A stretch of 64,000 nt of DNA. Origin: Patescibacteria group bacterium (GTDB taxonomy: Bacteria > Patescibacteriota > Patescibacteriia > UBA10025 > JAHIVO01). Position numbers and translations under genes: made by a program. The stretch is taken from contig JBAZWB010000001.1 of assembly GCA_041660605.1 (NCBI GenBank), positions 814,503-878,502 of the forward strand, in the 5' to 3' direction. Under the pieces are notes generated by a model. The model was not told where the DNA came from. It saw only the letters and a program-made list of their open reading frames with translations, and ran no database searches. This document shows positions 1 through 64,000 of this stretch, piece after piece (positions within the stretch are counted from its first letter, which is position 1; every line of letters begins with the position of its first letter).

Positions 1-53
1 ACATACTGGACACCATCATCCAGGGAGAGACTCTTAAAGAAAAAATAAACCCA

Positions 54-1859
54 TTGAAAGCTTTTTCTAATATTGTAAGCGGTACGCTTGATAATAATGA
101 TGATCTCCTGTTTTGCACTCCCAGTATGTTCGACTTCCTTTCGCAGGAAAAATTAAAACGCGTTATCAAGGAGCATAGTCCTGCCCAGGCAATAAGCATG
201 CTTGACCAGATTCTGACAGAAAATGTTACAAACACTTCTTTTGGAGCGATAATTATTAAATTAGCCACGGAGCAGATCACGCAGCCAGCCAATGCGACAG
301 TGCTCAGTACGGCGACGCCTGTGGTCAGTTCAGTCTATCAAAACTCACAATCTTCGATGGAAAGTCTTGCTCAGAAGCAGGAAATTACGGATCAGGTGAT
401 GTCGCCTTCACTAACCAGATATTTTTCTCAGATGCTGCACCGTTTTTCCTCCAAAATCAGCAAGTTCATCAAACTAAAAGTTTTCAAGCAGTCGCCGCGC
501 CGCATTCAATTCAGCCAGCAAATACGCCAATATCAGCCTGCTCAGCAGCCCAATAACCAGGAACACAGTAACATAGCCAGTTTAGGCAGGACTGCTTCCA
601 GGGGTGGGCGCTCAGTTGTAAATATTATTTCAAAATCAATGGCTGCGCTTTTTTCTCTGGCTAAGCGCAAGGAAGAAATTAAAGGCCAAGTCAAAAGCGT
701 GCCTACTAAATTTTCCCAGAAAATATCCAATTCCCTGTTGCGCTTCAACAGATTGCCTGGATTGAGCAAAATAATACTAGGGCTGGTTGTTGTGATTGCC
801 TTTGTGCTGGCCCAAAGTTTTTTTAGCCAGGCTGCTTCCAACCAAAAAAATCAGCAAGGCGTTGAATTCGACAGCACAGTCTCCTCTATCTCTCAAAATA
901 TTCTGAAAGCGGAGGCCGCCTTGTCTTACGGAAACGAACAAGGCGCTAAGGATTTGCTGACTGAAGCGCAGACACTGGTCTCTCAGCTGCCAAAAAATAA
1001 TAAGGACCAGGAAAATAAGATCAATGAACTGACTAATAGTATCAATATCCAGCTGGAGAAAACCCGCCACCTAACCAATGTCGCACTGACGGAAATCGCC
1101 TCTATAACCGACCAGAATCAGCCAGTCAATGTGAAGGATTCAGCTTTGCTGAATAGCACTATCTATACTTTTGATCCGGCTAAAAAAACAATTTACGGTA
1201 TTAATCTGGACAACGCTGAAATTAACAGCTGGCCGCAGGCTGAAGATCAAAGCGCCTTCCAATACCTCATACCCCAAACTGCCAATACGCTATTATTTTT
1301 TAATACTGCCAACAGTTTAGCGGAATTTAACACCGACAAGGAGACGCTGAAAAATCTGAGTATAACTTTTCCCAATAGTGACGTAAATATCGCCAGTATT
1401 TATATTTATCAGAGCCGTCTCTATTTGCTTGATATAAAAAATAACCAGATCTACCGTGCCGCTAAGACCGCCAACGGCTACGGCTCCGTCACTTCCTGGG
1501 TGAAAGACGACACTTCCCTGGCGAACGCCAAATCACTAGCTGTTGATGGATTTGTCTACGTGCTGGATAAAAACGGCACTCTGACCAGAATGTTTCAGGG
1601 AGCCCGCCAAAACTGGAAATTAGACGACGTCAATCCGCAACTCAATAATGCAGATAAAGTCTGGACTGATCAAAGCTCTACCAATATTTATGTCATGGAC
1701 ATAAAGGGAAAGAGGATTGTGGAATTTAATAAAAATGGCCAGCTGCAAAACCAATATACGAATGACTCCCTGTCCAATCTTAAGGATTTTTCTGTTGACG
1801 TAGCCGGCAAAAAAATCTTCGTACTTAACGGCAATAAAATTTCATCTTTTCCAATTTAA
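54..1859 (+). CDS. Hypothetical membrane protein: cytoplasmic N-terminal region of about 235 aa, one TM helix (LGLVVVIAFVLAQSFF), and an extracytoplasmic domain of about 340 aa with repeated hydrophobic/Asn-rich strands (possible beta-propeller). Start is uncertain: TTG at 54 or ATG at 126.
   Basis: Long ORF with a single hydrophobic helix. A stop lies in-frame upstream at 45-47. No recognisable catalytic motif. Confidence 0.45.
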   Translation: MKAFSNIVSGTLDNNDDLLFCTPSMFDFLSQEKLKRVIKEHSPAQAISMLDQILTENVTNTSFGAIIIKLATEQITQPANATVLSTATPVVSSVYQNSQSSMESLAQKQEITDQVMSPSLTRYFSQMLHRFSSKISKFIKLKVFKQSPRRIQFSQQIRQYQPAQQPNNQEHSNIASLGRTASRGGRSVVNIISKSMAALFSLAKRKEEIKGQVKSVPTKFSQKISNSLLRFNRLPGLSKIILGLVVVIAFVLAQSFFSQAASNQKNQQGVEFDSTVSSISQNILKAEAALSYGNEQGAKDLLTEAQTLVSQLPKNNKDQENKINELTNSINIQLEKTRHLTNVALTEIASITDQNQPVNVKDSALLNSTIYTFDPAKKTIYGINLDNAEINSWPQAEDQSAFQYLIPQTANTLLFFNTANSLAEFNTDKETLKNLSITFPNSDVNIASIYIYQSRLYLLDIKNNQIYRAAKTANGYGSVTSWVKDDTSLANAKSLAVDGFVYVLDKNGTLTRMFQGARQNWKLDDVNPQLNNADKVWTDQSSTNIYVMDIKGKRIVEFNKNGQLQNQYTNDSLSNLKDFSVDVAGKKIFVLNGNKISSFPI

Positions 1860-1870
1860 TATCTCAGAAT

Positions 1871-1909
1871 AAAAAAAACCGCCGTTTATCTTGATTCGGC
1901 GATTTTTTT
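1871..1909. terminator. Bidirectional rho-independent terminator between convergent genes 54..1859 (+) and rplL (-)
   Basis: A8 tract, stem CCGCCG(1879-1884)/CGGCG(1897-1901), then a T7 tract (1903-1909). Confidence 0.7.
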
Positions 1910-1918
1910 ATTTATCGT

Positions 1919-2350
1919 TTATTTAAGAGTAACCTGTGCGCCGGCTTCTTCCAGTTTTTTCTTCAGTTCAGCGGCTTCTTCCTTGGTGGCGCCTTCCTTT
2001 ATCACTTTCGGCGCCGCATCAACCATATCCTTGGCGTCTTTAAGCCCTTTTTGCGTAATTTCACGCACGACTTTAATGACGGAAATTTTATTGCCGCCGA
2101 CGGCAGTCAGCTCCACATTGAAGCTTGATTGCTCCTCCGCAGCCGCTCCCGCTTCACCAGCGCCGGCTGCAGCCACGGCTACCGGAGCCTGGGCTGAAAC
2201 GCCGAATTTCTCCTCTAAAACTTTTACCAGTTCTGCCAGCTCCATGACTGATAGTTTCTCAATCTCGGAAACCAGGCTTTTGAATTTTTCCGGCACTTCG
2301 GCTTTTTTTTCTTCAGTGGCCGGTGCGTCCTTTTTTGGTTCTTCTGTCAT
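1919..2350 (-). CDS. rplL: 50S ribosomal protein L7/L12
   Basis: 143 aa. Ala/Glu-rich flexible hinge ([14 protein letters not shown]) and C-terminal domain motifs ([24 protein letters not shown]...[15 protein letters not shown]) typical of L7/L12. Sits immediately downstream of rplJ. Confidence 0.9.
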
Positions 2351-2373
2351 ATTTTTTGCACTTTAATAGTTAA

Positions 2374-2907
2374 TTATTTATTCAATGCTTTTGAATCTTT
2401 AATGGCGTTCAGGGCATACAGCAAGCTCCGCAAGTTCCCGGCCAGTACGTTGACCAGACCGGATAAAGGATAATTTATCAGCCAGACCAGCTTGCCATAC
2501 AATTCTTCCTTACCGGGCAGAGCAGCCAGCTTCTTGATTTCCGCCGCATCAACGAATTTTCCCTGAAAAATACCGCCGACTAATTTTAAAGCGTTATTCT
2601 TCTTAGCAAATTTGCTTAATATTTTAGCCGGCATAATCTCGTCATCATAGCCGAAAGCCGCACCCAGACCGCCATGCAATGTATCAATATCAATGCCTTT
2701 TAAATTTGCCTGCTGTAAAGCTAGTTTTAACAGCGTTTTTTTAGTTACCGTGTAGTCAATCTTTGCTTCCCGCAAGATATTGCGCAATTCAGTAGTCGCC
2801 TTTACATTCAGACCGTCAAAGCTGGTAAAAACCACAACTTTGATTTTAGCGAGCTTATCGCTTAGGCTTTTTACTGATTCTTGCTTTTGTACTTTAGTTT
2901 TTGCCAT
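2374..2907 (-). CDS. rplJ: 50S ribosomal protein L10
   Basis: 177 aa, N-terminal MAKTK...KVQ..V, L10-like length and composition. Conserved rplJ-rplL gene order. Confidence 0.85.
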   Translation of the reverse strand: MAKTKVQKQESVKSLSDKLAKIKVVVFTSFDGLNVKATTELRNILREAKIDYTVTKKTLLKLALQQANLKGIDIDTLHGGLGAAFGYDDEIMPAKILSKFAKKNNALKLVGGIFQGKFVDAAEIKKLAALPGKEELYGKLVWLINYPLSGLVNVLAGNLRSLLYALNAIKDSKALNK

Positions 2908-3076
2908 ATATTATTAGATGATTTTAATAATGTTGAATATAAAAAATCTGTGAGAAGGCCACAGACTAAAATAATGCTTATTTGCCTCGGCGGGTTTTAT
3001 AATCTCTTTGGGAGAAATACCCACTGTCTGTGGCGATATTTATGTTATTCACAGTATATCAGACAAAATAACAATG

Positions 3077-3775
3077 TCAAGCGATTGTCGTACCCTGGTA
3101 TCTTTTACCCGCAATAATGGACCTTAGATTGGGCAGATCATTACCAAGGCATATAACTACAGACAAACCAATTTTTTGTGCTAATTTTGAAGCTTCTGGG
3201 TCAAACGGGACATGCGCACCTGGTTTCCACTTCTTACCAGTCAGCTTTAATAAATTGTCCCAGGACATTTTTTCTATTTTTTTTGCCGTTCTATCCTTAT
3301 GCGGGTCTGCAGTATAAACATATTTAATGTTTGAAAGATTGATCAGCGTCATCGCCCCGTATGTCCTAGCCAGCATTACCGCATCTTTGTCCGAGGAACA
3401 GCCTGGCTTCCAGCCAGAACCAATTAAAATTTTCCTGGGGGTTGATGCTTTTTTATTCGGATTATCCAAAATCTTCGGATACGCATAGGAACTGAAAATT
3501 GCGCGCACTAACTCCGCATTATATTTAGTCGCGGATATGCCTATCCAATCAAGATCATTTGAGCTAATTTTTGGATTAACTTCTTGCGCTCCTTTCTGAT
3601 AATGGCGGCAGATCTCCCCTCCTCCGGTAACTATTATAAAACGATAGCCATTTTTTACTAATCCTAAAATCAATAATTTAAATTTTTTTAAATACGCTGT
3701 GTTAATGTTGCCCGGAATGATAATGGACCCGCCAAGCGACAACACAACCGTCTTTTTTATTTTGCCATACGCCAT
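3077..3775 (-). CDS. pyrH: Amino-acid kinase family protein, most likely UMP kinase (archaeal/short type)
   Basis: 232 aa. Motifs VVLSLGGS and IVTGGG typical of uridylate kinase and the carbamate-kinase fold. The exact substrate cannot be fixed from sequence. Confidence 0.5.
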   Translation of the reverse strand: MAYGKIKKTVVLSLGGSIIIPGNINTAYLKKFKLLILGLVKNGYRFIIVTGGGEICRHYQKGAQEVNPKISSNDLDWIGISATKYNAELVRAIFSSYAYPKILDNPNKKASTPRKILIGSGWKPGCSSDKDAVMLARTYGAMTLINLSNIKYVYTADPHKDRTAKKIEKMSWDNLLKLTGKKWKPGAHVPFDPEASKLAQKIGLSVVICLGNDLPNLRSIIAGKRYQGTTIA

Positions 3776-3794
3776 ATTTCTATATGCTACTTTT

Positions 3795-4844
3795 TTAATC
3801 CAAATACTTCTTTTTATTCTGCAGGTGCTCTTCGTAAGTTTTGCTGAAAACCGTCGTATCGTCCGGCTTGGTCAGAAAATAAAAATAGTCAGTTTTTTCC
3901 GGATAAATGGCCGCTTTTATAGCATCAATTGATGGATTACAAATCGGACCCGGCGGTAGACCTTTGTATTTGTAGGTATTATAAAGACTGTCAACCTTGA
4001 TATCACTTGAAGATGGCTGTGTGTCACCTCCGCCGGTTACATAATTAACGGTTGCATCGGATTGCAAGGCTACTCCGCTATTTAATCGGTTGTAAAAAAC
4101 ACCTGCCGCAACATTTAAATCATTATTTATCGGTTGGCCCTTTATCCGTTTAATTTTTATTTCTTTCTCTAAAATAGAAGCTAATGTGACAATTTGGTAG
4201 ATATTCATGTTGTCCGCGGCAGCATCTTCGACCATCTGATCAGTAAATTTCACGCCAAAATTATTAAGCTGACGCTCAATTATTTCTGCCGAAGTAGTAC
4301 TTTTGAAAATGCGATAGGTATCGGGAAATAAAAATCCCTCCAGCCCCTGGTCGCTGGGCTTATCTGCCAGAAAAGTATATTGTTTGTCAGGAATGATATT
4401 ACGTGTATCCGTAGTTAAAGCGGTGGCGGTAAAATCTTCCTTTGTCACCACGCCTTTTTCCTGAAGATAATCAGCGATGTCTGCGATCTTCCAGCCTTCC
4501 TTAATTGTAATCGCTTCTTCAGAAGGCGGACTGCCGCCGGTCAACGCCTGAACCATTTCCTTAATATTCATATTTTTTCGCAAACCGTAATCCCCGGCAA
4601 TAAATTTTGATTCTGATTTATCCAGAAAAACATATGTCTCAAACCACCAGGCGCTGCGGATAATCCCCTGTTCATCCAGATTTGCGGCAATTTCCTTGAC
4701 CCCCTGGCCTTCGGCGATGGTGAAAATCAATTCATCCTCCGAGGAAGAAACCGGCAGGCTTACCTGATTCCAAAAATAAAGACCTCCCAGGAGCCCGGCG
4801 CCTAAAATCGCTAAAAAAAATATTAATATTATATTCTTGAACAT
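3795..4844 (-). CDS. mltG: Endolytic murein transglycosylase MltG (YceG-like family)
   Basis: N-terminal TM anchor followed by a YceG-like domain (DYGLRKNMNIKEMVQALTGG, ASILEKE, FYNRL, LQSDATVNY). Confidence 0.75.
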   Translation of the reverse strand: MFKNIILIFFLAILGAGLLGGLYFWNQVSLPVSSSEDELIFTIAEGQGVKEIAANLDEQGIIRSAWWFETYVFLDKSESKFIAGDYGLRKNMNIKEMVQALTGGSPPSEEAITIKEGWKIADIADYLQEKGVVTKEDFTATALTTDTRNIIPDKQYTFLADKPSDQGLEGFLFPDTYRIFKSTTSAEIIERQLNNFGVKFTDQMVEDAAADNMNIYQIVTLASILEKEIKIKRIKGQPINNDLNVAAGVFYNRLNSGVALQSDATVNYVTGGGDTQPSSSDIKVDSLYNTYKYKGLPPGPICNPSIDAIKAAIYPEKTDYFYFLTKPDDTTVFSKTYEEHLQNKKKYLD

Positions 4845-4870
4845 TATTTTCTTGCCTTATGATTCATTAG

Positions 4871-5947
4871 TTATAATAATTTTTTAATCCTATGCTTCTC
4901 CAATTTTTCTACAATTTTTTTTACATCCTGCGCTTTTTCCTTGGGACAAACCAGCACGCAGTCTTCCATATCAATTATTATCATGTCCTTGACGCCAGCT
5001 GTCGCTATCAGCCGGCCCGAATACCCGTATATAAGATTATTCTCCGAATCAACCGTGATCGCCTGGCCTTTTATTACATTATCTTTTTCATTATTAGCCA
5101 AAACATCCTTAACTGCGCGCCAATGTCCGATATCCGTCCAGTCAAAATCCGCCGGGATAACGATTATTTTTTTGGTTTTTTCCATTATACCATAATCTAT
5201 GGAGATCGGTTTTATTTTGGCAAACTCCTTTATTAACACCTGATTTTCCCGCGATGTGCCGATGGCCGAATGAATTTTCATCAGAATTTGGTAATGCTGG
5301 GGCAAATATTTCTTGAACAAACTCAAAAGATAGTCAACGCGCCAGCAAAACATCGCCGGATTCCACAGATAATCCCAGCGCTTCATGTATTTTTTTGCCG
5401 TCGGCAAATCCGGTTTCTCAATAAATTTTTCTCCGTAAAAAATTTCGTCATTTCCTGCCTGGCGGAATAATTTATTGATTTTAATGTACCCATAGCCGGT
5501 CTCCGGATAAGTCGGTCGGATTCCCAATAGTAAAGTTTGCTCGGGATTCTTACTGACTATTTTTTCCGCCAGCCGGAGAAGACGGATATATTCTTTTATA
5601 TTTTTTATGTAACCGTCGGAATTGGCCATCATCATCACTTCCTGGGGATTCTTTTTCGCCAGATAAACCGCTGCCAGACCGATAGCCGCCGCCGTGTCCT
5701 TTTTCGCCGGCTCAAGAATGTAATTTACTTTGGGCAGGCCAGGAATCTGATTTTGGATAAAATTTTTCTGCTTGATATTACTGGAGATAAAAATATCTTT
5801 TGGCAAAAAACCCGTCCTGATGCGGTTATAGGTTAATTGCAACAATGTTTTATTACCGATAAACGGCTGAATCTGCTTGGGCCGATTTTTTCTGGAGACC
5901 GGCCACAGCCGCGTACCTCCGCCTCCCGCTAAAATCATTATTTTCAT
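4871..5947 (-). CDS. Mannose-1-phosphate guanylyltransferase (nucleotidyltransferase family)
   Basis: N-terminal MKIMILAGGGGTRLWP (the G-x-G-T-R-L sugar-nucleotidyltransferase motif). About 358 aa, matching the ManC N-terminal domain. Confidence 0.7.
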   Translation of the reverse strand: MKIMILAGGGGTRLWPVSRKNRPKQIQPFIGNKTLLQLTYNRIRTGFLPKDIFISSNIKQKNFIQNQIPGLPKVNYILEPAKKDTAAAIGLAAVYLAKKNPQEVMMMANSDGYIKNIKEYIRLLRLAEKIVSKNPEQTLLLGIRPTYPETGYGYIKINKLFRQAGNDEIFYGEKFIEKPDLPTAKKYMKRWDYLWNPAMFCWRVDYLLSLFKKYLPQHYQILMKIHSAIGTSRENQVLIKEFAKIKPISIDYGIMEKTKKIIVIPADFDWTDIGHWRAVKDVLANNEKDNVIKGQAITVDSENNLIYGYSGRLIATAGVKDMIIIDMEDCVLVCPKEKAQDVKKIVEKLEKHRIKKLL

Positions 5948-5991
5948 AAAAATCCTTTTAGTGAATATTTCAAATTATTGACATAAGGCGA

Positions 5992-6624
5992 TCATTCCCC
6001 CCACTTTTTCGGAATCAAAGGGACAAATTGAAATCCCGGATGCCTTTTCTCATCATAATCAGTATCAGAGATCTTCTCCAGCTCAACCATCTCCTGTTCA
6101 TATTTACCGACAGGGATAACCAGCTTACCGCCAATTTTTAACTGCTTCAATAAGATATCCGGTATGCCAATTTCCGCGGCGGCTGCCACAATGATTCTAT
6201 CATACGGAGCAGCTTTAGCGTAACCCTTTGTGCCGTCGGCGCAAATAAACTCAACATTCTTAAAGTTATATTTATGGATATTCTCTTCGCCAATTTTTTT
6301 TAAATTTGGAATTCGTTCAACAGCATAGACACGCCCTGCTGGACCGACAATTTCTGCCAGCAGCGCCGTCTGCCAGCCAGAACCGGAACCAATATCTAAA
6401 ATTTTCTCGTCAAATTTCGGCTGCAGCAGCTCCAGCATAAAGGCCACCGTCAAAGGCTGCGAAATAGTCTGCCCATGGCTGATAGGAAGTGGTATATTCA
6501 GCTCCGCCTGATCTTTCATTTCAATTGGTAAAAAGTCTTCCCTTTTTATTTTCTTAAAAGCATTGATGATGCGTATTGATTTTAAAAATCCTTCATCAAT
6601 TAAATTTTGAATCGGCTCCTCCAT
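5992..6624 (-). CDS. pcm: Protein-L-isoaspartate O-methyltransferase
   Basis: TISQPLTVAFMLELL and the SAM-binding motif LDIGSGSGWQTALLA. 210 aa. Confidence 0.85.
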   Translation of the reverse strand: MEEPIQNLIDEGFLKSIRIINAFKKIKREDFLPIEMKDQAELNIPLPISHGQTISQPLTVAFMLELLQPKFDEKILDIGSGSGWQTALLAEIVGPAGRVYAVERIPNLKKIGEENIHKYNFKNVEFICADGTKGYAKAAPYDRIIVAAAAEIGIPDILLKQLKIGGKLVIPVGKYEQEMVELEKISDTDYDEKRHPGFQFVPLIPKKWGE

Positions 6625-6684
6625 ATTGATTTTTCCTTTAAATTATGATATAATGTATTTATAAAATAAAAATCAAAACAAATA

Positions 6685-7488
6685 ATGCATATAATTGACC
6701 GAAAAAAATATTTTGGTATTTTGGTAGGCTTTGGTTTTTGCCTGCTTTTTTTATTGCCTCAATCTGCGGCTGCCCAGATTTATGACGCTAAAAGTATTTT
6801 TCAATTAATCAATCTGGAACGCCAAAAATATAATGCTGGCACACTTTCGGAAAATACTCTGCTGGAGCAGGCGGCTGTAAATAAAGCAAACGATATGGCG
6901 GAAAAAAATTATTTTACGCACCAATCGCCTATCGGTAAAATGCCCTGGGACTTTGCGGTTGAAGCGGGCTATCGATACAGCATTCTGGGAGAAAATCTGG
7001 CAATCGATTGGCCAAGCGCCGCAGAAGTTGTACAGGCCTGGATGGACAGTCCCTCGCACAAAAAAAATATTCTCAATTCTGAATTTTCAGATACCGGCAT
7101 AGCGGTAATAAATTATAATGGCCATTTTCTGGTTGTTCAGATTTTTGGTAAAGCAAACGAAGTTCAAAATGATATAGTCCCAATAACCTTACCGGCCGTA
7201 ACCTTGCCAGCAGTACCGGCTGAAAAAACCACCACTAATCTAATAATCAAGCCCTCTAGCGCTTCGCCGATTGTAAATGAACAAAGTCAATTAACTGTAA
7301 CCTCCATTATAACAAATAAACTAATACCGGAAAATATGGCAGTCCTTGGGGCCAATAATACAAAAAAATCACCGCCTGACACCAACACCATGTCTCAACG
7401 GAATCTTACCCAATATTTAATTGCCACCACCTTTTTTCCTTTAGCCCTTGGATTGTTTGTTTTAAATAATCCAGCCCATCCAAGGTAA
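6685..7488 (+). CDS. Secreted CAP/SCP/PR1-like (YkwD-like) domain protein
   Basis: Signal peptide. CAP motifs YFTHQSP, GENLA, AVQAWMDSPSHKKNIL, DTGIAV. Confidence 0.7.
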   Translation: MHIIDRKKYFGILVGFGFCLLFLLPQSAAAQIYDAKSIFQLINLERQKYNAGTLSENTLLEQAAVNKANDMAEKNYFTHQSPIGKMPWDFAVEAGYRYSILGENLAIDWPSAAEVVQAWMDSPSHKKNILNSEFSDTGIAVINYNGHFLVVQIFGKANEVQNDIVPITLPAVTLPAVPAEKTTTNLIIKPSSASPIVNEQSQLTVTSIITNKLIPENMAVLGANNTKKSPPDTNTMSQRNLTQYLIATTFFPLALGLFVLNNPAHPR

Positions 7489-7514
7489 CTGATTCATAAT
7501 TATTTTACTAGTTT

Positions 7515-7543
7515 CGTGCATTGCACAAATGCACGATTTTTTT
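7515..7543 (+). terminator. Rho-independent terminator of the CAP-domain gene
   Basis: Stem CGTGCAT(7515-7521)/ATGCACG(7529-7535) followed by a T7 tract (7537-7543). Confidence 0.75.
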
Positions 7544-7837
7544 ACTGAAAAGTTAACCAATATAGCATTATCAATACCTTTTACTGCTTAGCATTACCGG
7601 TTGGTTAATTTTTTAATTATTTGGCTTAATAATAACTTAATCATGGATATTTTATACTGAGTTGGCTATGCGCAAATTATATATATTTTTAAACGGAAAC
7701 CTGCCAGGCAGCCATTAATAATATAAAAAATTAATAAACCATGCTTTACAATCTTTTTCAAAATAAACACACTATTTCAGTAAACTATTTAAGTAATATT
7801 GATCTAAGCGTGTTTATTTTGGCAAAGGTCGAAGATC

Positions 7838-7870
7838 AGCCGTTAATACCGGCTGTTTTTATTTTACCAA
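7838..7870 (+). terminator. Intergenic hairpin plus T-tract, a candidate terminator of a short intergenic transcript
   Basis: CAGCCG-gttaata-CGGCTG followed by TTTTTATTTT, about 70 nt upstream of the 7940 gene. Confidence 0.4.
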
Positions 7871-7939
7871 CATCAATCCCTTAAACGGGTTAAAAATAAC
7901 GCTCTTTAACTAATACGTCTAATTAATAAGGAAAACATT

Positions 7940-8449
7940 ATGAAAAAATTAATTCTCTCATTATCAATCTTCTCAGTGTTTGCTTTAGCATTCACTATTG
8001 CCTCACCAGTCTCAGCTTTCAGCTGGCACTTTAACAGAGGCACAACTGTCGTCAGCTCCAACGAAGCTTCAGTAGGAAATACCGTGAATGCCATGTCTAA
8101 CACTGGCAGCAATACTGCTGAAGACAACGACGATGGAACATCAATCGTGACAGGCCCGGCTACCTCCATGATTGACCTGCAAAACGGGATCAATGATAAC
8201 TCCACCATATTGAGACTGCGCGGCAGAATCGGCAGCTTGAAAGTTATCAGCAAAAACTCTGCTGAAGTAATGAATGTTACTACATCCACGGCAGATACCG
8301 GTAACAATACAGCAAACGAAAATGATGATGATACGTCAGTCACAACCGGTGAAGCTGCCTCAGGGATTACTATTGCCAACATGGTCAATTCGAACATGAC
8401 CAGAATTTTTAGCTCTTCTCATTTCCATCATTTCGAAGACGTTGAATAA
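7940..8449 (+). CDS. Small secreted protein with two copies of an Asn/Thr/Gly-rich repeat (NTAxxNDDxTSxxTGxA)
   Basis: Signal peptide. An SD-like AAGGAAAA lies upstream. The repeat is shared with the N-terminal half of the adjacent giant protein. Confidence 0.55.
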   Translation: MKKLILSLSIFSVFALAFTIASPVSAFSWHFNRGTTVVSSNEASVGNTVNAMSNTGSNTAEDNDDGTSIVTGPATSMIDLQNGINDNSTILRLRGRIGSLKVISKNSAEVMNVTTSTADTGNNTANENDDDTSVTTGEAASGITIANMVNSNMTRIFSSSHFHHFEDVE

Positions 8450-8458
8450 TCAGCGTTA

Positions 8459-11400
8459 ATGAAGGGAGAGGACAAGCCCGCTTGTCCTACTCCTTTATTA
8501 ACCCTTAACCATAAGAATATGAAAACCAGATCTTTCAGCCCTAAAAAAATATTTCCAAAATCTCGTCTAAGATTTTTAAACATAGTCTTGGCGTTTTTAA
8601 TTACTTTTTTACCCTTTTACCCCGCTGCTTCAGCTCTGGCTGATGAGCCAACCACTTCAGCCCCCATAAACTGCACGGATATTTTAAATAACGGAACGGC
8701 GCTGCAGGGCATTCCGGAGGGTTGCTGGGCACAGGTTGCTGTAAACGAAAACTTTTGCACCAATTTATTCAGCCCAGATAATAATGTAATCGTTGGCCTG
8801 GACTCTATGAGAGCATATTTCACTCAAAGCTGCCTTAACCTTAATGCCTCCCCGACTATTACAACCACTGACCCATTATCAAATGTTGCGACAAATGATC
8901 CAAACTCAACCAATCCACCCGCAATAACACCTGACTCGCAAAATATTACCCCACCCACCCCTGCCGACCAGAACCAAGTAGTCCTGGACACCACCACTCC
9001 AGTCAACGACGGATCGGCAAATCCCCAAACTATCAGCCAGCCAGTTGATCAAATACCCCCTGACCAGCTGGCTTTTGATACTTCTCCTGCTTTAACCCCA
9101 CCGCCATCAGACCCCTCAACAGGAACCCAGACACCACCAGCAGATCAGGCCACTGATCCAAATACTCCTCCACCTCCGCCAGATGGCATAGTAAACGCTA
9201 CCCAGCAGGCCAGCTCAAATACAACCGCCACTAGCCAAAGCAATACTGGCACAAACGATGCCAGCAATAATAACGGTGATGTAAATATAAATACCGGCAA
9301 TGCGACTGCCGGCGTGGACAATCAAAATGTAATTAATACAAACATTGTAGAAAATCAACCGCCTGCTCCGGCTAACGCAGATGTCAATTCAGGTGCTACC
9401 GTAAATCAATTGGGTGATCTCGTATCCAACATCACAACACCGGGGACCGACAATAGCCCGATGGCGCCGGATGGCCAAATACCGACAGACACTCCACCAA
9501 CTGCTGACAGCCAAAATAATACAAATCAGAATTCCGGCAACAATCCGGGTGCTGATAATTTCGCCGGCACCACACAGGATGCTACTGTGGCAAACACTGT
9601 CGGCGTCAACGCTAATACTGGAAACAATACTGCCAATAACAATGACGGGGACGCCACTGTTCAGGCTGGCGATGCTTCGGCTTTAGCAAATGTGGTAAAT
9701 ATTATTAACACGAATGTCGTCAGCGGCAATGCAGCGCAGGTAGTTATCGATGTGGCAGATCAATTCGTGGGCAATATAAATCTCCTGGATATATTAATGA
9801 GCCTGCTCGGGCAGGGAGGCGGCAATAATTCAATTTCATCTTCAACCGCCCAGCAAGCTTCCCTGCAAAATGATATTAATGCCTCTTCCAATACCGGCGG
9901 CAACACAACAAATAATAATGGCGGCGATGGAACAGTAGTTACTGGAAATGCCAATTCTGCCGTCAACTTATTTAATATCGTTAATACCACTATCGAGGGT
10001 TCAAATGTCCTGATTTCATTTGTAAATATATTCGGGAACTGGATTGGTAATTTGATTGTGCCTGGCCAGGGTATATTACCGGCTGGCCAGCAGACAGCTT
10101 CAGTGCAATCCAACTCCCAGCAAACCGCGACAGTCTCTAATACCGTGGTGACAGATGCTTCCACCGGATCCAATACTGCCAGCAATAATAACGGCGACAG
10201 CTCTGTATCTACCGGACAAGCTATTACCCTGGCGGCGATTTATAACTCCCTTAATAACAATGTCACGGGTGATAATATGCTTCTAATAATGCCGAATATA
10301 TTCGGAACTTGGAACGGAACAATTATAAATAATCCTTTGGGTGGCCCAATAAATCCGAACCAGCCTAATGGTTATGGTTTTTATTTTACTAATGGTGCCA
10401 GCGGACTTTTTGGCGTCAGCAGCCAAAACACGCAGGATGCGACCATCAATAATAATGTTTATGTCACCGCCGTGACCGGCAATAACAGCGCCTCAGGCAA
10501 TAGCGGAGATGGCACAGTCATCTCCGGCCAGGCGGCAGCCCTGGCAAACATCATCAATATAGCCAATACGCACTTAATGGGTTCTAACTGGGCATTTACG
10601 GTAATCAATCTTTTCGGCAATTGGCAGGGCAATCTGGTTTATGCTTATCCCGATTTGGGTATAACCAATAGCAATGGCGACCACACTATCCCTGACACAG
10701 TCACCGCTGGCGACCAGGTTACCTATACTCTGCATTATCAAAACACCGGATATGCGGCAGCTGATCAGATAGCCATTCAAGATACTTTTCCGCAGCAGAC
10801 AGTCTTAATTTCAACTTCCGACGGTGGCCAAGCCAATAATGGCGTAATTACCTGGGATGCGGCTTCGCTCGCCGCGCAAAGCGACGTTCAGCAGGTTTCA
10901 TTTACCGTGCAGGTTCCGAAAGATTTAGTAAAGGAAAAGCAAACCACCACTATTACTAATCATGTTTCTATTTTTACCCAGACAAATGAGGTTAATCTTG
11001 ATAATAACGTTTCCGGCAGTTCGCTGACTGTTGTGGCCGCTGCCTCGCCTCAGACAAATCCGACTGAACCCACTACAAACAATCCTGCGGCTAAACCAAA
11101 ACTAGAACTAACCAAAACAAATGATGCGAGTGCGCCACTTAATCCCGGACAATCTGTTACCTATACAATCGTTGCCTCTTCGGTTGGCGATGCCCCAATT
11201 AAAAATTTGACGCTGAACGACGAACTGAAAAATACTCAGGGCAATGTCTCATTTTCCAAAATATGGAATTTTGACAATGTCCCGGTCGGAAAAAATATCA
11301 CGGTCACTTATTCTTTAACAATTCCGCAAGATGAGCAAGTCGGCGTATTTGATAATACTGTAGTGGCTACGGCAGACGGAATAAAATCTATCAGCGCCAG

Positions 11401-12088
11401 TTCTTCGGTTACCGTGCAGTTGCCGGATGCTAATTCGCCTCAAATACAATTGCCAGGGAATGAATTGGGTCCGACTACTGTACCGCCCCAACCAGTCCAA
11501 ACACCGGTCACCCATCTTATCGTCCAAAAAACCAACAACACTTCCGGACCTGTCAGCGCCGGTACGACTGTCAATTACAAAGTCACCGTCGCTAATGACG
11601 GAGATACCACGGTGAAAAATGTCAGCGCCAAGGATATTCTGACATCTGAAAATTTTCCCAATGTGGACTTGCAAAATAAAAATTGGCAAATGGGAGACAT
11701 TCAACCGGGCGAAATCGTCACGATCGCATATGATGTCGCGTATTCTCCTGTTACTCCGGCTGGCGTGTATGTCAATAATGTTGACCTGACCGGCACTGCC
11801 TCGGATAACAGCAAAGTTGACTATAAGGCATCCAGCATTATTAAAATAAAAAATTCAGTTGTCCCTACTCCAGCCTCAACGCCAAAAATTCTTGGAGCCT
11901 CAACCGATACAGGAAATCCACCTCCGCCGAGCAGCCCAAAACTGGTTATGGTACCTGACCAATCTGCCTCCGGAATAAAATCTCTGCTGCCTTGGTGGTT
12001 AATCGCGATTTCAGTAATTATGCTGTTAACTCTGTACTACATATCATATAATCGCGAACAGAAAAAAACGATAAAAACTGCCCAATAA
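8459..12088 (+). CDS. Giant surface protein: signal peptide, Pro/Thr/Asn-rich low-complexity region, at least five copies of a ~35-aa NTxNNNDGD-TVxTGxA repeat, DUF11-type repeats, and a C-terminal TM anchor. The true start is probably the ATG at 8519.
   Basis: Repeat copies include GNNTANNNDGDATVQAGDAS, GGNTTNNNGGDGTVVTGNANS, GSNTASNNNGDSSVSTGQAI and GNNSASGNSGDGTVISGQAAA. DUF11-like segments include TYTIVASSVGDAPIKNLTLNDEL and NYKVTVANDGDTTVKNVSAKDIL. C-terminal helix WWLIAISVIMLLTLYYISY. No LPxTG motif. Confidence 0.7.
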   Translation: MKGEDKPACPTPLLTLNHKNMKTRSFSPKKIFPKSRLRFLNIVLAFLITFLPFYPAASALADEPTTSAPINCTDILNNGTALQGIPEGCWAQVAVNENFCTNLFSPDNNVIVGLDSMRAYFTQSCLNLNASPTITTTDPLSNVATNDPNSTNPPAITPDSQNITPPTPADQNQVVLDTTTPVNDGSANPQTISQPVDQIPPDQLAFDTSPALTPPPSDPSTGTQTPPADQATDPNTPPPPPDGIVNATQQASSNTTATSQSNTGTNDASNNNGDVNINTGNATAGVDNQNVINTNIVENQPPAPANADVNSGATVNQLGDLVSNITTPGTDNSPMAPDGQIPTDTPPTADSQNNTNQNSGNNPGADNFAGTTQDATVANTVGVNANTGNNTANNNDGDATVQAGDASALANVVNIINTNVVSGNAAQVVIDVADQFVGNINLLDILMSLLGQGGGNNSISSSTAQQASLQNDINASSNTGGNTTNNNGGDGTVVTGNANSAVNLFNIVNTTIEGSNVLISFVNIFGNWIGNLIVPGQGILPAGQQTASVQSNSQQTATVSNTVVTDASTGSNTASNNNGDSSVSTGQAITLAAIYNSLNNNVTGDNMLLIMPNIFGTWNGTIINNPLGGPINPNQPNGYGFYFTNGASGLFGVSSQNTQDATINNNVYVTAVTGNNSASGNSGDGTVISGQAAALANIINIANTHLMGSNWAFTVINLFGNWQGNLVYAYPDLGITNSNGDHTIPDTVTAGDQVTYTLHYQNTGYAAADQIAIQDTFPQQTVLISTSDGGQANNGVITWDAASLAAQSDVQQVSFTVQVPKDLVKEKQTTTITNHVSIFTQTNEVNLDNNVSGSSLTVVAAASPQTNPTEPTTNNPAAKPKLELTKTNDASAPLNPGQSVTYTIVASSVGDAPIKNLTLNDELKNTQGNVSFSKIWNFDNVPVGKNITVTYSLTIPQDEQVGVFDNTVVATADGIKSISASSSVTVQLPDANSPQIQLPGNELGPTTVPPQPVQTPVTHLIVQKTNNTSGPVSAGTTVNYKVTVANDGDTTVKNVSAKDILTSENFPNVDLQNKNWQMGDIQPGEIVTIAYDVAYSPVTPAGVYVNNVDLTGTASDNSKVDYKASSIIKIKNSVVPTPASTPKILGASTDTGNPPPPSSPKLVMVPDQSASGIKSLLPWWLIAISVIMLLTLYYISYNREQKKTIKTAQ

Positions 12089-12804
12089 ATATACGTTAGC
12101 ATTGACGACCGGTTAATTAAAGGGAAAATTAACATTTTCAAACCGGCAAAACGGATTGGATCCTGATATCTTTTGCAGGCTCCAGGTTACAGGCTTCATG
12201 CAAAATTAATCTAAATTGTTTAATGTAAGATTAAATATCGGGTACGCAGGGCAATATAGGCCAGGCCTCTCGGATTAAATTCCACATAACATCTTTCTTC
12301 ACTTTTATCTTTATGCTCATTTATATAAATGGATAATGAAAATATACCTGATAATCAATAAATAAAGTTATCCACAGCATATTTAATGTAATAAACCCCC
12401 ATATAAATGCACCTTATTAAAAACATTGACAACAAAAATGTAAAAAAGTAAGATAAATAAACAAATATAAATACGCTTGACAAAAAAACAAAGATATATT
12501 AAGATAAGCCATTCAAATAGCACCTTTAGGCAGGGATCGACGTACCTTATACAATACATTCGGGGGAATGTAAAAAGCCAATATTGAGTTATAAATCGGA
12601 GGAAACTCGCAGAAAACACAAGTAAAAATAAAAAAGTCAGCTAAAATCAATTTAGAAATTCCATTTTTTGAAGCTAATAATTAGCTGATTTTGAACTTCT
12701 CTGTAAGATTTTTAAAATTTGTAACTCGATATTGGCTTTTTGTTTGCAAAAATTACCAACTTTTTAAATATTTATTAAAAAACTAAATTAACCTCCAAAA
12801 ACAT

Positions 12805-15800
12805 ATGAAAATCAATCTTTTACCGAAAAAACGCGAAATCAAAAAAATTACTTACAAAACTCTGCATTTCCTGACTTTATCCGCCCTGGTCTTTAATATG
12901 ACCATGGTCGGCGTTTTTATTACTCCAAAAGCCGCCAATGCCACAGTTACGCCGCCAACTCCGGTAGCCAACCCGGTACTGACACAAAGTTGTGGACTGG
13001 ATATTGGCCTTTTGGTTGATACTTCAGGGAGTATCGATAGCGGTGAAATGACTAAAATGAAGACCGCCTTAACCAGTTTTGCCAATGCATTTGTCGGCAC
13101 ACCGGCAGTTTTCAGCCTTTCGTCATTTGCCAATGAATCATATTTAAGACGAGCATTTTCCAGAACTCCTTCACAAATTGCTGCAGATATCAGTTCAGAC
13201 ATCCCGTCAGATGGCAATGGCTGGACCAACTGGGATTCAGGGTTAGCTCGCAGTTTTGCCACCTTTGATCCCCGACCGGCAAAACCCAATTTAATTGTTA
13301 TCGCGACAGACGGCAGTCCCAACACTTACGGTTATTTCCCAGATCCGACTGTCGAGCCGACTCATAATCCGGCAAATGCTGATGAATTAGCAGCCGGCCT
13401 TAATCATGCGATTGAACGCGCTAATACAATCAAAACTGCCGGAACAAGAGTTGTCGTACTGGGAATTGGCGATGACGAATCTGATCCATCCACGCCTGCG
13501 CAAAAAGTTGATAAGATGAAACAGATCAGCGGACCAAATGTCGCCTACACTACGGCCGATATAACCACTTCCACGGATGTAATCAAAGTTGAAAACTTCG
13601 ATGGCATTGGCGCGGCACTGAGTGAATTCGTCAACCAACTCTGCGGCGGAAAAATTTTAGTGCAAAAACAATTCGACACAAACGGCGATGGCATTGCTGA
13701 AATTACCGGAAGTTCAGCAGATGCAGCGCTTGCTGGTTATACTTTTGATGTTAATGGCTCCCCTTCAAATCCGACCCCTCAAGTTACCGCCAATACCGGT
13801 TCGTTATCGTTTGATGTTTTGAATGGCACCTACAGCGTTACTGAGACTAACTTGCCGGCCAATACGGAAATAGTAAACGGCAAATGCGTGAATGGCACGC
13901 AAAATGTCGGTACCTTCTCATTGGCGACAAAAACCGTTTCAGGATTGACCATGGGAACTGATGATAATATTTCCTGCACATTTCTGAACAAAAATGTATT
14001 TGGAAAACTAAAAGTTATAAAACAAGTTTCTGGCAGCACTGAACCAGTCTCCAGCTGGAGCATGTCAGTAAAAAAAGGCGGCGTGAATGTCGCCGGCAGC
14101 CCGCAACCCGGCAGCACGACTGGCACAGAATATAATCTTGAACCAGGCACTTATACTGTCGGAGAAACCGGACCTGGCGGATACGCGGCTTCCTTCTCAG
14201 CTAGCTGTCCAAGTGGAACAGCAACAGTTACTGCAGGTCAAACAACAACCTGCACAGTGACCAACACCCGCCAAACCGGAACCCTGATTGTGAAGAAAGT
14301 TGTCTCAGGCAGCACTGAACCGTCTGCCAGCTGGTCAATGCATGTGAAACAGGGAGACCAGGAAGTTTCAGGCAGTCCGGCCGCGGGCACTTCAGCCGGC
14401 ACTTCATATACTTTACCGACTGGAACATATAATATTTCTGAAACCGGCGGTCCGAGCAATTACACGGCCAGCTTTTCTGCTGACTGCGTCAATGGTTCAG
14501 CCACCGTTACTGCCGGCCAAACGGTTACCTGCACGGTAACCAACACGCGGGATACCGGGACAATTGAACTGAAAAAAATCTGGTCAGGTCCTGCCGGTCA
14601 GACAACGCTGAACATCGGCACTACCGCCGGTGCGAGCAATGTTGATACACAGCTGACAGGCGCGGCCGGAGCGCCACCGCTGACAACCGGACAGAACACG
14701 GTTAATACCGGCACTTACTATGTTTCAGAAACCGGCGGTTTATCAAACTACAATGCCGCACTCGTCTGCACTGACAATGGCTCACCAATTACTGTTGGCG
14801 TGAATAATTCCGTTAATGTTACCAAGGGCCATGCGGTTGTCTGCACGTTTACCAACACCCGCCAAACAGGGACACTGATTGTGAAGAAAGTTGTCTCCGG
14901 CAGCACTGAACCGTCTGCCAGCTGGTCAATGCATGTCAAACAAAGCGACCAGGAAGTTTCCGGCAGTCCGGCTGCAGGCACTTCCACCGGCACTTCATAT
15001 ACTTTGCCAACTGGAACATATAATGTTTCAGAAACCGGCGGTCCGAGCAATTTCACGGCCAGCTTCTCTGCTGACTGCGTCAATGGCACGGCCACCGTCA
15101 CTGCCGGGCAGACAGTTACCTGCACGGTAACTAATACCCGGGATACCGGCCACATTACATTTAATAAAATTGTCAGCGGCGGCTCTGCCCATGATAATGA
15201 TTTTACCTTTAGTGTTTACGGGCAAGATTACCACGATGGCGATATAGCTACATTACCGACCGGATCATATGCGCTGACAGAATCAGGCCCAATTGGCTAT
15301 ACTTTATCCGCAGCCAGCGGTGTTTGCAGCTTTAGCCCAAGTGCAGATAATAACGTAACTCTGACTGTCACCAAAGATGGCGGTACCTGCAACATCACCA
15401 ATACTCGCGATACCGGCACTATCACCGTGCATAAGTTTTTACAGCTGCCCGGCGAAGATCCAATCTACGATCCGGAAAACTGGTCATGGACATTATCAAG
15501 CCAGCACGGGAGCGTATCAGGCTTGGCTGGTGGAGATACAAAAACCGTACTGACCATCGACGAATATACAGTGGCTGAGGATACTTCAAATTTTCCTGAA
15601 AATAATTTCGCCACCACCTGGACTTGCAATGCTGTCGGTGATGAGAATACTCCGTTTGCTAACGGCACCGGCACTTCATTCAATTTCACCTTAACCCATC
15701 CGGGCCAGAACGTCGTCTGCACTTTCACCAATGTCCGCGAAACAACGGAGATTACCTTTGATAAAGTTGTTGTCGGCGGCAATGAGGCAGACAGTGCCTG

Positions 15801-17835
15801 GGCCTTTGCCATTGACGGCCAGGGAGCATATCACGAAGGCGATGTAGCAAGCTTACCGACAAACGAGGAATTTGATATTACCGAATCTTCACAGTTTGAT
15901 AATTTATACACTTTAACAGGTGCTTCAGGAATTTGCTCACTGGAAGATGGCCATTTAATTCTGAACACGGATTTTAATGAAGATTCCAGGATTCTTCAAA
16001 GTGAACTGCCCACCTGCATTGTGGAAAATACCCGCAATACCGGCAGCTTAACAGCCCATAAATTTATGGATGCTGACGGCAATCTGGAGACAACCGGAGA
16101 TCAAACCCCGGTTGCCGGCTGGACTATCGAACTCTGGCAGGGTGATAATAAAATTGACACCCAAGTAACCGGAGAAGACGGCAGCTACACCTGGAATATT
16201 CTGCCGACTGGAAATTATGTGGTGAAGGAAATATTCGACTCTGCAGATTATCAGGCTCTCACTGCCACTCAATTTCCGGCTGAAGTTACGACTAACGAAA
16301 ATGCAGAGGTAACTTTTTCCAATTTCAAGAAAATTGATTTAACCGCTTCCAAGTTAATGGACGCCGACGGTTCTGCAAAAACCACTCAAGACCGCTCAAC
16401 AGTTGCGGGTTGGACCATTGAACTCTGGCAAGGTGAGAATCTTCTAGGCTCACAGACCACCAATGAAGAGGGCTTTGTAGTTTTTGAAAACCTCGGGCCT
16501 GGTTCATATATAGTCAAAGAAGTATTCGATTCCAGTAAATACACCGCGCTGACTGAAACCGAAATGCAGGTTACGGCCGTCTCAGGTCAGGACCAAACAG
16601 TTTCATTCGTCAACTTTACCAACGAACCGGCCATTACTCTGGTAAAATCTATTACCAATTCCCATCTGATACCCGGAGGATTCATCAATTACCAGCTTTC
16701 CTACACCAATACCGGTAATTTAGACTTAACAAATGTTAAGCTCGTTGATGATTATCCTCAGCAATATCAGACAATAACTGATCCGGGAACTGGCATAGAC
16801 AATGGCGATACTCTTACCTGGATGATCGGCAATCTGGCAATCGGCGAGACTGGTACGGTGACTTATACAACTTCGATAAAATCCGATGTGCCTGGGAATA
16901 CCAATATCATCAACCTGGCCACCATCACATCAGACCAAACCGATCCCCTGACTGCTACAGCTACTGCCCTTGTTCCGCTTCCGCCGGTAGAGGGCCAGCC
17001 AGTGCTGACTATTACCAAGGCTGTAAATAAACTTTTTGTGAATCCCGGCAATCACGCTATCTACACGGTTACTGTTGCCAATTCTGGCGATGCTGCCGCT
17101 ATTAATGCTGAACTCTCAGACCTACTACCCGCTGGATTTACTTTCACAGAATTTGGTACTAGTACCCACACTTGGGCGCTGGGTGATCTGGCAGCCGGAG
17201 AAACTAAAATAATTACATATGAAGTGACTATCGGTACTGGCGTTACTGCCGGCAATTATGAAAACCTGGCCACTGTGCACGCAGATAACCACGGCAGCCT
17301 CCAGGCCAAAGTAAATCTGGAAGTCAGGGTGCCTAAAGTTCTAGCCGAGGAAGCAGAGCCATTGCTGACCATAGAAAAAACAGCGGACAAGGTATTCATC
17401 AACCAGGGAGATACTGTCACCTATACTATCAAGGTTACCAACCAGGGTGATGAGGACGCTGAGGCAGTAGCGCTGAACGTAAAAACTGAGGATTTCTTAC
17501 CGGCTGGATTCACTTTCGCTGACGGTAAAGTTTCCAAAATCTGGGAGCTTGGCGATATCCGCCCAGGCGAGACAAGAGTAATCACCTATACGGCTAAATC
17601 CGACAAGACTTTACTCCCCGGCAATTACGAGAACTTGGCTTCCGCCTGGGCTGATAATCATGACAAGGTTACAGATTCAGTAAAAGTTGAAGTGCGCAAA
17701 ATTAAAGTACTCGGCGAAGCCTTGCCGACTACCGGCGGTTCCCTGATGTTCTATCTGTATCTGCTGGCAATTGGCTTGATAATCGCTTTTGTCGGTTGGG
17801 TGCTGAAACTGACATTATCAACAAGCCGCGAGTAA
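12805..17835 (+). CDS. Giant LPxTG-type surface adhesin: signal peptide, vWA domain, multiple SpaA/prealbumin-like and Cna B-type domains, DUF11 repeats, and a C-terminal LPTTGG sorting signal
   Basis: vWA MIDAS motif DIGLLVDTSGSID...IATDGSPN. Repeated G-x-Y-x-[IV]-[SG]-ETG...TCTVTNTR modules. Cna B-like TAHKFMDADGN...GWTIELWQ...DGSYTWNILPTGNYVVKE, present twice. DUF11 modules include TYTVTVANSGDAAAINAELSDLLPAGFTF. C-terminus KVLGEALPTTGGSLMFYLYLLAIGLIIAFVGWVLK. Confidence 0.8.
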   Translation: MKINLLPKKREIKKITYKTLHFLTLSALVFNMTMVGVFITPKAANATVTPPTPVANPVLTQSCGLDIGLLVDTSGSIDSGEMTKMKTALTSFANAFVGTPAVFSLSSFANESYLRRAFSRTPSQIAADISSDIPSDGNGWTNWDSGLARSFATFDPRPAKPNLIVIATDGSPNTYGYFPDPTVEPTHNPANADELAAGLNHAIERANTIKTAGTRVVVLGIGDDESDPSTPAQKVDKMKQISGPNVAYTTADITTSTDVIKVENFDGIGAALSEFVNQLCGGKILVQKQFDTNGDGIAEITGSSADAALAGYTFDVNGSPSNPTPQVTANTGSLSFDVLNGTYSVTETNLPANTEIVNGKCVNGTQNVGTFSLATKTVSGLTMGTDDNISCTFLNKNVFGKLKVIKQVSGSTEPVSSWSMSVKKGGVNVAGSPQPGSTTGTEYNLEPGTYTVGETGPGGYAASFSASCPSGTATVTAGQTTTCTVTNTRQTGTLIVKKVVSGSTEPSASWSMHVKQGDQEVSGSPAAGTSAGTSYTLPTGTYNISETGGPSNYTASFSADCVNGSATVTAGQTVTCTVTNTRDTGTIELKKIWSGPAGQTTLNIGTTAGASNVDTQLTGAAGAPPLTTGQNTVNTGTYYVSETGGLSNYNAALVCTDNGSPITVGVNNSVNVTKGHAVVCTFTNTRQTGTLIVKKVVSGSTEPSASWSMHVKQSDQEVSGSPAAGTSTGTSYTLPTGTYNVSETGGPSNFTASFSADCVNGTATVTAGQTVTCTVTNTRDTGHITFNKIVSGGSAHDNDFTFSVYGQDYHDGDIATLPTGSYALTESGPIGYTLSAASGVCSFSPSADNNVTLTVTKDGGTCNITNTRDTGTITVHKFLQLPGEDPIYDPENWSWTLSSQHGSVSGLAGGDTKTVLTIDEYTVAEDTSNFPENNFATTWTCNAVGDENTPFANGTGTSFNFTLTHPGQNVVCTFTNVRETTEITFDKVVVGGNEADSAWAFAIDGQGAYHEGDVASLPTNEEFDITESSQFDNLYTLTGASGICSLEDGHLILNTDFNEDSRILQSELPTCIVENTRNTGSLTAHKFMDADGNLETTGDQTPVAGWTIELWQGDNKIDTQVTGEDGSYTWNILPTGNYVVKEIFDSADYQALTATQFPAEVTTNENAEVTFSNFKKIDLTASKLMDADGSAKTTQDRSTVAGWTIELWQGENLLGSQTTNEEGFVVFENLGPGSYIVKEVFDSSKYTALTETEMQVTAVSGQDQTVSFVNFTNEPAITLVKSITNSHLIPGGFINYQLSYTNTGNLDLTNVKLVDDYPQQYQTITDPGTGIDNGDTLTWMIGNLAIGETGTVTYTTSIKSDVPGNTNIINLATITSDQTDPLTATATALVPLPPVEGQPVLTITKAVNKLFVNPGNHAIYTVTVANSGDAAAINAELSDLLPAGFTFTEFGTSTHTWALGDLAAGETKIITYEVTIGTGVTAGNYENLATVHADNHGSLQAKVNLEVRVPKVLAEEAEPLLTIEKTADKVFINQGDTVTYTIKVTNQGDEDAEAVALNVKTEDFLPAGFTFADGKVSKIWELGDIRPGETRVITYTAKSDKTLLPGNYENLASAWADNHDKVTDSVKVEVRKIKVLGEALPTTGGSLMFYLYLLAIGLIIAFVGWVLKLTLSTSRE

Positions 17836-17862
17836 TCAATTTACTTCGGCGAGAGAAATACA

Positions 17863-17897
17863 AAAAGACCCTGCGGTTTTACCCGGGGTCTTTTTGG
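17863..17897. terminator. Rho-independent, near-palindromic terminator of gene 12805..17835; also the 5' boundary of repeat copy A
   Basis: AAAAAGACCC-tgcggttttacccg-GGGTCTTTTT, with an A-tract before and a T-tract after. Confidence 0.75.
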
Positions 17898-18128
17898 TTT
17901 ATCGCTTTGTCACATCGAGCCCCTCGACTATGCTCAGGGTAACCACCTCCCCCTTAGCAAAGGTTATTGATTTAGTCTTGCCTTTATGTGGCCCCTCCTT
18001 AGTAGGAGGGGTGGACACCTCCCCAGTAAACTCAAGTGGTATTACTGGCGTCTTTCTCCCCTCCTTGGAAAGGAGGGGAATTGTCTCAGCACTAGTAATA
18101 GCAGAATGATAGTGATGAGGGGTGGTTA
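17863..18128. repeat. Structured intergenic repeat, copy A: terminator, about 40 bp, then a conserved core of about 185 bp with CCCCTCC/GGAGGGG hairpins
   Basis: About 85-90% identical to 23514..23574 plus 24009..24190. Contains the hairpins CCCCTCC-ttagta-GGAGGGG and CCCCTCCTT-gga-AAGGAGGGG. A 1-nt indel between copies breaks both overlapping ORF frames. Confidence 0.7.
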
Positions 18129-18207
18129 GAATAACTACCACCCCCCCCCTTGACAGACCCCCTAGTATTAGGCTAAGGTATGTGATTAACAAGTGCATAA
18201 CTTTTGA

Positions 18208-18237
18208 TTGACAAATATAGCCTATTTTTACTATAAT
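18208..18237 (+). promoter_or_regulatory. Sigma70-type promoter for the giant gene 18298..23496
   Basis: Perfect consensus: TTGACA (18208-18213), 18-nt spacer, TATAAT (18232-18237). An SD AAGGAG lies at 18283-18288, 9 nt before the ATG at 18298. Confidence 0.55.
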
Positions 18238-18297
18238 TTCAGCACCAAAACAAAAAATTTATCAACCGAAACCCTAATAAATAAGGAGAAAACAACT

Positions 18298-21200
18298 ATG
18301 CATTTAATCAATGCGAAATCAGCCCGACATTACACCCCCTTGGTCGTAGCGGCGGTCTTTGTCGTGGGTTTAGTGAGTATTTTATTTATTCCGAAACCAG
18401 CATTTGCTGCGAGAAATCTAACAAACGCTACCGTTAATGACACAAATGCGGTAACAGTTGGCCCAAATGAATCCATAAATGTTTGGCTTGAGGTAACTAC
18501 AAGTAGAAATTTGAATAATCCAATGGACGAAAATGACTGGAAGTCAACAAGCTATAAAATCGGTAATAACGCGTGGGTATGCTTGGACACACCAGATCAT
18601 ACGGTTTCCGGGACATATTCTGAAACTTTTTCCATCACTGCGCCTGGAACAGCTGGTGTCTATAATTTTAAATTAAAAGCCTGGAAAAATGATGATTGTT
18701 CCCATGGGGCAAGCAATGAAAAAGTTATGAACAACGCAATAACCGTAGCTAATCCTGTTTGCGGTGACGGTGATATTAATCAAGCTTCCGAAGAATGCGA
18801 TGACGGAAATATAACGGGCGGCGATGGCTGTAGCTCTACCTGTACAATCGAACCTACCACCGGCACGCTCCGCCTGGTTAAAAATACTGTTGGTGGAGAT
18901 GATACTTTCTCCATTTTATGGACAACCTGTGATTTCAATGTTCTCCCCGGCTTCTGTATGACCGCGTTCCCAGTTTCGACCAGCTCAATCACGACAAGCG
19001 GTGGCACCAATTACATTGATTATGAAGTTCCTGCAGGCTGGTATACTGCCAGCGAGGACGACTCGACATTACCAGTCGGCTGGGTCCGTACAGATACATC
19101 ATGCGGCGGATTCAGTGGGCTGTACGTGGCCGCAGGCCAAACAACTACCTGCACAATTACTAATACTTACACTCCCCCATGCGGAAATGGGACAGTAGAT
19201 CCAGGTGAACAATGCGATGACTACAATAACCAAAACGGCGATGGGTGCGATGCAAATTGTAACATTGAAATACCCGACCAGGATGCCGACGGCATTTCTG
19301 ATTCTTCTGATAATTGCCCAAAAGTTGCCAATCCAGACCAGGCAGACAGAGATAATGACGGCATAGGAGATTATTGCGATAATTGCCAATCTATATCTAA
19401 TGCCGATCAGGCTGATAACGACGGTGATTATTACGGTAATGTTTGTGATAATTGCCAAAATGTGTACAACCAGACTCAGGCTGATTCTGATAACGATGGC
19501 GTTGGTGATTCCTGCGATAATTGCCCTACAATGACGAATCCAGATCAATCAGAATCTGACGGAGATAAAATCGGTAATACCTGCGATAATTGCCCCCTGG
19601 CATTCAATCCTGATCAGGCTGATGCGAATGGAAACGGAGTTGGTAATGCTTGTGATATTGTTTGCGGTAACTATGTCGTAGAACCCGGCGAACAATGTGA
19701 CGACGGGAATATTCAAAATGGCGATGGCTGCAGCGCCACTTGCACCATAGAACTGCCCGATCAGGATCATGATGGTATTTCTGATGCTTCTGATAATTGT
19801 CGCTATGTAGCCAATCCCGACCAGGTGGATACTGATGCGGACGGTCTCGGTGATTATTGCGACAATTGCAAAATGATTCCAAATGATGACCAGGCAGACA
19901 GTGATGGAGATTTAATAGGAGAAGTATGCGATAACTGCGCGTATACTGCCAATAGTGACCAGTCGGATGATGACGTTGATGGCCTGGGCAATGCCTGCGA
20001 TAACTATAACTGTATTATTACCGGGGCAGAAGATTGCAATTACGGGTATGATAATGATTGCGATGGATTTGTTGATTGTGCCGATAGTGATTGTAACGAT
20101 GATCCGATCTGCCAGCCAATCGTTTGCGGCAACGGTATTACCGAAACCGGAGAGCAATGCGATGACGGTAACACCACAAATATTGATGGCTGTTCTTCAA
20201 CCTGCCAAACAGAAAATGTTTGCACTCCAGGCTGCTACTCTGTCTGGGTCGGAGATCAATACTGTGATGAATCATGCAATAATGCCTCATGCAATTGGGA
20301 TGGCGGCGACTGCGGTCCAACCTGCGGCAATGATATTACCGAAACTCCGGAGGAATGCGACGGAAACTCACAATCGTGTACAACCGCCCAAGGATACGCC
20401 GGTTCGCAAAATTGTAATATGCCAATTAGAGATGCCTTCACAATAACATCTGCTGTACAAAGTTATTGCACCTGGAACCCCTGCATTACCCAGGAATTCT
20501 GTGGTGATAATACTATAAACGGTACGGAACAATGCGACGATGGTAATACAGTTGATGGCGACGGTTGCAGTGCCGCTTGCACTACAGAAGCACCAACTTG
20601 CCCGAATCTATTCTTCTCTGAATACATTGAAGGCAACGGTAATAATAAAGCACTGGAAATTTATAACCCGACCGCCAGCGGCGTAAATCTGAACGGTTAT
20701 GCTGTGGTGATTTATTCCAATGGCTCAACCACCCCCAGCCAAACAATTGCGCTTTCAAATACCACTTTGGGAACGGGTAATGTATATGTACTTGCTCATC
20801 CTGCTGCGGATGCGGGTATAACAAGCCACGCTAACCAACTTTCTGGCAATATAACTTTTAATGGAGACGATGCAGTTATTCTGAAAAATGGGTCAACAAT
20901 AATTGATGCTATCGGCCGAATCGGCTATCAACCAGGCTCTGGTGAATGGGGAACCGGCCTTACCAGCACAAAAGATAATACTCTGGTCAGAAAATGCGGA
21001 ATCAGTTGTGGTGATATGAATGGATCTGATTCATTCAATCCTGCTACTGAATGGGACGGCTATGCAATCAATACATATTCCTACTTAGGCTCGCATACTC
21101 TGGCATGCCCTGTCTGTGGTGACGATATATTAAACGGTGATACTGAACAGTGCGACGATGGGAATCTGGTTGATGGCGACGGTTGCTCAGCAAAATGTAC

Positions 21201-23496
21201 CTGGGAACCAGCCACCATTAATGCACAAAAGATTGTTTGCAATGATGAATCTTTACTGCCAAATTGGGGAACGGGTGGCCCAGATATCACCTCTTCAACA
21301 GCCGCTGACTATGTTGCCAGCCATGAGGGTTGCCGCTTAGTTGACTGGACTTTTCAATGGAGACCAGATGGAACAAATCCATACAACCCGGGAGATAATA
21401 CTGGCGAGGCAAGTGGTGCATGGTCAACTCCATTCAGCGCTTCAGCTGACATTTCCACAGATATCTCAAAAGTCTGGCTGCGCGAAGTGTGGAATTCTGA
21501 ATATATTCCCTTTACCTATGAATCGGCAGATGGAAATTTAAATAATGTAAGTGCAGAATTTTACTGCAACGCAGATGTGTTAAATTACGATAACTTAGAA
21601 TGGATAAATACCCAGCCTGGCCAGGAATATTACTGCGTAGGATTTAATGCACTCGCGGCTCGCTGCGGCGATGGCACTGTAAATCAGGAATCCGAACAAT
21701 GCGATGGTGATGCGGATAAAGCATGCACCACGCCTGATGGCTACGCTGGCACCCAAACCTGCAATATGCCTATCAAAGGCGACTTCGTAGCTGTTTTTAG
21801 GATAGAAAATTCCTGCACCTGGAACCCTTGCGATCCGACTGAGTTCTGCGGCGACGGGATCGTGAACGGCACTGAAGAGTGTGACGGAGATGCCGGCATT
21901 ACCGGCGAAGAGTTCTGCTCAGACTCATGCACCATTGAAACAACCAGCTTTGAACTCACAAAATCAGTCCTGGTAAATGGAGAACTGTCAAGCACCGCCA
22001 ATGAAGGTGATACGCTCACCTACACTATCACTGCAAAAAATACCGGCACTACTGACGAGTCTAATCTGGTCATTAAAGACACTACGCCGACCAATACGAC
22101 ATTGGTTCCTGGAGAACTAGGATATCAGGTCAATGGCGATGAATTAACCTGGGACGCATTCAACCTCGACGCAGGAGACACCCACGAAGTTACCTTCAAT
22201 GTGACCGTCAACGGCAGCTTACCAGAAGGAACCACGGAAATCACCAATGAAGCTACGCTTTGGCAGTTTGAGGGAGCCAACTTAGAGGTTGCATCCCCTG
22301 TCAGCTTTTTGCATAAGGTTTTGGGAATCAAAACTGCAAACGCACAAGCTGCTCCGTTGGTCTTGAGAGCTACTTCAAATTTAGTCCTGACCACTGTCGT
22401 AATTGGAGTCAAACCGTTTTGCGGCGACAATATGGTTAACCAGGAATTCGAGCAGTGCGACGGCACCGACGGTGTTGGAGAGCACCAGCAATGCAATGCC
22501 GATTGCCGTCTGGAAAATCTTCCTTATTGCGGCGATGGGATTAAGAACGGTACTGAGGAATGCGATACTACTGACGGAATTACCGGCGACCAGACCTGCT
22601 CAGAGACCTGCACCATCGTTGAGCCTGAACCAACGCTGAATCCAGTACTCTCAATCATTAAGTCAGTAGATAAAACAACTACCAATCCCGGCACAACGCT
22701 GGTTTACACAGTTACTGTTTCCAATTCCGGCAGTGTTGAGGCTACGGACGTAGTAATGACTGACGCTTTACCGGCCGGATTTACATTTGCTAATGCCGAC
22801 GGTAGTAATTCCGGTGATACGAATAAGACCTGGAATTTAGGCGACCTGGCTGCTGGTGGTGATACTACTGTTACTTATAACGTGTTGGTAGATTCAAATG
22901 CCGGATCTAGAATATATACAAACACTGCTACGGCTACTGCTAGTAACTTCACTGGTTCAGTCACTGCCAAGGCAGACGTTAACGTAATTATAACGAAAGT
23001 GCTCGGAGAAACTGCTTCGCAACTGACCATTACCAAAAAAGCTGATAAAGCCTTCACCAACCCGGCAGGCAGAATCACCTACACAGTTACCGTTACGAAT
23101 AATGGCGACGCGCCGGCTATGAACGCGGTACTGGTAGATAAATTACCCGCAGGATTGATCTATGCAGGTACCAAGGACCAAACTACGGCTACTTGGAAGC
23201 TTGGCGATATCGCACCGACAGAAACAATCACAAAGACATATCAAGCTACGGTGTTACCAAAAACAGAACCAGGTAAATACGTTAATACCGCTTCGGTTTC
23301 GGCTGACGATGTAGCCAAGATATCAGCTAATGCCACAGTAGAGGTGCGGAAAGTGGCAGTCCTGGGCGCGGAAACAGACGAAGATGCGGCTTTACCGGTA
23401 ACCGGTATGAACATTATTCAGTATCTCTACATTATCGGTGCCGGACTAGTGGTGATCTTCTCCGGTTGGGCTCTGAGACTGACGATTTCCAGATAA
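18298..23496 (+). CDS. Giant mosaic LPxTG-type surface protein: signal peptide, Myxococcus cysteine-rich repeats, thrombospondin type-3 Ca-binding repeats, an LNR-like repeat, a lamin-tail domain, DUF11 repeats, and a C-terminal LPVTG sorting signal
   Basis: Start MHLINAKSA...AFA (signal peptide); the ORF track's upstream extension from 18208 overlaps the promoter. Cysteine-rich repeats such as CGDGxINQxSEECDDGNxxxGDGCSxTC, about 12 copies. TSP3: DQDADGISDSSDNCPKVANPDQADRDNDGIGDYCDNC and similar. LNR-like: CYSVWVGDQYCDESCNNASCNWDGGDCG. Lamin-tail domain: FFSEYIEGNGNNKALEIYNPT...VILKNGSTIIDAIGRIG. DUF11 modules include LVYTVTVSNSGSVEATDVVMTDALPAGFTF. C-terminus LPVTGMNIIQYLYIIGAGLVVIFSGWALRL. 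Confidence 0.8.
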   Translation: MHLINAKSARHYTPLVVAAVFVVGLVSILFIPKPAFAARNLTNATVNDTNAVTVGPNESINVWLEVTTSRNLNNPMDENDWKSTSYKIGNNAWVCLDTPDHTVSGTYSETFSITAPGTAGVYNFKLKAWKNDDCSHGASNEKVMNNAITVANPVCGDGDINQASEECDDGNITGGDGCSSTCTIEPTTGTLRLVKNTVGGDDTFSILWTTCDFNVLPGFCMTAFPVSTSSITTSGGTNYIDYEVPAGWYTASEDDSTLPVGWVRTDTSCGGFSGLYVAAGQTTTCTITNTYTPPCGNGTVDPGEQCDDYNNQNGDGCDANCNIEIPDQDADGISDSSDNCPKVANPDQADRDNDGIGDYCDNCQSISNADQADNDGDYYGNVCDNCQNVYNQTQADSDNDGVGDSCDNCPTMTNPDQSESDGDKIGNTCDNCPLAFNPDQADANGNGVGNACDIVCGNYVVEPGEQCDDGNIQNGDGCSATCTIELPDQDHDGISDASDNCRYVANPDQVDTDADGLGDYCDNCKMIPNDDQADSDGDLIGEVCDNCAYTANSDQSDDDVDGLGNACDNYNCIITGAEDCNYGYDNDCDGFVDCADSDCNDDPICQPIVCGNGITETGEQCDDGNTTNIDGCSSTCQTENVCTPGCYSVWVGDQYCDESCNNASCNWDGGDCGPTCGNDITETPEECDGNSQSCTTAQGYAGSQNCNMPIRDAFTITSAVQSYCTWNPCITQEFCGDNTINGTEQCDDGNTVDGDGCSAACTTEAPTCPNLFFSEYIEGNGNNKALEIYNPTASGVNLNGYAVVIYSNGSTTPSQTIALSNTTLGTGNVYVLAHPAADAGITSHANQLSGNITFNGDDAVILKNGSTIIDAIGRIGYQPGSGEWGTGLTSTKDNTLVRKCGISCGDMNGSDSFNPATEWDGYAINTYSYLGSHTLACPVCGDDILNGDTEQCDDGNLVDGDGCSAKCTWEPATINAQKIVCNDESLLPNWGTGGPDITSSTAADYVASHEGCRLVDWTFQWRPDGTNPYNPGDNTGEASGAWSTPFSASADISTDISKVWLREVWNSEYIPFTYESADGNLNNVSAEFYCNADVLNYDNLEWINTQPGQEYYCVGFNALAARCGDGTVNQESEQCDGDADKACTTPDGYAGTQTCNMPIKGDFVAVFRIENSCTWNPCDPTEFCGDGIVNGTEECDGDAGITGEEFCSDSCTIETTSFELTKSVLVNGELSSTANEGDTLTYTITAKNTGTTDESNLVIKDTTPTNTTLVPGELGYQVNGDELTWDAFNLDAGDTHEVTFNVTVNGSLPEGTTEITNEATLWQFEGANLEVASPVSFLHKVLGIKTANAQAAPLVLRATSNLVLTTVVIGVKPFCGDNMVNQEFEQCDGTDGVGEHQQCNADCRLENLPYCGDGIKNGTEECDTTDGITGDQTCSETCTIVEPEPTLNPVLSIIKSVDKTTTNPGTTLVYTVTVSNSGSVEATDVVMTDALPAGFTFANADGSNSGDTNKTWNLGDLAAGGDTTVTYNVLVDSNAGSRIYTNTATATASNFTGSVTAKADVNVIITKVLGETASQLTITKKADKAFTNPAGRITYTVTVTNNGDAPAMNAVLVDKLPAGLIYAGTKDQTTATWKLGDIAPTETITKTYQATVLPKTEPGKYVNTASVSADDVAKISANATVEVRKVAVLGAETDEDAALPVTGMNIIQYLYIIGAGLVVIFSGWALRLTISR

Positions 23497-23513
23497 TTTC
23501 AGAAATTTCAATA

Positions 23514-23549
23514 CAAAAAGACCCTGCGGTTTTACCGAGGGTCTTTTTG
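23514..23549. terminator. Rho-independent terminator of gene 18298..23496, nearly identical to the terminator at 17863
   Basis: AAAAAGACCC-tgcggttttaccga-GGGTCTTTTT. Confidence 0.75.
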
Positions 23550-23626
23550 GTTTATCCGCTCTGTCACATCGACCGAAGTGGAGATGTCTCTAAGATAATT
23601 ACATACTACCTTTTTGGTATTTAAAA

Positions 23627-23956
23627 TTATCTTAAATATTCTAATATCTTTTCAATTACCCCTTCAATATTATTATAAACATCACTATTCATAAATCTTA
23701 AAAAACGTATGTTGAATTGTTCAATGTACTCCTGCCGTACCCGGTCATAAATCCGCGCCTCTTTATTGAAATGCGTTGGTCCGTCAACTTCTATGGCTAG
23801 TTTAATTTTTGGACAGTAAAAATCAATCACATATGGACCGACGCTGTACTGCCGACGGAATTTATAGCCGGACAGTCGTTTATCTTTAAGATAACGCCAA
23901 AGCACCACCTCAGCCCTTGGTGCTAAATTCCTTAAAGTCTGACGTCTTTTTTTCAT
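23627..23956 (-). CDS. DUF559 domain protein (Vsr-like very-short-patch-repair endonuclease fold)
   Basis: 109-aa core MKKRRQTL...YVIDFYCPKIKLAIEVDGPTHF...RFLRF, typical of DUF559. The ORF track extends it to 24199 across the repeat; the extension is not conserved as protein, so the start is placed at the internal ATG (23954-23956). Confidence 0.6.
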   Translation of the reverse strand: MKKRRQTLRNLAPRAEVVLWRYLKDKRLSGYKFRRQYSVGPYVIDFYCPKIKLAIEVDGPTHFNKEARIYDRVRQEYIEQFNIRFLRFMNSDVYNNIEGVIEKILEYLR

Positions 23957-24342
23957 TTTATGTTTGTTGAAGACAACTGTCATAGGTGCTGGTGGAGCTA
24001 CCTCCCTCTTAGCAAAGGTTATTGATTTAATCTTGCCTTTATGCGGCCCCTCCTTGGCAGGAGGGGTGGACTCCTCCCCAAATAGCATTGATGGTATTGC
24101 CGGCGTCTTTCTCCCCTCCTTGTTCAAGGAGGGGAAATGCCTCAGTGCCAGCAATAGCAGAATGATAGTGGTGAGGGGTGGTGTATTTAAGTGGCACAAC
24201 GCATAAAAACCTTCCGCGGATTGCCGGGGAAGGCTAACGTTTCAATAATATCACTTTTCAGCACCAAGTCAACTCAACCTCTGTAAATTTAAAAAACTAC
24301 ATTGACAGGTATCCCCTTTTTCCGCTAAACTAATACAATTTA

Positions 24343-24372
24343 TTGACAAACGGAGAAATAATTGGCTATAAT
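24343..24372 (+). promoter_or_regulatory. Sigma70-type promoter for the giant gene 24433..27024
   Basis: Perfect consensus: TTGACA (24343-24348), 18-nt spacer, TATAAT (24367-24372). Confidence 0.5.
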
Positions 24373-24432
24373 TGGTAGAGAAATAAAAACCTTTTATATA
24401 TTATTTTACAAATTATTAATCAAACAACGCAT

Positions 24433-27024
24433 ATGAAAATTAGTGTAAAAATGCCAAAAAGTCTTCGCATTTTAGTGCCGATAATGATTTTTAGCATGGC
24501 ACTAATATTTGCTCCAACTCTGGCAAAGGCAGCCACAACATACACAGTTGACGCTGACTTTGACCAAGGCTCACTTATTAATGTAGTGCATACGCCCAGC
24601 GATCAGCTCCAACTGACTGACCAGGTCGAAGCTTTTAACTTCATTTGGGTAGCCAATTCGGGCGAAGGCACAATTGTTAAAATTAATACGGATACCGGCG
24701 CTATCGTCGGCGAGTACCGTACTTCACCGAATGGCACCTATGGCAACCCCTCCCGCACCACCGTCGACAAAGATGGCAGTGTCTGGGTAGGAAACCGCCA
24801 AGCGGTCAGCGGTAACAATGCCGCTATTACCCACGTCGGCTTACTCGAGAACGGTCAGTGCGAAGACCGCAACGGTAACGGCATAATTGATACTTCGACC
24901 GGCTTGAATGATGTAAAGGACTGGACTGATGAGAGCGGAACTCGCGGGGTCGCTACTGCCCAGGACGAATGTATTGTCCATTTCACTCCAATTGAATCCT
25001 ATGATGCCAGGCATATTTCAGTCGACTCGGCAAATAACATCTGGGTCAGCGGTATCAGTAACCGCACTTTCTTCTATATTGTTGGCGGGAAATATAATAT
25101 ACCGAATTCCGGCACTATCGTACGGACTGAAACAGGCATCGGCTATGGCGGCTATGGCGGCTTAATTTCAGGTGATGTCATTTGGTCAGCCAATCCATTA
25201 CTTCGCTGGGATACCAACTACCCTCTATCAGATGCCGCACACCACACAACTTACAGCCATGACAGCTACGGACTCTGCGAAGACAGCCAGGGAAACGTCT
25301 GGAATACTTCCCTCTCTGGCGGTGTAATTAGGAAATTCAATCCGGCTGGTGATTTGCTAGGCACCTATTCTTACGGCGCTTCCAATGCCCAAGGCTGTGT
25401 CGTTGACGGCAATGACGACGTCTGGGTAGCTCACTCGCTGTGGGGTAACAGCGTTGGCCATTTATTAAACGACGGCACGCTCGTTGGTGTTATACCGGTC
25501 GGCAATGGTCCGACTGGAGTAGCGGTAGACCACAACGGCAAAATTTGGGTCACCCATTATTCTTCCCCCTATACAGTCAAAAGGATAGACCCAACGCTTG
25601 GTGATATCGGCGGTGGCGGTGCCACGATTGGTGCAGTCGATTATACTTCAGTTGATCTTGGTGGCAGCCTCTACAACTATTCTGATATGACTGGCAGCAC
25701 TCTTTCCGGAAAAGCCGAGAGTGGCACATGGACTGTTGTTTATGATTCCCAGGCTACCGGTCCTATCGGTGATAATATTTCCTGGACTGCTGATGTGCCG
25801 AATGACGGCAATTTAACCGTCTCCATAGCGCTCAGTGACGACGGTGCCACCTATGGTATTCCGGCAACTGTAACGAACGGCCAGGATATTTCAGCGTTAA
25901 GCGCCCGATATTATAAAATCACGGTCAGCTTTGAACGAGGCGGCCGGGGTGTTAGCCCGATACTTTATGACCTCTCCCTTTCTTCACCTTACTGCGGTGA
26001 CGGAATAGCGAATCAGGAAACTGAAGAGTGCGACGGCACCGACGGCGTTGGCGGGCACCAGCAATGCACCCGTAACTGTACACTAGAAAACCTCCCTTAC
26101 TGCGGTGACGGCATTAAAAATGCCAATGAACAATGCGACGGATCTGACGGAGTAAACGCCGGCGAAGTTTGCACTGCGGAGTGTACAGTAACTGCAGTTG
26201 ATGCCAACGGACCAATCCTGACAATTACCAAAACAGTGCGGGATTCTAAGGTGGCTCCAACCGGAACCGCCACTTACACGGTTACGGTTACCAATACCGG
26301 TGCAGCCACGGCGGAAAACGTCAAACTGCATGATATACTTCCTATAAATTTCACTTTTGCTGATAATGGCATCGGCACCCACGACTGGGATCTAGGCGAT
26401 TTAACAGCCAATGAATCAACTACGGTTAGCTATGTTGTAAATATCAGCGAGAATGCCAACCAAGGTACTTATGAAAACATTGCTGTTGCCTCAGCCGACA
26501 ATTATGGAAATGTTTCCACCAAAGTGCCGGTACAGATAGAGTTTAAGACGATTGGGAAAAAAGCACCGTCATTAACCATCACCAAGACAGCAGATAAAAG
26601 CCTGGCTAATCCCGCCAGTACGGTCGGATATACTGTTACTATTGCCAATAATGGCGATGCTCCGGCGTTTAATGTTGTTTTGAAGGACACACTGCCAGCC
26701 GGTTTTGTTTTTGACGATGGCGCTACAACGAGAACCTGGACATTGGGCGATCTGGCACCGACAGAGAAAAAAATTATCACCTACTTTGCCAAAGTTGATG
26801 CCAGTGCTGCTGCGGCTATCTATGATAATGTCGCCGTTGTTACAGCGGATAATGTAGATGATATTTCTGCCGTGGCAACGGTGGAAGTCCGCACCGTACA
26901 GGTATTAGGCGCGGAAACTGATCCGGAAGCAGTATTACCGGTTACCGGCGGTGGATTCGAAATAACTTTATTAGTTGCATTTACATTAATCAGTGCCGGG
27001 GCTTTATTGATCGTTAAGCGCTAA
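24433..27024 (+). CDS. Large LPxTG-type surface protein: signal peptide, beta-propeller-like repeats, Myxococcus cysteine-rich repeats, DUF11 repeats, and a C-terminal LPVTGG sorting signal
   Basis: Propeller-like repeats DGSVWVGN, NNIWVSG, GNVWNTS, DDVWVAHS, GKIWVTH. Cysteine-rich repeats CGDGIANQETEECDGTDGVGGHQQCTRNC and CGDGIKNANEQCDGSDG...CTAEC. DUF11 modules TATYTVTVTNTGAATAENVKLHDILPINFTF and TVGYTVTIANNGDAPAFNVVLKDTLPAGFVF. C-terminus QVLGAETDPEAVLPVTGGGFEITLLVAFTLISAGALLIVKR. Confidence 0.8.
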   Translation: MKISVKMPKSLRILVPIMIFSMALIFAPTLAKAATTYTVDADFDQGSLINVVHTPSDQLQLTDQVEAFNFIWVANSGEGTIVKINTDTGAIVGEYRTSPNGTYGNPSRTTVDKDGSVWVGNRQAVSGNNAAITHVGLLENGQCEDRNGNGIIDTSTGLNDVKDWTDESGTRGVATAQDECIVHFTPIESYDARHISVDSANNIWVSGISNRTFFYIVGGKYNIPNSGTIVRTETGIGYGGYGGLISGDVIWSANPLLRWDTNYPLSDAAHHTTYSHDSYGLCEDSQGNVWNTSLSGGVIRKFNPAGDLLGTYSYGASNAQGCVVDGNDDVWVAHSLWGNSVGHLLNDGTLVGVIPVGNGPTGVAVDHNGKIWVTHYSSPYTVKRIDPTLGDIGGGGATIGAVDYTSVDLGGSLYNYSDMTGSTLSGKAESGTWTVVYDSQATGPIGDNISWTADVPNDGNLTVSIALSDDGATYGIPATVTNGQDISALSARYYKITVSFERGGRGVSPILYDLSLSSPYCGDGIANQETEECDGTDGVGGHQQCTRNCTLENLPYCGDGIKNANEQCDGSDGVNAGEVCTAECTVTAVDANGPILTITKTVRDSKVAPTGTATYTVTVTNTGAATAENVKLHDILPINFTFADNGIGTHDWDLGDLTANESTTVSYVVNISENANQGTYENIAVASADNYGNVSTKVPVQIEFKTIGKKAPSLTITKTADKSLANPASTVGYTVTIANNGDAPAFNVVLKDTLPAGFVFDDGATTRTWTLGDLAPTEKKIITYFAKVDASAAAAIYDNVAVVTADNVDDISAVATVEVRTVQVLGAETDPEAVLPVTGGGFEITLLVAFTLISAGALLIVKR

Positions 27025-27052
27025 AATCATTATTCAATTCAAATAATCAAAG

Positions 27053-27096
27053 ACCGCGGTTAGCACAGGTTATTCAAACCACTACCGCGGTTTTTG
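27053..27096 (+). terminator. Rho-independent terminator of gene 24433..27024
   Basis: AAAGACCGCGGT-(23-nt loop)-ACCGCGGTTTTTGT. The stem sequence is related to the GACCC/GCGG terminators of the two upstream giant genes. Confidence 0.6.
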
Positions 27097-27266
27097 TATT
27101 TGTTCTATAATTGAAAAATCATTTCCCGCAATAAACGATGATCTATATAATAAAAACTTGCCTTACTTCGTCAAATAAACGCGCCTCTTGACAAAACCCT
27201 GCTACTATGGTAAACTTGCCTGTTCTGAAAAAAATCTGATATAATTATTCTATAATTATAAATACG

Positions 27267-28862
27267 ATGAATAGCGAGGGGAAAATAAAATTTCATCAAA
27301 AATGCTGGCATCAAGCCAAACACTTGCATCACCATGCCAAGCATTTTTTAATTCCTCATAAGGGCAATGACCACAGGCCTCATGCTTTGCGTCCCAAGGC
27401 TCTGCGAGTATATTCCAGCTCTGTCATCCTGATTAAGCTGTTTGTGACTGCCTTTTTGTTCCTCTCTTACCCATCCTTAGGCCAATTCGCGGCTATCACA
27501 CAATCACAGATACTAAATTCTACCAATGCTTCGCGGGCAGAAGCGGGCATCGCTCCGCTGGCGCTGAATGAAACTCTTAATTATGCCGCTAAACTTAAAG
27601 CACAGGACATGATTGCTGATAATTATTTCGCCCATACCGCGCCCGATGGCACTAAACCCTGGGCTTTCATGAAGCAGGCCGGCTATAACTATTCTTCCGC
27701 CGGTGAAAACCTGGCTATGGATTTTACCGACGCAACCACGGTGCATACCGCGTTTATGAACAGCCCCTCGCACAAAAAAAACATCATGAACGGGAAGTAT
27801 ACCCAGATGGGCGTGGCCGTGCTTGATGGACAGATTGACGGCAAACAGACGACTATTTTAGTGGAATTCTTTGGCACGCCTTATGAGGCCACGGAACCCG
27901 AACCGACGCCAGCGCCAACTCCGACGCCAACTCCGACGCCAACTCCGACACCCACGCCGGCTGCAAATACAAATAAAGCTACTACCCCGGCTCCGACACC
28001 CACGCCTACACCGGTAAAAACTGCAGCTCCTGTAGTACCGAAATATTATCGCGCTGAGCTGACCGATCAGAGTGCTAAGGATTTAGGCATAAAAACTCTG
28101 GAAGAAATATCATTCTGGGTTGAATTCAAAAATACCGGTACCGCTAGCTGGACAAATACAGGCAATTATTTTGTCGCCCTGAATGTTACTAACCCCACCG
28201 GCCGCCACAGTGAATTTGAAGATAACTGGGTTGATTATTACCGCCCGGCCATTCTGTCTCAAGCCAAAGTTCTCCCTGGCGAGACGGGCCGTTTTGAATT
28301 CAAGCTGAAAGCGCCTGAAGAAGCCGGCACTTATGAAGAGTCATTCGGACTGGTGGCAGAAAACCTTACCTGGATTGACGGCGGTTCAATTGATCTGCCG
28401 ATTGTCGTCGTTGCGCCTCCGGAAAAAACCACCGAGATGCAGGTGGAGGTTATTCCCACGCCTATAACACCGGCAATTACCAATACGAATACAAATGCCA
28501 ACACTAATGTGAACACCAATGCCAACTCAAACGTAAATGCTAACTTAAACCAGGAACCGCAAAAAGTCCAGGAGCAACCATTGGCAATTGAAGAAGCGCA
28601 AAAACCCATCGTCAAGTCAATGACTATTGATAATGAACCAAAAAGCTTTCTTGGGCACCTCATAGACTATTCCGAAAGATTCTACGCTCTGCTTTTAATT
28701 TTTATAATTGTTGCCTTACTGATTAACATTCTGGTGGAGATCCGCATACAGCATCCGCACCTGATTATTCAGAGCCTGATTGTCATTATAATTGCCGCTT
28801 CAGCTATATTCCTGCATCCTCATTTCCTGGAACAAGTGCCAAAAGCTCTAAAAATTATTTAA
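27267..28862 (+). CDS. CAP/SCP-domain protein with His-rich N-terminus, signal anchor, (TP)n linker, an Ig-like beta domain, Asn-rich stalk and C-terminal TM anchor
   Basis: CAP motifs YFAHTAPDG, GENLAMD, HTAFMNSPSHKKNIM, QMGVAVL. Linker TPTPTPTPTPTPTPTP. Stalk NTNTNANTNVNTNANSNVNANLN. C-terminal hydrophobic segments. Paralogous in its CAP domain to 6685..7488. Confidence 0.7.
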   Translation: MNSEGKIKFHQKCWHQAKHLHHHAKHFLIPHKGNDHRPHALRPKALRVYSSSVILIKLFVTAFLFLSYPSLGQFAAITQSQILNSTNASRAEAGIAPLALNETLNYAAKLKAQDMIADNYFAHTAPDGTKPWAFMKQAGYNYSSAGENLAMDFTDATTVHTAFMNSPSHKKNIMNGKYTQMGVAVLDGQIDGKQTTILVEFFGTPYEATEPEPTPAPTPTPTPTPTPTPTPAANTNKATTPAPTPTPTPVKTAAPVVPKYYRAELTDQSAKDLGIKTLEEISFWVEFKNTGTASWTNTGNYFVALNVTNPTGRHSEFEDNWVDYYRPAILSQAKVLPGETGRFEFKLKAPEEAGTYEESFGLVAENLTWIDGGSIDLPIVVVAPPEKTTEMQVEVIPTPITPAITNTNTNANTNVNTNANSNVNANLNQEPQKVQEQPLAIEEAQKPIVKSMTIDNEPKSFLGHLIDYSERFYALLLIFIIVALLINILVEIRIQHPHLIIQSLIVIIIAASAIFLHPHFLEQVPKALKII

Positions 28863-29004
28863 TTCCGATAGCAAATAAGGCAAGTTATCCACAACCCATG
28901 CCGTAAAGGGGCATTTTTGGCTTGTTTAATGCAAAATAAGCCTTGACCTTTAACGCTTTTTTTAATAAGATATAGTAATTACCTAAAAATTAACAATCAA
29001 GTAA

Positions 29005-30111
29005 ATGCACACGCCTATAACCTGGAATAAGCCATCTTTGAAATGGCTATTAATCATTTTAAGCTGTTTTTTATTAATCCCCGGATTGGTTTTAGCAGCT
29101 GAAAACCACCCGCCAATAATCAATTCCACCCCTGGTACAGAAGTAACCACTGACCATCAATACCAATACACTGCGGATACGACTGACACTGATAATGAAA
29201 CTTTAACTTATGCGCTGACTACTGCTCCACAGGGCATGACCATTGCCGGCAATGTAATCTCCTGGCAGCCATTCAAAGCCGGGGTATATAACGTCGTGCT
29301 GGAGGTGACGGACCAAAACAACGGTTATGACACGCAAGCCTGGCAGATACAGGTGAAGCCGGGCGCGGTGGCTACCATTACGGTCGATCCATATGATAAA
29401 CCTTATAAGGTTAATGTCGGTGCCAGCCAGCAATTTACCGCGCAGGCTTTTGATCAGTACGGCAATGAAATAACCGGAGTTGATTTTGAATGGTCCACAA
29501 ATCCAGACTACGGCACAGTGACTAACAACGGCCTTTTAACTGGAAATAAAGCCGGTACCAGTTATGTTGCTGCTAAAGCAAATAGCATTAAAAAATCTGT
29601 CGGCTTAGCCATTGAAGGCGGCAGCAATCCAGTGTCCAATACAAACCAGGCCAGTAATGCCAATACGGCCGCAGCGACGAACCAAAATACAAATAAGTCC
29701 TCAAATGCTAACTCTCAGTCACAAAATACAAATGCTAACGAAAATACCAATGAGTCGCTGACAAATGGTAATATCAATGAAAATACAAATGAGAATGCCT
29801 CTGAACAGGAAAATAAGGCCTGCAGCAACTGGCCTCACTGGCTGCTGATCGTACTGCCGATTATTTACGCACTGGCGCTTATCGTTTATTATCAATTTGA
29901 AAAAAAGAACAAATCAGGTTCCTGGTGGATTTTTCCGGTACTGCTGACCGCTATAGGTTTGATTATCTTTTATAAATACATCTGTCCGGATACCTATGTC
30001 TGGTGGCCGTGGGTACTGGTGATAATCGGCGCGGTCCTGACTCTGCTCTACAAAGGCAAAGCCGGACCGGACAACGGCGGTAATAAATCACAAACCGAAC
30101 TCCCCTTCTAA
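29005..30111 (+). CDS. Membrane-anchored surface protein with a bacterial Ig-like (BIG2-type) domain, Asn-rich stalk and C-terminal TM helices
   Basis: Signal peptide. A BIG2-like segment ITVDPYDKPYKVNVGASQQFTAQAFDQYGNEITGVDFEWSTNPDYGTVTNNGLLTGNKAGTSYVAAKANSIKKS. Low-complexity N/T/Q-rich region. Two or three C-terminal TM helices. Confidence 0.55.
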   Translation: MHTPITWNKPSLKWLLIILSCFLLIPGLVLAAENHPPIINSTPGTEVTTDHQYQYTADTTDTDNETLTYALTTAPQGMTIAGNVISWQPFKAGVYNVVLEVTDQNNGYDTQAWQIQVKPGAVATITVDPYDKPYKVNVGASQQFTAQAFDQYGNEITGVDFEWSTNPDYGTVTNNGLLTGNKAGTSYVAAKANSIKKSVGLAIEGGSNPVSNTNQASNANTAAATNQNTNKSSNANSQSQNTNANENTNESLTNGNINENTNENASEQENKACSNWPHWLLIVLPIIYALALIVYYQFEKKNKSGSWWIFPVLLTAIGLIIFYKYICPDTYVWWPWVLVIIGAVLTLLYKGKAGPDNGGNKSQTELPF

Positions 30112-30118
30112 GACGAAT

Positions 30119-30175
30119 TTGAATAAATTTCCATAAAAAAATCGGCCGGAATCATAACTGGCCGGTTTTTTATTT
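30119..30175. terminator. Probable bidirectional terminator between convergent genes 29005..30111 (+) and uppP (-)
   Basis: A7 tract, then GGCCGG-aatcataact-GGCCGG with imperfect pairing, then a T6 tract. The stem is weak. Confidence 0.35.
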
Positions 30176-30990
30176 TATTTGAAAATGAGGAAGATTATCA
30201 CTGCCAAGCCCAAGATAATCCTATAATAAGCAAAAGCATTTAACGGTCTTCTCTGAAGGAAGCTGAGCAGCACCCTGATGGCTAAATATCCGACGCCGGC
30301 CGAGGTTAAAAAACCTACGAGAATTATCAGCCATTCACCACCGGTAAAGCCTGCCTGGAGGCCATCATACATTTTCTTCAGCCCGGCGCCGAAAATAACC
30401 GGCACTGACAGGAGGAAAGAAAAGCGCGCCGCCTGTTCGCGCTTCAGGCCCTGCGAAAGGCCGCCCAGGATGGTTATACCCGAGCGAGAAACCCCGGGCA
30501 ACAAGGATAATACCTGCATCAGCCCGATTATAATGGCGCCGCGCCAGCTCAATTCTTCCAGATTTTTTATTTTCTTGGAATATTTTTCAAAAACGAAAAA
30601 CAGCAGGCCAACGGCTACGAATAATACGGCGACCAGCCAAAGATTTCGGAAAACGGTATCTGCCTTAGACTCCAGAAAAAAGCCTGCCACACCCGCCGGT
30701 ATAGAACCTACAACGATATACCAGGCCATCCTCTGATTAAAGTCATTTGCTAAATTCCAGTTGGCAAAACTTCTGAAGAATGATACGATGTATCTAGCTA
30801 AGTCTTTTGAAAAAAATACCAGCAAGGCCGCCAATGTACCCAGATGCAGAGCGACGTCGAAGCTTAAGTTGTCCACAAAATTAAAATTCAGCAGTTCATG
30901 GGCGATGATCAGATGCCCTGAGCTGGAGATCGGCCAGAATTCGGTCAGACCCTGGACAATGCCCAGAATAATTGAATAAAGATAGTCCAT
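30175..30990 (-). CDS. uppP: Undecaprenyl-diphosphatase (BacA/UppP)
   Basis: N-terminal LGIVQGLTEFWPISSSGHLII, the UppP signature, and eight predicted TM helices. The likely start is the ATG at 30990; the ORF track starts at a TTG at 30999. Confidence 0.85.
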   Translation of the reverse strand: MDYLYSIILGIVQGLTEFWPISSSGHLIIAHELLNFNFVDNLSFDVALHLGTLAALLVFFSKDLARYIVSFFRSFANWNLANDFNQRMAWYIVVGSIPAGVAGFFLESKADTVFRNLWLVAVLFVAVGLLFFVFEKYSKKIKNLEELSWRGAIIIGLMQVLSLLPGVSRSGITILGGLSQGLKREQAARFSFLLSVPVIFGAGLKKMYDGLQAGFTGGEWLIILVGFLTSAGVGYLAIRVLLSFLQRRPLNAFAYYRIILGLAVIIFLIFK

Positions 30991-30993
30991 ATT

Positions 30994-31425
30994 ATGCAAA
31001 TTGAATTAGTCTTAACTCCGCTTATCACCCTTTTTGCCGTTCAATCTCTGAAACTGGCGACTGACGGCATCAAGGGTAATTTCAGCGCCAAAGATTTTTT
31101 TATCACTTACGGGGGTATGCCTTCCACCCATAGTGCCATTGTCTCCTCTTTTACCAGCATTATCGCCTATAAAGAGGGGCTTTTTTCTCCTGCTTTCAGC
31201 ATCGCCATGGTCTTTTCCCTGATTGTAATCGTAGATGCCATGTCATTCCGCCGGCATATAGACCAGCAAGGCCGGGCGATCAAGAAGCTGATCGGCGGTC
31301 TGCCTCAGGATGAGCAAAAGAAATTTCCCTATTTTTCCACCAGAGTCGAACATACCTTGCCGCAGGTAGCCGTCGGAATACTGTTGGGCTTTACGATTGC
31401 TTCCATTATTGCATTAATCACATAA
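30994..31425 (+). CDS. DUF212 / divergent PAP2-family membrane protein (acid phosphatase/vanadium haloperoxidase-related)
   Basis: GGMPSTHSAIVSSFTSI...DAMSFRRH matches the DUF212 divergent-PAP2 pattern. Four TM helices. Confidence 0.55.
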   Translation: MQIELVLTPLITLFAVQSLKLATDGIKGNFSAKDFFITYGGMPSTHSAIVSSFTSIIAYKEGLFSPAFSIAMVFSLIVIVDAMSFRRHIDQQGRAIKKLIGGLPQDEQKKFPYFSTRVEHTLPQVAVGILLGFTIASIIALIT

Positions 31426-31436
31426 AGAGCCAAATG

Positions 31437-32342
31437 CTATTTCTGGCAAACCGGGCAATAGGTCGTACCCCTGCCACCCAGGGACATGGCTTTTATGATA
31501 TTGCCGCAACGCCTGCATTTCTCCCCTTCCCGGCCATAGACCCGCAACATAGGGAAATACTTACCCGGCTCACCATGGGCATCGACGTAATTATTGGCAG
31601 TAGTGCCCTGCTTCTTTACAGCCAGGCGTAAAATTCTTTTAATAGATTGGAAAAGCTTTTTTTGTTCAGCTGCCTTCAGGGTACCGGCTCTTCTGGTCGG
31701 TTTGATGCCGGCATAATAGCAGGCTTCCGTGGCGTAAATATTTCCTATGCCGGCTATAGCCGTCTGATCCATCAGCCTGGGTTTTATTTTCTGCGATTTC
31801 CTGCGGGATAAAATATTCTGGAAAATTTGAAAGGTAAAACCGACGCTTAGCGGTTCTGGGCCGGTCCCTGCATCCTCAAAATATTTATCAAGCTCATCGG
31901 ATGATAATAATTTTAAATAACCGAATTTTCTGACGTCATTGAAAAAAAGATGACTGCCGTCGCTGAAGGTAAAAATAACATGAGAAAATTTGTTGGGCAA
32001 GCCTATCAACCCATTTTTTATAGGATGCCCGCCTGCCACGAGTTGCCGCGAGGCATCGCGGGCAGGCCCGCCTGCTTTAATTATTTTTTTATAACGGTAC
32101 ACCAGCTGGCCGGTCATTTTCAGGTGCACCAACAAGACCTGCTTATTTGAAAGATAGATCAAAATAATCTTTGCCCGTCGGCCGACTTTATCAATTTTTG
32201 AGTTAACAACAAGCCGCTTAAATAATGTAAGCGGACTCTTCACCAGTTTCGGCACCCTGATCTCCAACTTGGAAATGTGTTTATTCCTCAAGACAACATC
32301 AAGTTGGGTTCGTATTGTCTCAACTTCTGGCAGCTCCGGCAT
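31437..32342 (-). CDS. mutM: Formamidopyrimidine-DNA glycosylase (Fpg/MutM)
   Basis: Starts MPELPEVE (catalytic Pro2 and Glu3). C-terminal zinc finger CRRCG...CPVCQK. Internal H2TH region. Confidence 0.85.
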   Translation of the reverse strand: MPELPEVETIRTQLDVVLRNKHISKLEIRVPKLVKSPLTLFKRLVVNSKIDKVGRRAKIILIYLSNKQVLLVHLKMTGQLVYRYKKIIKAGGPARDASRQLVAGGHPIKNGLIGLPNKFSHVIFTFSDGSHLFFNDVRKFGYLKLLSSDELDKYFEDAGTGPEPLSVGFTFQIFQNILSRRKSQKIKPRLMDQTAIAGIGNIYATEACYYAGIKPTRRAGTLKAAEQKKLFQSIKRILRLAVKKQGTTANNYVDAHGEPGKYFPMLRVYGREGEKCRRCGNIIKAMSLGGRGTTYCPVCQK

Positions 32343-32344
32343 TT

Positions 32345-32797
32345 TTAAATTTTTAGGCGGTTTTTCAGAATATTTTGGTAAATATCACGCCGAGTAACAA
32401 TACCGACGATTTCATTCTCCTGCCCAACAACAATGACACGGTGAATGCCGCGTACCAGCATCATTGATCCGACCTGCATCAGCGAAGCATCAGGATTTAC
32501 CGTGACCACCTCCATGGTCATCAAATCCTGGACAGGCTTATCTGCGGCTTCTTTGGTTTTTTCCTCAAGTTTATCCAGGTCAATCCAGACTCCCGGGCTA
32601 TCATAAAACTCAGCATGGGAGGGGTAAAGAGCTTTAAACAAGTCTTTCTCTGAAACCACACCTACCAGTTTATTGTCCTTATCCACGACCGGCGCCCCTG
32701 AAATATTGTTTTCCGACAGTATTTTCGCTGCTTTACGCAAAGTAAAATCCTGTGGTATAACAATGAGCTTTTTATTCATGATATCGCTAACTTTCAT
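32345..32797 (-). CDS. CBS-domain pair protein
   Basis: Two CBS repeats (ISGAPVVDKDNKLVGVVSEKDL and GIHRVIVVGQENEIVGIVTRRDI). 150 aa. Confidence 0.7.
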   Translation of the reverse strand: MKVSDIMNKKLIVIPQDFTLRKAAKILSENNISGAPVVDKDNKLVGVVSEKDLFKALYPSHAEFYDSPGVWIDLDKLEEKTKEAADKPVQDLMTMEVVTVNPDASLMQVGSMMLVRGIHRVIVVGQENEIVGIVTRRDIYQNILKNRLKI

Positions 32798-32864
32798 ATA
32801 TTTTGTAGTAATATTACAGTTCTACTTTTGATTATAACGTAAATATTCAATATAATAAAGACCG

Positions 32865-34049
32865 CTAATCGCGGAATAAAACGCTCTCCTTGGAAAAAAG
32901 CTTAGTCGCGATAATTATGGCGATTACCGAACCAACCAGCGTTGTGGCGATAGTTACGATAATATGCAGCCAATTGGTCTCCCCCATCAAACTTTCCTTA
33001 AAAACAAAAACGGCATTTATTGAAGGTACGAAAAATAGCCCTAATGGCGGCTTGAATCCGGGGATAGAAGAAAAAATTGACACTGGCAGAATTGCTAAAA
33101 GATAAAAAGGTGTAATGTAATTCTGGGCTTCTTTGAAGCTTTTGGCGAATATCGCCACGGCCAGGAGCATTCCGGCAAACATTACCGAAAGTATTATGCC
33201 AATTAATATCATCAATATAAAAGTAACCGGCGTAATGCTGAAAACCAGCGTTTCTCCCAGATTTGGCGGCCAGATTTTGAATGCTGCGTACATGCTGGCC
33301 ACCGACAGAATAACTGAAGTAATGGAAGTGGTGGCTACCGCCATAAATTTCCCGGTAACAATTTTGAGGCGCGAGAGAGGCACGAGCAGCAAAGCCTCCA
33401 GCGTCTTTCTCTCTTTTTCTCCGGCAGAGACGTCTATGGCCACGTACATGCCTCCTAAAATGGAAAAGAGAACTATGAACATTGGCAGCAGCAATCCCAA
33501 AAAGAATCCGCCTCGCTCCTGCTCTGTGGCAATATCGTTTTGCTGCACCTTGACTATCTGCGTGATATTCGGATCTAAACCAACTGCAGAGATTTTTTGG
33601 GCGACTATTGTCTGCCCGTAAACCAGCAGAGCTGTCTGCACTTTTTGCGCGGCAATGGAGGATTTCTGATCGGTACTTTTGTCGTACAACATGATAGTAG
33701 CCGGCTGATTGGCGGTAATTGATGATTCAAAATTATCAGGTATCGCCAGATAAGCCTGTATGACTCCGGTGTCCAGCTGGGTATTGAAATCATTGCTGAT
33801 ATCGCTGATGCTTATTTTATCCTGAGTTTTCAGAAAATTGACCAGCGACGGCGCGGCTGCCTGGTTTTCTATGGCCACCACTGCCACCTGTTTTTCCGCA
33901 GACTTCACTTGCGATTCCTGCAATTTTAAACTGCCAATCATAATCACTGGCATCAGCACGATAGGCATAATGACTGCCGTATAGAGAGTGCGCTTATCGC
34001 GAAGCGTATCCCTGATTTCTTTTTTCCAGACAGTTAGAATCTCTTTCAT
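32865..34049 (-). CDS. ABC-2 family transporter permease (NatB-like)
   Basis: N-terminal TM helix, a periplasmic loop of about 150 aa, and five C-terminal TM helices. Adjacent to an ABC ATPase. Confidence 0.6.
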   Translation of the reverse strand: MKEILTVWKKEIRDTLRDKRTLYTAVIMPIVLMPVIMIGSLKLQESQVKSAEKQVAVVAIENQAAAPSLVNFLKTQDKISISDISNDFNTQLDTGVIQAYLAIPDNFESSITANQPATIMLYDKSTDQKSSIAAQKVQTALLVYGQTIVAQKISAVGLDPNITQIVKVQQNDIATEQERGGFFLGLLLPMFIVLFSILGGMYVAIDVSAGEKERKTLEALLLVPLSRLKIVTGKFMAVATTSITSVILSVASMYAAFKIWPPNLGETLVFSITPVTFILMILIGIILSVMFAGMLLAVAIFAKSFKEAQNYITPFYLLAILPVSIFSSIPGFKPPLGLFFVPSINAVFVFKESLMGETNWLHIIVTIATTLVGSVIAIIIATKLFSKESVLFRD

Positions 34050-34054
34050 ATTGA

Positions 34055-34723
34055 TTAAATCTCTTTTAATATTTCCCTCAAGTCTCTGATTTCATGATCC
34101 GGCTTGATGCTTAAATAATGCCTTTCATTATAGATATTGCGGTAAAAATAAGTTACAGCCCCAATCAGTTGGCCGGCTTCAATGTCGCTTTCGCGATCGC
34201 CAATCTTAACCATCTTTCCGAATTCTTTGCTCGTTAAGTATTTTTTCAAAGCCTGCGCTTTCAACTGCTGAATTTCTGTCTGTTGGCGGGGCTCTGAATG
34301 AACGTCAAGCCCAATAAAATCATCAAGCAAATCATCAATCTTTACCAAACGGGCAAAATGCCTAATCCACCGGGGATCAGTATTGCTGAGTAGCAAATTT
34401 TTATGGCCTGCCTGCTTGATTTTTTCCAACACTTCTCTGGCGTAATCATTTGGCTCAATATATTTTTCTACGATGAAATTTTCCTGCTGGATCTTCACCG
34501 CTTGCGCGCGCATGTCCGACCAAAGCTCATTGTTGCCATTGGGCTGTATGTACTGAAAATAATCCAGCCAGCTCAATCCATACAAATTCACCGCTTCTTC
34601 GAGAGTCATTTCACGATATATATCAAAATGCTTCAATGTCTTATTAACGATTTCCTGCACTGCCAGAACATTATTCTTTTCCAGCGTGCCGTGAAAATCC
34701 CAGATAAATAAAAATGTTTTCAC
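34055..34723 (-). CDS. HAD-superfamily-like hydrolase with a non-canonical motif I (DFHGTL)
   Basis: WDFHGTL near the N-terminus and a later GDRESD motif resemble HAD motifs I and IV. The second Asp of motif I is replaced by His. Confidence 0.4.
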   Translation of the reverse strand: MKTFLFIWDFHGTLEKNNVLAVQEIVNKTLKHFDIYREMTLEEAVNLYGLSWLDYFQYIQPNGNNELWSDMRAQAVKIQQENFIVEKYIEPNDYAREVLEKIKQAGHKNLLLSNTDPRWIRHFARLVKIDDLLDDFIGLDVHSEPRQQTEIQQLKAQALKKYLTSKEFGKMVKIGDRESDIEAGQLIGAVTYFYRNIYNERHYLSIKPDHEIRDLREILKEI

Positions 34724-35619
34724 TTTTTTAAAGATAATTCATAAATAATTACCGCCGCCGCTACCGCCACTGCCAAAACCAGCCGCCACCAGGGATAAAT
34801 CCTGGAACCGAAAGCCAGGCCTTTCGGACTGAAAAATTTTGGCTTGATTTCTGGCTGAACTTTTTCCGGAAGAATTTCGCCAGATGTCTTTTTGACGATT
34901 GATAAGAATGACTCTTCCAGGCTTTTTTTGCCGGTTTGTTTTTCTATATTTTCAAGATTACCGACAAAAACCAATCTGCCCTGGTGAATAATGGCCACCC
35001 GGCCGCATAATTTTTCCGCATTGTGCATTTCATGAGTAGAGAGTATTACCAGCTTGCCTAGCTCTCTGGCTTTCAGCATAAAATTAACTACCGTCTGCGA
35101 CGCCAATACGTCGAGGCCGGAAGTAGGCTCGTCAAAAATAATCACCTCCGGATCGTGTATAACCGAGCGGGCAATGGCGACTTTTTGCTTCATGCCGGTG
35201 GAAAATTTTCCGGCGCGCCGATCGGCGAAATCTTCCATCTCCAAAAGGCCCAGTAATTCATTTATCCTTTGCTCCAGCTTTTCGCCGTACAACCCATACA
35301 GCTGTCCGAAATAACGTAGGTTTTCCCTGGCAGTGAACCTGTCATAAAGTCCGATATCTGTCGTCAAAACGCCTATATTCCTTCTAACCTGTTCCGGCTG
35401 TTTATTTATATCAAAGCCGGCTACCATTACATCACCGGAAGTAGGCTGCAATATCGTGGCAATCAATCGGATAGTTGTTGTCTTGCCGGCACCATTTGGT
35501 CCCAAAAGCCCGAATATTTCCCCTGCTTCCGCAGTAAACGAAACGTTATCAACAGCCACAACTTCGCCTTTTTTGCCGCTAAATTTTTTAGTTAAATTTT
35601 TTACTTCCAAAAGTGGCAT
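34720..35619 (-). CDS. ABC transporter ATP-binding protein with a C-terminal TM extension
   Basis: Walker A GPNGAGKTT, signature FSTGMKQKVAIA, Walker B VIIFDEPTSGLD. C-terminal hydrophobic tail WRLVLAVAVAAAVIIY. Confidence 0.85.
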   Translation of the reverse strand: MPLLEVKNLTKKFSGKKGEVVAVDNVSFTAEAGEIFGLLGPNGAGKTTTIRLIATILQPTSGDVMVAGFDINKQPEQVRRNIGVLTTDIGLYDRFTARENLRYFGQLYGLYGEKLEQRINELLGLLEMEDFADRRAGKFSTGMKQKVAIARSVIHDPEVIIFDEPTSGLDVLASQTVVNFMLKARELGKLVILSTHEMHNAEKLCGRVAIIHQGRLVFVGNLENIEKQTGKKSLEESFLSIVKKTSGEILPEKVQPEIKPKFFSPKGLAFGSRIYPWWRLVLAVAVAAAVIIYELSLKK

Positions 35620-35669
35620 ATTTTTATTTTACTTGAAAAAAGCTAATTATTCAAATATATTTAATCAGT

Positions 35670-36161
35670 TTAAAACAGCACCTGCCAGATAAAAATTCCA
35701 ATAATAATTGCGCCAATAATGAATTTTATCAGGCCTCCGGTGATAAATCCGATAAAACTACCAAAGCCTGCACGCAAGGCCGATTGATTATTCTTTCCGC
35801 CGGCCAGCTCCAGTAGATAAGCGCCTAAAAACGATCCAATGATCACGCCGATGATGCCGCCGGTAAACAAACCGATCAGCATCCCGGCCACCGCGCCAAT
35901 CATGCCGAGAGATGAACCGCCCATTTTTTTTACTCCATATATAGTTCCTAGCCAATCAAGCATTAAAGTTATGGCGGTCAAAAACGCAAATACCCCCAAA
36001 AGACCCCAACCGATGGTAGTGAAATGGTCTATCAGCGCGTAAGCAAAAACAGCCGCAAAAATCAGCGGTACGTCGGGTAAAACCGGCAAAACTACGCCCA
36101 GCAAACCAACCAGCATGACCAAAACAGTTAAAATAAAAATCATTATCTCGCCTGCAGTCAT
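35670..36161 (-). CDS. DUF456-family small membrane protein
   Basis: Four TM helices. N-terminal MLVGLLGVVLPVLPDVPLIF pattern typical of DUF456. Confidence 0.45.
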   Translation of the reverse strand: MTAGEIMIFILTVLVMLVGLLGVVLPVLPDVPLIFAAVFAYALIDHFTTIGWGLLGVFAFLTAITLMLDWLGTIYGVKKMGGSSLGMIGAVAGMLIGLFTGGIIGVIIGSFLGAYLLELAGGKNNQSALRAGFGSFIGFITGGLIKFIIGAIIIGIFIWQVLF

Positions 36162-36171
36162 CTTGTTTTAA

Positions 36172-36366
36172 CTAGAAAGGCTTAAAAGGGTATTTTTTTT
36201 CTGCTTCCGATTGTTCTTTGCTTATTTTCTTTTCTGATGCCTGCCAGCCTTTGGTGGTGATGCTCATTAAATACAAAATCACCCCCAGTCCGGCGGCAAT
36301 GAGCATTGGGAAGCCTATGCCGGATGGATCAGTCAAAAAATTAATTAGTTCCTTGAACCATTCCAT
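36172..36366 (-). CDS. Small membrane protein (64 aa)
   Basis: One TM helix. Tightly packed in the operon. Confidence 0.3.
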   Translation of the reverse strand: MEWFKELINFLTDPSGIGFPMLIAAGLGVILYLMSITTKGWQASEKKISKEQSEAEKKYPFKPF

Positions 36367-36796
36367 TATCTATCTGGTTAGCTTGGCTTTTTTTATAACC
36401 CAGCAGGCTGAAAATAAAGATTAGCAGATACCCAATGCCTCCATAGAAACAGGCGGGCGGAGTAGTCGCTTTTATCGGGGCTAAAAACCATTCATAGACG
36501 CTCAAACCCCCGGCGAAAAGAACCCCGGCGATGCCGAAAATCAACACCGTCAATACTATAGGACGTGAATTTTTTCTAGCCAGAGCGATGATCGCAAATA
36601 TTGCTACCAGCATAAACATAAAAAATCCATAAACGCAGTTCGGCAAGCCGAATATTTCCACTGGCGCGGCTCCGCAGCTGACTAAAGCCTTCCCGCACCC
36701 ATTGCCCCATAAATTAACATACGATAAATATCCGGAAAATGCCGCACCGGCGATGCTGATAATTAAAATTGTTATCAAATTACTTTTTAATTTCAT
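36341..36796 (-). CDS. Membrane protein with weak similarity to the VKOR loop motif
   Basis: Four TM helices. CGKALVSCGAAPVEIFGLPNCVYGFF resembles the VKOR C-x6-C...G-[IL]-P motif, but the canonical CXXC is absent. Confidence 0.3.
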   Translation of the reverse strand: MKLKSNLITILIISIAGAAFSGYLSYVNLWGNGCGKALVSCGAAPVEIFGLPNCVYGFFMFMLVAIFAIIALARKNSRPIVLTVLIFGIAGVLFAGGLSVYEWFLAPIKATTPPACFYGGIGYLLIFIFSLLGYKKSQANQIDNGMVQGTN

Positions 36797-36840
36797 ATAT
36801 CCCCTTATTTAATTATTAATGTTTATTTACTAATACTACA

Positions 36841-37092
36841 CTATCCTTCAATTTTTTTCAACTCATTTTCAATCTCATGCGCCAGGCGGTTGCCGATCCC
36901 ATTAATCCTCTGCAGCCCAACCAGCCAACTGCGGGCATAAATATCATCCAGGCCCTCATTTAGACTCTCAATCGCACGTGCCGCCCGTGAATATGCTAAA
37001 GCCCGAAATCTGTAACGCTCCCCCTTTGAGATGAGGCTGGCGGCTTTTGAGCTGAAAATATCAGCGATTTGTTTGTTTATTTCCGGTATCAT
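36841..37092 (-). CDS. Small helix-hairpin-helix protein (PolX N-terminal 8-kDa-domain-like)
   Basis: HhH motif LQRINGIGNRLAHEI. 83 aa. Confidence 0.4.
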   Translation of the reverse strand: MIPEINKQIADIFSSKAASLISKGERYRFRALAYSRAARAIESLNEGLDDIYARSWLVGLQRINGIGNRLAHEIENELKKIEG

Positions 37093-37095
37093 TTA

Positions 37096-37854
37096 TTACA
37101 AACTGCTTCTAATATTTTCGAATAATTGCAATTCTTCCTGGCAATAATTTTTTGGAATTAAAGTCTGGGCAACTCGGTCACTCGGAGTTTCAATACTGGC
37201 ATCCATAATGCACCTGATATTGTCCACGTGATCCACTCCTAACTGATGCCCAAATTCATGGAGAATGGTTGAAGTATAATAAGCGTCCATAGCAGCCGGA
37301 TTGTTTCCGACTAAATCTGCCAAGCGCTGAGAAAATACTGCCATGCCGTTCTCATACACGGTTACCCCGATATTAGATGAATCATCCGCAAACCTGTTCA
37401 GGCATAAAATATAAAAAACTGCCGTATCACCACGGGTTTTCCGGCTTTGATGGGCATCAGATACCCTCCTGATGTCTTCGGCGGTATAACTGTCCTGGGT
37501 CAGGGGAATTGTCTGCGAATCGTCAACAGCAATGCCCAGAGGTTTTTCAATTACATCCTGAATCTGCGCTTTGATTTCTTCTATGACGGAATCCGGTACC
37601 GTACAAAGGTCAGAATTGTCTATTTCAATTAGTAATTTTTCATACTTGCCGTTCAGCAGATAATCAGTTTTCCCATCACCATCCCAACGCAGATTAAAAG
37701 CTGTACGTAGATAAGGATAGCGTGCCAGTTTTACCCGGACATTATTATTGAACCAATTATCGGTATTGCTGGCATTGGCGCTATATCTAAAAATAATAAA
37801 TATAAAAAGCAGTATGACAAATATACTCAAACCAATTGTCAGTAATTTCTTCAT
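37096..37854 (-). CDS. Metzincin-type zinc metalloprotease (archaemetzincin/matrixin-like) with N-terminal membrane anchor
   Basis: HEFGHQLGVDH (HExxHxxGxxH) followed by a C-x-M segment (IRCIMDA). Confidence 0.65.
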   Translation of the reverse strand: MKKLLTIGLSIFVILLFIFIIFRYSANASNTDNWFNNNVRVKLARYPYLRTAFNLRWDGDGKTDYLLNGKYEKLLIEIDNSDLCTVPDSVIEEIKAQIQDVIEKPLGIAVDDSQTIPLTQDSYTAEDIRRVSDAHQSRKTRGDTAVFYILCLNRFADDSSNIGVTVYENGMAVFSQRLADLVGNNPAAMDAYYTSTILHEFGHQLGVDHVDNIRCIMDASIETPSDRVAQTLIPKNYCQEELQLFENIRSSL

Positions 37855-38228
37855 AATTTGAAACTCCCTCTTTCGCCACCCTCCATCTCAGTCCATTCCT
37901 CCGCTGACTCATTCCATTTGTAAGCCTTAAAGGTCTGCGTAGTTTCTGATTCAGAATATATATATTCAACTTTTGACTGACTGCCGATTCTGCGTGAACC
38001 AATGCCTTTTTTATCCAGCACCAACGGTCTGGTCGTTAACTCTAGTTTCATTTTTCCTAATGGACCTTTAAAAATAATAAAATTGACATAACCGGGGTCT
38101 TCTTCCAGATCCCTTTTCCCGTCTTCCATAACCTCAAAACTATCTTTGATTTGACCGACTATCTCTTGCCATTTTTCAGTATTCATAATTTTTTCCGTCA
38201 ATATTAGCCTGACTAAATAATAGTCCAC
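37851..38228 (-). CDS. Hypothetical protein
   Basis: 125-aa ORF in operon context. Acidic. No recognisable motif. Confidence 0.35.
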   Translation of the reverse strand: MDYYLVRLILTEKIMNTEKWQEIVGQIKDSFEVMEDGKRDLEEDPGYVNFIIFKGPLGKMKLELTTRPLVLDKKGIGSRRIGSQSKVEYIYSESETTQTFKAYKWNESAEEWTEMEGGERGSFKL

Positions 38229-38237
38229 AAAATGACA

Positions 38238-38675
38238 TTAGTCAAAATCTGCCTGTCTTTTGGCAATAAAATCATGAGCCTTTTTCAAAACCTCATTAAC
38301 ATGCGGGAAAGAGGGCAGCAGCCTGGCCTCGTCGTATGGCAGCCAGGCAAAATCGAGATTCTCAAAATCCAGCTTTACTTCTTTTGTTTTGCTTTCAGCC
38401 AAAAAATACACCGCTTCCTTAAACCTAGGCTTGGCTTCATTTTTTCGTTTATAAAACCAGGGTACCGCTACCATAAATCCTGGGATAAAATCAAAATCCT
38501 TCAAGCCAGTCTCCTCAAGGATTTCACGCCTGGCCACTGCTTCCAGGGTTTCACCGGCTTCGATGTGCCCCCTGGGAAAGTCCCACCGAAAATGCCTATA
38601 CTGCAGCATTAAATATTCTATTGTTCTATTCTGGCGGTAATAAATTACCGCACCAGCTGATTTTTCATACGACAT
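38238..38675 (-). CDS. NUDIX hydrolase
   Basis: Nudix box GHIEAGETLEAVARREILEETGL (G-x5-E-x7-REUxEExGU). Confidence 0.8.
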   Translation of the reverse strand: MSYEKSAGAVIYYRQNRTIEYLMLQYRHFRWDFPRGHIEAGETLEAVARREILEETGLKDFDFIPGFMVAVPWFYKRKNEAKPRFKEAVYFLAESKTKEVKLDFENLDFAWLPYDEARLLPSFPHVNEVLKKAHDFIAKRQADFD

Positions 38676-38935
38676 ATTTTTCTATAAAAGAAAAATCAGG
38701 ACTACTACTTCATTGATGACGATAATGGTCCTGACTTTCCTAAATGACAACAGCTTATTTAACTACCTGCCAGATCACCACCGCGGCGACTATTATCACT
38801 ACTACCACGGCAATCCACATGCCGGCTTTGCTTTTGCTGCCGCCAGCCGGAGTTTCCGGCGTTGGCTGCTGTATTGGTTGATTTTCGTCCATAAAAAAGG
38901 CCTTTCTTATCGCTTAATAATCATCTTATCTAGGC

Positions 38936-39505
38936 TTATTTTACCCTAAATATTTTACCGTGTCCAGGTATGATAAAATCAGCCAGATTCAATAATTTCT
39001 GCCGGCTGGCGATAAGTTTTTTCATATCCGTCGCGTATTTATCCTCTGAGTTTACGTCAACTTTCTGTTCCTGGCCATCAACCCAATAGAACACATCGCC
39101 GGCAATGATAACCATGCCTTTATCTGTCGTCACTGCTAAAGAGCAATGTTCAAAAGCATGGCCAGGTGTATGGATGATGGCCAGCTCGGTACCAGGGACA
39201 AAACCGTCATGCCTGATAATTCTATCTCTATCATATATACTGTCATTATCAATTAGTTTTGCCTTTGGAAACCAGGCAGCTCCAAAAGCGTGATCTGGAT
39301 GATAATGTGTCAAAAAAATATAATCGATATCCTCCGGCTTCAGGCCGTGCTCTTGCAATGACCGGGCCAAAGGTTCCCTGGCTATGCCCGGATCAACTAT
39401 AATATTCAGATCTTTTTCCTGAACCAATACAGCAGTTGAGCTGGCACGCTCTTCAGTTTCTGTTTCAATTACATACCCCTCTGTTAATATTTCTATTTTA
39501 GCCAT
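38936..39505 (-). CDS. MBL-fold metallo-hydrolase
   Basis: LTHYHPDHAFG (HxHxDH), a downstream His, and DVFY. Confidence 0.8.
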   Translation of the reverse strand: MAKIEILTEGYVIETETEERASSTAVLVQEKDLNIIVDPGIAREPLARSLQEHGLKPEDIDYIFLTHYHPDHAFGAAWFPKAKLIDNDSIYDRDRIIRHDGFVPGTELAIIHTPGHAFEHCSLAVTTDKGMVIIAGDVFYWVDGQEQKVDVNSEDKYATDMKKLIASRQKLLNLADFIIPGHGKIFRVK

Positions 39506-39528
39506 AATATTTTAAATTAATGCAATAT

Positions 39529-40347
39529 TTATTTATCATTAAGCCAGTTTATCACTTCCTTTGATAAAATATTTATCCTTTTTTCTCCGCGCAGGGTATG
39601 CCCGCCATCCTTGATTTCCACCAGCTTTTTTGGCGAGGTTAAAATATTGTAAATACTTCTAAACCCATCCTTGTCCAAAATTTTTTCTTTGGTTCCATAG
39701 ACCACCAATGTCGGACATTTAATTTTTTTAAGATAATAGTCAGGCTTATATTTAATCCCCTCTTTATAAAAATTGTATCCAATTCTCGCCCACCGCCGGT
39801 AAGTATGAGTATATCTCCACATCCAGCCTAGCGCTTTGTAAAGCGGCATAAAAACTCCGTTTTCTATTTCCCGTCGTAAATTATACACCGGTCCCTGCAA
39901 TATCAGACGATTGATGCGCTTATCGCTGGCAGTAATAATATAGCTGGCCATAGCGCCGATGGAATATCCAGCGAGGATACAATGAGTATGGCCGGTTTTT
40001 TTCAGCGCGTAATTTATTACCTCCCTAATGTCATTGATATAACCGCCAACAGTAAAATTCAGCATTGACCCGTCACTCCCCCCAATGCTATTGGTGGAAG
40101 TAAAACGATAGGTGTCATATCCTTCCCGAGCTAAAGCTTCGGCTACTAGTTTGATTTGCAGTTGTTGGTGAGTCACCCCCAACCCGTGGCAGAGTACTAC
40201 CGTTTGTCCGGTTGAACCCACCTGCCATTCCCTGATCCCGCGGATAGTCAGACCTTTTTTGTTTTTTATGGCAATTTTCTGCTGCATATGATAATTTTTT
40301 AGACAAATACCTACGTGTATAGCGGTAAGCCCTCGCTTACCGCCCAA
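39529..40347 (-). CDS. Alpha/beta-fold hydrolase
   Basis: HGLG oxyanion region, GYSIG nucleophile elbow, C-terminal GGH. Confidence 0.7.
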   Translation of the reverse strand: MGGKRGLTAIHVGICLKNYHMQQKIAIKNKKGLTIRGIREWQVGSTGQTVVLCHGLGVTHQQLQIKLVAEALAREGYDTYRFTSTNSIGGSDGSMLNFTVGGYINDIREVINYALKKTGHTHCILAGYSIGAMASYIITASDKRINRLILQGPVYNLRREIENGVFMPLYKALGWMWRYTHTYRRWARIGYNFYKEGIKYKPDYYLKKIKCPTLVVYGTKEKILDKDGFRSIYNILTSPKKLVEIKDGGHTLRGEKRINILSKEVINWLNDK

Positions 40348-40369
40348 GTAATAAGACTGCTGTATGAAC

Positions 40370-41257
40370 CTAATATATTAAATATATTCCAATTATAATC
40401 GCTGCGATCGATAATACTTTCTGGATAATTATACGCTTATTGACCACTTCAAGCCGAAACCTCGGAAAGAGTGATGCCAATAGTATACCCCAAATAAAAA
40501 TGAAAATGTACTGTACTGAGACGACCGTTTCGACAAGTGTAACAAACCATACCGAGCTGGCAGCGACAAATAAAAGCGAACCGGCGATATTAAATGTCTC
40601 ACTGATAGCGCTCAGGCCGATGTACCGCTTCTGAATGCGCCGAAAAGTCTTACGCAGTTCTTTGATGAAAAAAAGTAAAAAAAGTATACCCGTGCAACCA
40701 ATAAATAATTTCACATATCCAAAAACCTGCCAGTATGAATAGTGGATCAGCAGATATTTATTAATAATATAGGAAAGTGAATAAAGGAAAGTTCCGCCAA
40801 TCATTAAACCAAAAGCTTTACTTCGGAAAGCGTCAAAAACATTCTGGCGTACCAGGAGGGCCAATGAAGCGATAGCAATCATGGCAATGCCCAGATATGT
40901 CTGAATAGAAAAAATTTCTCCGAGGAATATCGCGCTCTGTAATGAAAGGAAGACAATGGTAAAAGCATACAACGGTACGACCCGTGATGGCTCCTCGCGC
41001 TGGATGGCGAAGAAATACAGTAAAGTCGCCGTCATATAGCACGCGCCAGAACTGATTAGCCAAAACCAATCCAGGCCATGAATATCAGCTGGCACGAGTG
41101 CGATAACTATTACGCCGACAACCAGCTCATAGCAAACTGAAATTGAGGCTAAAAAAATCGGGTTTTTTATAAACCTGCTGGCATTCGCCTTATCGATAAT
41201 ATTTCCGATCGACCAGACAAAACCCGCGGCCAGTGAAAGTAAAAAACCTAAAGACAT
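40370..41257 (-). CDS. EamA/DMT-family transporter
   Basis: About ten TM helices in two halves. 295 aa. Confidence 0.65.
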   Translation of the reverse strand: MSLGFLLSLAAGFVWSIGNIIDKANASRFIKNPIFLASISVCYELVVGVIVIALVPADIHGLDWFWLISSGACYMTATLLYFFAIQREEPSRVVPLYAFTIVFLSLQSAIFLGEIFSIQTYLGIAMIAIASLALLVRQNVFDAFRSKAFGLMIGGTFLYSLSYIINKYLLIHYSYWQVFGYVKLFIGCTGILFLLFFIKELRKTFRRIQKRYIGLSAISETFNIAGSLLFVAASSVWFVTLVETVVSVQYIFIFIWGILLASLFPRFRLEVVNKRIIIQKVLSIAAIIIGIYLIY

Positions 41258-41396
41258 AATGTAATTAAAAAATTAATGCTCATTGCGTCACAGTTTAAAA
41301 CCCCCATATGGGTAGCGGCAAGCCCTCGCTTGCCGCCCGGGAATAAGACGAAAGCGAGAGATTTCGTCTGTCTCTTTTATAATTTAAAATCTTTTA

Positions 41397-41948
41397 TTAG
41401 TTAAATATCCCCGTAAAATCCCACAGTGCCAGTAAATTATTCAGGTGCTTTAAACTAACGTTTTTCCTTTTTAAACTTTCTAAAGCAACCATTATCTTTG
41501 ACCCGCGCCAATCCTGCAAAAACTCCGTGAGCAGAAAACGACAAATGAATTCTACGAAATCCTTACGCGAACCCACGTAGTGTACTTTTTTTGCAGCCAG
41601 CTTATCAATTATCAGACACAATCGCTTATCCTGGGTATATATCGCCCATGAACGGTCAATGCCCTTTTTAATTTTCAATTTTCTTGCTTGAACCAAAAGC
41701 GTTGCCGCATTTAAAGTCCCTTTCGCTAAACCAGTGATAGTTGGGATGACTAATGCCCGCCACTTTTTAAGTTTAAGCGAAAGCATGAGTTTTAAAATAA
41801 ACTCATCCATTTCTTTAGGCGTACCTATTACTTTAATCTTATTCCTGCTTTTGGCAATGCGCACAAGAATTTTAAATATTTTCTTATCCTCTTTGCTGTA
41901 AAGAGGATACAACCATTCGGGTGGGTAAGGTTTATTCTTGTTTGCCAT
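41397..41948 (-). CDS. Hypothetical basic protein
   Basis: ORF in operon. The start is placed at the internal Met so that it does not run deep into rarA. Confidence 0.35.
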   Translation of the reverse strand: MANKNKPYPPEWLYPLYSKEDKKIFKILVRIAKSRNKIKVIGTPKEMDEFILKLMLSLKLKKWRALVIPTITGLAKGTLNAATLLVQARKLKIKKGIDRSWAIYTQDKRLCLIIDKLAAKKVHYVGSRKDFVEFICRFLLTEFLQDWRGSKIMVALESLKRKNVSLKHLNNLLALWDFTGIFN

Positions 41949-43248
41949 TTTTATTGCGATTATTTTTTTCCTGATAATACTTTTTCCCAACTAATTTCTT
42001 CGGCAGATAGTCCTGTCTCCCCTCTTCCTTAGAATAATCATGCGAGTATTTATAATCCTTGCCATAATTCAAATCCTTCATTAGATCCGTCACTGCATTT
42101 CGTAAATGTAACGGCACCGGTTCGTTCATGGTATCTTTGACATCCTTCTTGGCATTCAGCAAACCGACGTAGGCTGAATTGTTTTTCGGCGCCTTGGCCA
42201 GGTAAACCACGCCGTGCGCCAAATTTATCTGGCACTCAGGGTAGCCGATCAGTTTCACAGCGTTGAAAACGTCCAAAGCAATACGCAATGCACCCGGATC
42301 TCCCATACCCACGTCTTCGCTGGCAAAGACCACCATGCGCCTGGCGATAAACTCCGGATCTTCCCCCGCCTCCACCATCCTGTTCAGCCAGTAAAGCGCA
42401 CCGTCAGGGTCAGAACCGCGCATGGATTTTATAAAAGCGGAAATGACATTGTAATGCTCCTCGCCTTTTTTATCATACTGCAATGCCTTGTGCTGAAGTG
42501 AATCTTCTATGGTTTTTAAGTCCAGGTGCTTAGCCCCCTTGGAATCGGCTTTTGTGGCTTTTACCGCTATTTCCAGGGCATTTAACGCCGTCCTAGCGTC
42601 TCCATTTGCCCCTAGGATAAGGGTATCTAGGGCTTTTGGCATAATTACCACTTTATACCTGCCTAAGCCCAAATTTGGGTCTTTAAGGGCTCTTTTTATA
42701 ATACGGCTTATTTCTGGTACTCCGTGCCTTTTCAGCACAAAAACACGTGATCTGGACAGTAATGGCGCAATGACTTCGAACGAAGGATTTTCCGTGGTAG
42801 CGCCAATCAGGGTAATGATCCCCTTTTCCACATACGGTAGAAATGAATCCTGCTGTGCTTTATTCCAGCGATGGATTTCATCTATGAATAATATTGTCCT
42901 CTGGTTATGAAGTTTTCTCCGGTCAATGGCTTCGCCAATCATGCGCCGCAAATCCGCCAGACCGGCAGTTACTGCGCTGGTTTCTTCGAAATATGATTTA
43001 GTCATATTGGCGATGATGCGCGCCAGGGTAGTCTTGCCTGATCCCGGCGGTCCCCAGAATATTATGGAAAAGACCTCATCATTTTCAATCGAACGCCGCA
43101 GGATTTTCCCTTCTCCAATAATTTCTTCCTGCCCGACAAAATCTTCCAGCTTATCTGGCCGGATGCGGTCAGCCAAAGGCGCCTCCAGATGCAGATCACG
43201 CTCCATCCTGGCGTCAAACAAATCTTTTTTTTGCTTAATTTTTTTCAT
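41932..43248 (-). CDS. rarA: Replication-associated recombination protein A (AAA+ ATPase RarA/MgsA)
   Basis: IFWGPPGSGKTTLARIIAN (Walker A), ILFIDEIHRWNKAQQD (Walker B/sensor), and a C-terminal MgsA domain. Confidence 0.9.
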   Translation of the reverse strand: MKKIKQKKDLFDARMERDLHLEAPLADRIRPDKLEDFVGQEEIIGEGKILRRSIENDEVFSIIFWGPPGSGKTTLARIIANMTKSYFEETSAVTAGLADLRRMIGEAIDRRKLHNQRTILFIDEIHRWNKAQQDSFLPYVEKGIITLIGATTENPSFEVIAPLLSRSRVFVLKRHGVPEISRIIKRALKDPNLGLGRYKVVIMPKALDTLILGANGDARTALNALEIAVKATKADSKGAKHLDLKTIEDSLQHKALQYDKKGEEHYNVISAFIKSMRGSDPDGALYWLNRMVEAGEDPEFIARRMVVFASEDVGMGDPGALRIALDVFNAVKLIGYPECQINLAHGVVYLAKAPKNNSAYVGLLNAKKDVKDTMNEPVPLHLRNAVTDLMKDLNYGKDYKYSHDYSKEEGRQDYLPKKLVGKKYYQEKNNRNKNGKQE

Positions 43249-44083
43249 ATCTATCTAATGGAAAATTATGATCTACCTGCTCAGCGATTTTCAACCCATT
43301 ACTCAGCATGTTATTCAGCACTTCCAGGGATGGCGCAGGCATAGTGTAGAAAAGTACGGCGCTGGAATCAGAAAAATGAAAAGCGGACACGCCGGAGTTT
43401 GTTATAAGCTCAATCATTACGGGATCAAGCAGCTGCAGCGTGCCCTGCCCCTGGATAATATCCACGTGATATAATTTCTCAAATTGCCCGCTTTCAGTAT
43501 GAATTTCGTCTTTATTTGATACGTAAGTTCGATTGACAGCGAGACTAAGCGGTAGCTTGTGAGTTTCCAATTCCATACACCACCCTTTTATGTACTCTTG
43601 CTGCTGCCCACCAAAACCCGCCAGTCTGCCAAAAACGGCATAAGCAGAATTACTAGCTGTCTGTAGATAACTTCCTGACGGCGGAAAGCCCGTGAAGGAA
43701 TATAGCCAGATTTTTCTTCCTCCAATAGTACCCTCGACAAATGGATCATTGTAATTGCTTGATTTGATCTTACGCGCACCAAAGTATGCTTTATCAGGAT
43801 TATTTTTTATCCGTTCTGATTGTTTTACTCCTGCTTTCTCTACAAAAATTAAATTATTAAATGCTGACCATTTTTTCAGCATTTCTTTCCATGAATGCGT
43901 ATTATTTATCCAAAGGAAATAAAGCACTAATGCAACTACGATAAAAATAAAAATACCCTGTACAATATCTAAAAGATCTTTATGGCTATTTGATATCGCT
44001 ATGCCAATCAAAGTAAAAAGAAAAACTACAATGACTGTAGCAATCCATACGATATTTTTTCTAAACCAAACCTCTGCTTTCAT
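43235..44083 (-). CDS. Membrane-anchored protein of unknown function, paralog A
   Basis: Two N-terminal TM helices plus a domain of about 200 aa. Shares GWC[MF]E[LF][ES]TH, TESGQFE and LQLLDPVM[IM]ELI blocks with 44469..45254. Confidence 0.5.
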   Translation of the reverse strand: MKAEVWFRKNIVWIATVIVVFLFTLIGIAISNSHKDLLDIVQGIFIFIVVALVLYFLWINNTHSWKEMLKKWSAFNNLIFVEKAGVKQSERIKNNPDKAYFGARKIKSSNYNDPFVEGTIGGRKIWLYSFTGFPPSGSYLQTASNSAYAVFGRLAGFGGQQQEYIKGWCMELETHKLPLSLAVNRTYVSNKDEIHTESGQFEKLYHVDIIQGQGTLQLLDPVMIELITNSGVSAFHFSDSSAVLFYTMPAPSLEVLNNMLSNGLKIAEQVDHNFPLDRYEKN

Positions 44084-44091
44084 TTTTTCCT

Positions 44092-44454
44092 TTATTTATA
44101 TTCTAATAATGTTTTTTCTAATTCCTCTGGCTTGATAATCTTATCCAGCGCATAATAACTCATGACATCATTTTTATCAGCGTTAAAATCTATACCAATA
44201 CTCGGCTTTTTCCAGGCATAAACCATGCCCACCTCAGCTGTCAGGTCTTTGCCGTAATCTTTTAATACCGCCACGAGAATATCCGACTGCTTGATTAACT
44301 CCACATTAGTTTTAAACATCTGGTCATACGGTACATCCTGCGGGCTGTGCGTGGCTGCACAAAGGACCTCAAAACCGATTTTTGAAATACGGTCGATTAA
44401 TTCAAAATTCAATTGACCAAGTTTATGCGGCGTGCAAAGGAATACTTTTTTCAT
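44092..44454 (-). CDS. Nucleoside 2-deoxyribosyltransferase-like fold protein
   Basis: VFLCTPH...SDILVAVLKDYGKDLTAEVGMVYAWKKP resembles the NDT/Rcl pattern (flavodoxin-like fold, catalytic Glu in DxxTAxEVG). Confidence 0.5.
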   Translation of the reverse strand: MKKVFLCTPHKLGQLNFELIDRISKIGFEVLCAATHSPQDVPYDQMFKTNVELIKQSDILVAVLKDYGKDLTAEVGMVYAWKKPSIGIDFNADKNDVMSYYALDKIIKPEELEKTLLEYK

Positions 44455-44468
44455 AATTACTTTTACTA

Positions 44469-45254
44469 TTATTTATCCAAAGGAAAATTACGGTCAACCT
44501 GTTCAGCCATTTTTACTCCGTATTCCATGATGTTATCCATGACTTCATAATCCATCTGCGGCTGCGTGTAGCATAAAACTACACTTGAATCGGAAAATTC
44601 CACAGAGGCAATCTTTGAATTATAAATTAATTCCATCATAACTGGATCAAGCAGCTGCAAGCCCTGGATGCCTGCATCCTTGTTGATATCGTAATCCCTT
44701 TCAAATTGTCCACTTTCCGTATCCATTTTATCTTCACCCTCAAGAAAGCGCCGCGACACAAGCAAATGGAAAGGTATGGTATGAGTGGAAAATTCAAAGC
44801 ACCAGCCATAAAATACCCTTTTTAAATCATGAGTTTTTTGCGATGAGAATGGTATGCCCAGTAGGTAATTTTCTTTTTGGTTGACATAAGTGCGGCTAGT
44901 CCCAACACCGCTGCCTGGTACAGCTTCGCCCACGATTTCATAAATCCACACTTTCCGATTTTTGTATTTTCCTTCTAAAAATGGCCCGTCATCCCTGCTG
45001 TCCATTACCTGCCTGGCTTTATAATAGTCTTTACCGCGATTTGCTGCGAGCCTGTCAACACTTTTGAAAACATTGCCTGCCATTGATAAACGCAACCCAT
45101 AATTTTCTGCCCAATGGCTTAATACCCCCACTGACATTCTCTTTTTTTTCTTAATACGATAAAATAACGTTATGACGGAACTTATTATTATACCAATTAC
45201 AAATAAAGGATAAATGATCGTAAAAAGTATTTTTTCAAAGCCCGCGTCGCCCAT
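44469..45254 (-). CDS. Membrane-anchored protein of unknown function, paralog B
   Basis: N-terminal TM. Paralogous to 43235..44083. Confidence 0.5.
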   Translation of the reverse strand: MGDAGFEKILFTIIYPLFVIGIIISSVITLFYRIKKKKRMSVGVLSHWAENYGLRLSMAGNVFKSVDRLAANRGKDYYKARQVMDSRDDGPFLEGKYKNRKVWIYEIVGEAVPGSGVGTSRTYVNQKENYLLGIPFSSQKTHDLKRVFYGWCFEFSTHTIPFHLLVSRRFLEGEDKMDTESGQFERDYDINKDAGIQGLQLLDPVMMELIYNSKIASVEFSDSSVVLCYTQPQMDYEVMDNIMEYGVKMAEQVDRNFPLDK

Positions 45255-45258
45255 GATT

Positions 45259-45804
45259 CTAAAAATAAAATTTAGTTCTCCCCTTTTTCTTCATTAGCAT
45301 GGAATTATATCTCGGACCCAAAATAAAATCCTTTGTGCCAATACCAATCCTTTTATAAAAATCAACAATCCGTTGGCGATTAGCTTCTGTGTTACGACCC
45401 TGTATTTCAACTTCCATATAATTTCCCAAGCCCTTAACTTTATCTAATACAATTTCTAAATCGTCTTTCTTATAATATTCCCGTTGTTTATCTACAACTA
45501 CCTCTTTTATAGCTTTCATCTTTTCCAGCAATTTTAAAGTAACCGGCAAACTATTAACAGTTAATTCAATTTCTTCAGCAGCGACATCATTAAATGCAGT
45601 GTCATATTCCAATGTAACCATTTTTTCTTCAACATTATGGCGCACTCTGACAATACTGCCAGTTTTTTTATTCAAAGGCCGTTTATATAATGAATAATAA
45701 AAATCAATCTGGTGCAGTTTCTTAATCTTTTTCGCGCCAAGAATTTTCAACCGGCGTCTAATTAATTTAAAATCTTTTGCTTTTGCTTTAATTTCAATTT
45801 CCAT
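45259..45804 (-). CDS. CYTH-domain protein (triphosphate tunnel metalloenzyme; CyaB/ThTPase-like)
   Basis: N-terminal MEIEIKAK, the ExExK hallmark of CYTH. 181 aa. Confidence 0.7.
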   Translation of the reverse strand: MEIEIKAKAKDFKLIRRRLKILGAKKIKKLHQIDFYYSLYKRPLNKKTGSIVRVRHNVEEKMVTLEYDTAFNDVAAEEIELTVNSLPVTLKLLEKMKAIKEVVVDKQREYYKKDDLEIVLDKVKGLGNYMEVEIQGRNTEANRQRIVDFYKRIGIGTKDFILGPRYNSMLMKKKGRTKFYF

Positions 45805-46330
45805 GTTTGTATTTCGCTAAAATGAATTCATTCAATAATTTTCCGTCTTTTTTTGTATGTTGAATCAATAGCCCTTCCTTTTTAAAACCATTTTTAACCA
45901 ACACTCTTAGTGACGCTTTATTCCTGGTAAAAACATAAGCATAAACTTTACGCAGTTTAAATTTCTTAAATCCCAAGGCTGTCATATCAGCGACTGCGCT
46001 GGACATAATCCCCTGACCCCAATATTCCCTGGCCAGCCAGTAACCAATTTCTGCCTTGTGTTCTTTTTCAATATTCTTAAGGCTGATACCCCCTGACACT
46101 TCTCCGTCAACTTCTATGGCCAGATTATAACTGCCTGGTGATTTGCTCTTGTATCGCCGTAAAATTTCTGTTATCCATTTTTTGGCGTCCTGCTCTTTAT
46201 ATGGATAAGGTATGTGCAAGGTGTTGCGATAAATATCGCGATGGTTTATTTTCCTGACCAGAATTTTATAATCCGACTTCTTGAACGGTCGCAACAGGTA
46301 ATTAATTTTATTCTTTATTTTTTTCGCCAT
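45794..46330 (-). CDS. GNAT-family N-acetyltransferase (RimJ/RimL-like)
   Basis: IGYWLAREYWGQGIMSSAV (acetyl-CoA-binding motif A). 178 aa. Confidence 0.75.
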   Translation of the reverse strand: MAKKIKNKINYLLRPFKKSDYKILVRKINHRDIYRNTLHIPYPYKEQDAKKWITEILRRYKSKSPGSYNLAIEVDGEVSGGISLKNIEKEHKAEIGYWLAREYWGQGIMSSAVADMTALGFKKFKLRKVYAYVFTRNKASLRVLVKNGFKKEGLLIQHTKKDGKLLNEFILAKYKHGN

Positions 46331-47052
46331 TTGACTGATTTTAATATTGGCCCGTATAAATCATAATCCAGGCTGATCTCCAGTTTTGGCTTGAATTTCC
46401 GCGGCCGGCTGGCGAACCTGACAAACGGTATTTCGCTGATAATCACCAAGGGCGTCCTCTCCCTGCCCTCGCCCATGGCGACCATCCCGGCCGCGGCCAG
46501 ACTGTCTGCCACATCAACTGTTGAAACTTTGAACTTACGATTGAATAAATCCTTGGTGCCCCGATAATCATTCACCGGCTGAAACCCCCAGTAACCAACC
46601 GCCACGCCCATTACACCGCGTCGCAAAGGTACCGTATGGCTGTCGGAAATAATTACGCCAACATTTTTAATCCGATAGGTTCTTCGTAAAAACTGCCAAA
46701 TTTCTTTTGCTGCTGCCTGCGGTTTTTCCGGCCATAAAATATAATATTCTCCGGCGTTGGATTCATCTATCCCGGCAGTTGGGATTAAAATATTATTCTT
46801 GATTGTCAAAACCGCATAACCGCCGGGCGATAATCGCCTTGGCAAAAACAAATCTGCTTCTTTTTCAATTAACCTATCTTTATTCGTTACTTTTGATTTT
46901 AAAATACATCTGCCCTGGTGCAGGCTGACTACTTTTGAAGCTACCATTAAGACTGAATTATTCGGTAGACTTTTAATGCTTTTCTTGATCACTTTAAAAA
47001 GGTCGTCCTGCGGCGGCCTAAGAAGCTTTGTTTTTACTGCTTTAATTCGCAT
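46315..47052 (-). CDS. CofE-like gamma-glutamyl ligase family protein (F420-0:gamma-glutamyl ligase fold)
   Basis: MVASKVVSLHQGR, IPTAGIDESNA, GVIISDSHTVPLRRG and MGVAVGYWG resemble CofE-family blocks. Confidence 0.6.
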   Translation of the reverse strand: MRIKAVKTKLLRPPQDDLFKVIKKSIKSLPNNSVLMVASKVVSLHQGRCILKSKVTNKDRLIEKEADLFLPRRLSPGGYAVLTIKNNILIPTAGIDESNAGEYYILWPEKPQAAAKEIWQFLRRTYRIKNVGVIISDSHTVPLRRGVMGVAVGYWGFQPVNDYRGTKDLFNRKFKVSTVDVADSLAAAGMVAMGEGRERTPLVIISEIPFVRFASRPRKFKPKLEISLDYDLYGPILKSVKWRKK

Positions 47053-47226
47053 ACTTGGCTTAATTCTACCATTTCAAATCGTTGTGGAAAAGCCTATTGA
47101 CTAATATATTCATTTATTGTAATATCAACGGTTAATTATAAAAAAAGCTTTATTTCCGCGCCAAACTGTGTTATTATTTCCCTTAGTCAACGGGGATTAG
47201 ACAATTACCCCGACCGCCTTGACTGC

Positions 47227-47300
47227 CGGGGTATGGCGCAGTTGGCTAGCGCGCATCGTTCGGGACGATGAGGCCGCCGGTTCAAGTCCGGCTACCCCGA
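47227..47300 (+). tRNA. tRNA-Pro (anticodon CGG)
   Basis: Cloverleaf built by hand: acceptor CGGGGTA/TACCCCG; D-arm GCGC-AGTTGGCTA-GCGC; anticodon arm CATCG-TTCGGGA-CGATG (U33, C34 G35 G36, G37); T-arm GCCGG-TTCAAGT-CCGGC; discriminator A. CCA is not encoded. Confidence 0.85.
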
Positions 47301-47597
47301 TAGTCAAGGCGGCCCACAAAGCTTGCGCGTCCACCTCTAGTGGAAGGTCCCGGCGTACCCCGTCGTATGACGGGGACCCCGACCAATTTAATTTAATGTT
47401 ATGAAAAAAATATTGCGCGTAATAACTTTATGCCCAGTGTTTTCTTCAGAAACCCTCTTCAAACCCTAAACCTTTTAACCTGAAGGAGCCCACATGCTCT
47501 TTATGAGTCCTCACTCTCCACCGCGTTAATTGATCGCAGTTTGAACATTCACGTTCACCCCTTTCTCACTAAAATTGTGTAAAAACGCGGAGGGAAA

Positions 47598-47831
47598 ATG
47601 AATCGTCGTACTGCAAGTACCCAAAGCAACCTGTCAACATTTCTGGCTACACGCGCCGGAAAAGACATTAAAGGCCTGGAATTCACCGCTCATCTTAAAG
47701 ATGGTAAACAACGAGTAAGCGTCGTCAAGGCTAACAGAAGAGACCATGGGTTTTCCAGCGTTACCGTGAAACCCACTCACGGCTCCGGTCAAGAAATTAC
47801 TCTTGACCCAGCGACAATCGTCTCCTACTAG
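47598..47831 (+). CDS. Hypothetical small basic protein (77 aa)
   Basis: Strong SD GGAGGG 5 nt before the ATG. Preceded by an 11-codon uORF at 47494..47529. Followed by a terminator. Confidence 0.4.
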   Translation: MNRRTASTQSNLSTFLATRAGKDIKGLEFTAHLKDGKQRVSVVKANRRDHGFSSVTVKPTHGSGQEITLDPATIVSY

Positions 47832-47862
47832 CGCTCATTATCTATCACTAGAATTTACAAGA

Positions 47863-47892
47863 CCGCCCGGTCCTCACCAGGCGGCTCTTTTT
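47863..47892 (+). terminator. Rho-independent terminator of 47598..47831
   Basis: CCGCCCGG-tcctca-CCAGGCGG (one mismatch) followed by CTCTTTTT. Confidence 0.6.
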
Positions 47893-47895
47893 AAA

Positions 47896-47943
47896 TAAAA
47901 AAATCCGCCTGTCCCGTAAGAAGTCTTACGAAACGAGGCGGAT
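47896..47943 (-). terminator. Rho-independent terminator of purB (minus strand)
   Basis: On the minus strand: ATCCGCC-(inner hairpin CGTAAGA/TCTTACG)-GGCGGAT followed by T7. Confidence 0.7.
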
Positions 47944-47985
47944 ACTCCAACTCATAGGAGAATGATTCCCTGCAAAGGGACGATT

Positions 47986-49359
47986 TTAGTTTGGCGGAAG
48001 AGCTAACTTGGGATCCAGATTGAAGCGCCGATATAGTTCCGGCATTACTTTCCGCAACGGACGGCGATAATGGAAGCAGTCACGTAGCTCCTGTTCCGTT
48101 ACCTTCTGCGCTGTCTGACCGCGTTTAGCCTTCATCCGGCGGCGCAACAGAATCCCAAGCAGCTGGCGTTTGTTGTCCATAGCTTCAAAGCAAGCCTGCT
48201 GGAGATAGTAATACACTTCTTCGGGGTCGTGGCCCTTGTCACAGAGAAGGGTCTTTAGATCCTCCGACGCCCAGCAACCGTAGATACGGCCAATATTATG
48301 AGCCATACGCTTGCGGTTAATCTCCAGCCGGCCAATAACCCCAGTAGCTTTAGCTAGCATATAATCTATCAAACAAAAGCCGTCCGGTAAGATAACCCGT
48401 TCCACAGAAGAATGGCTGATATCGCGCTCCTGCCACAGAGCAACATTCTCCAGGGCTGCGTTACTATCCGCCCGTACGACACGCGCCAAGCCGGTGATTT
48501 GTTCGCTAATGACTGGATTCCGCTTATGCGGCATAGCCGAAGATCCCTTTTGTCCTATTCGACGTGGTTCTAATACCTCAAAGTTAGCGGTCAGGCCAAG
48601 TAAACGCAGGCCGATGGCCATCTTTTCCATATTAGCAGCGATGACGGCTAATTCTGCCATCAGTCGGGCAATGACATCACGGCTGACTACCTGGGTGGCT
48701 ACCCGGCGAGGCTTCAGATGTAAAATGCGAAAGATCTCAGCTTCCAATTCGGGCGACACCCTAACGTTATTGCCGACAGCTCCGGAACATTTTGATTCAG
48801 CAACCTGACTAAGGATAAAGCGCAGGTTGTCGCGATTACGCTGGAAAAGCTCCAAGTAATCACAGAACCGCCAGCCTAGAGTAGTTGGCTGGGCGTCCTG
48901 ACCATGCGTGACCGCGATACAGAAAGTCCACATATGCTCACTGGCCTGACGCCAGAGAACGTCAATCAAACGATCCAGATCCGACATGATTAAAGCGCCT
49001 GCTTTGAGCAGAATTCGCGCCTGTGCCGGCTCTTCGGTATCATAGGAAGTGACTTTCTCATGAAAATACCGACGCAGTTTGAGTGGCAGACTCAAACGTA
49101 CGACATCCACGAAGGCTTGCAGATCATGATTTATTTCCGCGTCTCGCGCAAGAACGTCCGCGACTGTGAATCGTGCACATTTCTTAATTTTGCGATAGAC
49201 GTCCTTGGGATAGATCCCCAGATTGCAGCGAGCGAGAATGATTGCCAGCTCAACAGCCAGCCAGGCATCAAACTTTGCCCGGTAGGTCCAAAGAGCGCCC
49301 ATTCTCGGCCTAGTATACCTCTTGATCATCAGTAAACTCCTCTCTGTATTAGGTTTCAA
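47986..49359 (-). CDS. purB: Adenylosuccinate lyase
   Basis: Fumarate-lyase signature GSSAMPHKRNPV. N-terminal RYTRPRMGALW...KFDAWLAVELA pattern typical of PurB. 457 aa. Confidence 0.85.
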   Translation of the reverse strand: MKPNTERSLLMIKRYTRPRMGALWTYRAKFDAWLAVELAIILARCNLGIYPKDVYRKIKKCARFTVADVLARDAEINHDLQAFVDVVRLSLPLKLRRYFHEKVTSYDTEEPAQARILLKAGALIMSDLDRLIDVLWRQASEHMWTFCIAVTHGQDAQPTTLGWRFCDYLELFQRNRDNLRFILSQVAESKCSGAVGNNVRVSPELEAEIFRILHLKPRRVATQVVSRDVIARLMAELAVIAANMEKMAIGLRLLGLTANFEVLEPRRIGQKGSSAMPHKRNPVISEQITGLARVVRADSNAALENVALWQERDISHSSVERVILPDGFCLIDYMLAKATGVIGRLEINRKRMAHNIGRIYGCWASEDLKTLLCDKGHDPEEVYYYLQQACFEAMDNKRQLLGILLRRRMKAKRGQTAQKVTEQELRDCFHYRRPLRKVMPELYRRFNLDPKLALPPN

Positions 49360-49510
49360 TGTCTAAGGTTCTCTTTTTCAAATTATCCCATCTTAACAAA
49401 AATACCTGTTTTTAGCAATATACACCTTTATTTCTTGACCAAAACCCCCACCAGTGCTAAACTCCAATCTAAAATACAAAAATCAACAAACTTTACGGGG
49501 AGGTAAAACA

Positions 49511-49966
49511 ATGTACTTTTTGATTCTAACCTTGGCGCTTCTGGCTAGCGAACCAGCTACTCCGTTCGACAGCACCGTCTATACGCAATGTGTCGAGCAG
49601 CAAATGGACTATGATACTGTAAGCTCGTCCTTCGCCACCCTTTATTCGGCTTTTTTCACAATAGAAGAGCGTGGACGCCGACCAATATTCAATTGCCTGT
49701 ACGGCGGTTATATCACCGTTGATTCGCTGGAAAGATACCTCAAATGCTTATTACCTAAATCGCCAATCACCGAACATCATTTCCGAATTTGCGCTGCCTA
49801 CCGAATATTGGAAGCAGATACTGCCTACGTCATCGGAGTTTACAACAACCATGGTGATGGAAATCTGCCAATTGTCAGATCAATCTACAGCGCACAATCA
49901 GGCACGCTCACCTATCAATATATAGCTGAGAAAGGCCGCCAGGTTATTGTTATCGTTCCTTATTGA
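49511..49966 (+). CDS. Hypothetical secreted Cys-containing protein
   Basis: SD GGAGG 8 nt before the ATG at 49511. Signal peptide MYFLILTLALLASEPA. The ORF track's start at 49454 ignores this RBS. Confidence 0.45.
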   Translation: MYFLILTLALLASEPATPFDSTVYTQCVEQQMDYDTVSSSFATLYSAFFTIEERGRRPIFNCLYGGYITVDSLERYLKCLLPKSPITEHHFRICAAYRILEADTAYVIGVYNNHGDGNLPIVRSIYSAQSGTLTYQYIAEKGRQVIVIVPY

Positions 49967-49988
49967 AATTACCAAATTATCAGAAACC

Positions 49989-50021
49989 GGGATTGTCTGC
50001 TTGGACAATCCCCTTTTTTTT
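49989..50021 (+). terminator. Rho-independent terminator
   Basis: GGGATTGTC-tgcttg-GACAATCCC followed by T8. Confidence 0.8.
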
Positions 50022-50077
50022 GAAAAACCTATTTATAATTTAATGCGTTCATTCTCCATCGCGTCTTTATAAGCGTA

Positions 50078-50112
50078 GGAGGATAAAAAAATCCCGCCTG
50101 GTGCAGACCAGA
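50078..50112 (-). terminator. Probable terminator of purA (minus strand)
   Basis: On the minus strand: CTGGT-ctgc-ACCAG GCGGG followed by ATTTTTTTAT. Confidence 0.45.
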
Positions 50113-50309
50113 ACGGGACTTACGAAAATAGCTTAGGGCCATCTATCCAAATCGACCGATTTTGGTTTTCCCTCCTCTGCCGATGATAACCGGCTTGACT
50201 TGTGAAGATTGACCCGAACTGTTAGCCAGCGATTGCCGTGAAATGATATTGTCCCCACGGGGCATATGTAACCTCCTTGCCTGGCGAAATAGAATTCAAT
50301 AATCGCCTT

Positions 50310-51848
50310 TTATGCTGCGGCTGACGATCTCCTGACAGAAGTAACGTTTGATGCTTTCCTGACAGAACGAACAATGATATGGTTTCGACCCGGACCGGTG
50401 CCGATCAAGACGATAGGAATGCCGAGACGCTGTTCAAGTTTTTTGACAAACTGCCGAGTTTTCAGCGGTAGTTTTTTCCATTCAGTGATTCCGGAAATGT
50501 CCCTGCGCCAGCCTTCCCAATACTCATAAATCACTTCTACGCGAGCCAGATCATCGGTATCCGGCATTTCACCGCGTTTTAGCCTCTTCCCGTCGAGCTT
50601 ATACCCGACCACCACCGGGATAATCTTGAGACCAGACAGCATGTCCAGACGCGTTAAAGCGAAATACTTCGGACCATTGATGCGGATGGCGTAGTGCAGC
50701 CACATCAAGTCCGGGAAACCGACACTGCGGCCACGACCGGTCGTTGCTCCCTTTTCATAGCCCAATACCTGGAAGTACTGGCTCCAATCTTCGAGTCTTG
50801 CCTTACCCGAATTGATCAGCGCCAGTTTTTCCGCCAGGAATCGGGCGCGTGCCAAGGTGTCTTTGAAAAGGTCCGGATGTTCCAGTGCGAAAACCTCACT
50901 CTGAATCCGACCCCAGATCTCCGATGGGAATGGACCGGCACCAACGCGGGTCGGCAGGGCTTTCATCACCATGAGTACCATGGCTTTAGCAAATGCCGAC
51001 AATGGCAGGCCAGTGCCGATCGGCGCGCCTGCGGCTACCGAATGGCCAGCGGAAACATACGGCCAGGTGCCCAGATCAATGTCCAGTCCGGGGGCTTGCG
51101 CGCCTTCAAACAGAATGTGCAGTCCGGCAGTATAGGCTCCCGACAGTTCAAACGCCGTGTCAGTGACCATATTCCTGATCTTTTTCGCATCCTTCAGGAG
51201 CGCGAGTTCAACATGGGTAGGTAATGGGATATCTTTCCGCCTGACGATTCCCAGCTTAACCATCTGGTCAAAATCCGGCTTTAGTGCCCGATAAAGGCGC
51301 CGCAGCCGATTTCGCAATACCTTAGGATCCTGGAAAAGGTGATGTACTTGCAGTCCGACACGAAGTACATTAAAGCCAGACAACGGTCCGATGGCTTTGC
51401 CAGTAGTTCCCACCTTTCCACTCCCCGCGGAATACTCAAGCCATTGCTCGAATAATCGGTGCCAAGGAGTCCAGACCGGCGAATATTTATCCACCCAGAT
51501 AGGCGGTAAATTCTTGCCCAATGCTCCTTTGGCATCCTTGATTTCAGCGAGAAACCGCCTGATGTCGAAAAATACCCCCCGACCCAGAATACACCTGATC
51601 CCTTGAGCGATAGCACAGGGAATCAAGTGCCCAACAAACCTCCTGCCGTCGGGTGTCTGCAAAGTATGACCAGCGCCCGCGCCACCGCTGTACCGCACTG
51701 CCAAGTCATAGAGACACGACAGTAAGTCAACGATCTTTCCTTTTCCTTCATCACCCCAGTATGTTCCGGTGATGATTAACATCTGTATGGTTGCAAATAG
51801 CCTTAGTAACCGAGCATGCAACCGCTTCTCTTGTGCTGTGAGCCTCAT
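50310..51848 (-). CDS. purA: Adenylosuccinate synthetase
   Basis: P-loop GTYWGDEGKGKIVD and GAGHT. The likely true start is the internal Met (MLIITGT...) about 66 nt inside the ORF. Carries a short C-terminal extension. Confidence 0.85.
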   Translation of the reverse strand: MRLTAQEKRLHARLLRLFATIQMLIITGTYWGDEGKGKIVDLLSCLYDLAVRYSGGAGAGHTLQTPDGRRFVGHLIPCAIAQGIRCILGRGVFFDIRRFLAEIKDAKGALGKNLPPIWVDKYSPVWTPWHRLFEQWLEYSAGSGKVGTTGKAIGPLSGFNVLRVGLQVHHLFQDPKVLRNRLRRLYRALKPDFDQMVKLGIVRRKDIPLPTHVELALLKDAKKIRNMVTDTAFELSGAYTAGLHILFEGAQAPGLDIDLGTWPYVSAGHSVAAGAPIGTGLPLSAFAKAMVLMVMKALPTRVGAGPFPSEIWGRIQSEVFALEHPDLFKDTLARARFLAEKLALINSGKARLEDWSQYFQVLGYEKGATTGRGRSVGFPDLMWLHYAIRINGPKYFALTRLDMLSGLKIIPVVVGYKLDGKRLKRGEMPDTDDLARVEVIYEYWEGWRRDISGITEWKKLPLKTRQFVKKLEQRLGIPIVLIGTGPGRNHIIVRSVRKASNVTSVRRSSAAA

Positions 51849-52003
51849 TGGACTCCTCCTTCCTGATTTTCAGTGAAATTCCAAATAAAAAGTCAAAGTA
51901 CCAGTTAATTAAATTACTCTATCACTAAACTCCGATTTCCGTCAATTTACGCTTATCCGCACTCTTTACTTTTTGCGAAATTAGCTTATAATATCTCTAT
52001 TAT

Positions 52004-53107
52004 ATGAAGTTAGCCATTGCAATAATATTACTGATAGTTTTTATAATAATATTCGGCGGACACGCCGTGTTATTTTTTTCCTGGGTTTGGCTGTTTGGGA
52101 TAACCGGCAGTGCAGTAAAAGAAGTACTGCTGATCGCCCTCGGTATTCTGGCTTTCAGCACTATTGCCAGCATCATCATCGTACACTTTATTGAAAACCA
52201 TTTCACCAGTTATTATTATATAATATCCTCAATTTGGCTCGGCTTGGGCTGGTATGTATTGCTGGCGACGATAGCGTCGTTAGTGCTGGCTTCTGTTTTT
52301 CCAGAAATTAACACTGCAATAACCGCCAGCGTGCTTCTTGGGCTGGCTGCTTTATATACAGTGTATGGCATTATTAACGCCCAAAAAATCAGAGTGAAGA
52401 AAATCGAAATTATCATACCCAATCTGCCTCCGTCCTGGGAAAATAAAAAAGCCGTGCAGATTTCAGACGTGCATCTGGGAGTATTCTGCCACCAGGGTTT
52501 TATGAAAAAAATTGTCAGATTAATTAATGAGCAATCCCCTGCTTTAGTTTTTATCACCGGAGACCTATTTGACGGCGCGGGGAAGAAACTTAACCACCTG
52601 GCGGATCCCATAAAAAATATTCTGGCGCCGGAAGGCATTTATTATATCACTGGCAACCACGAAACCTATGTCAGCCTGGAAAATTCGCTGGCTGCCGTAC
52701 GGCTGACTCCGGCAAGAATATTGAATGACGAAATTACGGAATTAAACGGTATGCAATTATTGGGCATCAGCTATCCTAAGCCTGGAGAGAAAAAAGATTT
52801 TGGCAATATTTTTAAAAAAATCAATCCTGCCAAGCCCAGCATTGTGCTATATCATGAGCCGAAAGTCGCAGTCGTGGAGCTGGCAAAAGCCGCCGGCGCG
52901 AGTTTGATGCTGTCCGGGCACACGCATGTCGGCCAGCTCTGGCCTTTTGCAGCTATCACTCGCGCATTATACAAAAAAAGGGACTGGGGTTTGTCCCGCG
53001 AGGGTGCTTTTAATATATATACTTCCAGCGGCGCCGGCACCTGGGGTCCGCCCATGCGCACCGGCAATTATCCGGAAATCGTTTCCATCACTTTTAAAAG
53101 CAGGTAG
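52004..53107 (+). CDS. Membrane-anchored calcineurin-like metallophosphoesterase
   Basis: Four or five N-terminal TM helices. Phosphoesterase motifs VQISDVHLG, FITGDLFDG, ITGNHE, LSGHTHVGQ. TATAAT at 51987-51992, 11 nt before the ATG, so nearly leaderless. Confidence 0.75.
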   Translation: MKLAIAIILLIVFIIIFGGHAVLFFSWVWLFGITGSAVKEVLLIALGILAFSTIASIIIVHFIENHFTSYYYIISSIWLGLGWYVLLATIASLVLASVFPEINTAITASVLLGLAALYTVYGIINAQKIRVKKIEIIIPNLPPSWENKKAVQISDVHLGVFCHQGFMKKIVRLINEQSPALVFITGDLFDGAGKKLNHLADPIKNILAPEGIYYITGNHETYVSLENSLAAVRLTPARILNDEITELNGMQLLGISYPKPGEKKDFGNIFKKINPAKPSIVLYHEPKVAVVELAKAAGASLMLSGHTHVGQLWPFAAITRALYKKRDWGLSREGAFNIYTSSGAGTWGPPMRTGNYPEIVSITFKSR

Positions 53108-53229
53108 TTATTACAAATTGCCAACTACCTTGAACGGAGCGCACCCTTGAGAGGGTACGCTCGGAGTTTATGAATAACGCTAATTATTAGTATACTAACT
53201 ACTAACCAACTAGTGGCTAACAAACTAAC

Positions 53230-54807
53230 CTACTCCCACTCCACCGTCCCGGGCGGTTTTGACGTGATATCGTAAATTACCCGGTTAATCTCCTTAACCT
53301 CATTGGTAATCCTGGAAGAAATTTTACTGAGCAATTCATAAGGTAGGCGCGCCCAGTCAGCCGTCATAAAATCTTTAGTCGTCACCGCGCGCAAAATTAT
53401 CGGATAACCGTAAGTGCGCGAATCCCCCTGCACGCCCACGGAACGTATGGCCGGTAAAACCGTAAAATACTGCTGGACTGTTTGCCCCCAGCCGGCTTTT
53501 TCTATTTCCTCGCGGGCGATCCAGTCTGCCTGGCGCACAATATTCAAGCGTTCCTCAGTCACTTCTCCTATTATCCTGACTGCCAGTCCCGGACCGGGAA
53601 AAGGCTGGCGTTCCGTCACTTCTGCTGGCAGGCCCAGGAGGCGGCCGACTTTCCTGACCTCATCTTTATAAAGCTCGCGAAACGGTTCAATGAGCTTGAA
53701 ACCGAATTTTTTCGGCAGGCCGCCGACATTATGATGGGATTTAATGACCGCCGCGGTTTTGCCGACGCTGACGCCGGAAGTAATTGCATCGGTATAAAGC
53801 GTACCCTGTACCAGCCATTTTACCCCGCCAATCTTTTTAGCTTCTCGTTCAAATATTCTGATGAAAAGATTTCCGATTATTTTCCGCTTTTTTTCCGGAT
53901 CAACTACGCCTTTAAGTTTTGCAAGGAAATCGCGCTGGGCATTGATAATTTTCAAATTCGCTTTTTGGTACGAACGAAAGGTTTTTTTAACCTGCTCAGT
54001 CTCTCCCTGCCGCATCAGGCCGGTATCAACGTATATGCACGTTAATTGCTTGCCAATTGCTTTATTTACAATAGTAGCAGCCACGGATGAATCAACTCCA
54101 CCGGAAAGCGCGCAAACCACCTTATCATTTGCTACTTTATCTCTAATGTTAATAATAGACGCTTTAACAAAATCTCGCATTGACCAGGTGCGTTGGGCGC
54201 CGGTCAAACTAACAAAATTTTCCAGTATTTTTAAACCATTTATAGTATGTACAACTTCCGGATGAAACTGCAGGCCAAATAAATTTTTCTGCTCATTGCT
54301 AATTGCGGCCTGACGGCAGTTCTTGGAACTGGCTTGATTTTTAAAGCCTGCCGGCAACTTTGAAACCTGGTCTCTATGCGACATCCAGGTCATTTGTTTG
54401 GTTTTCAGGCCTTTAAAAAGCTTACTGTTTTTAATAGATATTTCAATCGGGCCGTACTCCCGCTTTTCACCCACCACTACCTTGCCGCCGAGCATATGCG
54501 CCATCAGCTGCAGTCCATAGCAAATACCCAATATCGGAATACCCAGATTAAAAAGCTCCTTATTGATCAATAAGGTATCCTGCCGGGAAATATCGCGCGG
54601 GCCGCCGGAAAGGATGATGCCTTTGGCTGACCGCAATTTGTCCAACGGGAAATTTATCGGCACTAATTCTGAATATACTCCCAGCTCCCTGATCCGCCGG
54701 GTAATCAAATGAGAGTACTGGGAGCCGAAGTCTAGTACGTAAATAATGTCTTGCATAATTTTATTTGACAAAAGCTGCCTCAAAAGCCCATTTGGTGCAC
54801 TGCTCAA
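53230..54807 (-). CDS. guaA: GMP synthase (glutamine-hydrolysing)
   Basis: GATase active site ICYGLQLM, PP-loop CALSGGVDSSVAA, C-terminal GTVEWE. The likely start is the internal MQDIIYVLDFGSQY at about 54756. Confidence 0.9.
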   Translation of the reverse strand: MSSAPNGLLRQLLSNKIMQDIIYVLDFGSQYSHLITRRIRELGVYSELVPINFPLDKLRSAKGIILSGGPRDISRQDTLLINKELFNLGIPILGICYGLQLMAHMLGGKVVVGEKREYGPIEISIKNSKLFKGLKTKQMTWMSHRDQVSKLPAGFKNQASSKNCRQAAISNEQKNLFGLQFHPEVVHTINGLKILENFVSLTGAQRTWSMRDFVKASIINIRDKVANDKVVCALSGGVDSSVAATIVNKAIGKQLTCIYVDTGLMRQGETEQVKKTFRSYQKANLKIINAQRDFLAKLKGVVDPEKKRKIIGNLFIRIFEREAKKIGGVKWLVQGTLYTDAITSGVSVGKTAAVIKSHHNVGGLPKKFGFKLIEPFRELYKDEVRKVGRLLGLPAEVTERQPFPGPGLAVRIIGEVTEERLNIVRQADWIAREEIEKAGWGQTVQQYFTVLPAIRSVGVQGDSRTYGYPIILRAVTTKDFMTADWARLPYELLSKISSRITNEVKEINRVIYDITSKPPGTVEWE

Positions 54808-55750
54808 TCTGCGCCATATTCATAATGCCGGTCTTCATTAAAAATTCCTGCTCTTTAATGACATTGGTGCAGTACATCTCCGGGCCGTCTGTATTAATGG
54901 TAAATTTAATCTTGTTATCCAGATATGCTTTAACGATATTTTCAAATTCATTAATATTTTTCACCACGCTATTGCGCAAATTCGAGGTCGGACAGGTTTC
55001 CAGGACAATATTATTTGCCACCACCTCGGACATCAGTCTTTCGTCCTGGATACATAAAAAACCGTGGCCGATTCGGTCAGGCTTTATCTCGCTGACCACG
55101 TAATTCATCTCCTCTAAATTCCCTTCTTCACCGGTATGCAGAGTAATGCCCAGTCCTGCTTCGCGCGCCATCCGGAAAAGCTTGGCATGCTCCTTGATGG
55201 AAAATGATTTTCTCTGCGGACCGGCGATATCTACGCCGACAATGCCGTTCTCTTTATATTTTATCGCTTTCTGGACAATTATTTCGTTCTGTTCGTAATC
55301 CAGCGTACGGTCCATCATTAAAATTATCCCAGCCTTTACCTGCGGATACTCCAAAGTCGCTTTTTCCAGCCCCCACAATGAAGACATGATAATGTGATCA
55401 AGGTCTCTTTCCCCGCCGCGATTACGGAACATGGGATTGAACCGCAGCTCCTGGATGATCAGGTTGCATTTCCTGAATCCTCCGCCGATGACGCTGCGCA
55501 CTGATTCTTCAATCGTGTCCGGAGAAGACTGGATAAGTTCTGTCCAGTAAAAAAAATTATTATGCATTTCATCCAATGATTTGTTCTTCTCCTCGCCGGT
55601 CATGGTAATCATATCTTCAAAAGCCCAGTAATCTTTGCTCGGCAGCTTTATGCCGTGCCGGTGCGCAATGGACCATAAAATTGCCGGATCAACTGCCGAA
55701 CCCAGATGGGCGTGCAATTCTGCTTGTGGCTTATTTGTTGATTTTGGCAT
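54761..55750 (-). CDS. Adenosine/AMP deaminase family protein
   Basis: N-terminal ELHAHLGSAV metal-binding motif. HTGEEG and TINTDGP blocks. Confidence 0.65.
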   Translation of the reverse strand: MPKSTNKPQAELHAHLGSAVDPAILWSIAHRHGIKLPSKDYWAFEDMITMTGEEKNKSLDEMHNNFFYWTELIQSSPDTIEESVRSVIGGGFRKCNLIIQELRFNPMFRNRGGERDLDHIIMSSLWGLEKATLEYPQVKAGIILMMDRTLDYEQNEIIVQKAIKYKENGIVGVDIAGPQRKSFSIKEHAKLFRMAREAGLGITLHTGEEGNLEEMNYVVSEIKPDRIGHGFLCIQDERLMSEVVANNIVLETCPTSNLRNSVVKNINEFENIVKAYLDNKIKFTINTDGPEMYCTNVIKEQEFLMKTGIMNMAQIEQCTKWAFEAAFVK

Positions 55751-55772
55751 ATGAAAATAAAAATATTAAACT

Positions 55773-56834
55773 TTAATAATTCGGGGCTTTTTTGCTGATC
55801 ATGACGGTATGCGGATGCGATTCCTTCAGGCTGGCGCTGGTAATCCTGATAAACCTGGCCTGCCTGGGCAATTCGCCTATCTTATGAGCACCCACATATC
55901 CCATGCCACTTTTCAGTCCGCCGACCGCCTGCCAGATGATTTCTTTGACCGGGCCTTTGTATGGTATCAGGCCTTCAACTCCCTCTGGGACGTATTTAGT
56001 TGCGCCTTTCTGGAAATACCTGTCAGATGACTTACCGCCGGACATGGCGCCAAGGCTGCCCATGCCGCGGTACTCCTTGTATAATTTACCGTTCAAACGG
56101 ACTAGTTTGCCCGGCGCTTCTTTGGCGCCGGCCAGCATTGAACCCAGCATGACAGTTGCAGCTCCGGCCGCCAGGGCTTTCACGATATCGCCGGAATATT
56201 TGATGCCGCCGTCGGCAATAACTGGAATATTTTTTTTCTGGGCGACTGAGACAACTTCGGAAATCGCGGTTAACTGAGGTACGCCAATGCCGGCCACTAC
56301 CCGCGTGGTGCAGATAGAACCAGGTCCGATCCCGACTTTCAGGGCATCGGCAATTGTTAAATAAACTTTGGCTGCCTCTTTAGTAGCAATGTTGCCGATT
56401 ACCAGTTGTGCTTTGATTGATTTCCTGATTAATCTGGCATCTCGGATAATTTTCGTATGGTGAGCGTGGGCGCAGTCTATAAAGATGGCAACGGCGCCGG
56501 CCTTATATAATGCCGCGGCTCTTTCTATATCATGAGGCCCCACAGCGGCGCCAACTTTGACTCCTGATTTTTTAGCTTTTTTGACCATCCCAACCTGCTC
56601 ACTGATACTGCAATTCCTGTGCAGGACCGCCAGGCCGCCTAATTTTCCCAAGGCAATAGCCATTGAGGCATTGCTGACTGTATCCATGGCAGCGGAGAGT
56701 ATGGGTATTTCCAGTTGGATTTTATTTGTTAATTTAGCGGCCAGGTCAATTTCCCTGCGGTTGACCGAAGACAAACGCGGTTCAAGCAAAACATCATCAA
56801 ATGTTAAGCCGGTTCCAATTTCGCTAAATTTCAT
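55773..56834 (-). CDS. IMP dehydrogenase / GMP reductase family protein lacking the CBS subdomain
   Basis: Catalytic loop GIGPGSICTTR. 353 aa with no CBS insert. Confidence 0.8.
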   Translation of the reverse strand: MKFSEIGTGLTFDDVLLEPRLSSVNRREIDLAAKLTNKIQLEIPILSAAMDTVSNASMAIALGKLGGLAVLHRNCSISEQVGMVKKAKKSGVKVGAAVGPHDIERAAALYKAGAVAIFIDCAHAHHTKIIRDARLIRKSIKAQLVIGNIATKEAAKVYLTIADALKVGIGPGSICTTRVVAGIGVPQLTAISEVVSVAQKKNIPVIADGGIKYSGDIVKALAAGAATVMLGSMLAGAKEAPGKLVRLNGKLYKEYRGMGSLGAMSGGKSSDRYFQKGATKYVPEGVEGLIPYKGPVKEIIWQAVGGLKSGMGYVGAHKIGELPRQARFIRITSASLKESHPHTVMISKKAPNY

Positions 56835-56907
56835 ATTTAATAGTTCAAATTATATTTTGCTTTACATTATAACACAAAACTTATACTGTGCTAAGAATAT
56901 GCCACAT

Positions 56908-57882
56908 CTAGTATTTTATGTCAACAATATTTTCCATAGTCCAGCGTTCCGCTGGCTTGGACAAATCCAGCTTGGCGTACTTTGGCTGCAGGATAAAATC
57001 CTGGTAGCCGCTCTCTTCACTTTTTCCCCCATTGGAAAAAATGCTCAGCAGCCGCTGGTCAAACAACAGTTTATATCCGCTGGCTACGTATTCGTGGGAG
57101 CGTACTAATATTTTTCCGCCGATGGCTTGCATGAAATTATCGAAAATCGTCCGGCCAAAAAGATAATTCCCTCCCCGCTTATAATTGTACATTATATGAT
57201 TGATTTCCTCAGTCGGATCATTCCAGCGTATTTCCATCATATCTTCGTCATCCTTTATGTCTTTCAGGGATTTTATCGGGCTGACTGGTATGCCTCCGTG
57301 TACGGCTACTGCACCGTTTCTGGTAATCAGTAGGCTGGGCAGGTGCTCAAAAAAATTATTTACGCGCTGAAAGATATATTGGCCGCGGTCATACCCGTAT
57401 TGCTTGATGCAGGAGCCCAGGAAGCCATAATGCTGGCCCATGTCTATTTCTTCATGATTGCCGCGCAGCAGGTAAACGTAATTGGGGTGCTTAAGTTTCA
57501 AATTCAATACCAGATCTAATGTTTTGATATCGGCTTTTCCGCGGTTGGTATAATCGCCAAGGAAGACCAGATAAACCGCCTCTCCTTTTTCGCTCAACTG
57601 AAAAAAACGTTCCTGCTCTAGAATCTTTTGTACGGAAACCGAATCTCCGTGTATATCTCCGATGAATATGGCAGTGCCCTGATCGGGCAGATACACATAT
57701 TGATAATGGCAGAAAGCTTCCCGGGAATTTATCAAGGTGATCTTCTCGCGCATCTTGCCTTTCGATAGCTTGCGCTCCTGCCGGATAATCTGCTCAACGC
57801 CAATTACCAATTGGGAAAAATCCCGCCAGGTTTTGTCGGACTTGTTAACGGTTAATTTTTCTTGTTCTACCTCCATAATCAA
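56908..57882 (-). CDS. PPP-family metallophosphoesterase (Ser/Thr phosphatase / ApaH-like)
   Basis: GDIHGD, GDYTNRG (GDxVDRG-like), LRGNHE. Confidence 0.7.
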   Translation of the reverse strand: MIMEVEQEKLTVNKSDKTWRDFSQLVIGVEQIIRQERKLSKGKMREKITLINSREAFCHYQYVYLPDQGTAIFIGDIHGDSVSVQKILEQERFFQLSEKGEAVYLVFLGDYTNRGKADIKTLDLVLNLKLKHPNYVYLLRGNHEEIDMGQHYGFLGSCIKQYGYDRGQYIFQRVNNFFEHLPSLLITRNGAVAVHGGIPVSPIKSLKDIKDDEDMMEIRWNDPTEEINHIMYNYKRGGNYLFGRTIFDNFMQAIGGKILVRSHEYVASGYKLLFDQRLLSIFSNGGKSEESGYQDFILQPKYAKLDLSKPAERWTMENIVDIKY

Positions 57883-58763
57883 TCAAATATTACTTCCTGT
57901 TTTTTTGGTAAAATTCCTACCTGGTAGGATGTTTGCGAAGCCGGCAACTCTCCGTCTAATTGGGCCTGAAGTGGTTTGACGGATTGAATGTTCAGCTGAT
58001 GGCAACGGCTCATATGCACTTCCGGCAAATTCGTATGGTGGCCGCGGATGAATTTTGGCAGTTTTCGTAAAATATAGGCGCGACTGGCTTTATCCACCAA
58101 ACAGACATCAAACAATCCGTCATCCATTTTTGCATCAGGAGCTACTTTGAATCCCCCGCCATACGTCGTACCGTTGCACACGGAAATGAATAATATTTTT
58201 TGTTCGACAGTATTACGATCGTCAAATTTCATTTTGACTTCCTGACAGCGGTAAAAAACCAGAGTCCGCAGTACCGCCAATAAATAAGCCATGAAGCCGT
58301 TAGTATAACGCATGGTCTTGCGTGCCGCCAGCGCCGTTTCGCCGTCAAAGCCGACACCAAAACCGTTGATAAAATAATCCGTTTCGTTAACTACGCCGAC
58401 ATCAATCCATTTGGTTTTTGCTTCTCGTAAAATCCGCAGATCCCTTTTCAAATTTCTTTTATAGCCAAGCTGATAGGAAAAATCATTTCCCGAGCCGATC
58501 GGCAAAATTCCTAAAATTGCCGGTGAAATTGCCAGACCGTTAATAATTTCATTAACCGTACCGTCGCCTCCGACGGCAACCAAAATCTCATACTTATTTG
58601 ATGAGTCTTTGGCAATCTGCGTGGCCTGTTTTGGGCGCTGCGTGATGACCGTATCGAAATCAACGTCTTCACTGGCGAAAAAACTACTAATCTCCGATAA
58701 AATAGACAAATGCTTCCCTTTGCCAGCCACGGGGTTAATTATGAAAAGATACTTTTTTTTCAT
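57879..58763 (-). CDS. Diacylglycerol-kinase catalytic-domain lipid kinase (YegS/BmrU-like)
   Basis: LVAVGGDGTVNEIINGL, the DAGK_cat signature. Confidence 0.8.
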   Translation of the reverse strand: MKKKYLFIINPVAGKGKHLSILSEISSFFASEDVDFDTVITQRPKQATQIAKDSSNKYEILVAVGGDGTVNEIINGLAISPAILGILPIGSGNDFSYQLGYKRNLKRDLRILREAKTKWIDVGVVNETDYFINGFGVGFDGETALAARKTMRYTNGFMAYLLAVLRTLVFYRCQEVKMKFDDRNTVEQKILFISVCNGTTYGGGFKVAPDAKMDDGLFDVCLVDKASRAYILRKLPKFIRGHHTNLPEVHMSRCHQLNIQSVKPLQAQLDGELPASQTSYQVGILPKKQEVIFD

Positions 58764-58857
58764 ATTGCTTTAGACTAATTATACTTTAATTTGGATAATA
58801 AAAAAAGGCTGCCTGCGGCAAAAAGCCTGCGCCTGGAATCAGGCATATTTCATGCTA

Positions 58858-59580
58858 TTATGATCTCTCCGGTATATTCACGCAACTCTGCAAATCAAAT
58901 TCTCCGACCCTGACGCGTTCAAGCTCATACAAATATCCTCCGACACCCAGCCGCTCACCCAAATCCCTGGCCAATGAACGTATATATACTCCCGGACCGG
59001 TGACTGCTTTTATTTTCAAAAAAGGCCACTGGTATTCGATAATGCTGATCTCCTTAATATAGACTTCCCTGGCTTTTAGCTGAATATTTTCACCCTGCCT
59101 GACGCGCCGGTGAGCCGGGCGGCCTTTGATTTTTACGGAGCAATAAACAGGCGGTATCTGCTTAATATGTCCGGTAAAATCCTCTAAAATATTTTTTATC
59201 TGGCCGATACCGGGTAAATTATTTTCTTCTGTATTTTTAATCTGCCCCTGCCGGTCATCCGTATCGCTGACTCCGCCGAATTTTATCAGAGCGATGTATT
59301 CTTTTTCCTTTTTTACCTCTAGCATTAATTTTTTCGTCGCTTCCCTGCCAACGCCCACGACTAAAACTCCGCTGGCCAGCGGATCAAGCGTACCGGCATG
59401 ACCGATTCTTTTTTCCCCGGTAATTTTCCTCAGCTTATCGATCATGTCATGAGATGTCGGGCCGGTAGGTTTGAAAATACTAAAAATACCATGTTTTATC
59501 TCACGCATAGCGGTATAAAAAATTAAACCTTGATTTTCAGCCTGATCTTCACTTCCTTTACTAAATCTTCCAGCGCCCAC
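58858..59580 (-). CDS. truB: tRNA pseudouridine(55) synthase
   Basis: GHAGTLDPLASGVLVVGVG with the catalytic Asp. The likely start is the internal Met at about 59508. Confidence 0.85.
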   Translation of the reverse strand: MGAGRFSKGSEDQAENQGLIFYTAMREIKHGIFSIFKPTGPTSHDMIDKLRKITGEKRIGHAGTLDPLASGVLVVGVGREATKKLMLEVKKEKEYIALIKFGGVSDTDDRQGQIKNTEENNLPGIGQIKNILEDFTGHIKQIPPVYCSVKIKGRPAHRRVRQGENIQLKAREVYIKEISIIEYQWPFLKIKAVTGPGVYIRSLARDLGERLGVGGYLYELERVRVGEFDLQSCVNIPERS

Positions 59581-59906
59581 TTTGCCTTGGCCATGTAAAC
59601 GCAGTCGTCGTATTTCAAAAGCTGGGCAATTTCTTTTTTATCCACGTTTGTCCAGAGTATCAATGGCACATTCAAGCCCCATTCGCTTGATCTTATTTTA
59701 GACAGTACAGTCAAACCATCCATTTTCGGCATGACGATGTCCAGCAAAATTAGATCGGGTCGTTCTTTCATGGCTATCTCCAGGCCTAGCTGGCCGTTTT
59801 TCGCCTTGAAGACACGGAAATTTTCCCTGCTAAACGCCTTATCCAGAAGCCAGCGCAATGAAGTATCATCATCAATTATTAAGATAGTTTTTTCATTTTT
59901 TTGCAT
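59523..59906 (-). CDS. Single-domain response regulator (CheY-like receiver)
   Basis: ILIIDDD...KPDLILLDIVMPKMDG...ILWT; phospho-acceptor Asp in LLDIVMP. No output domain. Confidence 0.75.
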   Translation of the reverse strand: MQKNEKTILIIDDDTSLRWLLDKAFSRENFRVFKAKNGQLGLEIAMKERPDLILLDIVMPKMDGLTVLSKIRSSEWGLNVPLILWTNVDKKEIAQLLKYDDCVYMAKAKWALEDLVKEVKIRLKIKV

Positions 59907-59911
59907 GCTGG

Positions 59912-60262
59912 CTATTTTAATTTATTTACTAGCTTCATTACTTCTATATAATTCTTACGAATCATTTCCGGTTGGCGGTAGCTTTTTGAAAATTCCGCCA
60001 GCCAATCCATGGCTTTGATGATGGTCTCCCTGGTCGGTGCATCAAAATCACCGCCGCTTTCCCTGAAGGCCTTCCTGACGATTCCTTCAATATTCGCTTT
60101 TGTATATTTTTCTACCCCTTTTTTGCCTAGATCCTGCGTTAGCTCTCCCAAAGATTTCCTGGTTGCCTCCCCGTGGGCATGCTCGAAACAGACAACAATG
60201 GCATCCCTTACTTTTTCAGGAGTAATAGTTTCTTCCAAATCTACTCCAAAAATTATTGCCAT
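59912..60262 (-). CDS. Hypothetical small protein, predicted helical
   Basis: 116-aa ORF lying exactly between two receiver-domain genes. Confidence 0.4.
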   Translation of the reverse strand: MAIIFGVDLEETITPEKVRDAIVVCFEHAHGEATRKSLGELTQDLGKKGVEKYTKANIEGIVRKAFRESGGDFDAPTRETIIKAMDWLAEFSKSYRQPEMIRKNYIEVMKLVNKLK

Positions 60263-60303
60263 ACAATTTATATTCCTAATTACCCTTGCTAACTTTTTAT
60301 ACG

Positions 60304-60684
60304 TTAGACTAACTGCAGCTTTTCTTTCACTTTTTTAACTACATCATTTAAATGGCACTGAGTTTTACTCAGCATTTCCACTCTACCGGCATCGACTGCC
60401 CTCTGCACCCGCGGATCATCAGCGTAATTTGTCAGTATTATTACCGGAATAGATTTGCCCCATGACTGCCCCTGCAATTGATCCAGCATATCAATCCCAT
60501 GCATTTTCGGCATGACGATGTCCAGTAATATTAAATCCGGCTTTTCCAGCTTGGCCAGACCCAAGCCAACTTCGCCGTTTTCTGCTTCAAGGATATTCAA
60601 GTCAGTACCAGAAAAAGCCTTTTTTAGTGCTTCCCGAATGGACTTTTCGTCTTCAATCAATAAGACTTTTTTGGAATTGCTCAT
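60304..60684 (-). CDS. Single-domain response regulator (CheY-like receiver), paralog of 59523..59906
   Basis: VLLIEDE...KPDLILLDIVMPKMHG...IILTN. Confidence 0.75.
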   Translation of the reverse strand: MSNSKKVLLIEDEKSIREALKKAFSGTDLNILEAENGEVGLGLAKLEKPDLILLDIVMPKMHGIDMLDQLQGQSWGKSIPVIILTNYADDPRVQRAVDAGRVEMLSKTQCHLNDVVKKVKEKLQLV

Positions 60685-60792
60685 ATTTTATACCTTAATT
60701 TAGGCATATTTATTATATCTGCCTTTATAAAATATGTCTATTAAAAATCTCACAGGTAATTAAAACGCGCTGCGGTAAATTATTTTCCACAA

Positions 60793-60810
60793 AGCTGCGA
60801 GACCTGGACT
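60793..60810. repeat. 18-nt direct repeat of the tRNA-Gln 3' end (T-arm, acceptor and discriminator)
   Basis: ctgcgagacctggactcg at 60793-60810 is identical to 60900-60917. Confidence 0.6.
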
Positions 60811-60899
60811 CGCCCTGTACCACAAGGGTACAGGGCGCCATGAACCGAACTTTGTTCTGGTTCATGGCGAACTAATAATAACGAAAATTCCCTGCAAAT

Positions 60900-60970
60900 C
60901 TGCGAGACCTGGACTCGAACCAGGATTAGCGGATTCAGAGTCCGCCGTCCTACCATTAGACGATCTCGCA
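60900..60970 (-). tRNA. tRNA-Gln (anticodon CUG)
   Basis: Reverse complement folds as: acceptor TGCGAGA/TCTCGCA; D-arm GTCT-AATGGTA-GGAC; anticodon arm GCGGA-CTCTGAA-TCCGC (U33, C34 U35 G36, A37); T-arm CCTGG-TTCGAGT-CCAGG; discriminator G. Confidence 0.8.
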
Positions 60971-60982
60971 GATTTGCAGGGA

Positions 60983-61011
60983 ATTATAAATATTCTTTAA
61001 CTTATAAACAA
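60983..61011 (-). promoter_or_regulatory. Candidate promoter for tRNA-Gln
   Basis: On the minus strand: TTGTTT, 17-nt spacer, TATAAT. The -10 box ends about 12 nt upstream of the tRNA 5' end. Confidence 0.4.
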
Positions 61012-61043
61012 CCAATTTTTTAAGCAGCTTCCGGTTATGCTAA

Positions 61044-61065
61044 CAAAAAATTGCCTATCAGGCAA
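61044..61065 (-). terminator. Rho-independent terminator of dnaX
   Basis: On the minus strand: TTGCCT-gat-AGGCAA followed by T7. Confidence 0.65.
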
Positions 61066-61086
61066 GCTTGTAACCTCATTATTCTG

Positions 61087-62709
61087 CTACGCTTCTTCTT
61101 CCACAATTTCACCGCCAAAGACGTTCAAAGCCTGATTCCAGGCTTCGCTTTCCCCTGCCTCCTGGCTGCTGCCTTTCAGAAATTCATGCTCAAGCTTCTG
61201 AAAAGCGCTCTCTGAGACAACTTCGGTTTTTATTTTCAATGCATGCCTGGTAATATTTTCAATTACTCCGCCTAAAATGTTTTTTGCTTCCGGCTCCGCC
61301 ACCTGCTCGGCGTGAAATTTATACTGGAAAGCGATGCAAATGGCTTGATTATCGACAGATTTAGGCAATCCGACTTTCAGGGATAGGGCCAGCGAATAAT
61401 TCTTGCCGCGCAAGGCTTGCAATATTTCCAGCCAAACCGACTTCAGTATTTCCATGTTCATCGTTGATTTTGCGCTCATTTTACGGGGCACCGGCGGCTT
61501 ATCGTGTTTTGCCTTTGGCAATGCTGAACCGTCAGCGGGCGGCTTCGTTCCCCCGCCATCCTTAGGTTTATTGGCGTCCTGACTGCCTTCAATCTCCGTT
61601 TTCTTCGAGCGATCGAGCTCCACTATGGCTAATTCCAGTGGCAGCTGAATTATCGTGGTATATTTAAATTCCCGAGATTTTTCCACAAATTTCTCAATCA
61701 CGCTGATTAGCCAGTCAACGGTAATGCTATTCATGCTCTTTTTAATTTCATTTATATTGTCAGTGTTCAGATCCAGACGCGTGGCTGTCAGAGTATTGCT
61801 GGTAATCTTCATCAGCAGAACATAACGGAAAAATTCAATCAAATCCCTAGTAAATTCCTGGATATCAACTCCCTCGTCTATCAACTTATTTATTAAAGCC
61901 AGGTTTGCCGGTATGTCATTTTGCACCAAGTTTTGAAAAAATTCCAAAACTAAAGTATTATCAGACCGCGGGATGACCAACGAGGCTTTTTCTTCCGTTA
62001 TTTCTTTTTCGCCGAGAGACATCAGCTGATTGAGCATTACTTCGGCGTCCCTGACAGAACCCTCGGATCTCTGGGCAATATTCCGTAAAATGGACTCCTC
62101 AATGTTGATCTTTTCTTTTTCCGTGACTGTTTTCAGTCTTTTTACCAGATCATCAGGACTGACTCTCTTGAAATCAAAACGCTGGCAGCGGGAAATAATG
62201 GTTTCCGGCACGCGGTGTATTTCAGTAGTCGCCAGAATAAAAATTACATACTCCGGCGGCTCCTCAAGGGTTTTTAGCAATGCGTTAAAAGAGGAAACCG
62301 ACAGCATATGCACCTCATCTATGATAAAAACTTTAAATTTCGCGCGTTGCGGAGTAAAACGGGAATTCTCAATAATATTTTCCCGTACATTATCAACGCC
62401 GGTGTGCGAAGCGGCGTCGATTTCTATCAGGTCCATGGAGTTCCCGGCAGTGAAGTCTTTGCAAAAATCACAGGCATTGCAGGGTTCGGCGCCTTTCCTA
62501 TTGGTGCAATTGACAGCTTTGGCTAACAGACGGGCAGTGGTAGTCTTGCCCACGCCGCGCGGACCGGAAAAAAGATAAGCATGACTGACGCGCCCCTGTT
62601 CTATCTCATTCTCCAATGTGATGCGTATGGCATTCTGGCCGATCAGGTCTTTGAAGGTCTGCGGCCGATATTTTCGATAAATAACTTGAGACATAAAAAA
62701 ATCCACCAA
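61087..62709 (-). CDS. dnaX: DNA polymerase III subunit gamma/tau
   Basis: GPRGVGKTTTARLLAKAVNC (Walker A), zinc module C-x-x-C...C-x-x-C, FIIDEVHMLS, and the SRC motif (TIISRCQRFDF). Confidence 0.9.
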   Translation of the reverse strand: MVDFFMSQVIYRKYRPQTFKDLIGQNAIRITLENEIEQGRVSHAYLFSGPRGVGKTTTARLLAKAVNCTNRKGAEPCNACDFCKDFTAGNSMDLIEIDAASHTGVDNVRENIIENSRFTPQRAKFKVFIIDEVHMLSVSSFNALLKTLEEPPEYVIFILATTEIHRVPETIISRCQRFDFKRVSPDDLVKRLKTVTEKEKINIEESILRNIAQRSEGSVRDAEVMLNQLMSLGEKEITEEKASLVIPRSDNTLVLEFFQNLVQNDIPANLALINKLIDEGVDIQEFTRDLIEFFRYVLLMKITSNTLTATRLDLNTDNINEIKKSMNSITVDWLISVIEKFVEKSREFKYTTIIQLPLELAIVELDRSKKTEIEGSQDANKPKDGGGTKPPADGSALPKAKHDKPPVPRKMSAKSTMNMEILKSVWLEILQALRGKNYSLALSLKVGLPKSVDNQAICIAFQYKFHAEQVAEPEAKNILGGVIENITRHALKIKTEVVSESAFQKLEHEFLKGSSQEAGESEAWNQALNVFGGEIVEEEA

Positions 62710-62762
62710 TTATAGGTGACTATATTTTATAATAACCGTTCAGATTAAGCAAATCTCAATTG

Positions 62763-63404
62763 CTAGCTCAGGTCCTCAATCTCTTCCACGTTTTCCGGAG
62801 TGCCCTTATCCTGCTTCAGTTCCTCTTTAATATCTGTATTTTCCCCCTCTTTTGAGCTTTCGCCGGCCTTAATAATATTTTCTACTGCAGCCCATTCTGT
62901 TTCTTTTTCCTTGGGCACCAATATCACGACCTCGTCTCCCGATTCGCCTTTAAAATAAGTGATGCTGGCCAGTAAAACTTTATAGGCCTTATCCCCCACT
63001 AATACTCTGTACTCGTCCGTGATGTCATCTTTGGCCAATAAGCCGACCAAACGGTTGCGGTCAATCGGTCCGATTTGCTTATACATGAAAGATCCGTCTT
63101 CCTTGATAGTCAGCTTCAGGGTATCGCCGGCAACTAATTTTGATTTTGAAGCGTAATTGGCGGGTATGCTATATTGCTTGCCGTCCGGGCCGATCATGTT
63201 CTGGCCGTCAAAAACGCCTTCAACAATTTTATCGGCTCCCTCGTTCTTCGCCTCGGCCAACTCTTTGGCCATATGTGCGATTTCCGGATCCTCAGATTCT
63301 TTGCCACCGGTTATCTGATTTAAAAGCTGCCGTGCGCTCTCCAGAGCGACATGGGCGGTTTCAATCAATTTTTTTATTTGTCCAATTTGGTTTTGTTTTG
63401 CCAT
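62763..63404 (-). CDS. Hypothetical protein with acidic C-terminus
   Basis: 213-aa ORF. No recognisable motif. Confidence 0.4.
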   Translation of the reverse strand: MAKQNQIGQIKKLIETAHVALESARQLLNQITGGKESEDPEIAHMAKELAEAKNEGADKIVEGVFDGQNMIGPDGKQYSIPANYASKSKLVAGDTLKLTIKEDGSFMYKQIGPIDRNRLVGLLAKDDITDEYRVLVGDKAYKVLLASITYFKGESGDEVVILVPKEKETEWAAVENIIKAGESSKEGENTDIKEELKQDKGTPENVEEIEDLS

Positions 63405-63539
63405 ATTTTATTTTCCTTTTATTTTAATCTTTATGTTTTCTGCTATTTACTATTTGTATTTATTTGCCTTTTTGGGTATTTGTCTTTATTTTTGTCTCTT
63501 TTTTTAGTCTACACAAAGCAAAATGAATAGTCAATATGG

Positions 63540-63998
63540 TCACTTTTTAATATACTTGTAAATTGGTATATGCTTGGTGCTCGGCCTGTCCGTCTCGACA
63601 GGCTGCCAATTTGGCATGGAGAAGCTGTATGAAATTATCCGGGTGCCTGGCCGGAGTTCACGCTCAAATTTCGGACCTAGCTTCTTCATGGCTTTTGGCG
63701 TTAAAAAACAAAAAATGACCGTGGCCTGGCTTAGATCGCGGGATAAAAAATCGGCTCCCCTTATTTCCACTCTCTGGTTTAATCCCAGAAACCGTATCCT
63801 GATTTTTGACCAGATATAAGGAATAAAAGAAATTTCATAACCAACCACGATTTTCGCCGAGGAATTATTGGCAATAGCGACTATAACCCGGCCATCTCCG
63901 GAACCTAAATCGTAAACCACATCGCCTGGCTGGATTCCGGCCAAATTTAAAATACGTTGAATGTCCTTTTTAAAAACAGGCAGCCAGGGTGCGGCCAC
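63540..63998 (-). CDS. Class I SAM-dependent methyltransferase
   Basis: VVYDLGSGDGRVIV, the glycine-rich SAM motif I. The ORF reaches the window edge, so the N-terminus may be truncated. Confidence 0.55.
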   Translation of the reverse strand: MAAPWLPVFKKDIQRILNLAGIQPGDVVYDLGSGDGRVIVAIANNSSAKIVVGYEISFIPYIWSKIRIRFLGLNQRVEIRGADFLSRDLSQATVIFCFLTPKAMKKLGPKFERELRPGTRIISYSFSMPNWQPVETDRPSTKHIPIYKYIKK

Positions 63999-64000
63999 CC

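Follow-up and report, generated by a model that had tools for sequence, protein, structure and literature searches.

Organization of the locus

The question raised by this locus is how giant proteins with a sortase-type motif at their C termini are held on a cell when the surrounding DNA encodes no sortase. The locus lies in a 64-kb stretch (the window) of a 960,449-bp contig from a Patescibacteria (CPR) bacterium. Sortase-type surface-protein clusters are a well-known kind of system, and this lineage is poorly studied. Taken together, at a probability of roughly 0.7, the island is a surface-adhesin locus whose products are sortase-anchored fibrillar adhesins, with the sortase encoded elsewhere in the genome. 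This assignment was deduced from sequence evidence, namely, the domains present, the conservation of the motif, synteny, and what surrounds the sortase genes of relatives.

All five plus-strand ORFs listed in the preliminary description (beginning at 7940, 8459, 12805, 18298, and 24433) were present. They had been described as consecutive genes of a 22-kb island, whereas the island measured approximately 19.1 kb, roughly 2% of the contig, and small minus-strand ORFs intervene at 17899-18198 and 23627-24199. The bracketing of the island by two CAP paralogs and a Big_2 protein was borne out by Pfam matches in all three genes. The features are as follows.

6685-7488, plus strand, left bracket, secreted CAP/YkwD-like protein, 267 aa (PF00188, 64.7 bits)
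7940-8449, plus strand, small secreted protein, 169 aa
8459-12088, plus strand, giant 1, 1209 aa
12805-17835, plus strand, giant 2, 1676 aa
17857-18198, spacer element, terminator-like hairpin (17857-17903) followed by repeat blocks
18298-23496, plus strand, giant 3, 1732 aa (1762 aa only with the TTG at 18208)
23627-24199, minus strand, ORF with a Vsr-like endonuclease domain (DUF559), separating giants 3 and 4 (PF04480, precomputed annotation)
24433-27024, plus strand, giant 4, 863 aa
27025-27266, 243-bp gap from the last LPxTG gene to the CAP gene, hairpin with T-run and promoter-like hexamers
27267-28862, plus strand, right bracket, membrane CAP/YkwD-like protein, 531 aa (PF00188, 65.9 bits)
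29005-30111, plus strand, Big_2/Ig-domain membrane protein, 368 aa (PF02368, 31.3 bits)
30175-30999, minus strand, undecaprenyl-diphosphatase (BacA/UppP) (PF02673, precomputed annotation)

Domain architecture of the giant proteins

The DUF11 modules previously noted in all four giants were confirmed, as PF01345, a family now named CLIPPER, scored above its gathering score in each (65.4, 131.8, 145.1, and 102.9 bits for giants 1 to 4; cutoff, 24.6), with 3, 3, 3, and 2 matching stretches, respectively. Fibrillar adhesins use CLIPPER as a CnaA-like isopeptide domain in their stalks, and its structure has been solved (PMC12617251). A profile built from alignment A1 matched that structure, 9IFR (E 0.002), in register at the triad Asp and Asn, and K120, D154, and N201 were invariant in the alignment. 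The full K...D.LP...Y.N.A pattern was found in two domains of each LPxTG giant. For the last 265 aa of giant 4, AF2 predicted two beta-sandwiches (pLDDT above 90), placed LPVTG in a low-confidence, disordered linker, and gave a helix at residues 244-264 of the modelled stretch. Two or three CLIPPER domains keeping the Lys/Asp/Asn isopeptide triad would form a membrane-proximal stalk common to giants 2, 3, and 4.

These three proteins are most readily interpreted as modular fibrillar adhesins, each with a Sec signal peptide and a different putative distal head. In giant 2, the signal peptide is followed by a VWA head containing the MIDAS-like motif DTSGS and by SpaA/SpaA_2 (CnaB-like) repeats (Pfam scores of 33.7 bits for VWA, 103.8 for SpaA, and 65.7 for SpaA_2). 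Three CLIPPER domains (about nt 16624-17679) and an LPTTG sorting signal (nt 17722-17832) complete this protein, and orthologous tails were found at five related loci (L003, L004, L010, L013, and L014). The head of giant 3, a protein with 90 Cys residues, combines Cys-rich acidic repeats (DUF4215, 71.9 bits; TIGR02232, 240.8 bits), thrombospondin type-3 repeats (TSP_3, 46.9 bits), and a lamin-tail domain (LTD, 47.0 bits). Its three CLIPPER domains (nt 21952-23292) have further Cys-rich repeats between them and are followed by an LPVTG sorting signal (nt 23392-23493); the isopeptide domain model TIGR04226 was also matched (48.2 bits; cutoff, 30). Giant 4 has a beta-propeller-like head (SGL/NHL/Vgb_lyase matches; SGL, 35.7 bits), one Cys-rich repeat, two CLIPPER domains (nt 26212-26862), and an LPVTG sorting signal (nt 26935-27021). 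This domain content suggests that the proteins may serve in host attachment and host-cell binding or in episymbiosis.

Giant 1 and the small 7940 protein constitute one family, distinct from the three LPxTG giants, with a beta-rich repeat head common to both. The small protein consists of a signal peptide and two copies of an Asn/Thr/Gly-rich repeat core that also occurs in the N-terminal half of giant 1 (BLASTP E 7e-8, 38% identity); no Pfam or NCBIfam family matched it. Giant 1 begins with a signal peptide, a Pro/Thr-rich region, and four or five unannotated beta-rich repeats of ~90 aa, continues with three CLIPPER/DUF11 domains (about nt 10670-11848), and ends in a membrane helix and basic tail with no LPxTG. 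Its CLIPPER stalk would remain membrane anchored through this plain helix. The possibility that giant 1 is a decayed copy of the other giants was rejected, as its large family is a separate one that ends in a plain membrane helix.

C-terminal sorting signals

The translations of giants 2, 3, and 4 end, as had been described, in LP[TV]TG, a hydrophobic helix, and a basic tail. The C terminus of giant 2 reads ...KIKVLGEA-LPTTG-GSLMFYLYLLAIGLIIAFVGWVLKLTLSTSRE, and the two LPVTG termini read, in the order listed, ...VAVLGAETDEDAA-LPVTG-MNIIQYLYIIGAGLVVIFSGWALRLTISR and ...VQVLGAETDPEAV-LPVTG-GGFEITLLVAFTLISAGALLIVKR. The '[KQ]VLG(A)E(T)' string that had been counted as part of the anchor cassette was found instead to be the last strand and linker of a CLIPPER domain. 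The string 'VLGEE(T)P' also links consecutive CLIPPER domains, and VLG(A)E lies 0-17 residues from the pentapeptide.

A lack of conservation in orthologues would have spoken against the motif, and the opposite was observed. L[PAV]xTG was present in all 34 non-redundant homologous tails, 23-42 residues from the C terminus, while the linker from the domain end to the motif varied over 0-17 residues. The curated anchor models did not recover the signal, as TIGR01167, with a cutoff of 15.9 bits, reached 12.8, 11.0, and 11.7 bits and PF00746 (Gram_pos_anchor) had no match at E <= 0.01. Sequence comparison nonetheless supports the assignment of the three tails as sortase-type sorting signals, each with the LP[TV]TG pentapeptide on a flexible linker ahead of a membrane helix and a basic stop-transfer tail. 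CPR bacteria commonly encode surface proteins that carry sortase motifs (PMC5220378).

Following export, the C-terminal helix would keep each protein in the membrane. A cysteine transpeptidase of PF04203, from the Patescibacteria-specific sortase family, would then cut between Thr and Gly and link the cut protein to a cell-wall precursor, after which the stalk would push the head outward. We infer the cleavage, the wall attachment, and the location of the sortase elsewhere in the genome. A literature search yielded no biochemical evidence that any Patescibacteria cleave such proteins or link them to the wall.

Search for the processing enzyme

The reported absence of sortase and exosortase genes from the window was upheld. 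Four routes to a sortase were empty: a six-frame scan of the window for TLxTC, Pfam on essentially every window ORF together with the precomputed Pfam annotation, tblastn of five Patescibacteria sortases against the window (best E 0.36), and separate inspection of the gap at 27025-27266. No exosortase-family gene was found by Pfam among the window ORFs or next to the homologues, where the neighbour is PF04203. This bears on the proposal that the tails are processed by an exosortase, archaeosortase, rhombosortase, or unknown protease, which is judged extremely improbable. Exosortase XrtM matched one tail below threshold (E 0.059, 13.8 bits; cutoff, 125), but the alignment pairs a hydrophobic helix with a membrane protein. 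Giant 3 has repeats in common with a MYXO-CTERM protein model (MtsC), but that match spans the thrombospondin repeats rather than the C terminus. PEP-CTERM, GlyGly-CTERM, and Cys-containing MYXO-CTERM motifs were absent from the tails.

In relatives, a PF04203 sortase gene separates the last LPxTG giant from the CAP gene. By tblastn, a sortase adjoined the CAP orthologue in 7 of 18 genome loci (L007, L011, L012, L015, L016, L017, and L021), and at L025, a gene encoding two CLIPPER domains and LAPTG is followed 40 bp on by a sortase. Locus L107, colinear with the window over 11 genes (39-74% identity), has the order giant-giant-sortase-response regulator-CAP, and the P0031 locus has the order CAP-giant-DUF559-giant-sortase-response regulator. 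Among 41 sortase-centred metagenome loci, each with at least 6 kb of flank, a CLIPPER sequence lay within 3 kb of the sortase in 31, while an LPxTG-type ORF was found within 1.5 kb in 20 and the CAP orthologue at no more than that distance in 22. Such giants, and the CAP gene at the right flank of the island, have a specific Patescibacteria sortase family as their conserved neighbour. The processing enzyme, which the preliminary description had left open, is less so on this evidence, although the window itself lacks the gene; the reading of the giants as sortase substrates stood, with its motif kept in orthologues and its homologues adjoining PF04203, while the limits drawn for the cassette did not.

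The slot that matches the gap at 27025-27266 holds the sortase in L107, L007, L011, L012, L021, and the P0031 locus, together with the response regulator in L107 and P0031. When inspected separately, the gap contained no relic of either gene. No sortase was found within 10 kb of the CAP orthologue at seven further loci (L003, L004, L008, L009, L010, L013, and L014), which, like the lack of one in the window, counts against sortase anchoring. The missing slot gene and its missing relic speak for plain membrane anchoring, in which the sortase has been lost, the C-terminal helix tethers the three proteins as in giant 1, and LPxTG is a leftover. The neighbouring giant 1 family, which uses the helix alone, is in keeping with this, as is the patchy occurrence of sortase outside Microgenomates, which counts against sortase anchoring here; PMC6744442 reports that patchiness and also places the sortase family in more than half of CPR genomes. 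Nevertheless, LP[VTI]TG was intact in all 20 tails from the window and the seven loci just named, while the linker and helix varied. An unused motif should have decayed at this divergence (adjoining domains, 40-50% identity), which argues against a leftover. Furthermore, on a rough CAP tree, loci with and without a sortase at the slot were intermingled among close relatives, a pattern that fits relocation better than one ancient loss. Plain anchoring was consequently considered unlikely, and the sortase of the favored reading, sortase anchoring, is presumed to be gone from its usual slot and encoded elsewhere on the 960-kb chromosome. In a search with the L007 sortase, the 960,449-bp contig was not among the matches listed. 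This negative carries little weight because the known L011 sortase (258,610-bp contig) was also missing and, in another search, the window's own proteins were unlisted.

Comparison with known systems

Gram-positive pilus tip adhesins are built from VWA, CnaB-like repeats, and LPxTG, and RrgA, GBS104, and SpaC are such adhesins with a vWFA domain. Giant 2 resembles them in joining VWA (DxSxS motif), CnaB-like repeats, and LPxTG, and could on that basis be the tip adhesin of a sortase-assembled pilus in which a pilus-type sortase would link the giants, as pilins, head to tail. The tails matched the SpaH/EbpB pilin model NF033902 weakly (E 0.005-0.009), and class C was the best NCBIfam class model for the relatives' sortases (94.7 bits). 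These scores are far from the respective cutoffs, however, with NF033902 at about 15 bits against 95 and class C requiring 160. The YPK pilin motif was absent from all five proteins, the locus has no shaft pilin gene or pilus-class sortase, and a single sortase rather than a housekeeping and pilus pair was found per related locus (metagenome loci, L107, and P0031). Proteins of 860-1730 aa with heterogeneous heads are also unlike shaft pilins. A pilus was accordingly judged quite improbable.

Sortase anchoring places the giants closest to the MSCRAMM-type Gram-positive adhesins (Cna/SdrD class, housekeeping sortase), which likewise have a signal peptide, a distal binding head, a repeated Ig-like stalk with intramolecular isopeptide triads, and LPxTG with hydrophobic helix and basic tail, and whose genes may be far from the sortase gene. 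The giants differ in coming from a ~1-Mb Patescibacteria genome and in having a stalk of CLIPPER (CnaA-like DUF11) instead of CnaB or SdrD_B alone. In addition, their tails score slightly under the TIGR01167 cutoff, and the associated sortases pass the generic model only (TIGR01076, 88.6 bits; cutoff, 39.35), failing the matched class C, D, E, F, and GN models. These sortases retain His, Cys, and Arg (alignment A3) and are named 'sortase', 'sortase A', or 'class E sortase' in their sources. They are Patescibacteria PF04203 members like CPR family fam000526 (Meheust et al. 2019, PMC6744442), for which the available text reports the distribution and describes no linkage to CLIPPER substrates, a response regulator, or a CAP membrane protein. 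The CLIPPER tandem stalk, with its conserved Lys/Asp/Asn triad positions, is shared with B9T28_05395 of Acinetobacter silvestris (9IFR, PMC12617251), which has an OmpA-like anchor in a Gram-negative envelope, in contrast to the sortase signal or (giant 1) membrane helix here.

Flanking genes and spacers

The right flank is colinear with L003, L004, and L107, and its conserved content (BacA, DUF212, Fpg, CBS, ABC transporter, and VKOR) places the island at a fixed chromosomal position. The Big_2 protein is syntenic, with orthologues in L003, L004, L008-L010, L013, L014, and L107. The right CAP protein has a conserved N-terminal KHFL[VI]PHK...HALRP motif (alignment A2), followed by a TM segment, the CAP domain, a Pro/Thr linker, an Ig-like domain, and C-terminal TM helices. 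Its paralogue on the left scored 98.6 bits with the YkwD model TIGR02909, under the cutoff, and the P0031 locus likewise has a CAP gene upstream of its giants.

The repeat blocks of the spacer at 17857-18198 share 88-96% identity with the spacer that follows giant 3 (direct-repeat families D6, D8, and D9). The 99-aa minus-strand ORF at 17899-18198, which had no Pfam match, corresponds to the post-giant-3 element minus its DUF559 part. Homologues of the DUF559 ORF occupy similar positions in L014 (tblastn 50% identity, E 9e-49) and in the P0031 locus, where the giants are separated by a DUF559 gene of 113 aa.

Gene content of the island

The five plus-strand ORFs of the preliminary description were all recovered by ORF reading and translation. 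The features of the island and its flanks are as follows.

Features of the surface-protein island (coordinates in the window)
6685-7488, flanking CAP-domain gene (Pfam)
7940-8449, plus strand, small secreted protein, 169 aa
8459-12088, plus strand, giant 1, 1209 aa; PF01345
12805-17835, plus strand, giant 2, 1676 aa; PF01345, VWA, SpaA/SpaA_2
17899-18198, minus strand, ORF in the spacer between giants 2 and 3
18298-23496, plus strand, giant 3, 1732 aa; PF01345, DUF4215 Cys-rich repeats, thrombospondin type-3, lamin-tail
23627-24199, minus strand, DUF559 endonuclease-like ORF in the spacer between giants 3 and 4
24433-27024, plus strand, giant 4, 863 aa; PF01345, beta-propeller-like region
27267-28862, flanking CAP-domain gene (Pfam)
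29005-30111, Big_2 membrane protein, 3' of the CAP gene (Pfam)

The presence of DUF11 (PF01345) in all four giants was upheld by Pfam, with scores of 65.4, 131.8, 145.1, and 102.9 bits for giants 1 to 4 against a cutoff of 24.6, and the domains of the two CAP paralogues and the Big_2 membrane protein said to bracket the island were likewise found. The five genes had been called consecutive; they do share one strand, but two of the spacers are occupied by small minus-strand ORFs. The length of 1762 aa first given for giant 3 requires an upstream TTG at 18208 and was revised to 1732 aa, since an independent gene call begins at 18298. The 863-aa protein is encoded on contig k141_729649 of ENA assembly ERZ27249449 (960,449 bp), so that the island takes up about 2% of a chromosome of roughly 1 Mb. 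No Rfam match was obtained over positions 6000 to 31000, and the only tRNAs of the window, tRNA-Pro(CGG) at 47227-47300 and tRNA-Gln(CTG) at 60899-60971, lie outside the island.

The spacers that follow giants 2 and 3 (17857-18198 and 23510-24199) share three blocks of 88 to 96% identity, including a terminator-like hairpin, and the coding 3' ends beside them are just ~45% identical as protein. The spacer after giant 3 contains an additional ~400 bp encoding the DUF559 (Vsr-like) domain. ORFs between giants were also found in relatives, namely DUF559 in L014 and the P0031 locus and GIY-YIG in L004. Within the SpaA-like region of giant 2, a 300-nt direct repeat (14250-14549 versus 14841-15140) is 89% identical, which suggests that stalk modules were recently duplicated within the gene or underwent gene conversion.

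Predicted sorting signals of giants 2 to 4

The C termini were read from the translations and compared in an alignment of the final 265 residues of giants 2 to 4 with ten homologues (alignment A1). As read from the translations, the N termini start with basic residues and continue into a hydrophobic core and a cleavage region rich in Ala, consistent with a Sec-type signal peptide (predicted cleavage, for example, at ...TLAKA|ATTY and ...PKPAFA|ARNL). The LP[TV]TG motif, hydrophobic helix, and basic tail reported for three giants were read directly: the pentapeptides LPTTG, LPVTG, and LPVTG of giants 2, 3, and 4 stand 32, 29, and 24 residues before the C terminus, respectively, and each is followed by approximately 20 hydrophobic residues and a basic end (...KLTLSTSRE, ...RLTISR, and ...IVKR). 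In the AF2 model of the last 265 aa of giant 4, a helix was predicted at residues 244 to 264, with LPVTG in a disordered stretch.

The TIGR01167 search proposed as a check on the three tails narrowly failed (12.8, 11.0, and 11.7 bits against a cutoff of 15.9) and PF00746 gave no match to them at an E value of ≤0.01; both models derive mainly from Firmicutes and Actinobacteria sequences. A lack of conservation of the motif in orthologues had been named beforehand as one of the refuting outcomes. The L, T, and G of the pentapeptide were invariant in A1, and in every close homologue L[PA]xTG was followed by a helix and a basic C-terminal end. When tails from the homologue search were pooled with those from syntenic loci, the motif was kept as L[PAV]xTG in 34 of 34 nonredundant tails, 23 to 42 residues from the C terminus and separated from the last CLIPPER (DUF11) domain by a linker of 0 to 17 residues. 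LPVTG occurred 16 times and LPTTG 6 times, the others being LPATG, LAATG, LPITG, LPRTG, LAPTG, LPETG, LADTG, LVETG, and LPKTG. The homologue search missed the window's own 863-aa protein and two paralogues as well as the known sortase of L011, so that nonlisting there does not equal absence. Both this conservation and the genes that surround the homologues in relatives support the assignment of giants 2 to 4 as putative sortase substrates.

The sequence VLGAE, previously included in the C-terminal cassette, was removed from the sorting signal because "VLGEE(T)P" also joins consecutive CLIPPER domains in A1, placing it at a domain boundary. Processing of the exosortase, archaeosortase, or rhombosortase type is likewise disfavoured: no PEP-CTERM, PGF-CTERM, GlyGly-CTERM, or MYXO-CTERM motif was present in the three tails, no such enzyme was found in the window, and a subthreshold match to XrtM was attributed to the hydrophobic helix.

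CLIPPER stalk domains

DUF11 was renamed CLIPPER in 2025, when the crystal structure (PDB 9IFR) revealed a CnaA-like domain in which an Asp catalyses a Lys-Asn isopeptide bond; such domains typically serve in the stalk of fibrillar adhesins (PMC12617251). In A1, K120, D154, and N201 were invariant, and the reference triad in 9IFR is K715, D748, and N806. The A1 profile matched 9IFR at an E value of 0.002 with the Asp and Asn aligned; the profile was required for this, as a PDB sequence search with a single C-terminal fragment returned nothing relevant. A strict K...D.LP...Y.N.A pattern was found in the two domains nearest the membrane in each LPxTG giant and was not matched in the domains of the 8459 protein (giant 1) or the third domains of giants 2 and 3. 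The AF2 model of the last 265 aa of giant 4 contained two confident beta-sandwich domains. Foldseek of this two-domain model against the PDB gave generic tandem Ig-like matches (RbmA, integrin, and transglutaminase), and 9IFR was not in the top 50.

The 8459 and 7940 proteins

Giant 1 is without LPxTG and ends in a C-terminal helix and basic tail. Its N-terminal half carries an Asn/Thr/Gly-rich repeat of ~90 aa that had no Pfam or NCBIfam match, and the core of this repeat occurs twice in the small 7940 protein. The repeat module was found in 1731 representative clusters at an E value of ≤0.001, with members of ~900 aa. Since 97 of the best 150 had a TM-like helix at the end and just 3 had LPxTG, the 8459 protein is assigned to a separate, predicted membrane-anchored family rather than to decayed sortase substrates. 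The tail "ILGASTDTGN..." was considered as a decayed LPxTG and ruled out, as the family ends in a plain helix.

Absence of sortase from the window

The reported absence of sortase and exosortase genes from the 64 kb held in four analyses. A six-frame scan for the TLxTC active site found nothing in a real ORF, Pfam analysis of essentially all window ORFs gave no PF04203 and no exosortase family, tblastn with five Patescibacteria sortases gave a best E value of 0.36, and the gap upstream of the CAP gene was inspected directly. The position between giant 4 and the CAP gene, where relatives keep the sortase (here termed the slot), spans 243 bp in the window and contains a hairpin and promoter-like hexamers. 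A search for a sortase relic there and at the corresponding positions of L003 and L004 gave only noise.

Sortase neighbourhood in relatives

The CAP protein at 27267-28862 was the key that led to the sortases of relatives. A scan of the genome collection with this protein alone gave no match, and the same scan succeeded with a three-sequence CAP alignment. The relatives obtained were titled Patescibacteria, and the closest named one was a Candidatus Kerfeldbacteria chromosome at 59% identity. By tblastn, a sortase was found directly adjoining the CAP orthologue in 7 of 18 genome loci (L007, L011, L012, L015, L016, L017, and L021), with the order LPxTG giant, sortase, CAP in L011, L012, and L021. 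A sortase also adjoins a substrate homologue in these last three loci and in L025, L107, and the P0031 locus; in L025, it lies 40 bp downstream of P0010, a tail-module homologue with the architecture CLIPPERx2-LAPTG.

The closest matches to the window, L107 and the P0031 locus, were reached via the sortase hits. In L107 the order is giant, giant, sortase (237 aa), response regulator, CAP, Ig protein, and BacA, continuing with DUF212, Fpg, CBS, ABC transporter, VKOR, and M10 peptidase; 11 genes are colinear with the window at 39 to 74% identity. The P0031 locus (CAP, giant, DUF559 on the minus strand, giant, sortase, and response regulator) mirrors the window, including the upstream CAP gene and the DUF559 ORF. 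The response regulator is a single-domain protein that stands between sortase and CAP in L107 and in the P0031 locus. When metagenome contigs were scanned with a sortase alignment, 80 loci were obtained, 41 of which had at least 6 kb of flank. Within these 41, CLIPPER-homologous sequence lay ≤3 kb from the sortase in 31, an LPxTG-type ORF ≤1.5 kb away in 20, and a CAP orthologue ≤1.5 kb away in 22. The N-terminal motif KHFL[VI]PHK..HALRP of the CAP protein is conserved. CAP and sortase genes are neighbours in 7 of the 18 loci centred on CAP and in 22 of the 41 centred on sortase, which suggests that the membrane CAP/YkwD-like protein is functionally linked to sortase.

The relatives' sortases keep the His, Cys, and Arg in their alignment (A3) and, with 88.6 bits, exceeded the 39.35-bit cutoff of TIGR01076, the generic sortase model. 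They fell below the cutoff of every class model matched, the best being the pilus class, class C (94.7 against 160 bits). Compared with pilus tip adhesins, the VWA protein (giant 2) is alike, but the island is without a pilin motif or pilus-class sortase: YPK was absent from all five proteins, and no dedicated class C sortase was found in the window. Compared with Gram-positive sortase-anchored fibrillar adhesins, the island is a predicted functional counterpart. The preliminary description had left the processing enzyme open; none is present in the window, as stated there, but a Patescibacteria PF04203 family neighbours the homologues and the CAP gene in relatives.

Three side observations were made on the relatives' loci. 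The CAP-adjacent sortase of L016 (Portnoybacteria, 11091-12176) is fused to an N-terminal domain matching protein-S-isoprenylcysteine O-methyltransferase (NF040696, 60 bits, residues 71 to 153). P0069, on a 3.6-kb ENA contig, is a 365-aa predicted protein with both PF04203 and PF01345, representing a fusion or a merged gene call. GTDB representatives titled "uncultured Gammaproteobacteria" or "Pseudomonadales" (L007, L019, L020, L021, and L023) carry Patescibacteria-type CAP and sortase loci, and these records are probably mislabelled or chimeric bins.

Loci with a vacant slot

The slot is likewise without sortase in L003, L004, L008, L009, L010, L013, and L014. Across these seven loci and the window, LP[VTI]TG was intact in 20 of 20 tails, which argues that a sortase presumably still acts in those genomes. 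When the N-terminal regions of the CAP proteins were placed in a rough neighbour-joining tree, sortase-bearing and sortase-less loci were interspersed; this distribution fits repeated relocation or loss rather than a single old event.

Theoretically, the same data could be read differently. The sortase, together with the response regulator, would have been cleanly removed from the canonical slot in this and at least seven related genomes with LPxTG perfectly conserved, and if these genomes are without any PF04203 protein, the tails would be recognised by something else, perhaps an unrecognised transpeptidase or protease or an enzyme of the host cell that carries the epibiont. We consider this reading very improbable. 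It is more likely that one or more CLIPPER-LPxTG adhesins, sortase, response regulator, and CAP constitute a conserved Patescibacteria surface-display module in which the CAP protein would be a functional partner of the sortase. A limited search of the open-access literature gave no account of this substrate, sortase, response regulator, CAP order or of CLIPPER-LPxTG islands in Patescibacteria.

Candidate attachment proteins

A life attached to other microbes is generally assumed for Patescibacteria. To our knowledge, the molecules of attachment are mostly unknown except for type IV pili. The locus provides a conserved and experimentally tractable set of candidates with three head types (VWA, Cys-rich with thrombospondin repeats, and beta-propeller), a common, predicted isopeptide-stabilised stalk, and a sortase tail, and the partner enzyme family is recognisable in relatives. 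A host-attachment role of the island is plausible at the level of sequence.

None of the mechanisms is new, since CPR sortase genes, surface proteins with sortase motifs, and CLIPPER stalks were already known (PMC6744442, PMC5220378, and PMC12617251, respectively). Meheust et al. reported that over half of CPR genomes have a sortase family whose distribution is patchy outside Microgenomates (PMC6744442), and most CPR were reported to have multiple surface proteins with sortase motifs (Castelle et al., PMC5220378). What is added here is that the island occupies a fixed place on the chromosome, that substrate, sortase, (response regulator), and CAP follow one another in a conserved order, and that sortase is patchily absent from the slot.

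VKOR and MdbA-type disulfide formation are tied to sortase-dependent surface assembly in CPR in the same study (Meheust et al., PMC6744442). In the window, a VKOR gene (36341-36796, minus strand) that has a syntenic counterpart in L107 is found 9 kb downstream from the island, and giant 3 contains 90 cysteines, in Cys-rich repeats.

Follow-up and report, generated by a model that had tools for sequence, protein, structure and literature searches.

A stand-alone vWA protein with a predicted crosslinked stalk and a sortase signal is a likely fibrillar surface adhesin of Patescibacteria

The DNA analyzed (a stretch of 64 kb, hereafter the window) contained on its forward strand an open reading frame (12805-17835) starting with ATG and running unbroken for 1676 amino acids. 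An identical protein is deposited in GenBank (MFA6098648.1, Patescibacteria) under the NCBI-assigned name 'SpaA isopeptide-forming pilin-related protein'. The modules followed one another in the order signal peptide, vWA domain, eight SpaA_2-like modules, two CnaB (SpaA) modules, three DUF11 ('CLIPPER') modules, and LPTTG with a transmembrane (TM) helix and a basic tail, so that the stalk totaled 13 domains (8 SpaA_2-like, 2 CnaB, and 3 DUF11). The Pfam matches to VWA, SpaA_2, SpaA, and DUF11 all exceeded curated cut-offs; modules M0, M5, M6, and M7, for which Pfam made no call, were added here. The motifs quoted in the first-pass annotation were located at aa 72-76 (DTSGS), 168-170 (TDG), 1086-1142 (KFMDADG...GWTIELWQ...GNYVVKE), and 1640 (LPTTGG, with a hydrophobic helix and then a K/R tail behind it), and the modules with GTYTVGETG and TCTVTNTR were present as well. 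The layout of fibrillar adhesins was thus complete: a secretion signal at the N-terminus, a putative adhesive head, stalk domains in tandem, and an anchor at the C-terminus. The whole protein used as a single-sequence query gave no match in the PDB, and profiles were required for the PDB matches reported below. Features of the gene and its surroundings are collected in Table 1.

Table 1. Features of the adhesin gene and of its neighbors in the window (position 1 is the first letter of the 64 kb).
Feature	Positions	Strand	Details	Basis
Neighbour A	8459..12088	+	N-terminal 730 aa of no known type, DUF11 x3, C-terminal TM helix, no LPxTG	26% identity to the adhesin tail
Long hairpin	12565..12744	+	ends in GGCTTTTT, ~60 nt 5' of the adhesin start codon	folding energy, comparison with related loci
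Putative Sec-type signal peptide, aa 1-46	12805..12942	+	basic n-region, hydrophobic core, AANA|T cleavage-like site	read from sequence alone
vWA head, aa ~60-282	12982..13650	+	MIDAS D72, S74, S76, T141, D169; bracketed by C63 and C280	Pfam VWA, family alignment, AF2, Foldseek
Stalk module M0, aa 282-399	13648..14001	+	K288/E347/N395, C361-C391	alignment A3, AF2
Seven SpaA_2-like (CnaB-type) modules M1-M7, aa 400-1079	14002..16041	+	K/E/N triad and Cys pair in each	Pfam SpaA_2 x4, alignment A1
Two canonical CnaB/SpaA modules, aa 1080-1274	16042..16626	+	K1086/E1142/N1173, K1183/E1239/N1270	Pfam SpaA PF17802, alignment A1
Three DUF11/CLIPPER (CnaA-like) modules, aa 1275-1639	16627..17721	+	K1281/D1315/N1370, K1405/D1439/N1487, K1525/D1563/N1610	Pfam DUF11, alignments A2/A4/A5
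Cell-wall sorting signal	17722..17835	+	LPTTG aa 1640-1644, hydrophobic helix 1647-1668, basic tail, stop codon	sequence; alignment of 16 tails
Paralogue C	18208..23496	+	TSP3 / Cys-rich repeat / lamin-tail head, DUF11 x3, LPVTG	domain matches; 44% identity to the adhesin over the tail
Paralogue D	24433..27024	+	SGL/NHL beta-propeller head, DUF11 x2, LPVTG	domain matches, sequence comparison

An N-terminal vWA domain with an intact MIDAS, as claimed in the first-pass annotation, was clearly present. Pfam VWA matched aa 66-255 (E 5.5e-8), and the five MIDAS residues and the two bracketing cysteines were all invariant in the 24 family members aligned. The AlphaFold2 (AF2) model of aa 47-400 had a vWA fold (pLDDT 91.8, with a lower-confidence loop of ~20 residues at aa ~177-196), which Foldseek related with probability 1.0 to the vWA domains of integrin I, ANTXR2, PTMP1, SpaC, PilB, and LapA, SpaC being no nearer than the integrin I domains. 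The domain started ~14 aa past the signal-peptide cleavage site, the residues at its N-terminal side were coil in the model, and Ig modules occurred on the C-terminal side only. The adjoining module M0 was all-beta in the same model, with K, E, N, and both Cys invariant (alignment A3). The segment of vWA plus M0 was matched by 88 homologues, mostly over its full length; M0 and vWA are conserved jointly as one head unit.

Stalk modules were matched by Pfam SpaA_2 (PF19403; four stretches, E 5.6e-18, 65.7 bits), SpaA (PF17802; two stretches, E 5.6e-30, 103.8 bits), and DUF11 (PF01345; three stretches, E 1.8e-38, 131.8 bits vs. a cut-off of 24.6), along with a weak SdrD_B match. Pfam, alignments, and motif reading together confirmed the prealbumin-like/CnaB modules, the DUF11 repeats, and the LPxTG signal that had been proposed. 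The ten CnaB-type modules were 16-29% identical to the first of them, and K, E, and N were the sole invariant columns of their alignment (A1), this Asn being that of the 'TNT' motif. The Lys-Asn/Asp triads sought in the CnaB modules were therefore found as K/E/N in all ten, including the Glu of the E-box, which in M6 is more likely E925 than the E932 chosen by the aligner. The A1 profile matched in the PDB the CnaB domains of a collagen adhesin, SpaC, RrgC, RrgA, and FbaB, and it aligned K and E to the CnaB domains of 6FWV and N to RrgC 4OQ1.

In the three DUF11 repeats, K, D, and N were invariant, and they were equally so across homologues (A2, A4, and A5), this triad not being universal within the CLIPPER/DUF11 family. 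The A5 profile matched the isopeptide-containing CLIPPER crystal structure 9IFR (E 2.3e-4). This alignment paired the first-strand Lys, placed the Asp within the 'LNDTL' segment of 9IFR, and ended ahead of Asn806. The AF2 model of aa 1274-1645 (pLDDT 90.5) displayed three beta-sandwich domains. All 13 stalk modules accordingly keep a Lys/Glu/Asn or a Lys/Asp/Asn triad at known isopeptide-bond positions, and published work counts CLIPPER and SpaA_2 among the isopeptide domains that build the stalks of fibrillar adhesins (10.1101/2025.04.25.650565). A Lys-Asn isopeptide bond that forms spontaneously probably locks each stalk domain, and the conserved cysteines suggest that the eight SpaA_2-like modules probably hold a disulfide too. 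Both isopeptide and ester bonds had been put forward as possible intramolecular crosslinks: the former idea is favored by the invariant TNT Asn and the conserved triads, whereas Thr-Gln ester bonds found no support, as no T, Q, or H column was invariant among the ten modules of A1. Modules M2 and M4 shared 89.6% nucleotide identity (gene nt 1446-1754 vs. 2037-2345), which, to judge by this value, marks them as a recent internal duplication.

The C-terminus had the layout of a sortase substrate, with LPxTG, a hydrophobic segment, and a basic tail, and the 'TG' of the motif was invariant in the 16 tails aligned. No sortase gene was found within the window, and none from the 960,449-bp contig of this genome appeared among the matches listed (best 120; single-sequence and profile searches), a depth at which one could easily be missed; covalent wall anchoring is a prediction for this organism. 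At six of eight related loci a sortase gene adjoined the adhesin gene, with an overlap of ~20 nt at the adhesin 3' end in two of them, and His, Cys, and Arg were invariant in these sortases. The two closest relatives (L001 and L006) were like the window in that no sortase gene followed the adhesin. This shared absence, the result for the contig, and the TM helix without LPxTG at the end of Neighbour A would fit an organism without sortase processing, in which the C-terminal helix tethers the protein to the membrane and LPTTG is a relic. We consider such tethering unlikely, given that LPxTG, helix, and basic tail are intact in three paralogues of the window and that TG does not vary across the family, a sign of continued selection; moreover, over half of CPR genomes encode a sortase (PMC6744442). 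The same study lists MdbA/VKOR and sortase as enriched in CPR, and a VKOR gene was present in the window. The hypothesis that canonical LPxTG motifs go with no adjacent sortase and non-canonical ones with a dedicated sortase was dropped because a sortase adjoins the adhesin at locus L007 (LPQTG) as well as at the P0008 locus (LPKTG).

The combination of vWA, CnaB-type domains, and LPxTG had been interpreted in the first-pass annotation as the tip adhesin of a sortase-assembled pilus (RrgA, SpaC, or GBS104 type), whose pilus sortase would join the Thr of LPTTG to a Lys of the backbone pilin. SpaC and RrgA were indeed among the Foldseek and profile-search matches, and the NCBI name also refers to a pilin. 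Gene content pointed elsewhere: the window held no small LPxTG protein or backbone-pilin candidate, no class C sortase was found in it or at the eight related loci, none of these loci had a pilin gene, and they presented at most one adjacent sortase. Those adjacent sortases passed the generic sortase model only, with class C scores of 63-71 bits against a cut-off of 160 and with the class D, E, and F models below cut-off as well; related sortases with an NCBI class were D or E among the matches listed. In the protein itself, a YPKN-like pilin motif was looked for and not found, and no NCBIfam pilin model scored above cut-off. In RrgA (PDB 2WW8), a compact pilin of 3-4 domains, the vWA domain interrupts an Ig-like one, and the vWA domains of RrgA and SpaC bear long inserted arms that are absent here; the vWA domain of the present protein is terminal and followed, not flanked, by Ig modules, and its fold resembles SpaC no more than it does integrin I domains. 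In addition, a stalk of 13 domains of its own would make a pilus shaft unneeded. A role at the tip of a pilus is thus very improbable.

Among the homologues listed, which were 25-57% identical over the locally aligned part, 89 of 120 had the vWA head and nearly all had the DUF11 tail. Head and tail were conserved units across homologues whereas the middle stalk varied, some members carrying SdrD_B domains. The view of this architecture as an unusual chimera could not be upheld because MFA6098648.1 is on record and those 89 listed homologues share the vWA head; nor are the DUF11 modules archaeal or Chloroflexi-style, since DUF11 is a standard stalk domain of adhesins and no speciality of those groups. 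The design is common in Patescibacteria and already annotated.

Gene order at the related loci was L10, YceG, PCMT, CAP, adhesin, (sortase), BacA, and Fpg. Type IV pilus genes, for a T2SSE ATPase, a T2SSF platform protein, and an N_methyl pilin, lay directly upstream of the orthologue in L001 and L006, the two closest syntenic loci, and the vWA domain of Streptococcus sanguinis PilB was among the fold matches. By analogy with PilY1 or with the minor pilin PilB, the vWA adhesin might then be delivered or presented by the type IV pilus machinery. Type IV pilus genes were not found near the adhesin gene in the window, nor in L002-L005 or L007, and the protein combines a Sec-type signal peptide with a sortase signal, having no prepilin (class III) leader, so we give this reading hardly any credence. 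The 'Pam pilus' of CPR bacteria is unrelated, as it relies on donor-strand exchange and its description makes no mention of isopeptide, LPXTG, or vWA (10.64898/2026.03.03.709456).

The window contained three sortase substrates, all of them giants, and the adhesin forms with its neighbors a group of three or four adjacent paralogues that have a common CLIPPER + LPxTG anchor cassette and different heads. A shared anchor cassette with differing heads suggests a small repertoire of attachment specificities. Paralogue C probably has its true start at ATG 18298; a perfect sigma70 consensus occupied positions 18208-18237, at the 5' end of its reading frame.

The hairpin upstream of the adhesin gene folded with a dG of -56.6 kcal/mol (z -6.6), had a basal stem of 22 bp with four compensatory pairs, and matched no family in Rfam. 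Equivalent hairpins preceded the orthologous adhesins in L001, L004, L005, and L006. When an 18-mer from the hairpin arm was scanned against a genome collection, mostly chance matches in unrelated phyla were obtained, and the full hairpin was found in three loci only. We propose that the hairpin may serve the adhesin gene, with which it appears to be associated, as a structured 5' leader or as an attenuator. An invertible promoter was also considered for this inverted repeat, and a TTGACA box lies between the arms in L004 and L005; this was disfavored by the short spacing of the arms (only 60-125 bp), by the lack of a recombinase gene in the vicinity, and by the G-U asymmetry, which favors the sense strand and points to RNA.

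All these factors taken together, we consider it likely that the gene product is a stand-alone, sortase-anchored fibrillar surface adhesin of the ultra-small Patescibacteria (CPR), with a vWA head on a crosslinked rod of 13 domains. The adhesin would be exported by Sec, and its vWA domain would act through the metal site of the MIDAS as the ligand-binding head, probably for a molecule of the host-cell surface, as its domain family suggests. The 13 tandem Ig-like domains would hold this head off the cell on a rod estimated at ~50 nm, with formation of the Lys-Asn isopeptide bonds presumably catalyzed by Glu in the CnaB-type modules and by Asp in the CLIPPER modules. A sortase would be expected to cleave the C-terminal LPTTG and to join the adhesin covalently to peptidoglycan.

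A life attached to host cells is assumed for Patescibacteria, and in the one lineage that is genetically tractable, a Saccharibacterium requires multiple adhesins to grow epibiotically (PMC10633639). A MIDAS head, a long stalk with predicted crosslinks, and a dedicated sortase in most relatives make this protein family a concrete and widespread candidate for host attachment, and the head-swapped paralogues beside it suggest a route for host-range diversification. As a type, the protein is nothing unusual: automatic annotation already recognizes it, its homologues are numerous, and it agrees with what has been published on isopeptide-stabilized fibrillar adhesins. More speculatively, and with considerable doubt, the conserved locus of CAP protein, leader hairpin, vWA adhesin, and sortase could be the central unit by which this lineage of Patescibacteria attaches to hosts, expanded here into head-swapped adhesins on one CLIPPER/LPxTG cassette, with the vWA adhesin under an undescribed structured RNA leader of 120-180 nt (attenuator/terminator type, no Rfam family).

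Direct homologues were vWA-DUF11 surface proteins of other Patescibacteria (e.g., a 'DUF11 domain-containing protein' of Kerfeldbacteria and a 'VWA domain-containing protein' of Saccharibacteria), which share the head of vWA plus M0, the tail of three CLIPPER modules plus sorting signal, and the locus synteny. They differ in the number and type of middle stalk modules and in the sorting motif (LPxTG vs. LAxTG vs. [DE]TGAG), and the present genome differs from their loci by its four tandem DUF11-tailed genes and by the lack of an adjacent sortase. The fibrillar adhesins of Costa et al. 2025 (10.1101/2025.04.25.650565; e.g., Acinetobacter silvestris B9T28_05395, PDB 9IFR) likewise comprise a signal peptide, an adhesive head, a stalk of isopeptide-type Ig domains, and a C-terminal sorting domain; their CLIPPER modules have the same K/D/N triad, and SpaA_2 is a predicted isopeptide family in that work. 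In contrast, Patescibacteria are not mentioned there, and the protein described here joins three families of stalk domains and adds a conserved Cys pair in its SpaA_2-like modules. MSCRAMM-type adhesins (Cna, SdrD) also carry a head on tandem CnaB/SdrD_B-type repeats with an LPXTG anchor, whereas here the head is a vWA domain and not a DEv-IgG A-region, and the organism is a CPR bacterium. Finally, RrgA (2WW8), SpaC (6M48/6M3Y), and GBS104 share with this protein a MIDAS-bearing vWA binding module, CnaB-type isopeptide domains, and an LPxTG-type signal; in comparison, it is about twice their size, has 13 stalk domains vs. 3-4 domains in total, and is encoded in a window without a pilus islet (class C sortase, backbone or basal pilins).

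The open reading frame at 12805-17835 (forward strand) begins with ATG, extends over 1676 codons without interruption and represents a real gene. All the motifs quoted in the first-pass annotation were located in place within this frame, and the domain inventory proposed there, with its sorting signal, was correct. Pfam matches above curated cut-offs were VWA, SpaA_2 (four stretches), SpaA (two), and DUF11 (three). Each of the eight SpaA_2-like modules (M0-M7) displayed the pattern G-x-[ILV]-x-[ILVFA]-x-K ... Y-x-[ILVFA]-x-E ... C-x-[ILVF]-x-N-x-R. The mature protein was computed at ~1597 aa and 167 kDa, with a pI of 4.4.

Coordinates of the adhesin domains (aa) and of associated features in the window and in related loci (nt)
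Feature	Location	Strand	Remarks
Sec-type signal peptide	aa 1-46		
vWA domain	aa ~60-282		C63 and C280 at its two ends
SpaA_2-like modules M0-M7	aa 282-1079		eight, of roughly 90-118 aa; one Cys pair per module
Canonical CnaB/SpaA modules	aa 1080-1274		two
DUF11 modules	aa 1275-1639		three
LPTTG	aa 1640-1644		hydrophobic helix 1647-1668, then basic tail
Equivalent hairpin, L001	9722-9893		
Equivalent hairpin, L004	7794-7918		
Equivalent hairpin, L005	7812-7931		
Equivalent hairpin, L006	7757-7893		
Equivalent hairpin, L017, L095, L102			
Adhesin-adjacent sortase, L002	15764-16522		
Adhesin-adjacent sortase, L003	13412-14077		
Adhesin-adjacent sortase, L004	13918-14580		
Adhesin-adjacent sortase, L005	13279-13944		
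Adhesin-adjacent sortase, L007	5699-6277		
CAP/YkwD-family secreted proteins	6685-7488; 27267-28862	+	two, either side of the adhesin cluster
VKOR (vitamin K epoxide reductase) homologue	36341-36796	-	

An identical protein was already present in GenBank (MFA6098648.1 / MFA6496002.1, 960,449-bp contig) under the name 'MAG: SpaA isopeptide-forming pilin-related protein [Patescibacteria group bacterium]'. The homologue search yielded 160 proteins at E <= 1e-10, from sources including Kerfeldbacteria, Saccharibacteria, Gottesmanbacteria, and Daviesbacteria. A vWA was found in 89 of the 120 listed homologues, with DxSxS intact in nearly all; its start ranged from aa 45 to 560 and was often not N-terminal. 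The conserved units were the head (vWA plus M0) and the tail (three DUF11 modules plus the sorting signal), the middle stalk varying in module number and type. The many vWA homologues with conserved head and tail indicated that this architecture belongs to an ordinary type of CPR surface protein rather than being unique, so that the 'unusual chimera' with DUF11 initially proposed was not borne out. Among homologues P0002-P0070 the sorting motif was LPxTG, LAxTG (VLGLATTG), or [DE]TGAG, and in every case a helix and then a basic tail came after it; LAxTG is the motif of class E sortases. The type of motif showed no correspondence with the presence of an adjacent sortase and was rejected as a predictor of it.

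In the alignment of the head (target aa 47-400 and 23 homologues, 36-69% identity) the five MIDAS residues D72, S74, S76, T141, and D169 were invariant, as were C63 and C280 flanking the vWA, and K288, E347, N395, C361, and C391 of M0. The vWA plus M0 segment was matched by 88 homologues, most of them over its full length, indicating that both domains travel as one unit. The AlphaFold2 model of aa 47-400 was confident (pLDDT 91.8, pTM 0.78) and comprised two domains, the first Rossmann-like alpha/beta and the second all-beta. Foldseek comparison of this model with the PDB retrieved vWA/integrin-I domains at probability 1.0, including ANTXR2, mussel PTMP1, CD11b, and TEM8, and the vWAs of the bacterial adhesins SpaC, S. 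sanguinis PilB, LapA, and Mfa5 appeared at the same level. The vWA fold with complete MIDAS claimed for the N-terminal domain was confirmed by prediction; since both types of matches score alike, the modeled fold represents the MIDAS vWA in general rather than the sortase-pilus tip type in particular.

Alignment of the ten SpaA_2-like/CnaB modules of the stalk (16-29% identity to the first module) contained only three invariant columns: the first-strand Lys, the Glu of the E-box (Y-x-V-x-E), and the last-strand Asn. CnaB-type domains with Lys-Asn isopeptide bonds show this same triad. The ten-module profile matched CnaB domains of collagen adhesin 6FWV (E 1.5e-5), SpaC, RrgC, RrgA, and FbaB/SpyCatcher, with Lys, Glu, and Asn lining up with the equivalent strands. 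All three DUF11 modules of the target kept Lys, Asp, and Asn, and alignments of 16 homologous tails and of 18 single domains showed no variation at these residues either. DUF11 was renamed 'CLIPPER' in a 2025 isopeptide-bond survey that solved the crystal structure 9IFR, whose K715-N806 bond, with catalytic D748, confers thermal and protease stability (10.1101/2025.04.25.650565). The DUF11 single-domain profile matched 9IFR at E 2.3e-4, in an alignment that paired the first-strand Lys and put the Asp within the 'LNDTL' segment of 9IFR, and it also matched a DUF11-type domain of the Aureispira grappling-hook GhpA (5898 aa; PDB 9flp, E 5.9e-11). The GhpA domain was the stronger of the two matches. 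The tail model was likewise confident (pLDDT 90.5) and presented three beta-sandwiches on a string, and its PDB matches were generic tandem Ig arrays. Intramolecular isopeptide or ester bonds had both been suggested for this protein. The former are likely in the stalk, their formation being inferred from the triads kept; Thr-Gln ester bonds are unsupported, as no Thr, Gln, or His column was invariant among the ten modules.

The Cys pair present in each of the eight SpaA_2-like modules points to a disulfide there, and the VKOR homologue is a possible disulfide-forming partner for these pairs and for C63/C280 of the vWA; MdbA-like oxidoreductases with VKOR are enriched in CPR (PMC6744442). M2 and M4 shared 89.6% nucleotide identity (window nt 14250-14558 vs. 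14841-15149; gene nt 1446-1754 vs. 2037-2345), an internal duplication that points to recent change in stalk length.

Four tandem genes with DUF11/CLIPPER repeats at their C-terminal end occupy 8459-27024. The first, gene A (8459-12088, +), combines three DUF11 modules with a C-terminal TM helix and lacks LPxTG. The target and paralogues C (18208-23496, +) and D (24433-27024, +), all of them giants, were the only three sorting-signal ORFs in the window. They displayed 44-49% mutual identity over the last ~270-350 aa, a common tail of two CLIPPER modules followed by sorting signal (LPVTG in C and D), helix, and tail. Their heads were unrelated, that of C being a TSP3 / Cys-rich repeat / lamin-tail domain and that of D an SGL/NHL beta-propeller. 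This looks like one anchor cassette bearing different heads across neighboring genes; surface proteins bearing sortase motifs and beta-propellers are known to be numerous in CPR bacteria (PMC5220378). A perfect sigma70 consensus at 18208-18237 (TTGACA-18-TATAAT, 12/12) coincided with the mechanical TTG start of 18208-23496; paralogue C probably starts at ATG 18298 (MHLINAKS..., then signal peptide), with its own promoter. A DUF559 / MTES_1575 endonuclease-like gene (23627-24199) lies between C and D on the opposite strand, and a DUF559 gene holds the same position in the P0008 locus.

Upstream of the target, a 716-nt AT-rich region contained a 180-nt hairpin (12565-12744, +; dG -56.6 kcal/mol, z -6.6) that ended in GGCTTTTT, ~60 nt ahead of the ATG, and matched no Rfam family. 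Equivalent hairpins of 120-172 nt were located 80-130 nt upstream of the adhesins in four related loci (L001, L004, L005, and L006). In hairpin-bearing loci the upstream gene differed and the adhesins were only ~35-45% identical. A 22-bp basal stem (AAAGCCAAC..GTTATAA / TTATAAC..GTTGGCTTTTT) was conserved, with four pairs changed on both sides (compensatory), and the apical part was variable. The genome-collection scan found the full hairpin confined to Patescibacteria; two matches corresponded to already-seen lineages, with a vWA head downstream in each, and one to a new genome. Overall, the hairpin preceded a vWA adhesin gene by 60-130 nt in at least six Patescibacteria genomes. G-U wobbles were strongly one-sided (10 in sense vs. 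1 in antisense; non-pairs, 4 vs. 13), and in 4 of 5 loci folding was stronger for the sense than for the antisense strand, which favors an RNA element transcribed together with the adhesin. A promoter-like TTGACA-17-TAAGAT was situated upstream of the hairpin, the same in the window and L001, whereas in L004 a TTGACA box fell within the hairpin instead. Our best guess is a leader attenuator or terminator; the element could represent a leader, attenuator, or small RNA of a type not yet described.

The gene order L10, YceG, NTP-transferase, PCMT, CAP, adhesin, BacA, Fpg, CBS was common to related genomes, with the CAP gene conserved at its flanking positions. No sortase was found in the 64-kb window by motif search or by Pfam at E <= 1 on unannotated ORFs, and tblastn with an orthologue-adjacent sortase gave only E > 6. 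The main alternative to wall linkage, a target that stays membrane-tethered, would agree with the absence of an adjacent sortase at window 27025-27266 and likewise in the closest relatives (L001 and L006), and of any sortase from this genome's contig among the best matches listed in two deep sortase searches. Covalent wall anchoring is inferred from the intact sorting signal and from the orthologous loci, since 6 of 8 syntenic loci have a single sortase gene next to the adhesin or its cluster. In L004 and L005 the sortase gene overlapped the adhesin 3' end by ~20 nt. The orthologue-adjacent sortases retained catalytic His, Cys, and Arg and scored above the cut-off for the generic sortase model only, below it for every class including class C; related sortases with an NCBI class assignment were class D or E.

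The initial reading of a pilus tip adhesin with the RrgA/SpaC layout was not supported, given a window without sortase and eight related loci without a backbone-pilin-like gene; a YPKN-like pilin motif was absent from the target. Domain parse and head model placed the vWA directly after the signal peptide, not nested inside an Ig domain. This un-nested vWA, the target's own 13-domain stalk (estimated at ~50 nm if each Ig-like domain spans roughly 4 nm), and the missing pilus genes argue against a tip pilin and fit a fibrillar adhesin that stands on its own, anchored in the wall. In L001 (3159-9430) and L006 (1346-7587) an insertion immediately ahead of the adhesin orthologue carries a type IV pilus gene set, comprising T2SSE ATPase, T2SSF platform, N_methyl pilin, small unknown genes, and a 603-aa unknown protein; this set was absent from the window and the target had no prepilin leader.

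The family is widespread and a candidate for mediating host attachment in CPR bacteria. This candidacy and the RNA-like element conserved upstream account for most of its interest, which is modest overall. The target is best read as an uncharacterised, probably isopeptide-stabilised fibrillar adhesin and predicted sortase substrate, a new member of a kind already known.

Follow-up and report, generated by a model that had tools for sequence, protein, structure and literature searches.

BoxC/PIT/TM repeats have been known in Escherichia coli since the 1990s and are abundant in enterobacteria and cyanobacteria. They belong to the class II intrastrand-triplex repeats of Hoyne et al. 2000, as these are presented by Holder et al. 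2015 (NAR; PMC4666352). For TMECO, CD and NMR demonstrated triplex formation by the single DNA strand, RNA does not adopt purine-motif triplexes, and TMECO loci in E. coli are more rearranged than control sites; no gene was associated with triplex repeats, and no mobility function had ever been found nearby (PMC4666352). In REP/BIME-RAYT systems (REPINs), one nuclease-type gene is flanked by palindromic repeats, which also occur dispersed, solo or paired, and far outnumber the genes. Free-standing genes of Vsr-like (EDxHD) homing endonucleases include that of I-Bth0305I (Taylor et al. 2011, as cited in PMC3424549) and the 'fractured gene' loci of phages; in phages, such genes carry 5' UTR hairpins that are thought to mask the ribosome binding site, and one such locus kept its hairpin after loss of the gene (PMC2677866). 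MITE-type stem-loops (Correia, ERIC) are units of about 120 nt that form one long imperfect stem-loop with complementary ends.

The window (the whole stretch of DNA analysed, 64,000 nucleotides) contains two copies of a hairpin-rich repeat, which a first-pass annotation had described as following the terminator of each giant adhesin gene. With a probability of roughly 55%, a small DUF559 (Vsr-like PD-(D/E)xK) endonuclease cassette, read on the minus strand, has this repeat as its cis element, which most likely acts as folded DNA. The hairpins would be a diverged BoxC/PIT/TM class, with one arm rich in C, the other rich in G, and a mirror G/T tract; the nuclease would recognise or nick the folded element (hairpin, cruciform or triplex), and both cassettes and orphans would pass between sites by copying or conversion, much as in homing or in REP/RAYT systems.

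With class II triplex repeats the element shares the succession of homopyrimidine arm, short loop and homopurine arm, G-rich tracts mirroring the purine arm, an intergenic position, solo and paired inverted copies, conserved arms with variable loops, and loci prone to insertions and deletions. By the class II definition, in which the 5' arm contains only pyrimidines and the 3' arm only purines over at least 6-9 nt and the first loop has 3-6 nt, the window holds four such hairpins, CCCCTCCT(T)/(A)AGGAGGGG with loops of 3-4 nt. The mirror tracts TGGGGAGGTG and GGGGGAGGT, however, lie 31-40 nt from the hairpins instead of 1-6 nt, a covarying mid stem stands between hairpin and mirror tract, the arms are CCCCTCC and not CCCTCNCCC, and the repeats flank a nuclease gene. 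As to the dispersal of class II repeats, two copies were found in the 64 kb scanned. Hairpins beside most other DUF559 genes correspond exactly to the published class II pattern, including the TTA second loop.

REP/RAYT systems have in common with the DUF559 repeats a single nuclease-type gene beside palindromic repeats that far outnumber it, and differ in that the gene in the window encodes a Vsr-like PD-(D/E)xK protein and not an HUH/Y1 (IS200/IS605-like) transposase, in that the repeats are polypyrimidine/polypurine hairpins with mirror tracts, and in that the element lies only 5' of the gene, the 3' side being a terminator. The Vsr-like homing genes (PMC2677866) share with the window a Vsr-fold nuclease as the sole gene of a tiny unit, conserved hairpins 5' of the ORF and an ORF-less sister locus that parallels copy A, and the window protein has the Vsr-like PD-(D/E)xK domain; they break or adjoin conserved phage genes (their homing targets), whereas the window unit is intergenic and chromosomal, with the hairpins of the DUF559 unit 65-150 nt from the ATG. 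The unit of the element, about 120 nt long, likewise forms a single long stem-loop, imperfectly paired, whose ends are complementary; from MITE-type stem-loops the element differs by the absence of a target-site duplication and of a transposase and by its very low copy number in the available sequence.

Two copies of the element in the window

Two copies had been claimed and both were recovered, copy A at 17857-18126 and copy B at 23510-23573 plus 24000-24182. Their parts and adjoining features are as follows.

17857-17894, unstranded: copy A bidirectional intrinsic terminator AAAAAGACCC..GGGTCTTTTT, flanked by an A-run and a T-run
17895-17918, minus strand: copy A conserved spacer GGTTTATC..GTCACATCGA, common to copy B in alignments
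17919-17944, minus strand: 26 nt of copy A at the place of copy B's 426 bp, the ORF-less state
17945-18011, minus strand: copy A unit 2, with tail GGGGGAGGT (17945-17953), spacer and hairpin CCCCTCCT/AGGAGGGG (17992-18011)
18012-18126, minus strand: copy A unit 1, a long stem-loop of about 115 nt (covariance model 109.9 bits, E = 8e-26), with head ACCACCCCTC (18117-18126), mid stem, hairpin CCCCTCCTT/AAGGAGGGG (18058-18078) and tail TGGGGAGGTG (18016-18025)
18119-18149, unstranded: G-first hairpin GGGGTGGT(10 nt)ACCACCCC of copy A only, running into a C10 tract
23510-23547, unstranded: copy B bidirectional terminator, folding with -23.4 and -22.7 kcal/mol on the two strands
23548-23573, minus strand: copy B conserved spacer, common to copy A in alignments
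23627-23983, minus strand: gene of a DUF559 / Vsr-like PD-(D/E)xK endonuclease of 118 aa, beginning MTVVFNKHKMKKRRQ (PF04480, PDB 3HRL)
24000-24066, minus strand: copy B unit 2, with tail GAGGGAGGT (24000-24008), spacer and hairpin CCCCTCCT/AGGAGGGG (24047-24066)
24067-24182, minus strand: copy B unit 1 (covariance model 112.8 bits, E = 1.4e-26), with head ACCACCCCTC (24173-24182), mid stem TATTGCCGGC/GCCAGCAATA (24095-24104 with 24147-24156), hairpin CCCCTCCTT/AAGGAGGGG (24113-24134) and tail TGGGGAGGAG (24071-24080)
24205-24233, minus strand: terminator-like hairpin CCTTCC..GGAAGG followed by TTTTT, copy B only, -18 kcal/mol
24245-24272, minus strand: promoter-like site for the DUF559 transcript, TTGACT, 16 nt, TG-n-TATTAT (consensus match only)

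In global alignments, copies A and B agree at 158 of 184 core positions (85.9%), within the 85-90% claimed, and at 59 of 64 positions (92.2%) of the left, terminator-side part. Outside the repeat the identity is 59% in the 120 nt of upstream coding sequence and 54% in the 80 nt to the right. The repeat is thus sharply bounded (86-92% inside versus 54-59% outside), and the sharp boundaries suggest that the cassette copies are much younger than the paralogous adhesin genes; gene conversion between two old cassette copies can also explain the likeness. Hairpins of the form CCCTCC..GGAGGG occur four times in the window, all inside the two copies (0.01 expected), and a covariance model of the unit, run on the window, matches at copies A and B only; by pattern and model alike, no further copy was found in the 64 kb.

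As had been stated, the loops vary between the copies while the stems are kept. One additional base in the second hairpin loop of copy B shifts the frame of both overlapping ORFs, which breaks these frames between the copies and agrees with a non-coding core. A coding core was rejected, since the ORFs on the minus strand, 99 aa long in A and 190 aa in B, switch frame at the second hairpin and proteins of relatives begin MT.. immediately past the element.

The 426 bp that split copy B, in which the first-pass annotation missed a gene, contain an intact minus-strand DUF559 gene (Pfam PF04480, E = 3.5e-30), and the homologous sites differ in the presence of an ORF (426 bp in B versus 26 nt in A). 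In the six-frame translation of the window the sole match to DUF559 is at copy B, with none at 17919-17944. DUF559 is among the most widespread uncharacterised nuclease families. The copy B protein has the Pfam domains DUF559 and MTES_1575 (restriction-endonuclease-like) and no others, its closest PDB entry is 3HRL (E = 3.6e-19), and the D, E-x-D and H positions are invariant in the alignment of DUF559 proteins. The start codon was set by homology to the MTKIFNK.. starts in relatives; gene calls differ in length (118 aa here, 109 aa at NCBI, 166 aa at JGI), and the JGI call is a read-through of the hairpins. On the minus strand the core immediately precedes the DUF559 gene, with 16 nt between it and the ATG.

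These parts make the anatomy of the cassette clear. In order, it comprises a putative weak promoter, a terminator-like 5' hairpin, a 185-nt module, the 118-aa nuclease gene and a bidirectional terminator; the module consists of two units, each a CCCCTCC/GGAGGGG hairpin between a ACCACCCC head and a GGGGAGGTG tail. Copy B is the intact cassette and copy A an orphan, which has lost promoter and 5' hairpin and has 26 nt instead of the gene. On the DUF559 strand the hairpin at 24205-24233 is 5' of the element, and a CCTTCCC..GGGAAGG hairpin with a T-run also precedes the element in the related loci L003, L005, L108, L114, L122 and L123. The promoter-like site at 24245-24272 has 10 of 12 consensus matches and a TG extension, with a -10-like box at the equivalent position in L003, L122 and L123. 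In the mid stem, copy B differs from copy A by one compensatory change and two compatible ones. The G-first hairpin and C10 tract of copy A are without counterpart in copy B, where homology stops at 24182.

The left part of each copy has the properties of an intrinsic terminator (-20 to -23 kcal/mol, A5/T5 on either side) and, given the A5 and T5 runs on its two sides, should be able to act both ways; its folding energies in copy A are -23.3 kcal/mol (plus strand) and -20.0 kcal/mol (minus strand), and its identity to copy B is 96%. A simple terminator scan skipped it because its loop exceeds 8 nt. DUF559 orthologues have a comparable terminator directly after the stop codon. The cassette's terminator would also serve the converging adhesin gene. 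The overlap with the last codons of that gene proposed earlier was not found: the adhesin stop codons reach to 17835 and 23496, and the hairpins begin 26 and 18 nt further on.

An old tandem duplication of adhesin gene and cassette, kept alike by gene conversion and with an element that is functionless now, would agree with the occurrence of only two copies in the 64-kb window, 6 kb apart and in direct orientation, with the absence of any visible target-site duplication at the boundaries 17857/18126 and 23510/24182, and with the loss of gene and promoter from copy A. The distribution of substitutions speaks against such a neutral relic, since none of the 34 hairpin-arm bases differs between A and B, compared with 26 of the 150 remaining core columns, and we consider it improbable. 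The conservation in relatives described below makes it already unlikely for the element as a family.

Conservation and structure of the element in relatives

The cassette order recurs in other Patescibacteria as terminator-like 5' hairpin, ACCACCCC head, CCCCTCC/GGAGGGG hairpin, GGGGAGGTGG tail, ATG and bidirectional terminator, and it is kept at 57-75% protein identity (L002/L114, L003/L104, L005, L108, L122, L123 and L124). Among these relatives the head, hairpin arms and tail are nearly invariant while the spacers are randomised and unalignable, which, like the covariation of the stems, speaks against a neutral relic. Related copies in other organisms, which the first-pass annotation had suggested looking for, thus exist, and their stems covary, contrary to a recent segmental duplication without covariation or further copies.

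The conserved structure is a three-tier stem-loop, with standard pairs in 87-89% of cells and 7-9 pairs altered on both sides. Its covariation score, based on 6-8 sequences from which the structure was itself derived or to which it was fitted, is 0.27-0.28. Shuffled controls give 0.18, none of the 500 scoring as high as the real alignment, and sliding the 3' partners gives 0.13 at most. When 8 sequences aligned with MAFFT were given to RNAalifold, only the apical hairpin was recovered; the three-tier structure emerged once two poorly aligned rows were dropped. Pairing of head with tail extends over 7-13 bp and is perfect in L122; the register of this closing stem differs between relatives, and it was not relied on position by position beyond the model counts. 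In the window, two tRNAs were the only Rfam matches, the best local match reaching 20.5 bits against a threshold of 70, and at gathering or E-value thresholds Rfam yielded no match over the repeats in 37 related loci.

With the covariance model, minus-strand scores are 110-113 bits and plus-strand scores 24-33 bits. Folding stability is equal for the two strands (z = -2.8 to -3.8), so that an RNA and a DNA role are indistinguishable by folding; assignment of the strand by folding energy or G-U counts was likewise not decisive.

A structured 5' UTR that limits transcription and translation of a potentially toxic nuclease, through the 5' terminator-like hairpin and through an SD-like GGAGG locked by CCUCC arms, and that has no role as DNA, is rather unlikely as the whole explanation. 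It would account for the fact that in every close relative the element keeps its position and orientation 5' of the gene, behind a -10-like box and a T-run hairpin, and for the slightly better pairing of the sense strand in the consensus structure (139 of 156 cells versus 132 of 156 antisense); the RBS-masking 5' UTR hairpins of phage Vsr-like genes are a precedent (PMC2677866). In L013, L018, L020, L070 and L074 the purine tail lies 4-10 nt before the ATG and is SD-capable, and it is plausible that it serves as the SD of DUF559 genes in many phyla. In the clade of the window, however, the GGAGG tail is 13-17 nt from the ATG, too distant for a normal SD, and was rejected in this role. The element of copy A is still 86% identical despite its lost gene and promoter, and 27 of 33 metagenome matches to the head and hairpin pattern are, like copy A, without an adjoining DUF559 gene. 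Modules occur, besides such solo copies, in tandem arrays and in inverted orientation downstream of DUF559. Pyrimidine-first polarity and a mirror tract are also unnecessary for an RNA hairpin, and purine-motif triplexes are not formed by RNA (PMC4666352). In the folded-DNA cassette preferred here, the element, lying in a long 5' leader, probably also holds nuclease expression low.

L116 (solo element) and L108 (element with DUF559) were considered as a clean pair of empty and filled sites and rejected, as they have the element in common but not the flanks.

Adhesin neighbours of the element

Four DUF11 adhesin genes lie in tandem at 8459-12088, 12805-17835, 18298-23496 and 24433-27024. The element follows only the second and third of them and not each, as had been claimed. 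Of the initial observation the two copies, the hairpins and the promoters stood, while the terminator overlap and the tie to every adhesin gene did not, and the DUF559 gene had escaped notice. The perfect-consensus promoters are indeed sigma-70-like with 12 of 12 matches, at 18208-18237 and 24343-24372.

Homologues of the adhesins flank the DUF559 relatives L002, L003, L005, L122 and L123, and the order adhesin-DUF559-adhesin is stable over several genera, which points to vertical descent rather than frequent movement. At L124, where the DUF559 protein is 65% identical and the element is present, the neighbours are a DinB-type polymerase gene and a Na/Ca exchanger gene; no adhesin adjoins L124 or any of the other 79 genome loci. 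The suggested check whether the element always neighbours DUF11/LPxTG genes gave a negative answer at L124, and a dependence of the element on adhesins was rejected on this context and on its presence at only two of the four window genes. The link of the element is to DUF559 rather than to adhesins, and the adhesin tie is inherited gene order within a small Patescibacteria clade only.

A structured plus-strand RNA linked to the adhesins (3' UTR, sRNA or cis-regulator of the next LPxTG gene), as suggested in the first-pass annotation, is accordingly weakened already and very unlikely. Both copies do have an adhesin terminator on one side and the next adhesin's perfect promoter on the other, and the plus strand folds as stably as the minus strand. 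Between a strong terminator and the next promoter, however, the element is in neither predicted plus-strand transcript, the low plus-strand scores of the covariance model oppose it, and no Rfam family matches. The earlier interpretation was right in regarding the element as non-coding with conserved hairpins, and its other suggestion, a DNA-level recombination or insertion target, comes close to the evidence, as the copies differ by a nuclease gene exactly beside the element; the adhesin tie and the RNA roles were unsupported.

DUF559 and pyrimidine-arm hairpins in other phyla

Loci with DUF559 genes (82 from many phyla) were picked by protein only. GC-rich hairpins have densities of 3.55/kb in the 400 nt upstream and 3.44/kb in the 300 nt downstream, compared with 0.46/kb elsewhere in the locus, so that C-arm/G-arm hairpins are about 7.5 times as dense beside DUF559 as in the rest of each locus, a background that is mostly coding sequence. 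At least one GC-rich hairpin is present in 73 of the 82 loci, and of 196 hairpin arms 147 consist of pyrimidines only. Of 121 hairpins, 77 (64%; controls 11% and 16%) are accompanied by a perfect 7/7 mirror G/T(A) tract, and mirror tracts are more often oriented towards the gene than away from it, both upstream (34 vs 20) and downstream (28 vs 12). The two flanks of one gene are more alike than flanks of different loci (p = 2e-7), and in a subset of other DUF559 loci inverted copies flank the gene on both sides. The association of DUF559 with the repeats is thus general.

The DUF559 type is rare on plasmids (46 of 72,556) and in phages (2 records), and a plasmid or phage cargo was rejected on this rarity. 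The literature on DUF559, COG2852 and ycjD that was searched, mostly open-access, contained no paper linking the family to BoxC/PIT/TM repeats. To our knowledge, no DUF559 protein is known to act on these repeats. DUF559 proteins were reported as 14-fold enriched among predicted inversion targets (PMC9881135).

In E. coli, 168 nt separate the DUF559 gene ycjD from TMECO no. 9. Among 60 genomes sampled at even spacing, the median number of other repeat places is 17 in ycjD-positive and 3 in ycjD-negative genomes, a comparison confounded by phylogroup; O157-type ycjD-negative genomes still have 12-13 repeat places. In at least two independent lineages ycjD is found where others have the eef operon (PMC12817139). 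The ycjD-less state was rejected as an empty site, since the eef island is there instead; in strain Nissle the junction of this island is within about 40 nt of TMECO.

This junction and the rearranged TMECO loci of E. coli (PMC4666352) would also suit a non-B DNA hotspot serving the host, at which the repeats promote adhesin recombination, indels and surface variation, with DUF559 as a bystander or repair factor; so would the position of the window copies between rapidly diverging surface-protein paralogues and the C10 tract of copy A. We regard it as improbable, because DUF559 is associated in many gene contexts, the arms are conserved in sequence beyond pairing alone, and no rearrangement of adhesin genes was observed at the element.

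Within the preferred cassette reading, a wider and still tentative proposal is that DUF559 proteins of the YcjD type are the missing partner enzyme of BoxC/PIT/TM repeats and drive the copying, conversion or maintenance of the repeats and of their own cassette. The enzyme would recognise the folded pyrimidine arm, purine arm and mirror tract, making up a system, akin to REP/RAYT or homing, of a PD-(D/E)xK nuclease and non-B DNA, and the window would hold one active cassette and one orphan. The systematic physical link accounts for spurious extensions at the N and C termini (PLLRKEG, PPLTKGE and similar) of many DUF559 gene calls, and such hairpins should be annotated neither as adhesin regulators nor as coding sequence. 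It also supplies a testable hypothesis for both the nuclease family and the repeats, which can be tested in E. coli K-12. The K-12 genome carries ycjD and 23 mapped repeats.

Repeat copies and the DUF559 gene

The first-pass annotation had reported a hairpin-rich repeat in two copies, and both are real. The copies do differ in their loops and by a 1-nt indel, the overlapping ORFs do change frame, and each of the two perfect promoters is a genuine consensus match. The 426 bp interrupting copy B, previously left unidentified, were found to hold a DUF559 gene, the only one in the 64-kb window.

17857-18126: copy A
23510-23573 plus 24000-24182: copy B
23627-23983, minus strand: DUF559 gene, 118 aa, Pfam PF04480 (E = 3.5e-30)

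On the minus strand, the core of about 185 bp directly precedes the DUF559 gene, with 16 nt between its end and the ATG. In copy B the core is itself preceded by a promoter-like site and a terminator-like hairpin, both of them missing from copy A, which shares the core and the downstream terminator and has 26 nt in place of the gene; copy B is intact and copy A is an orphan. The nearest solved structure to the DUF559 protein was 3HRL (E = 3.6e-19), and all sequences in the DUF559 protein alignment A3 retain the D, E-x-D and H of the Vsr-like PD-(D/E)xK fold. The gene was annotated with 166 aa by JGI and 109 aa by NCBI, whereas homology favours 118 aa. DUF559 ORF calls often run on through the flanking hairpins and acquire false N- or C-terminal tails (PLLRKEG, PPLTKEE, PSLVLPLGKGE); such extended ORFs were seen in the window (23627-24199, minus strand) and in the DUF559 proteins P0001, P0029, P0037, P0073-P0075, P0078, P0086 and P0119.

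Regarding the similarity of the two copies, the identity by global alignment was 85.9% in the core (184 columns) and 92.2% in the terminator-side part, compared with 59% in the coding 120 nt just upstream and 54% in the 80 nt to the right. By this comparison the repeat forms an island of similarity with sharp edges, set among adhesin paralogues that had diverged long before. Hairpins of the form CCCTCC..GGAGGG occur at four places only in the window (expected 0.01), and a covariance model of the unit yielded no further copy within the 64 kb. Two earlier claims were not borne out: the terminator hairpins start 26 and 18 nt past the stop codons rather than overlapping the last codons, and the element follows only the second and third of the four DUF11 genes in a row, not each adhesin gene. 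Copy A is bordered by a C10 homopolymer (18140-18149), the sole run of such length in this window of 44% GC; a TTGACA follows it immediately, the -35 box of the next adhesin promoter lies about 60 nt downstream of it, and the tract could be prone to slippage.

The window core consists of two units, of which unit 1 (about 115 nt) comprises head, mid stem, apical hairpin and tail, while in unit 2 the head is fused to the second hairpin. Six sequences gave a consensus structure of three stacked helices, which was then fitted to eight, two of them outside model building; standard pairs form in 87-89% of cells, and 7-9 pairs are altered on both sides. The covariation score, based on 6-8 sequences from which the structure was itself derived or to which it was fitted, was 0.27-0.28, compared with 0.18 in shuffles (0 of 500 reached the observed value) and at most 0.13 with slid partners. 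Copies A and B are identical at all 34 arm bases, and the other 150 columns hold 26 substitutions (chance about 0.002, our own calculation). These comparisons show constraint on the sequence of the element and on its predicted long stem-loop. The apical arms are near-constant except for a T-A to C-G switch beside the loop, which points to recognition by sequence in addition to shape. Folding energy favours neither strand (z = -2.8 to -3.8 on both), and pairing in the consensus structure was standard in 139 of 156 cells on the DUF559-sense strand versus 132 of 156 on the opposite strand. No Rfam family matched in the window or in 37 related loci.

The cassette in relatives and across phyla

The closest DUF559 relatives, with proteins of 57-75% identity to that of the window, were taken with their contigs (comparison loci L002/L114, L003/L104, L005, L108, L122, L123 and L124). 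The order of the cassette parts was identical in all of them:

Part 1: -10-like box
Part 2: CCTTCCC..GGGAAGG hairpin and T-run
Part 3: head ACCACC(C/T)C, then a spacer of about 35 nt
Part 4: hairpin TTCCCCTCCT-loop-AGGAGGGG, then a spacer of about 35 nt
Part 5: tail GGGGAGGTGG, then 12-17 nt to the ATG
Part 6: bidirectional terminator past the DUF559 stop

Several of these loci are flanked by DUF11/CLIPPER adhesin genes, like the window, a neighbourhood that is inherited gene order. The element is also present at L124, where the neighbours are a DinB-type polymerase gene and a Na/Ca exchanger gene, and no adhesin homologue was found near any of the other 79 DUF559 genome loci. The element is tied to DUF559 and not to adhesins, which leaves its earlier interpretation as an adhesin-linked structured RNA unsupported; the alternative then offered, a DNA-level insertion or recombination site, was close to the mark, and the original observation was largely right.

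A DUF559 protein profile run on one genome per species gave 80 loci from many phyla, to which L002 and L003 were added (82 loci). Perfect GC-rich hairpins reached a density of 3.55 per kb over 400 nt on the upstream side of the gene and 3.44 per kb over 300 nt on the downstream side, against 0.46 per kb in the rest of the locus; at least one such hairpin was present in 73 of the 82 loci, and 147 of 196 arms were pure pyrimidine (e.g., CCCCTC, CCTCCC, CTCCCC, TCCCCC). In most of the flanking hairpins the purine arm is followed after 2-5 nt by a second G-rich tract, or else the complement of such a tract precedes the pyrimidine arm. The tract mirrors the purine arm, and T often takes the place of the A of the arm; the mirror match was perfect (7/7) in 77 of 121 hairpins with asymmetric arms, compared with 11% when hairpins were paired with flanks of other loci and 16% in a direct-repeat control. 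Orientation of the tract towards the gene prevailed both upstream (34 vs 20) and downstream (28 vs 12). Flanks of the same gene were more alike than those of different genes (p = 2e-7), with strong flank pairs in 14 of 74 cases within loci and 5 of 585 between loci. The DUF559 ORF nearly exactly fills the gap between two inverted modules in several loci (L064, L077, L020, L072), and a complete two-hairpin element stands both before and after the gene in L009, L036, L055 and L119. The DNA pattern of head plus hairpin was found in 33 metagenome contigs, in 27 of which no DUF559 gene lies beside the element; these solo elements resemble copy A, and some form tandem arrays. Across bacteria, related modules are found on either side of DUF559 genes and as solo copies. 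A tandem array of a related element (L097:3989-4356; at least four copies, 122-nt period) has units of a ACCACCCCTC head, an AT-rich hairpin and a CCCCTCCTT/AAGGAGGGG hairpin; no DUF559 gene was found in the fetched 4.7 kb.

Relation to triplex repeats and to E. coli ycjD

The class II intrastrand triplex motif is composed of a pyrimidine arm, a purine arm and a reverse-Hoogsteen G/T tract; in E. coli it was named BoxC, later PIT elements, and the survey of Holder et al. 2015 (PMC4666352) refers to it as TM/TMECO. According to that survey, a TMECO single strand folds as a triplex in vitro, TM motifs are numerous in enterobacteria and cyanobacteria, and TMECO loci are rearranged more than control sites; the motif had no assigned function, and mobility functions were never found near it (PMC4666352). 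Most of the DUF559-flanking hairpins fit this motif in pyrimidine arm, purine arm and mirror G/T tract, whereas in the window the gap between tail and hairpin is too wide for the published triplex geometry; the window element is a new form of a known, unexplained repeat class. No published link between the repeats and the DUF559 family was found in the literature searched, which excluded most subscription journals, and the link, which is directly testable, appears to be previously unreported. An indirect trace of the link is a 14-fold enrichment of DUF559 proteins among predicted programmed-inversion targets (PMC9881135), which genes lying between inverted repeats would be expected to show.

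In E. coli K-12 (locus L120, NC_000913.3 1349800-1352200; further E. coli loci L118 and L121) the DUF559 gene is ycjD (b1289), with a degenerate module directly after its stop codon and TMECO no. 9 (Holder Table 1) 168 nt from its 3' end. Between these two, about 55 nt of the ycjD 3' end recur as a partial copy (ggagacggtgctggagaatattc..ctgaaccg; L118:985-1050) that looks like a remnant of a second cassette. The ycjD region was present at ≥80% coverage in 3,377 of 5,426 complete E. coli genomes. Among 60 evenly spaced complete genomes, further repeat-matching places numbered 10-27 (median 17) in the 37 with ycjD and 1-14 (median 3) in the 23 without it (Mann-Whitney p = 5e-10), a difference that is not independent evidence, as the groups also belong to different phylogroups; O157-type genomes are without ycjD, yet have 12-13 repeat places. 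ycjD and the eefRABCD operon are alternative occupants of the fabI-sapF gap, with ycjD in place of the operon in two or more independent lineages (PMC12817139), and in Nissle the eef island junction lies no more than about 40 nt from the TMECO position.

Proposed mechanism and further window features

The element is very probably a conserved cis part of a DUF559 cassette. Its mode of action is proposed tentatively, at slightly less than even odds: the nuclease would recognise folded DNA (hairpin, cruciform or, in compact forms, triplex), and cassette and orphan copies would be copied or converted between sites. The overall confidence of about 0.55 takes account of both the cis element and the mechanism. 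The sharp boundaries and high identity of copies A and B inside much older paralogues fit such recognition, as do the presence or absence of the ORF, the solo copies and the fact that such loci are unstable in E. coli; the A/B similarity would also follow from gene conversion between two old copies. Against recognition of folded DNA by the nuclease count the position of the window element on one side of the gene only, the wide gap between tails and hairpins and a gene order that is stable across genera. The element sits in the long 5' leader, downstream of a terminator-like hairpin, and on this account probably keeps nuclease expression low as well; the same has been suggested for Vsr-like homing endonuclease genes of phages (PMC2677866).

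The four tandem adhesin genes have only their C-terminal DUF11/LPxTG parts in common. Just upstream of the second (start 12805), the two arms of a 45-nt inverted repeat (12572-12741, 76% complementary) enclose 80 nt; the repeat, which could act as a switch or form a large hairpin, lies in an AT-rich spacer of 716 nt that has several promoter-like boxes. No hairpin element follows the terminator of the fourth (AAAGACCGCGGT..ACCGCGGTTTTTGTATT, 27045-27100), which ends in TTTTTGTATT, as the cassette terminators do, but on the opposite strand. In the third (18298-23496) there are ten thrombospondin type 3-like repeats of 69 nt (19269-20009), together with several Cys-rich DUF4215 repeats. Inverted repeats of 34 nt (60874-60997, 85% complementary) surround a tRNA gene (60900-60970, minus strand), and a GTAGCGGYAAGCCCTCGCTTRCCGCCC hairpin occurs twice about 1 kb apart (40305-40345 and 41298-41338, 78% identical); these hairpins may be terminators or another small repeat family.
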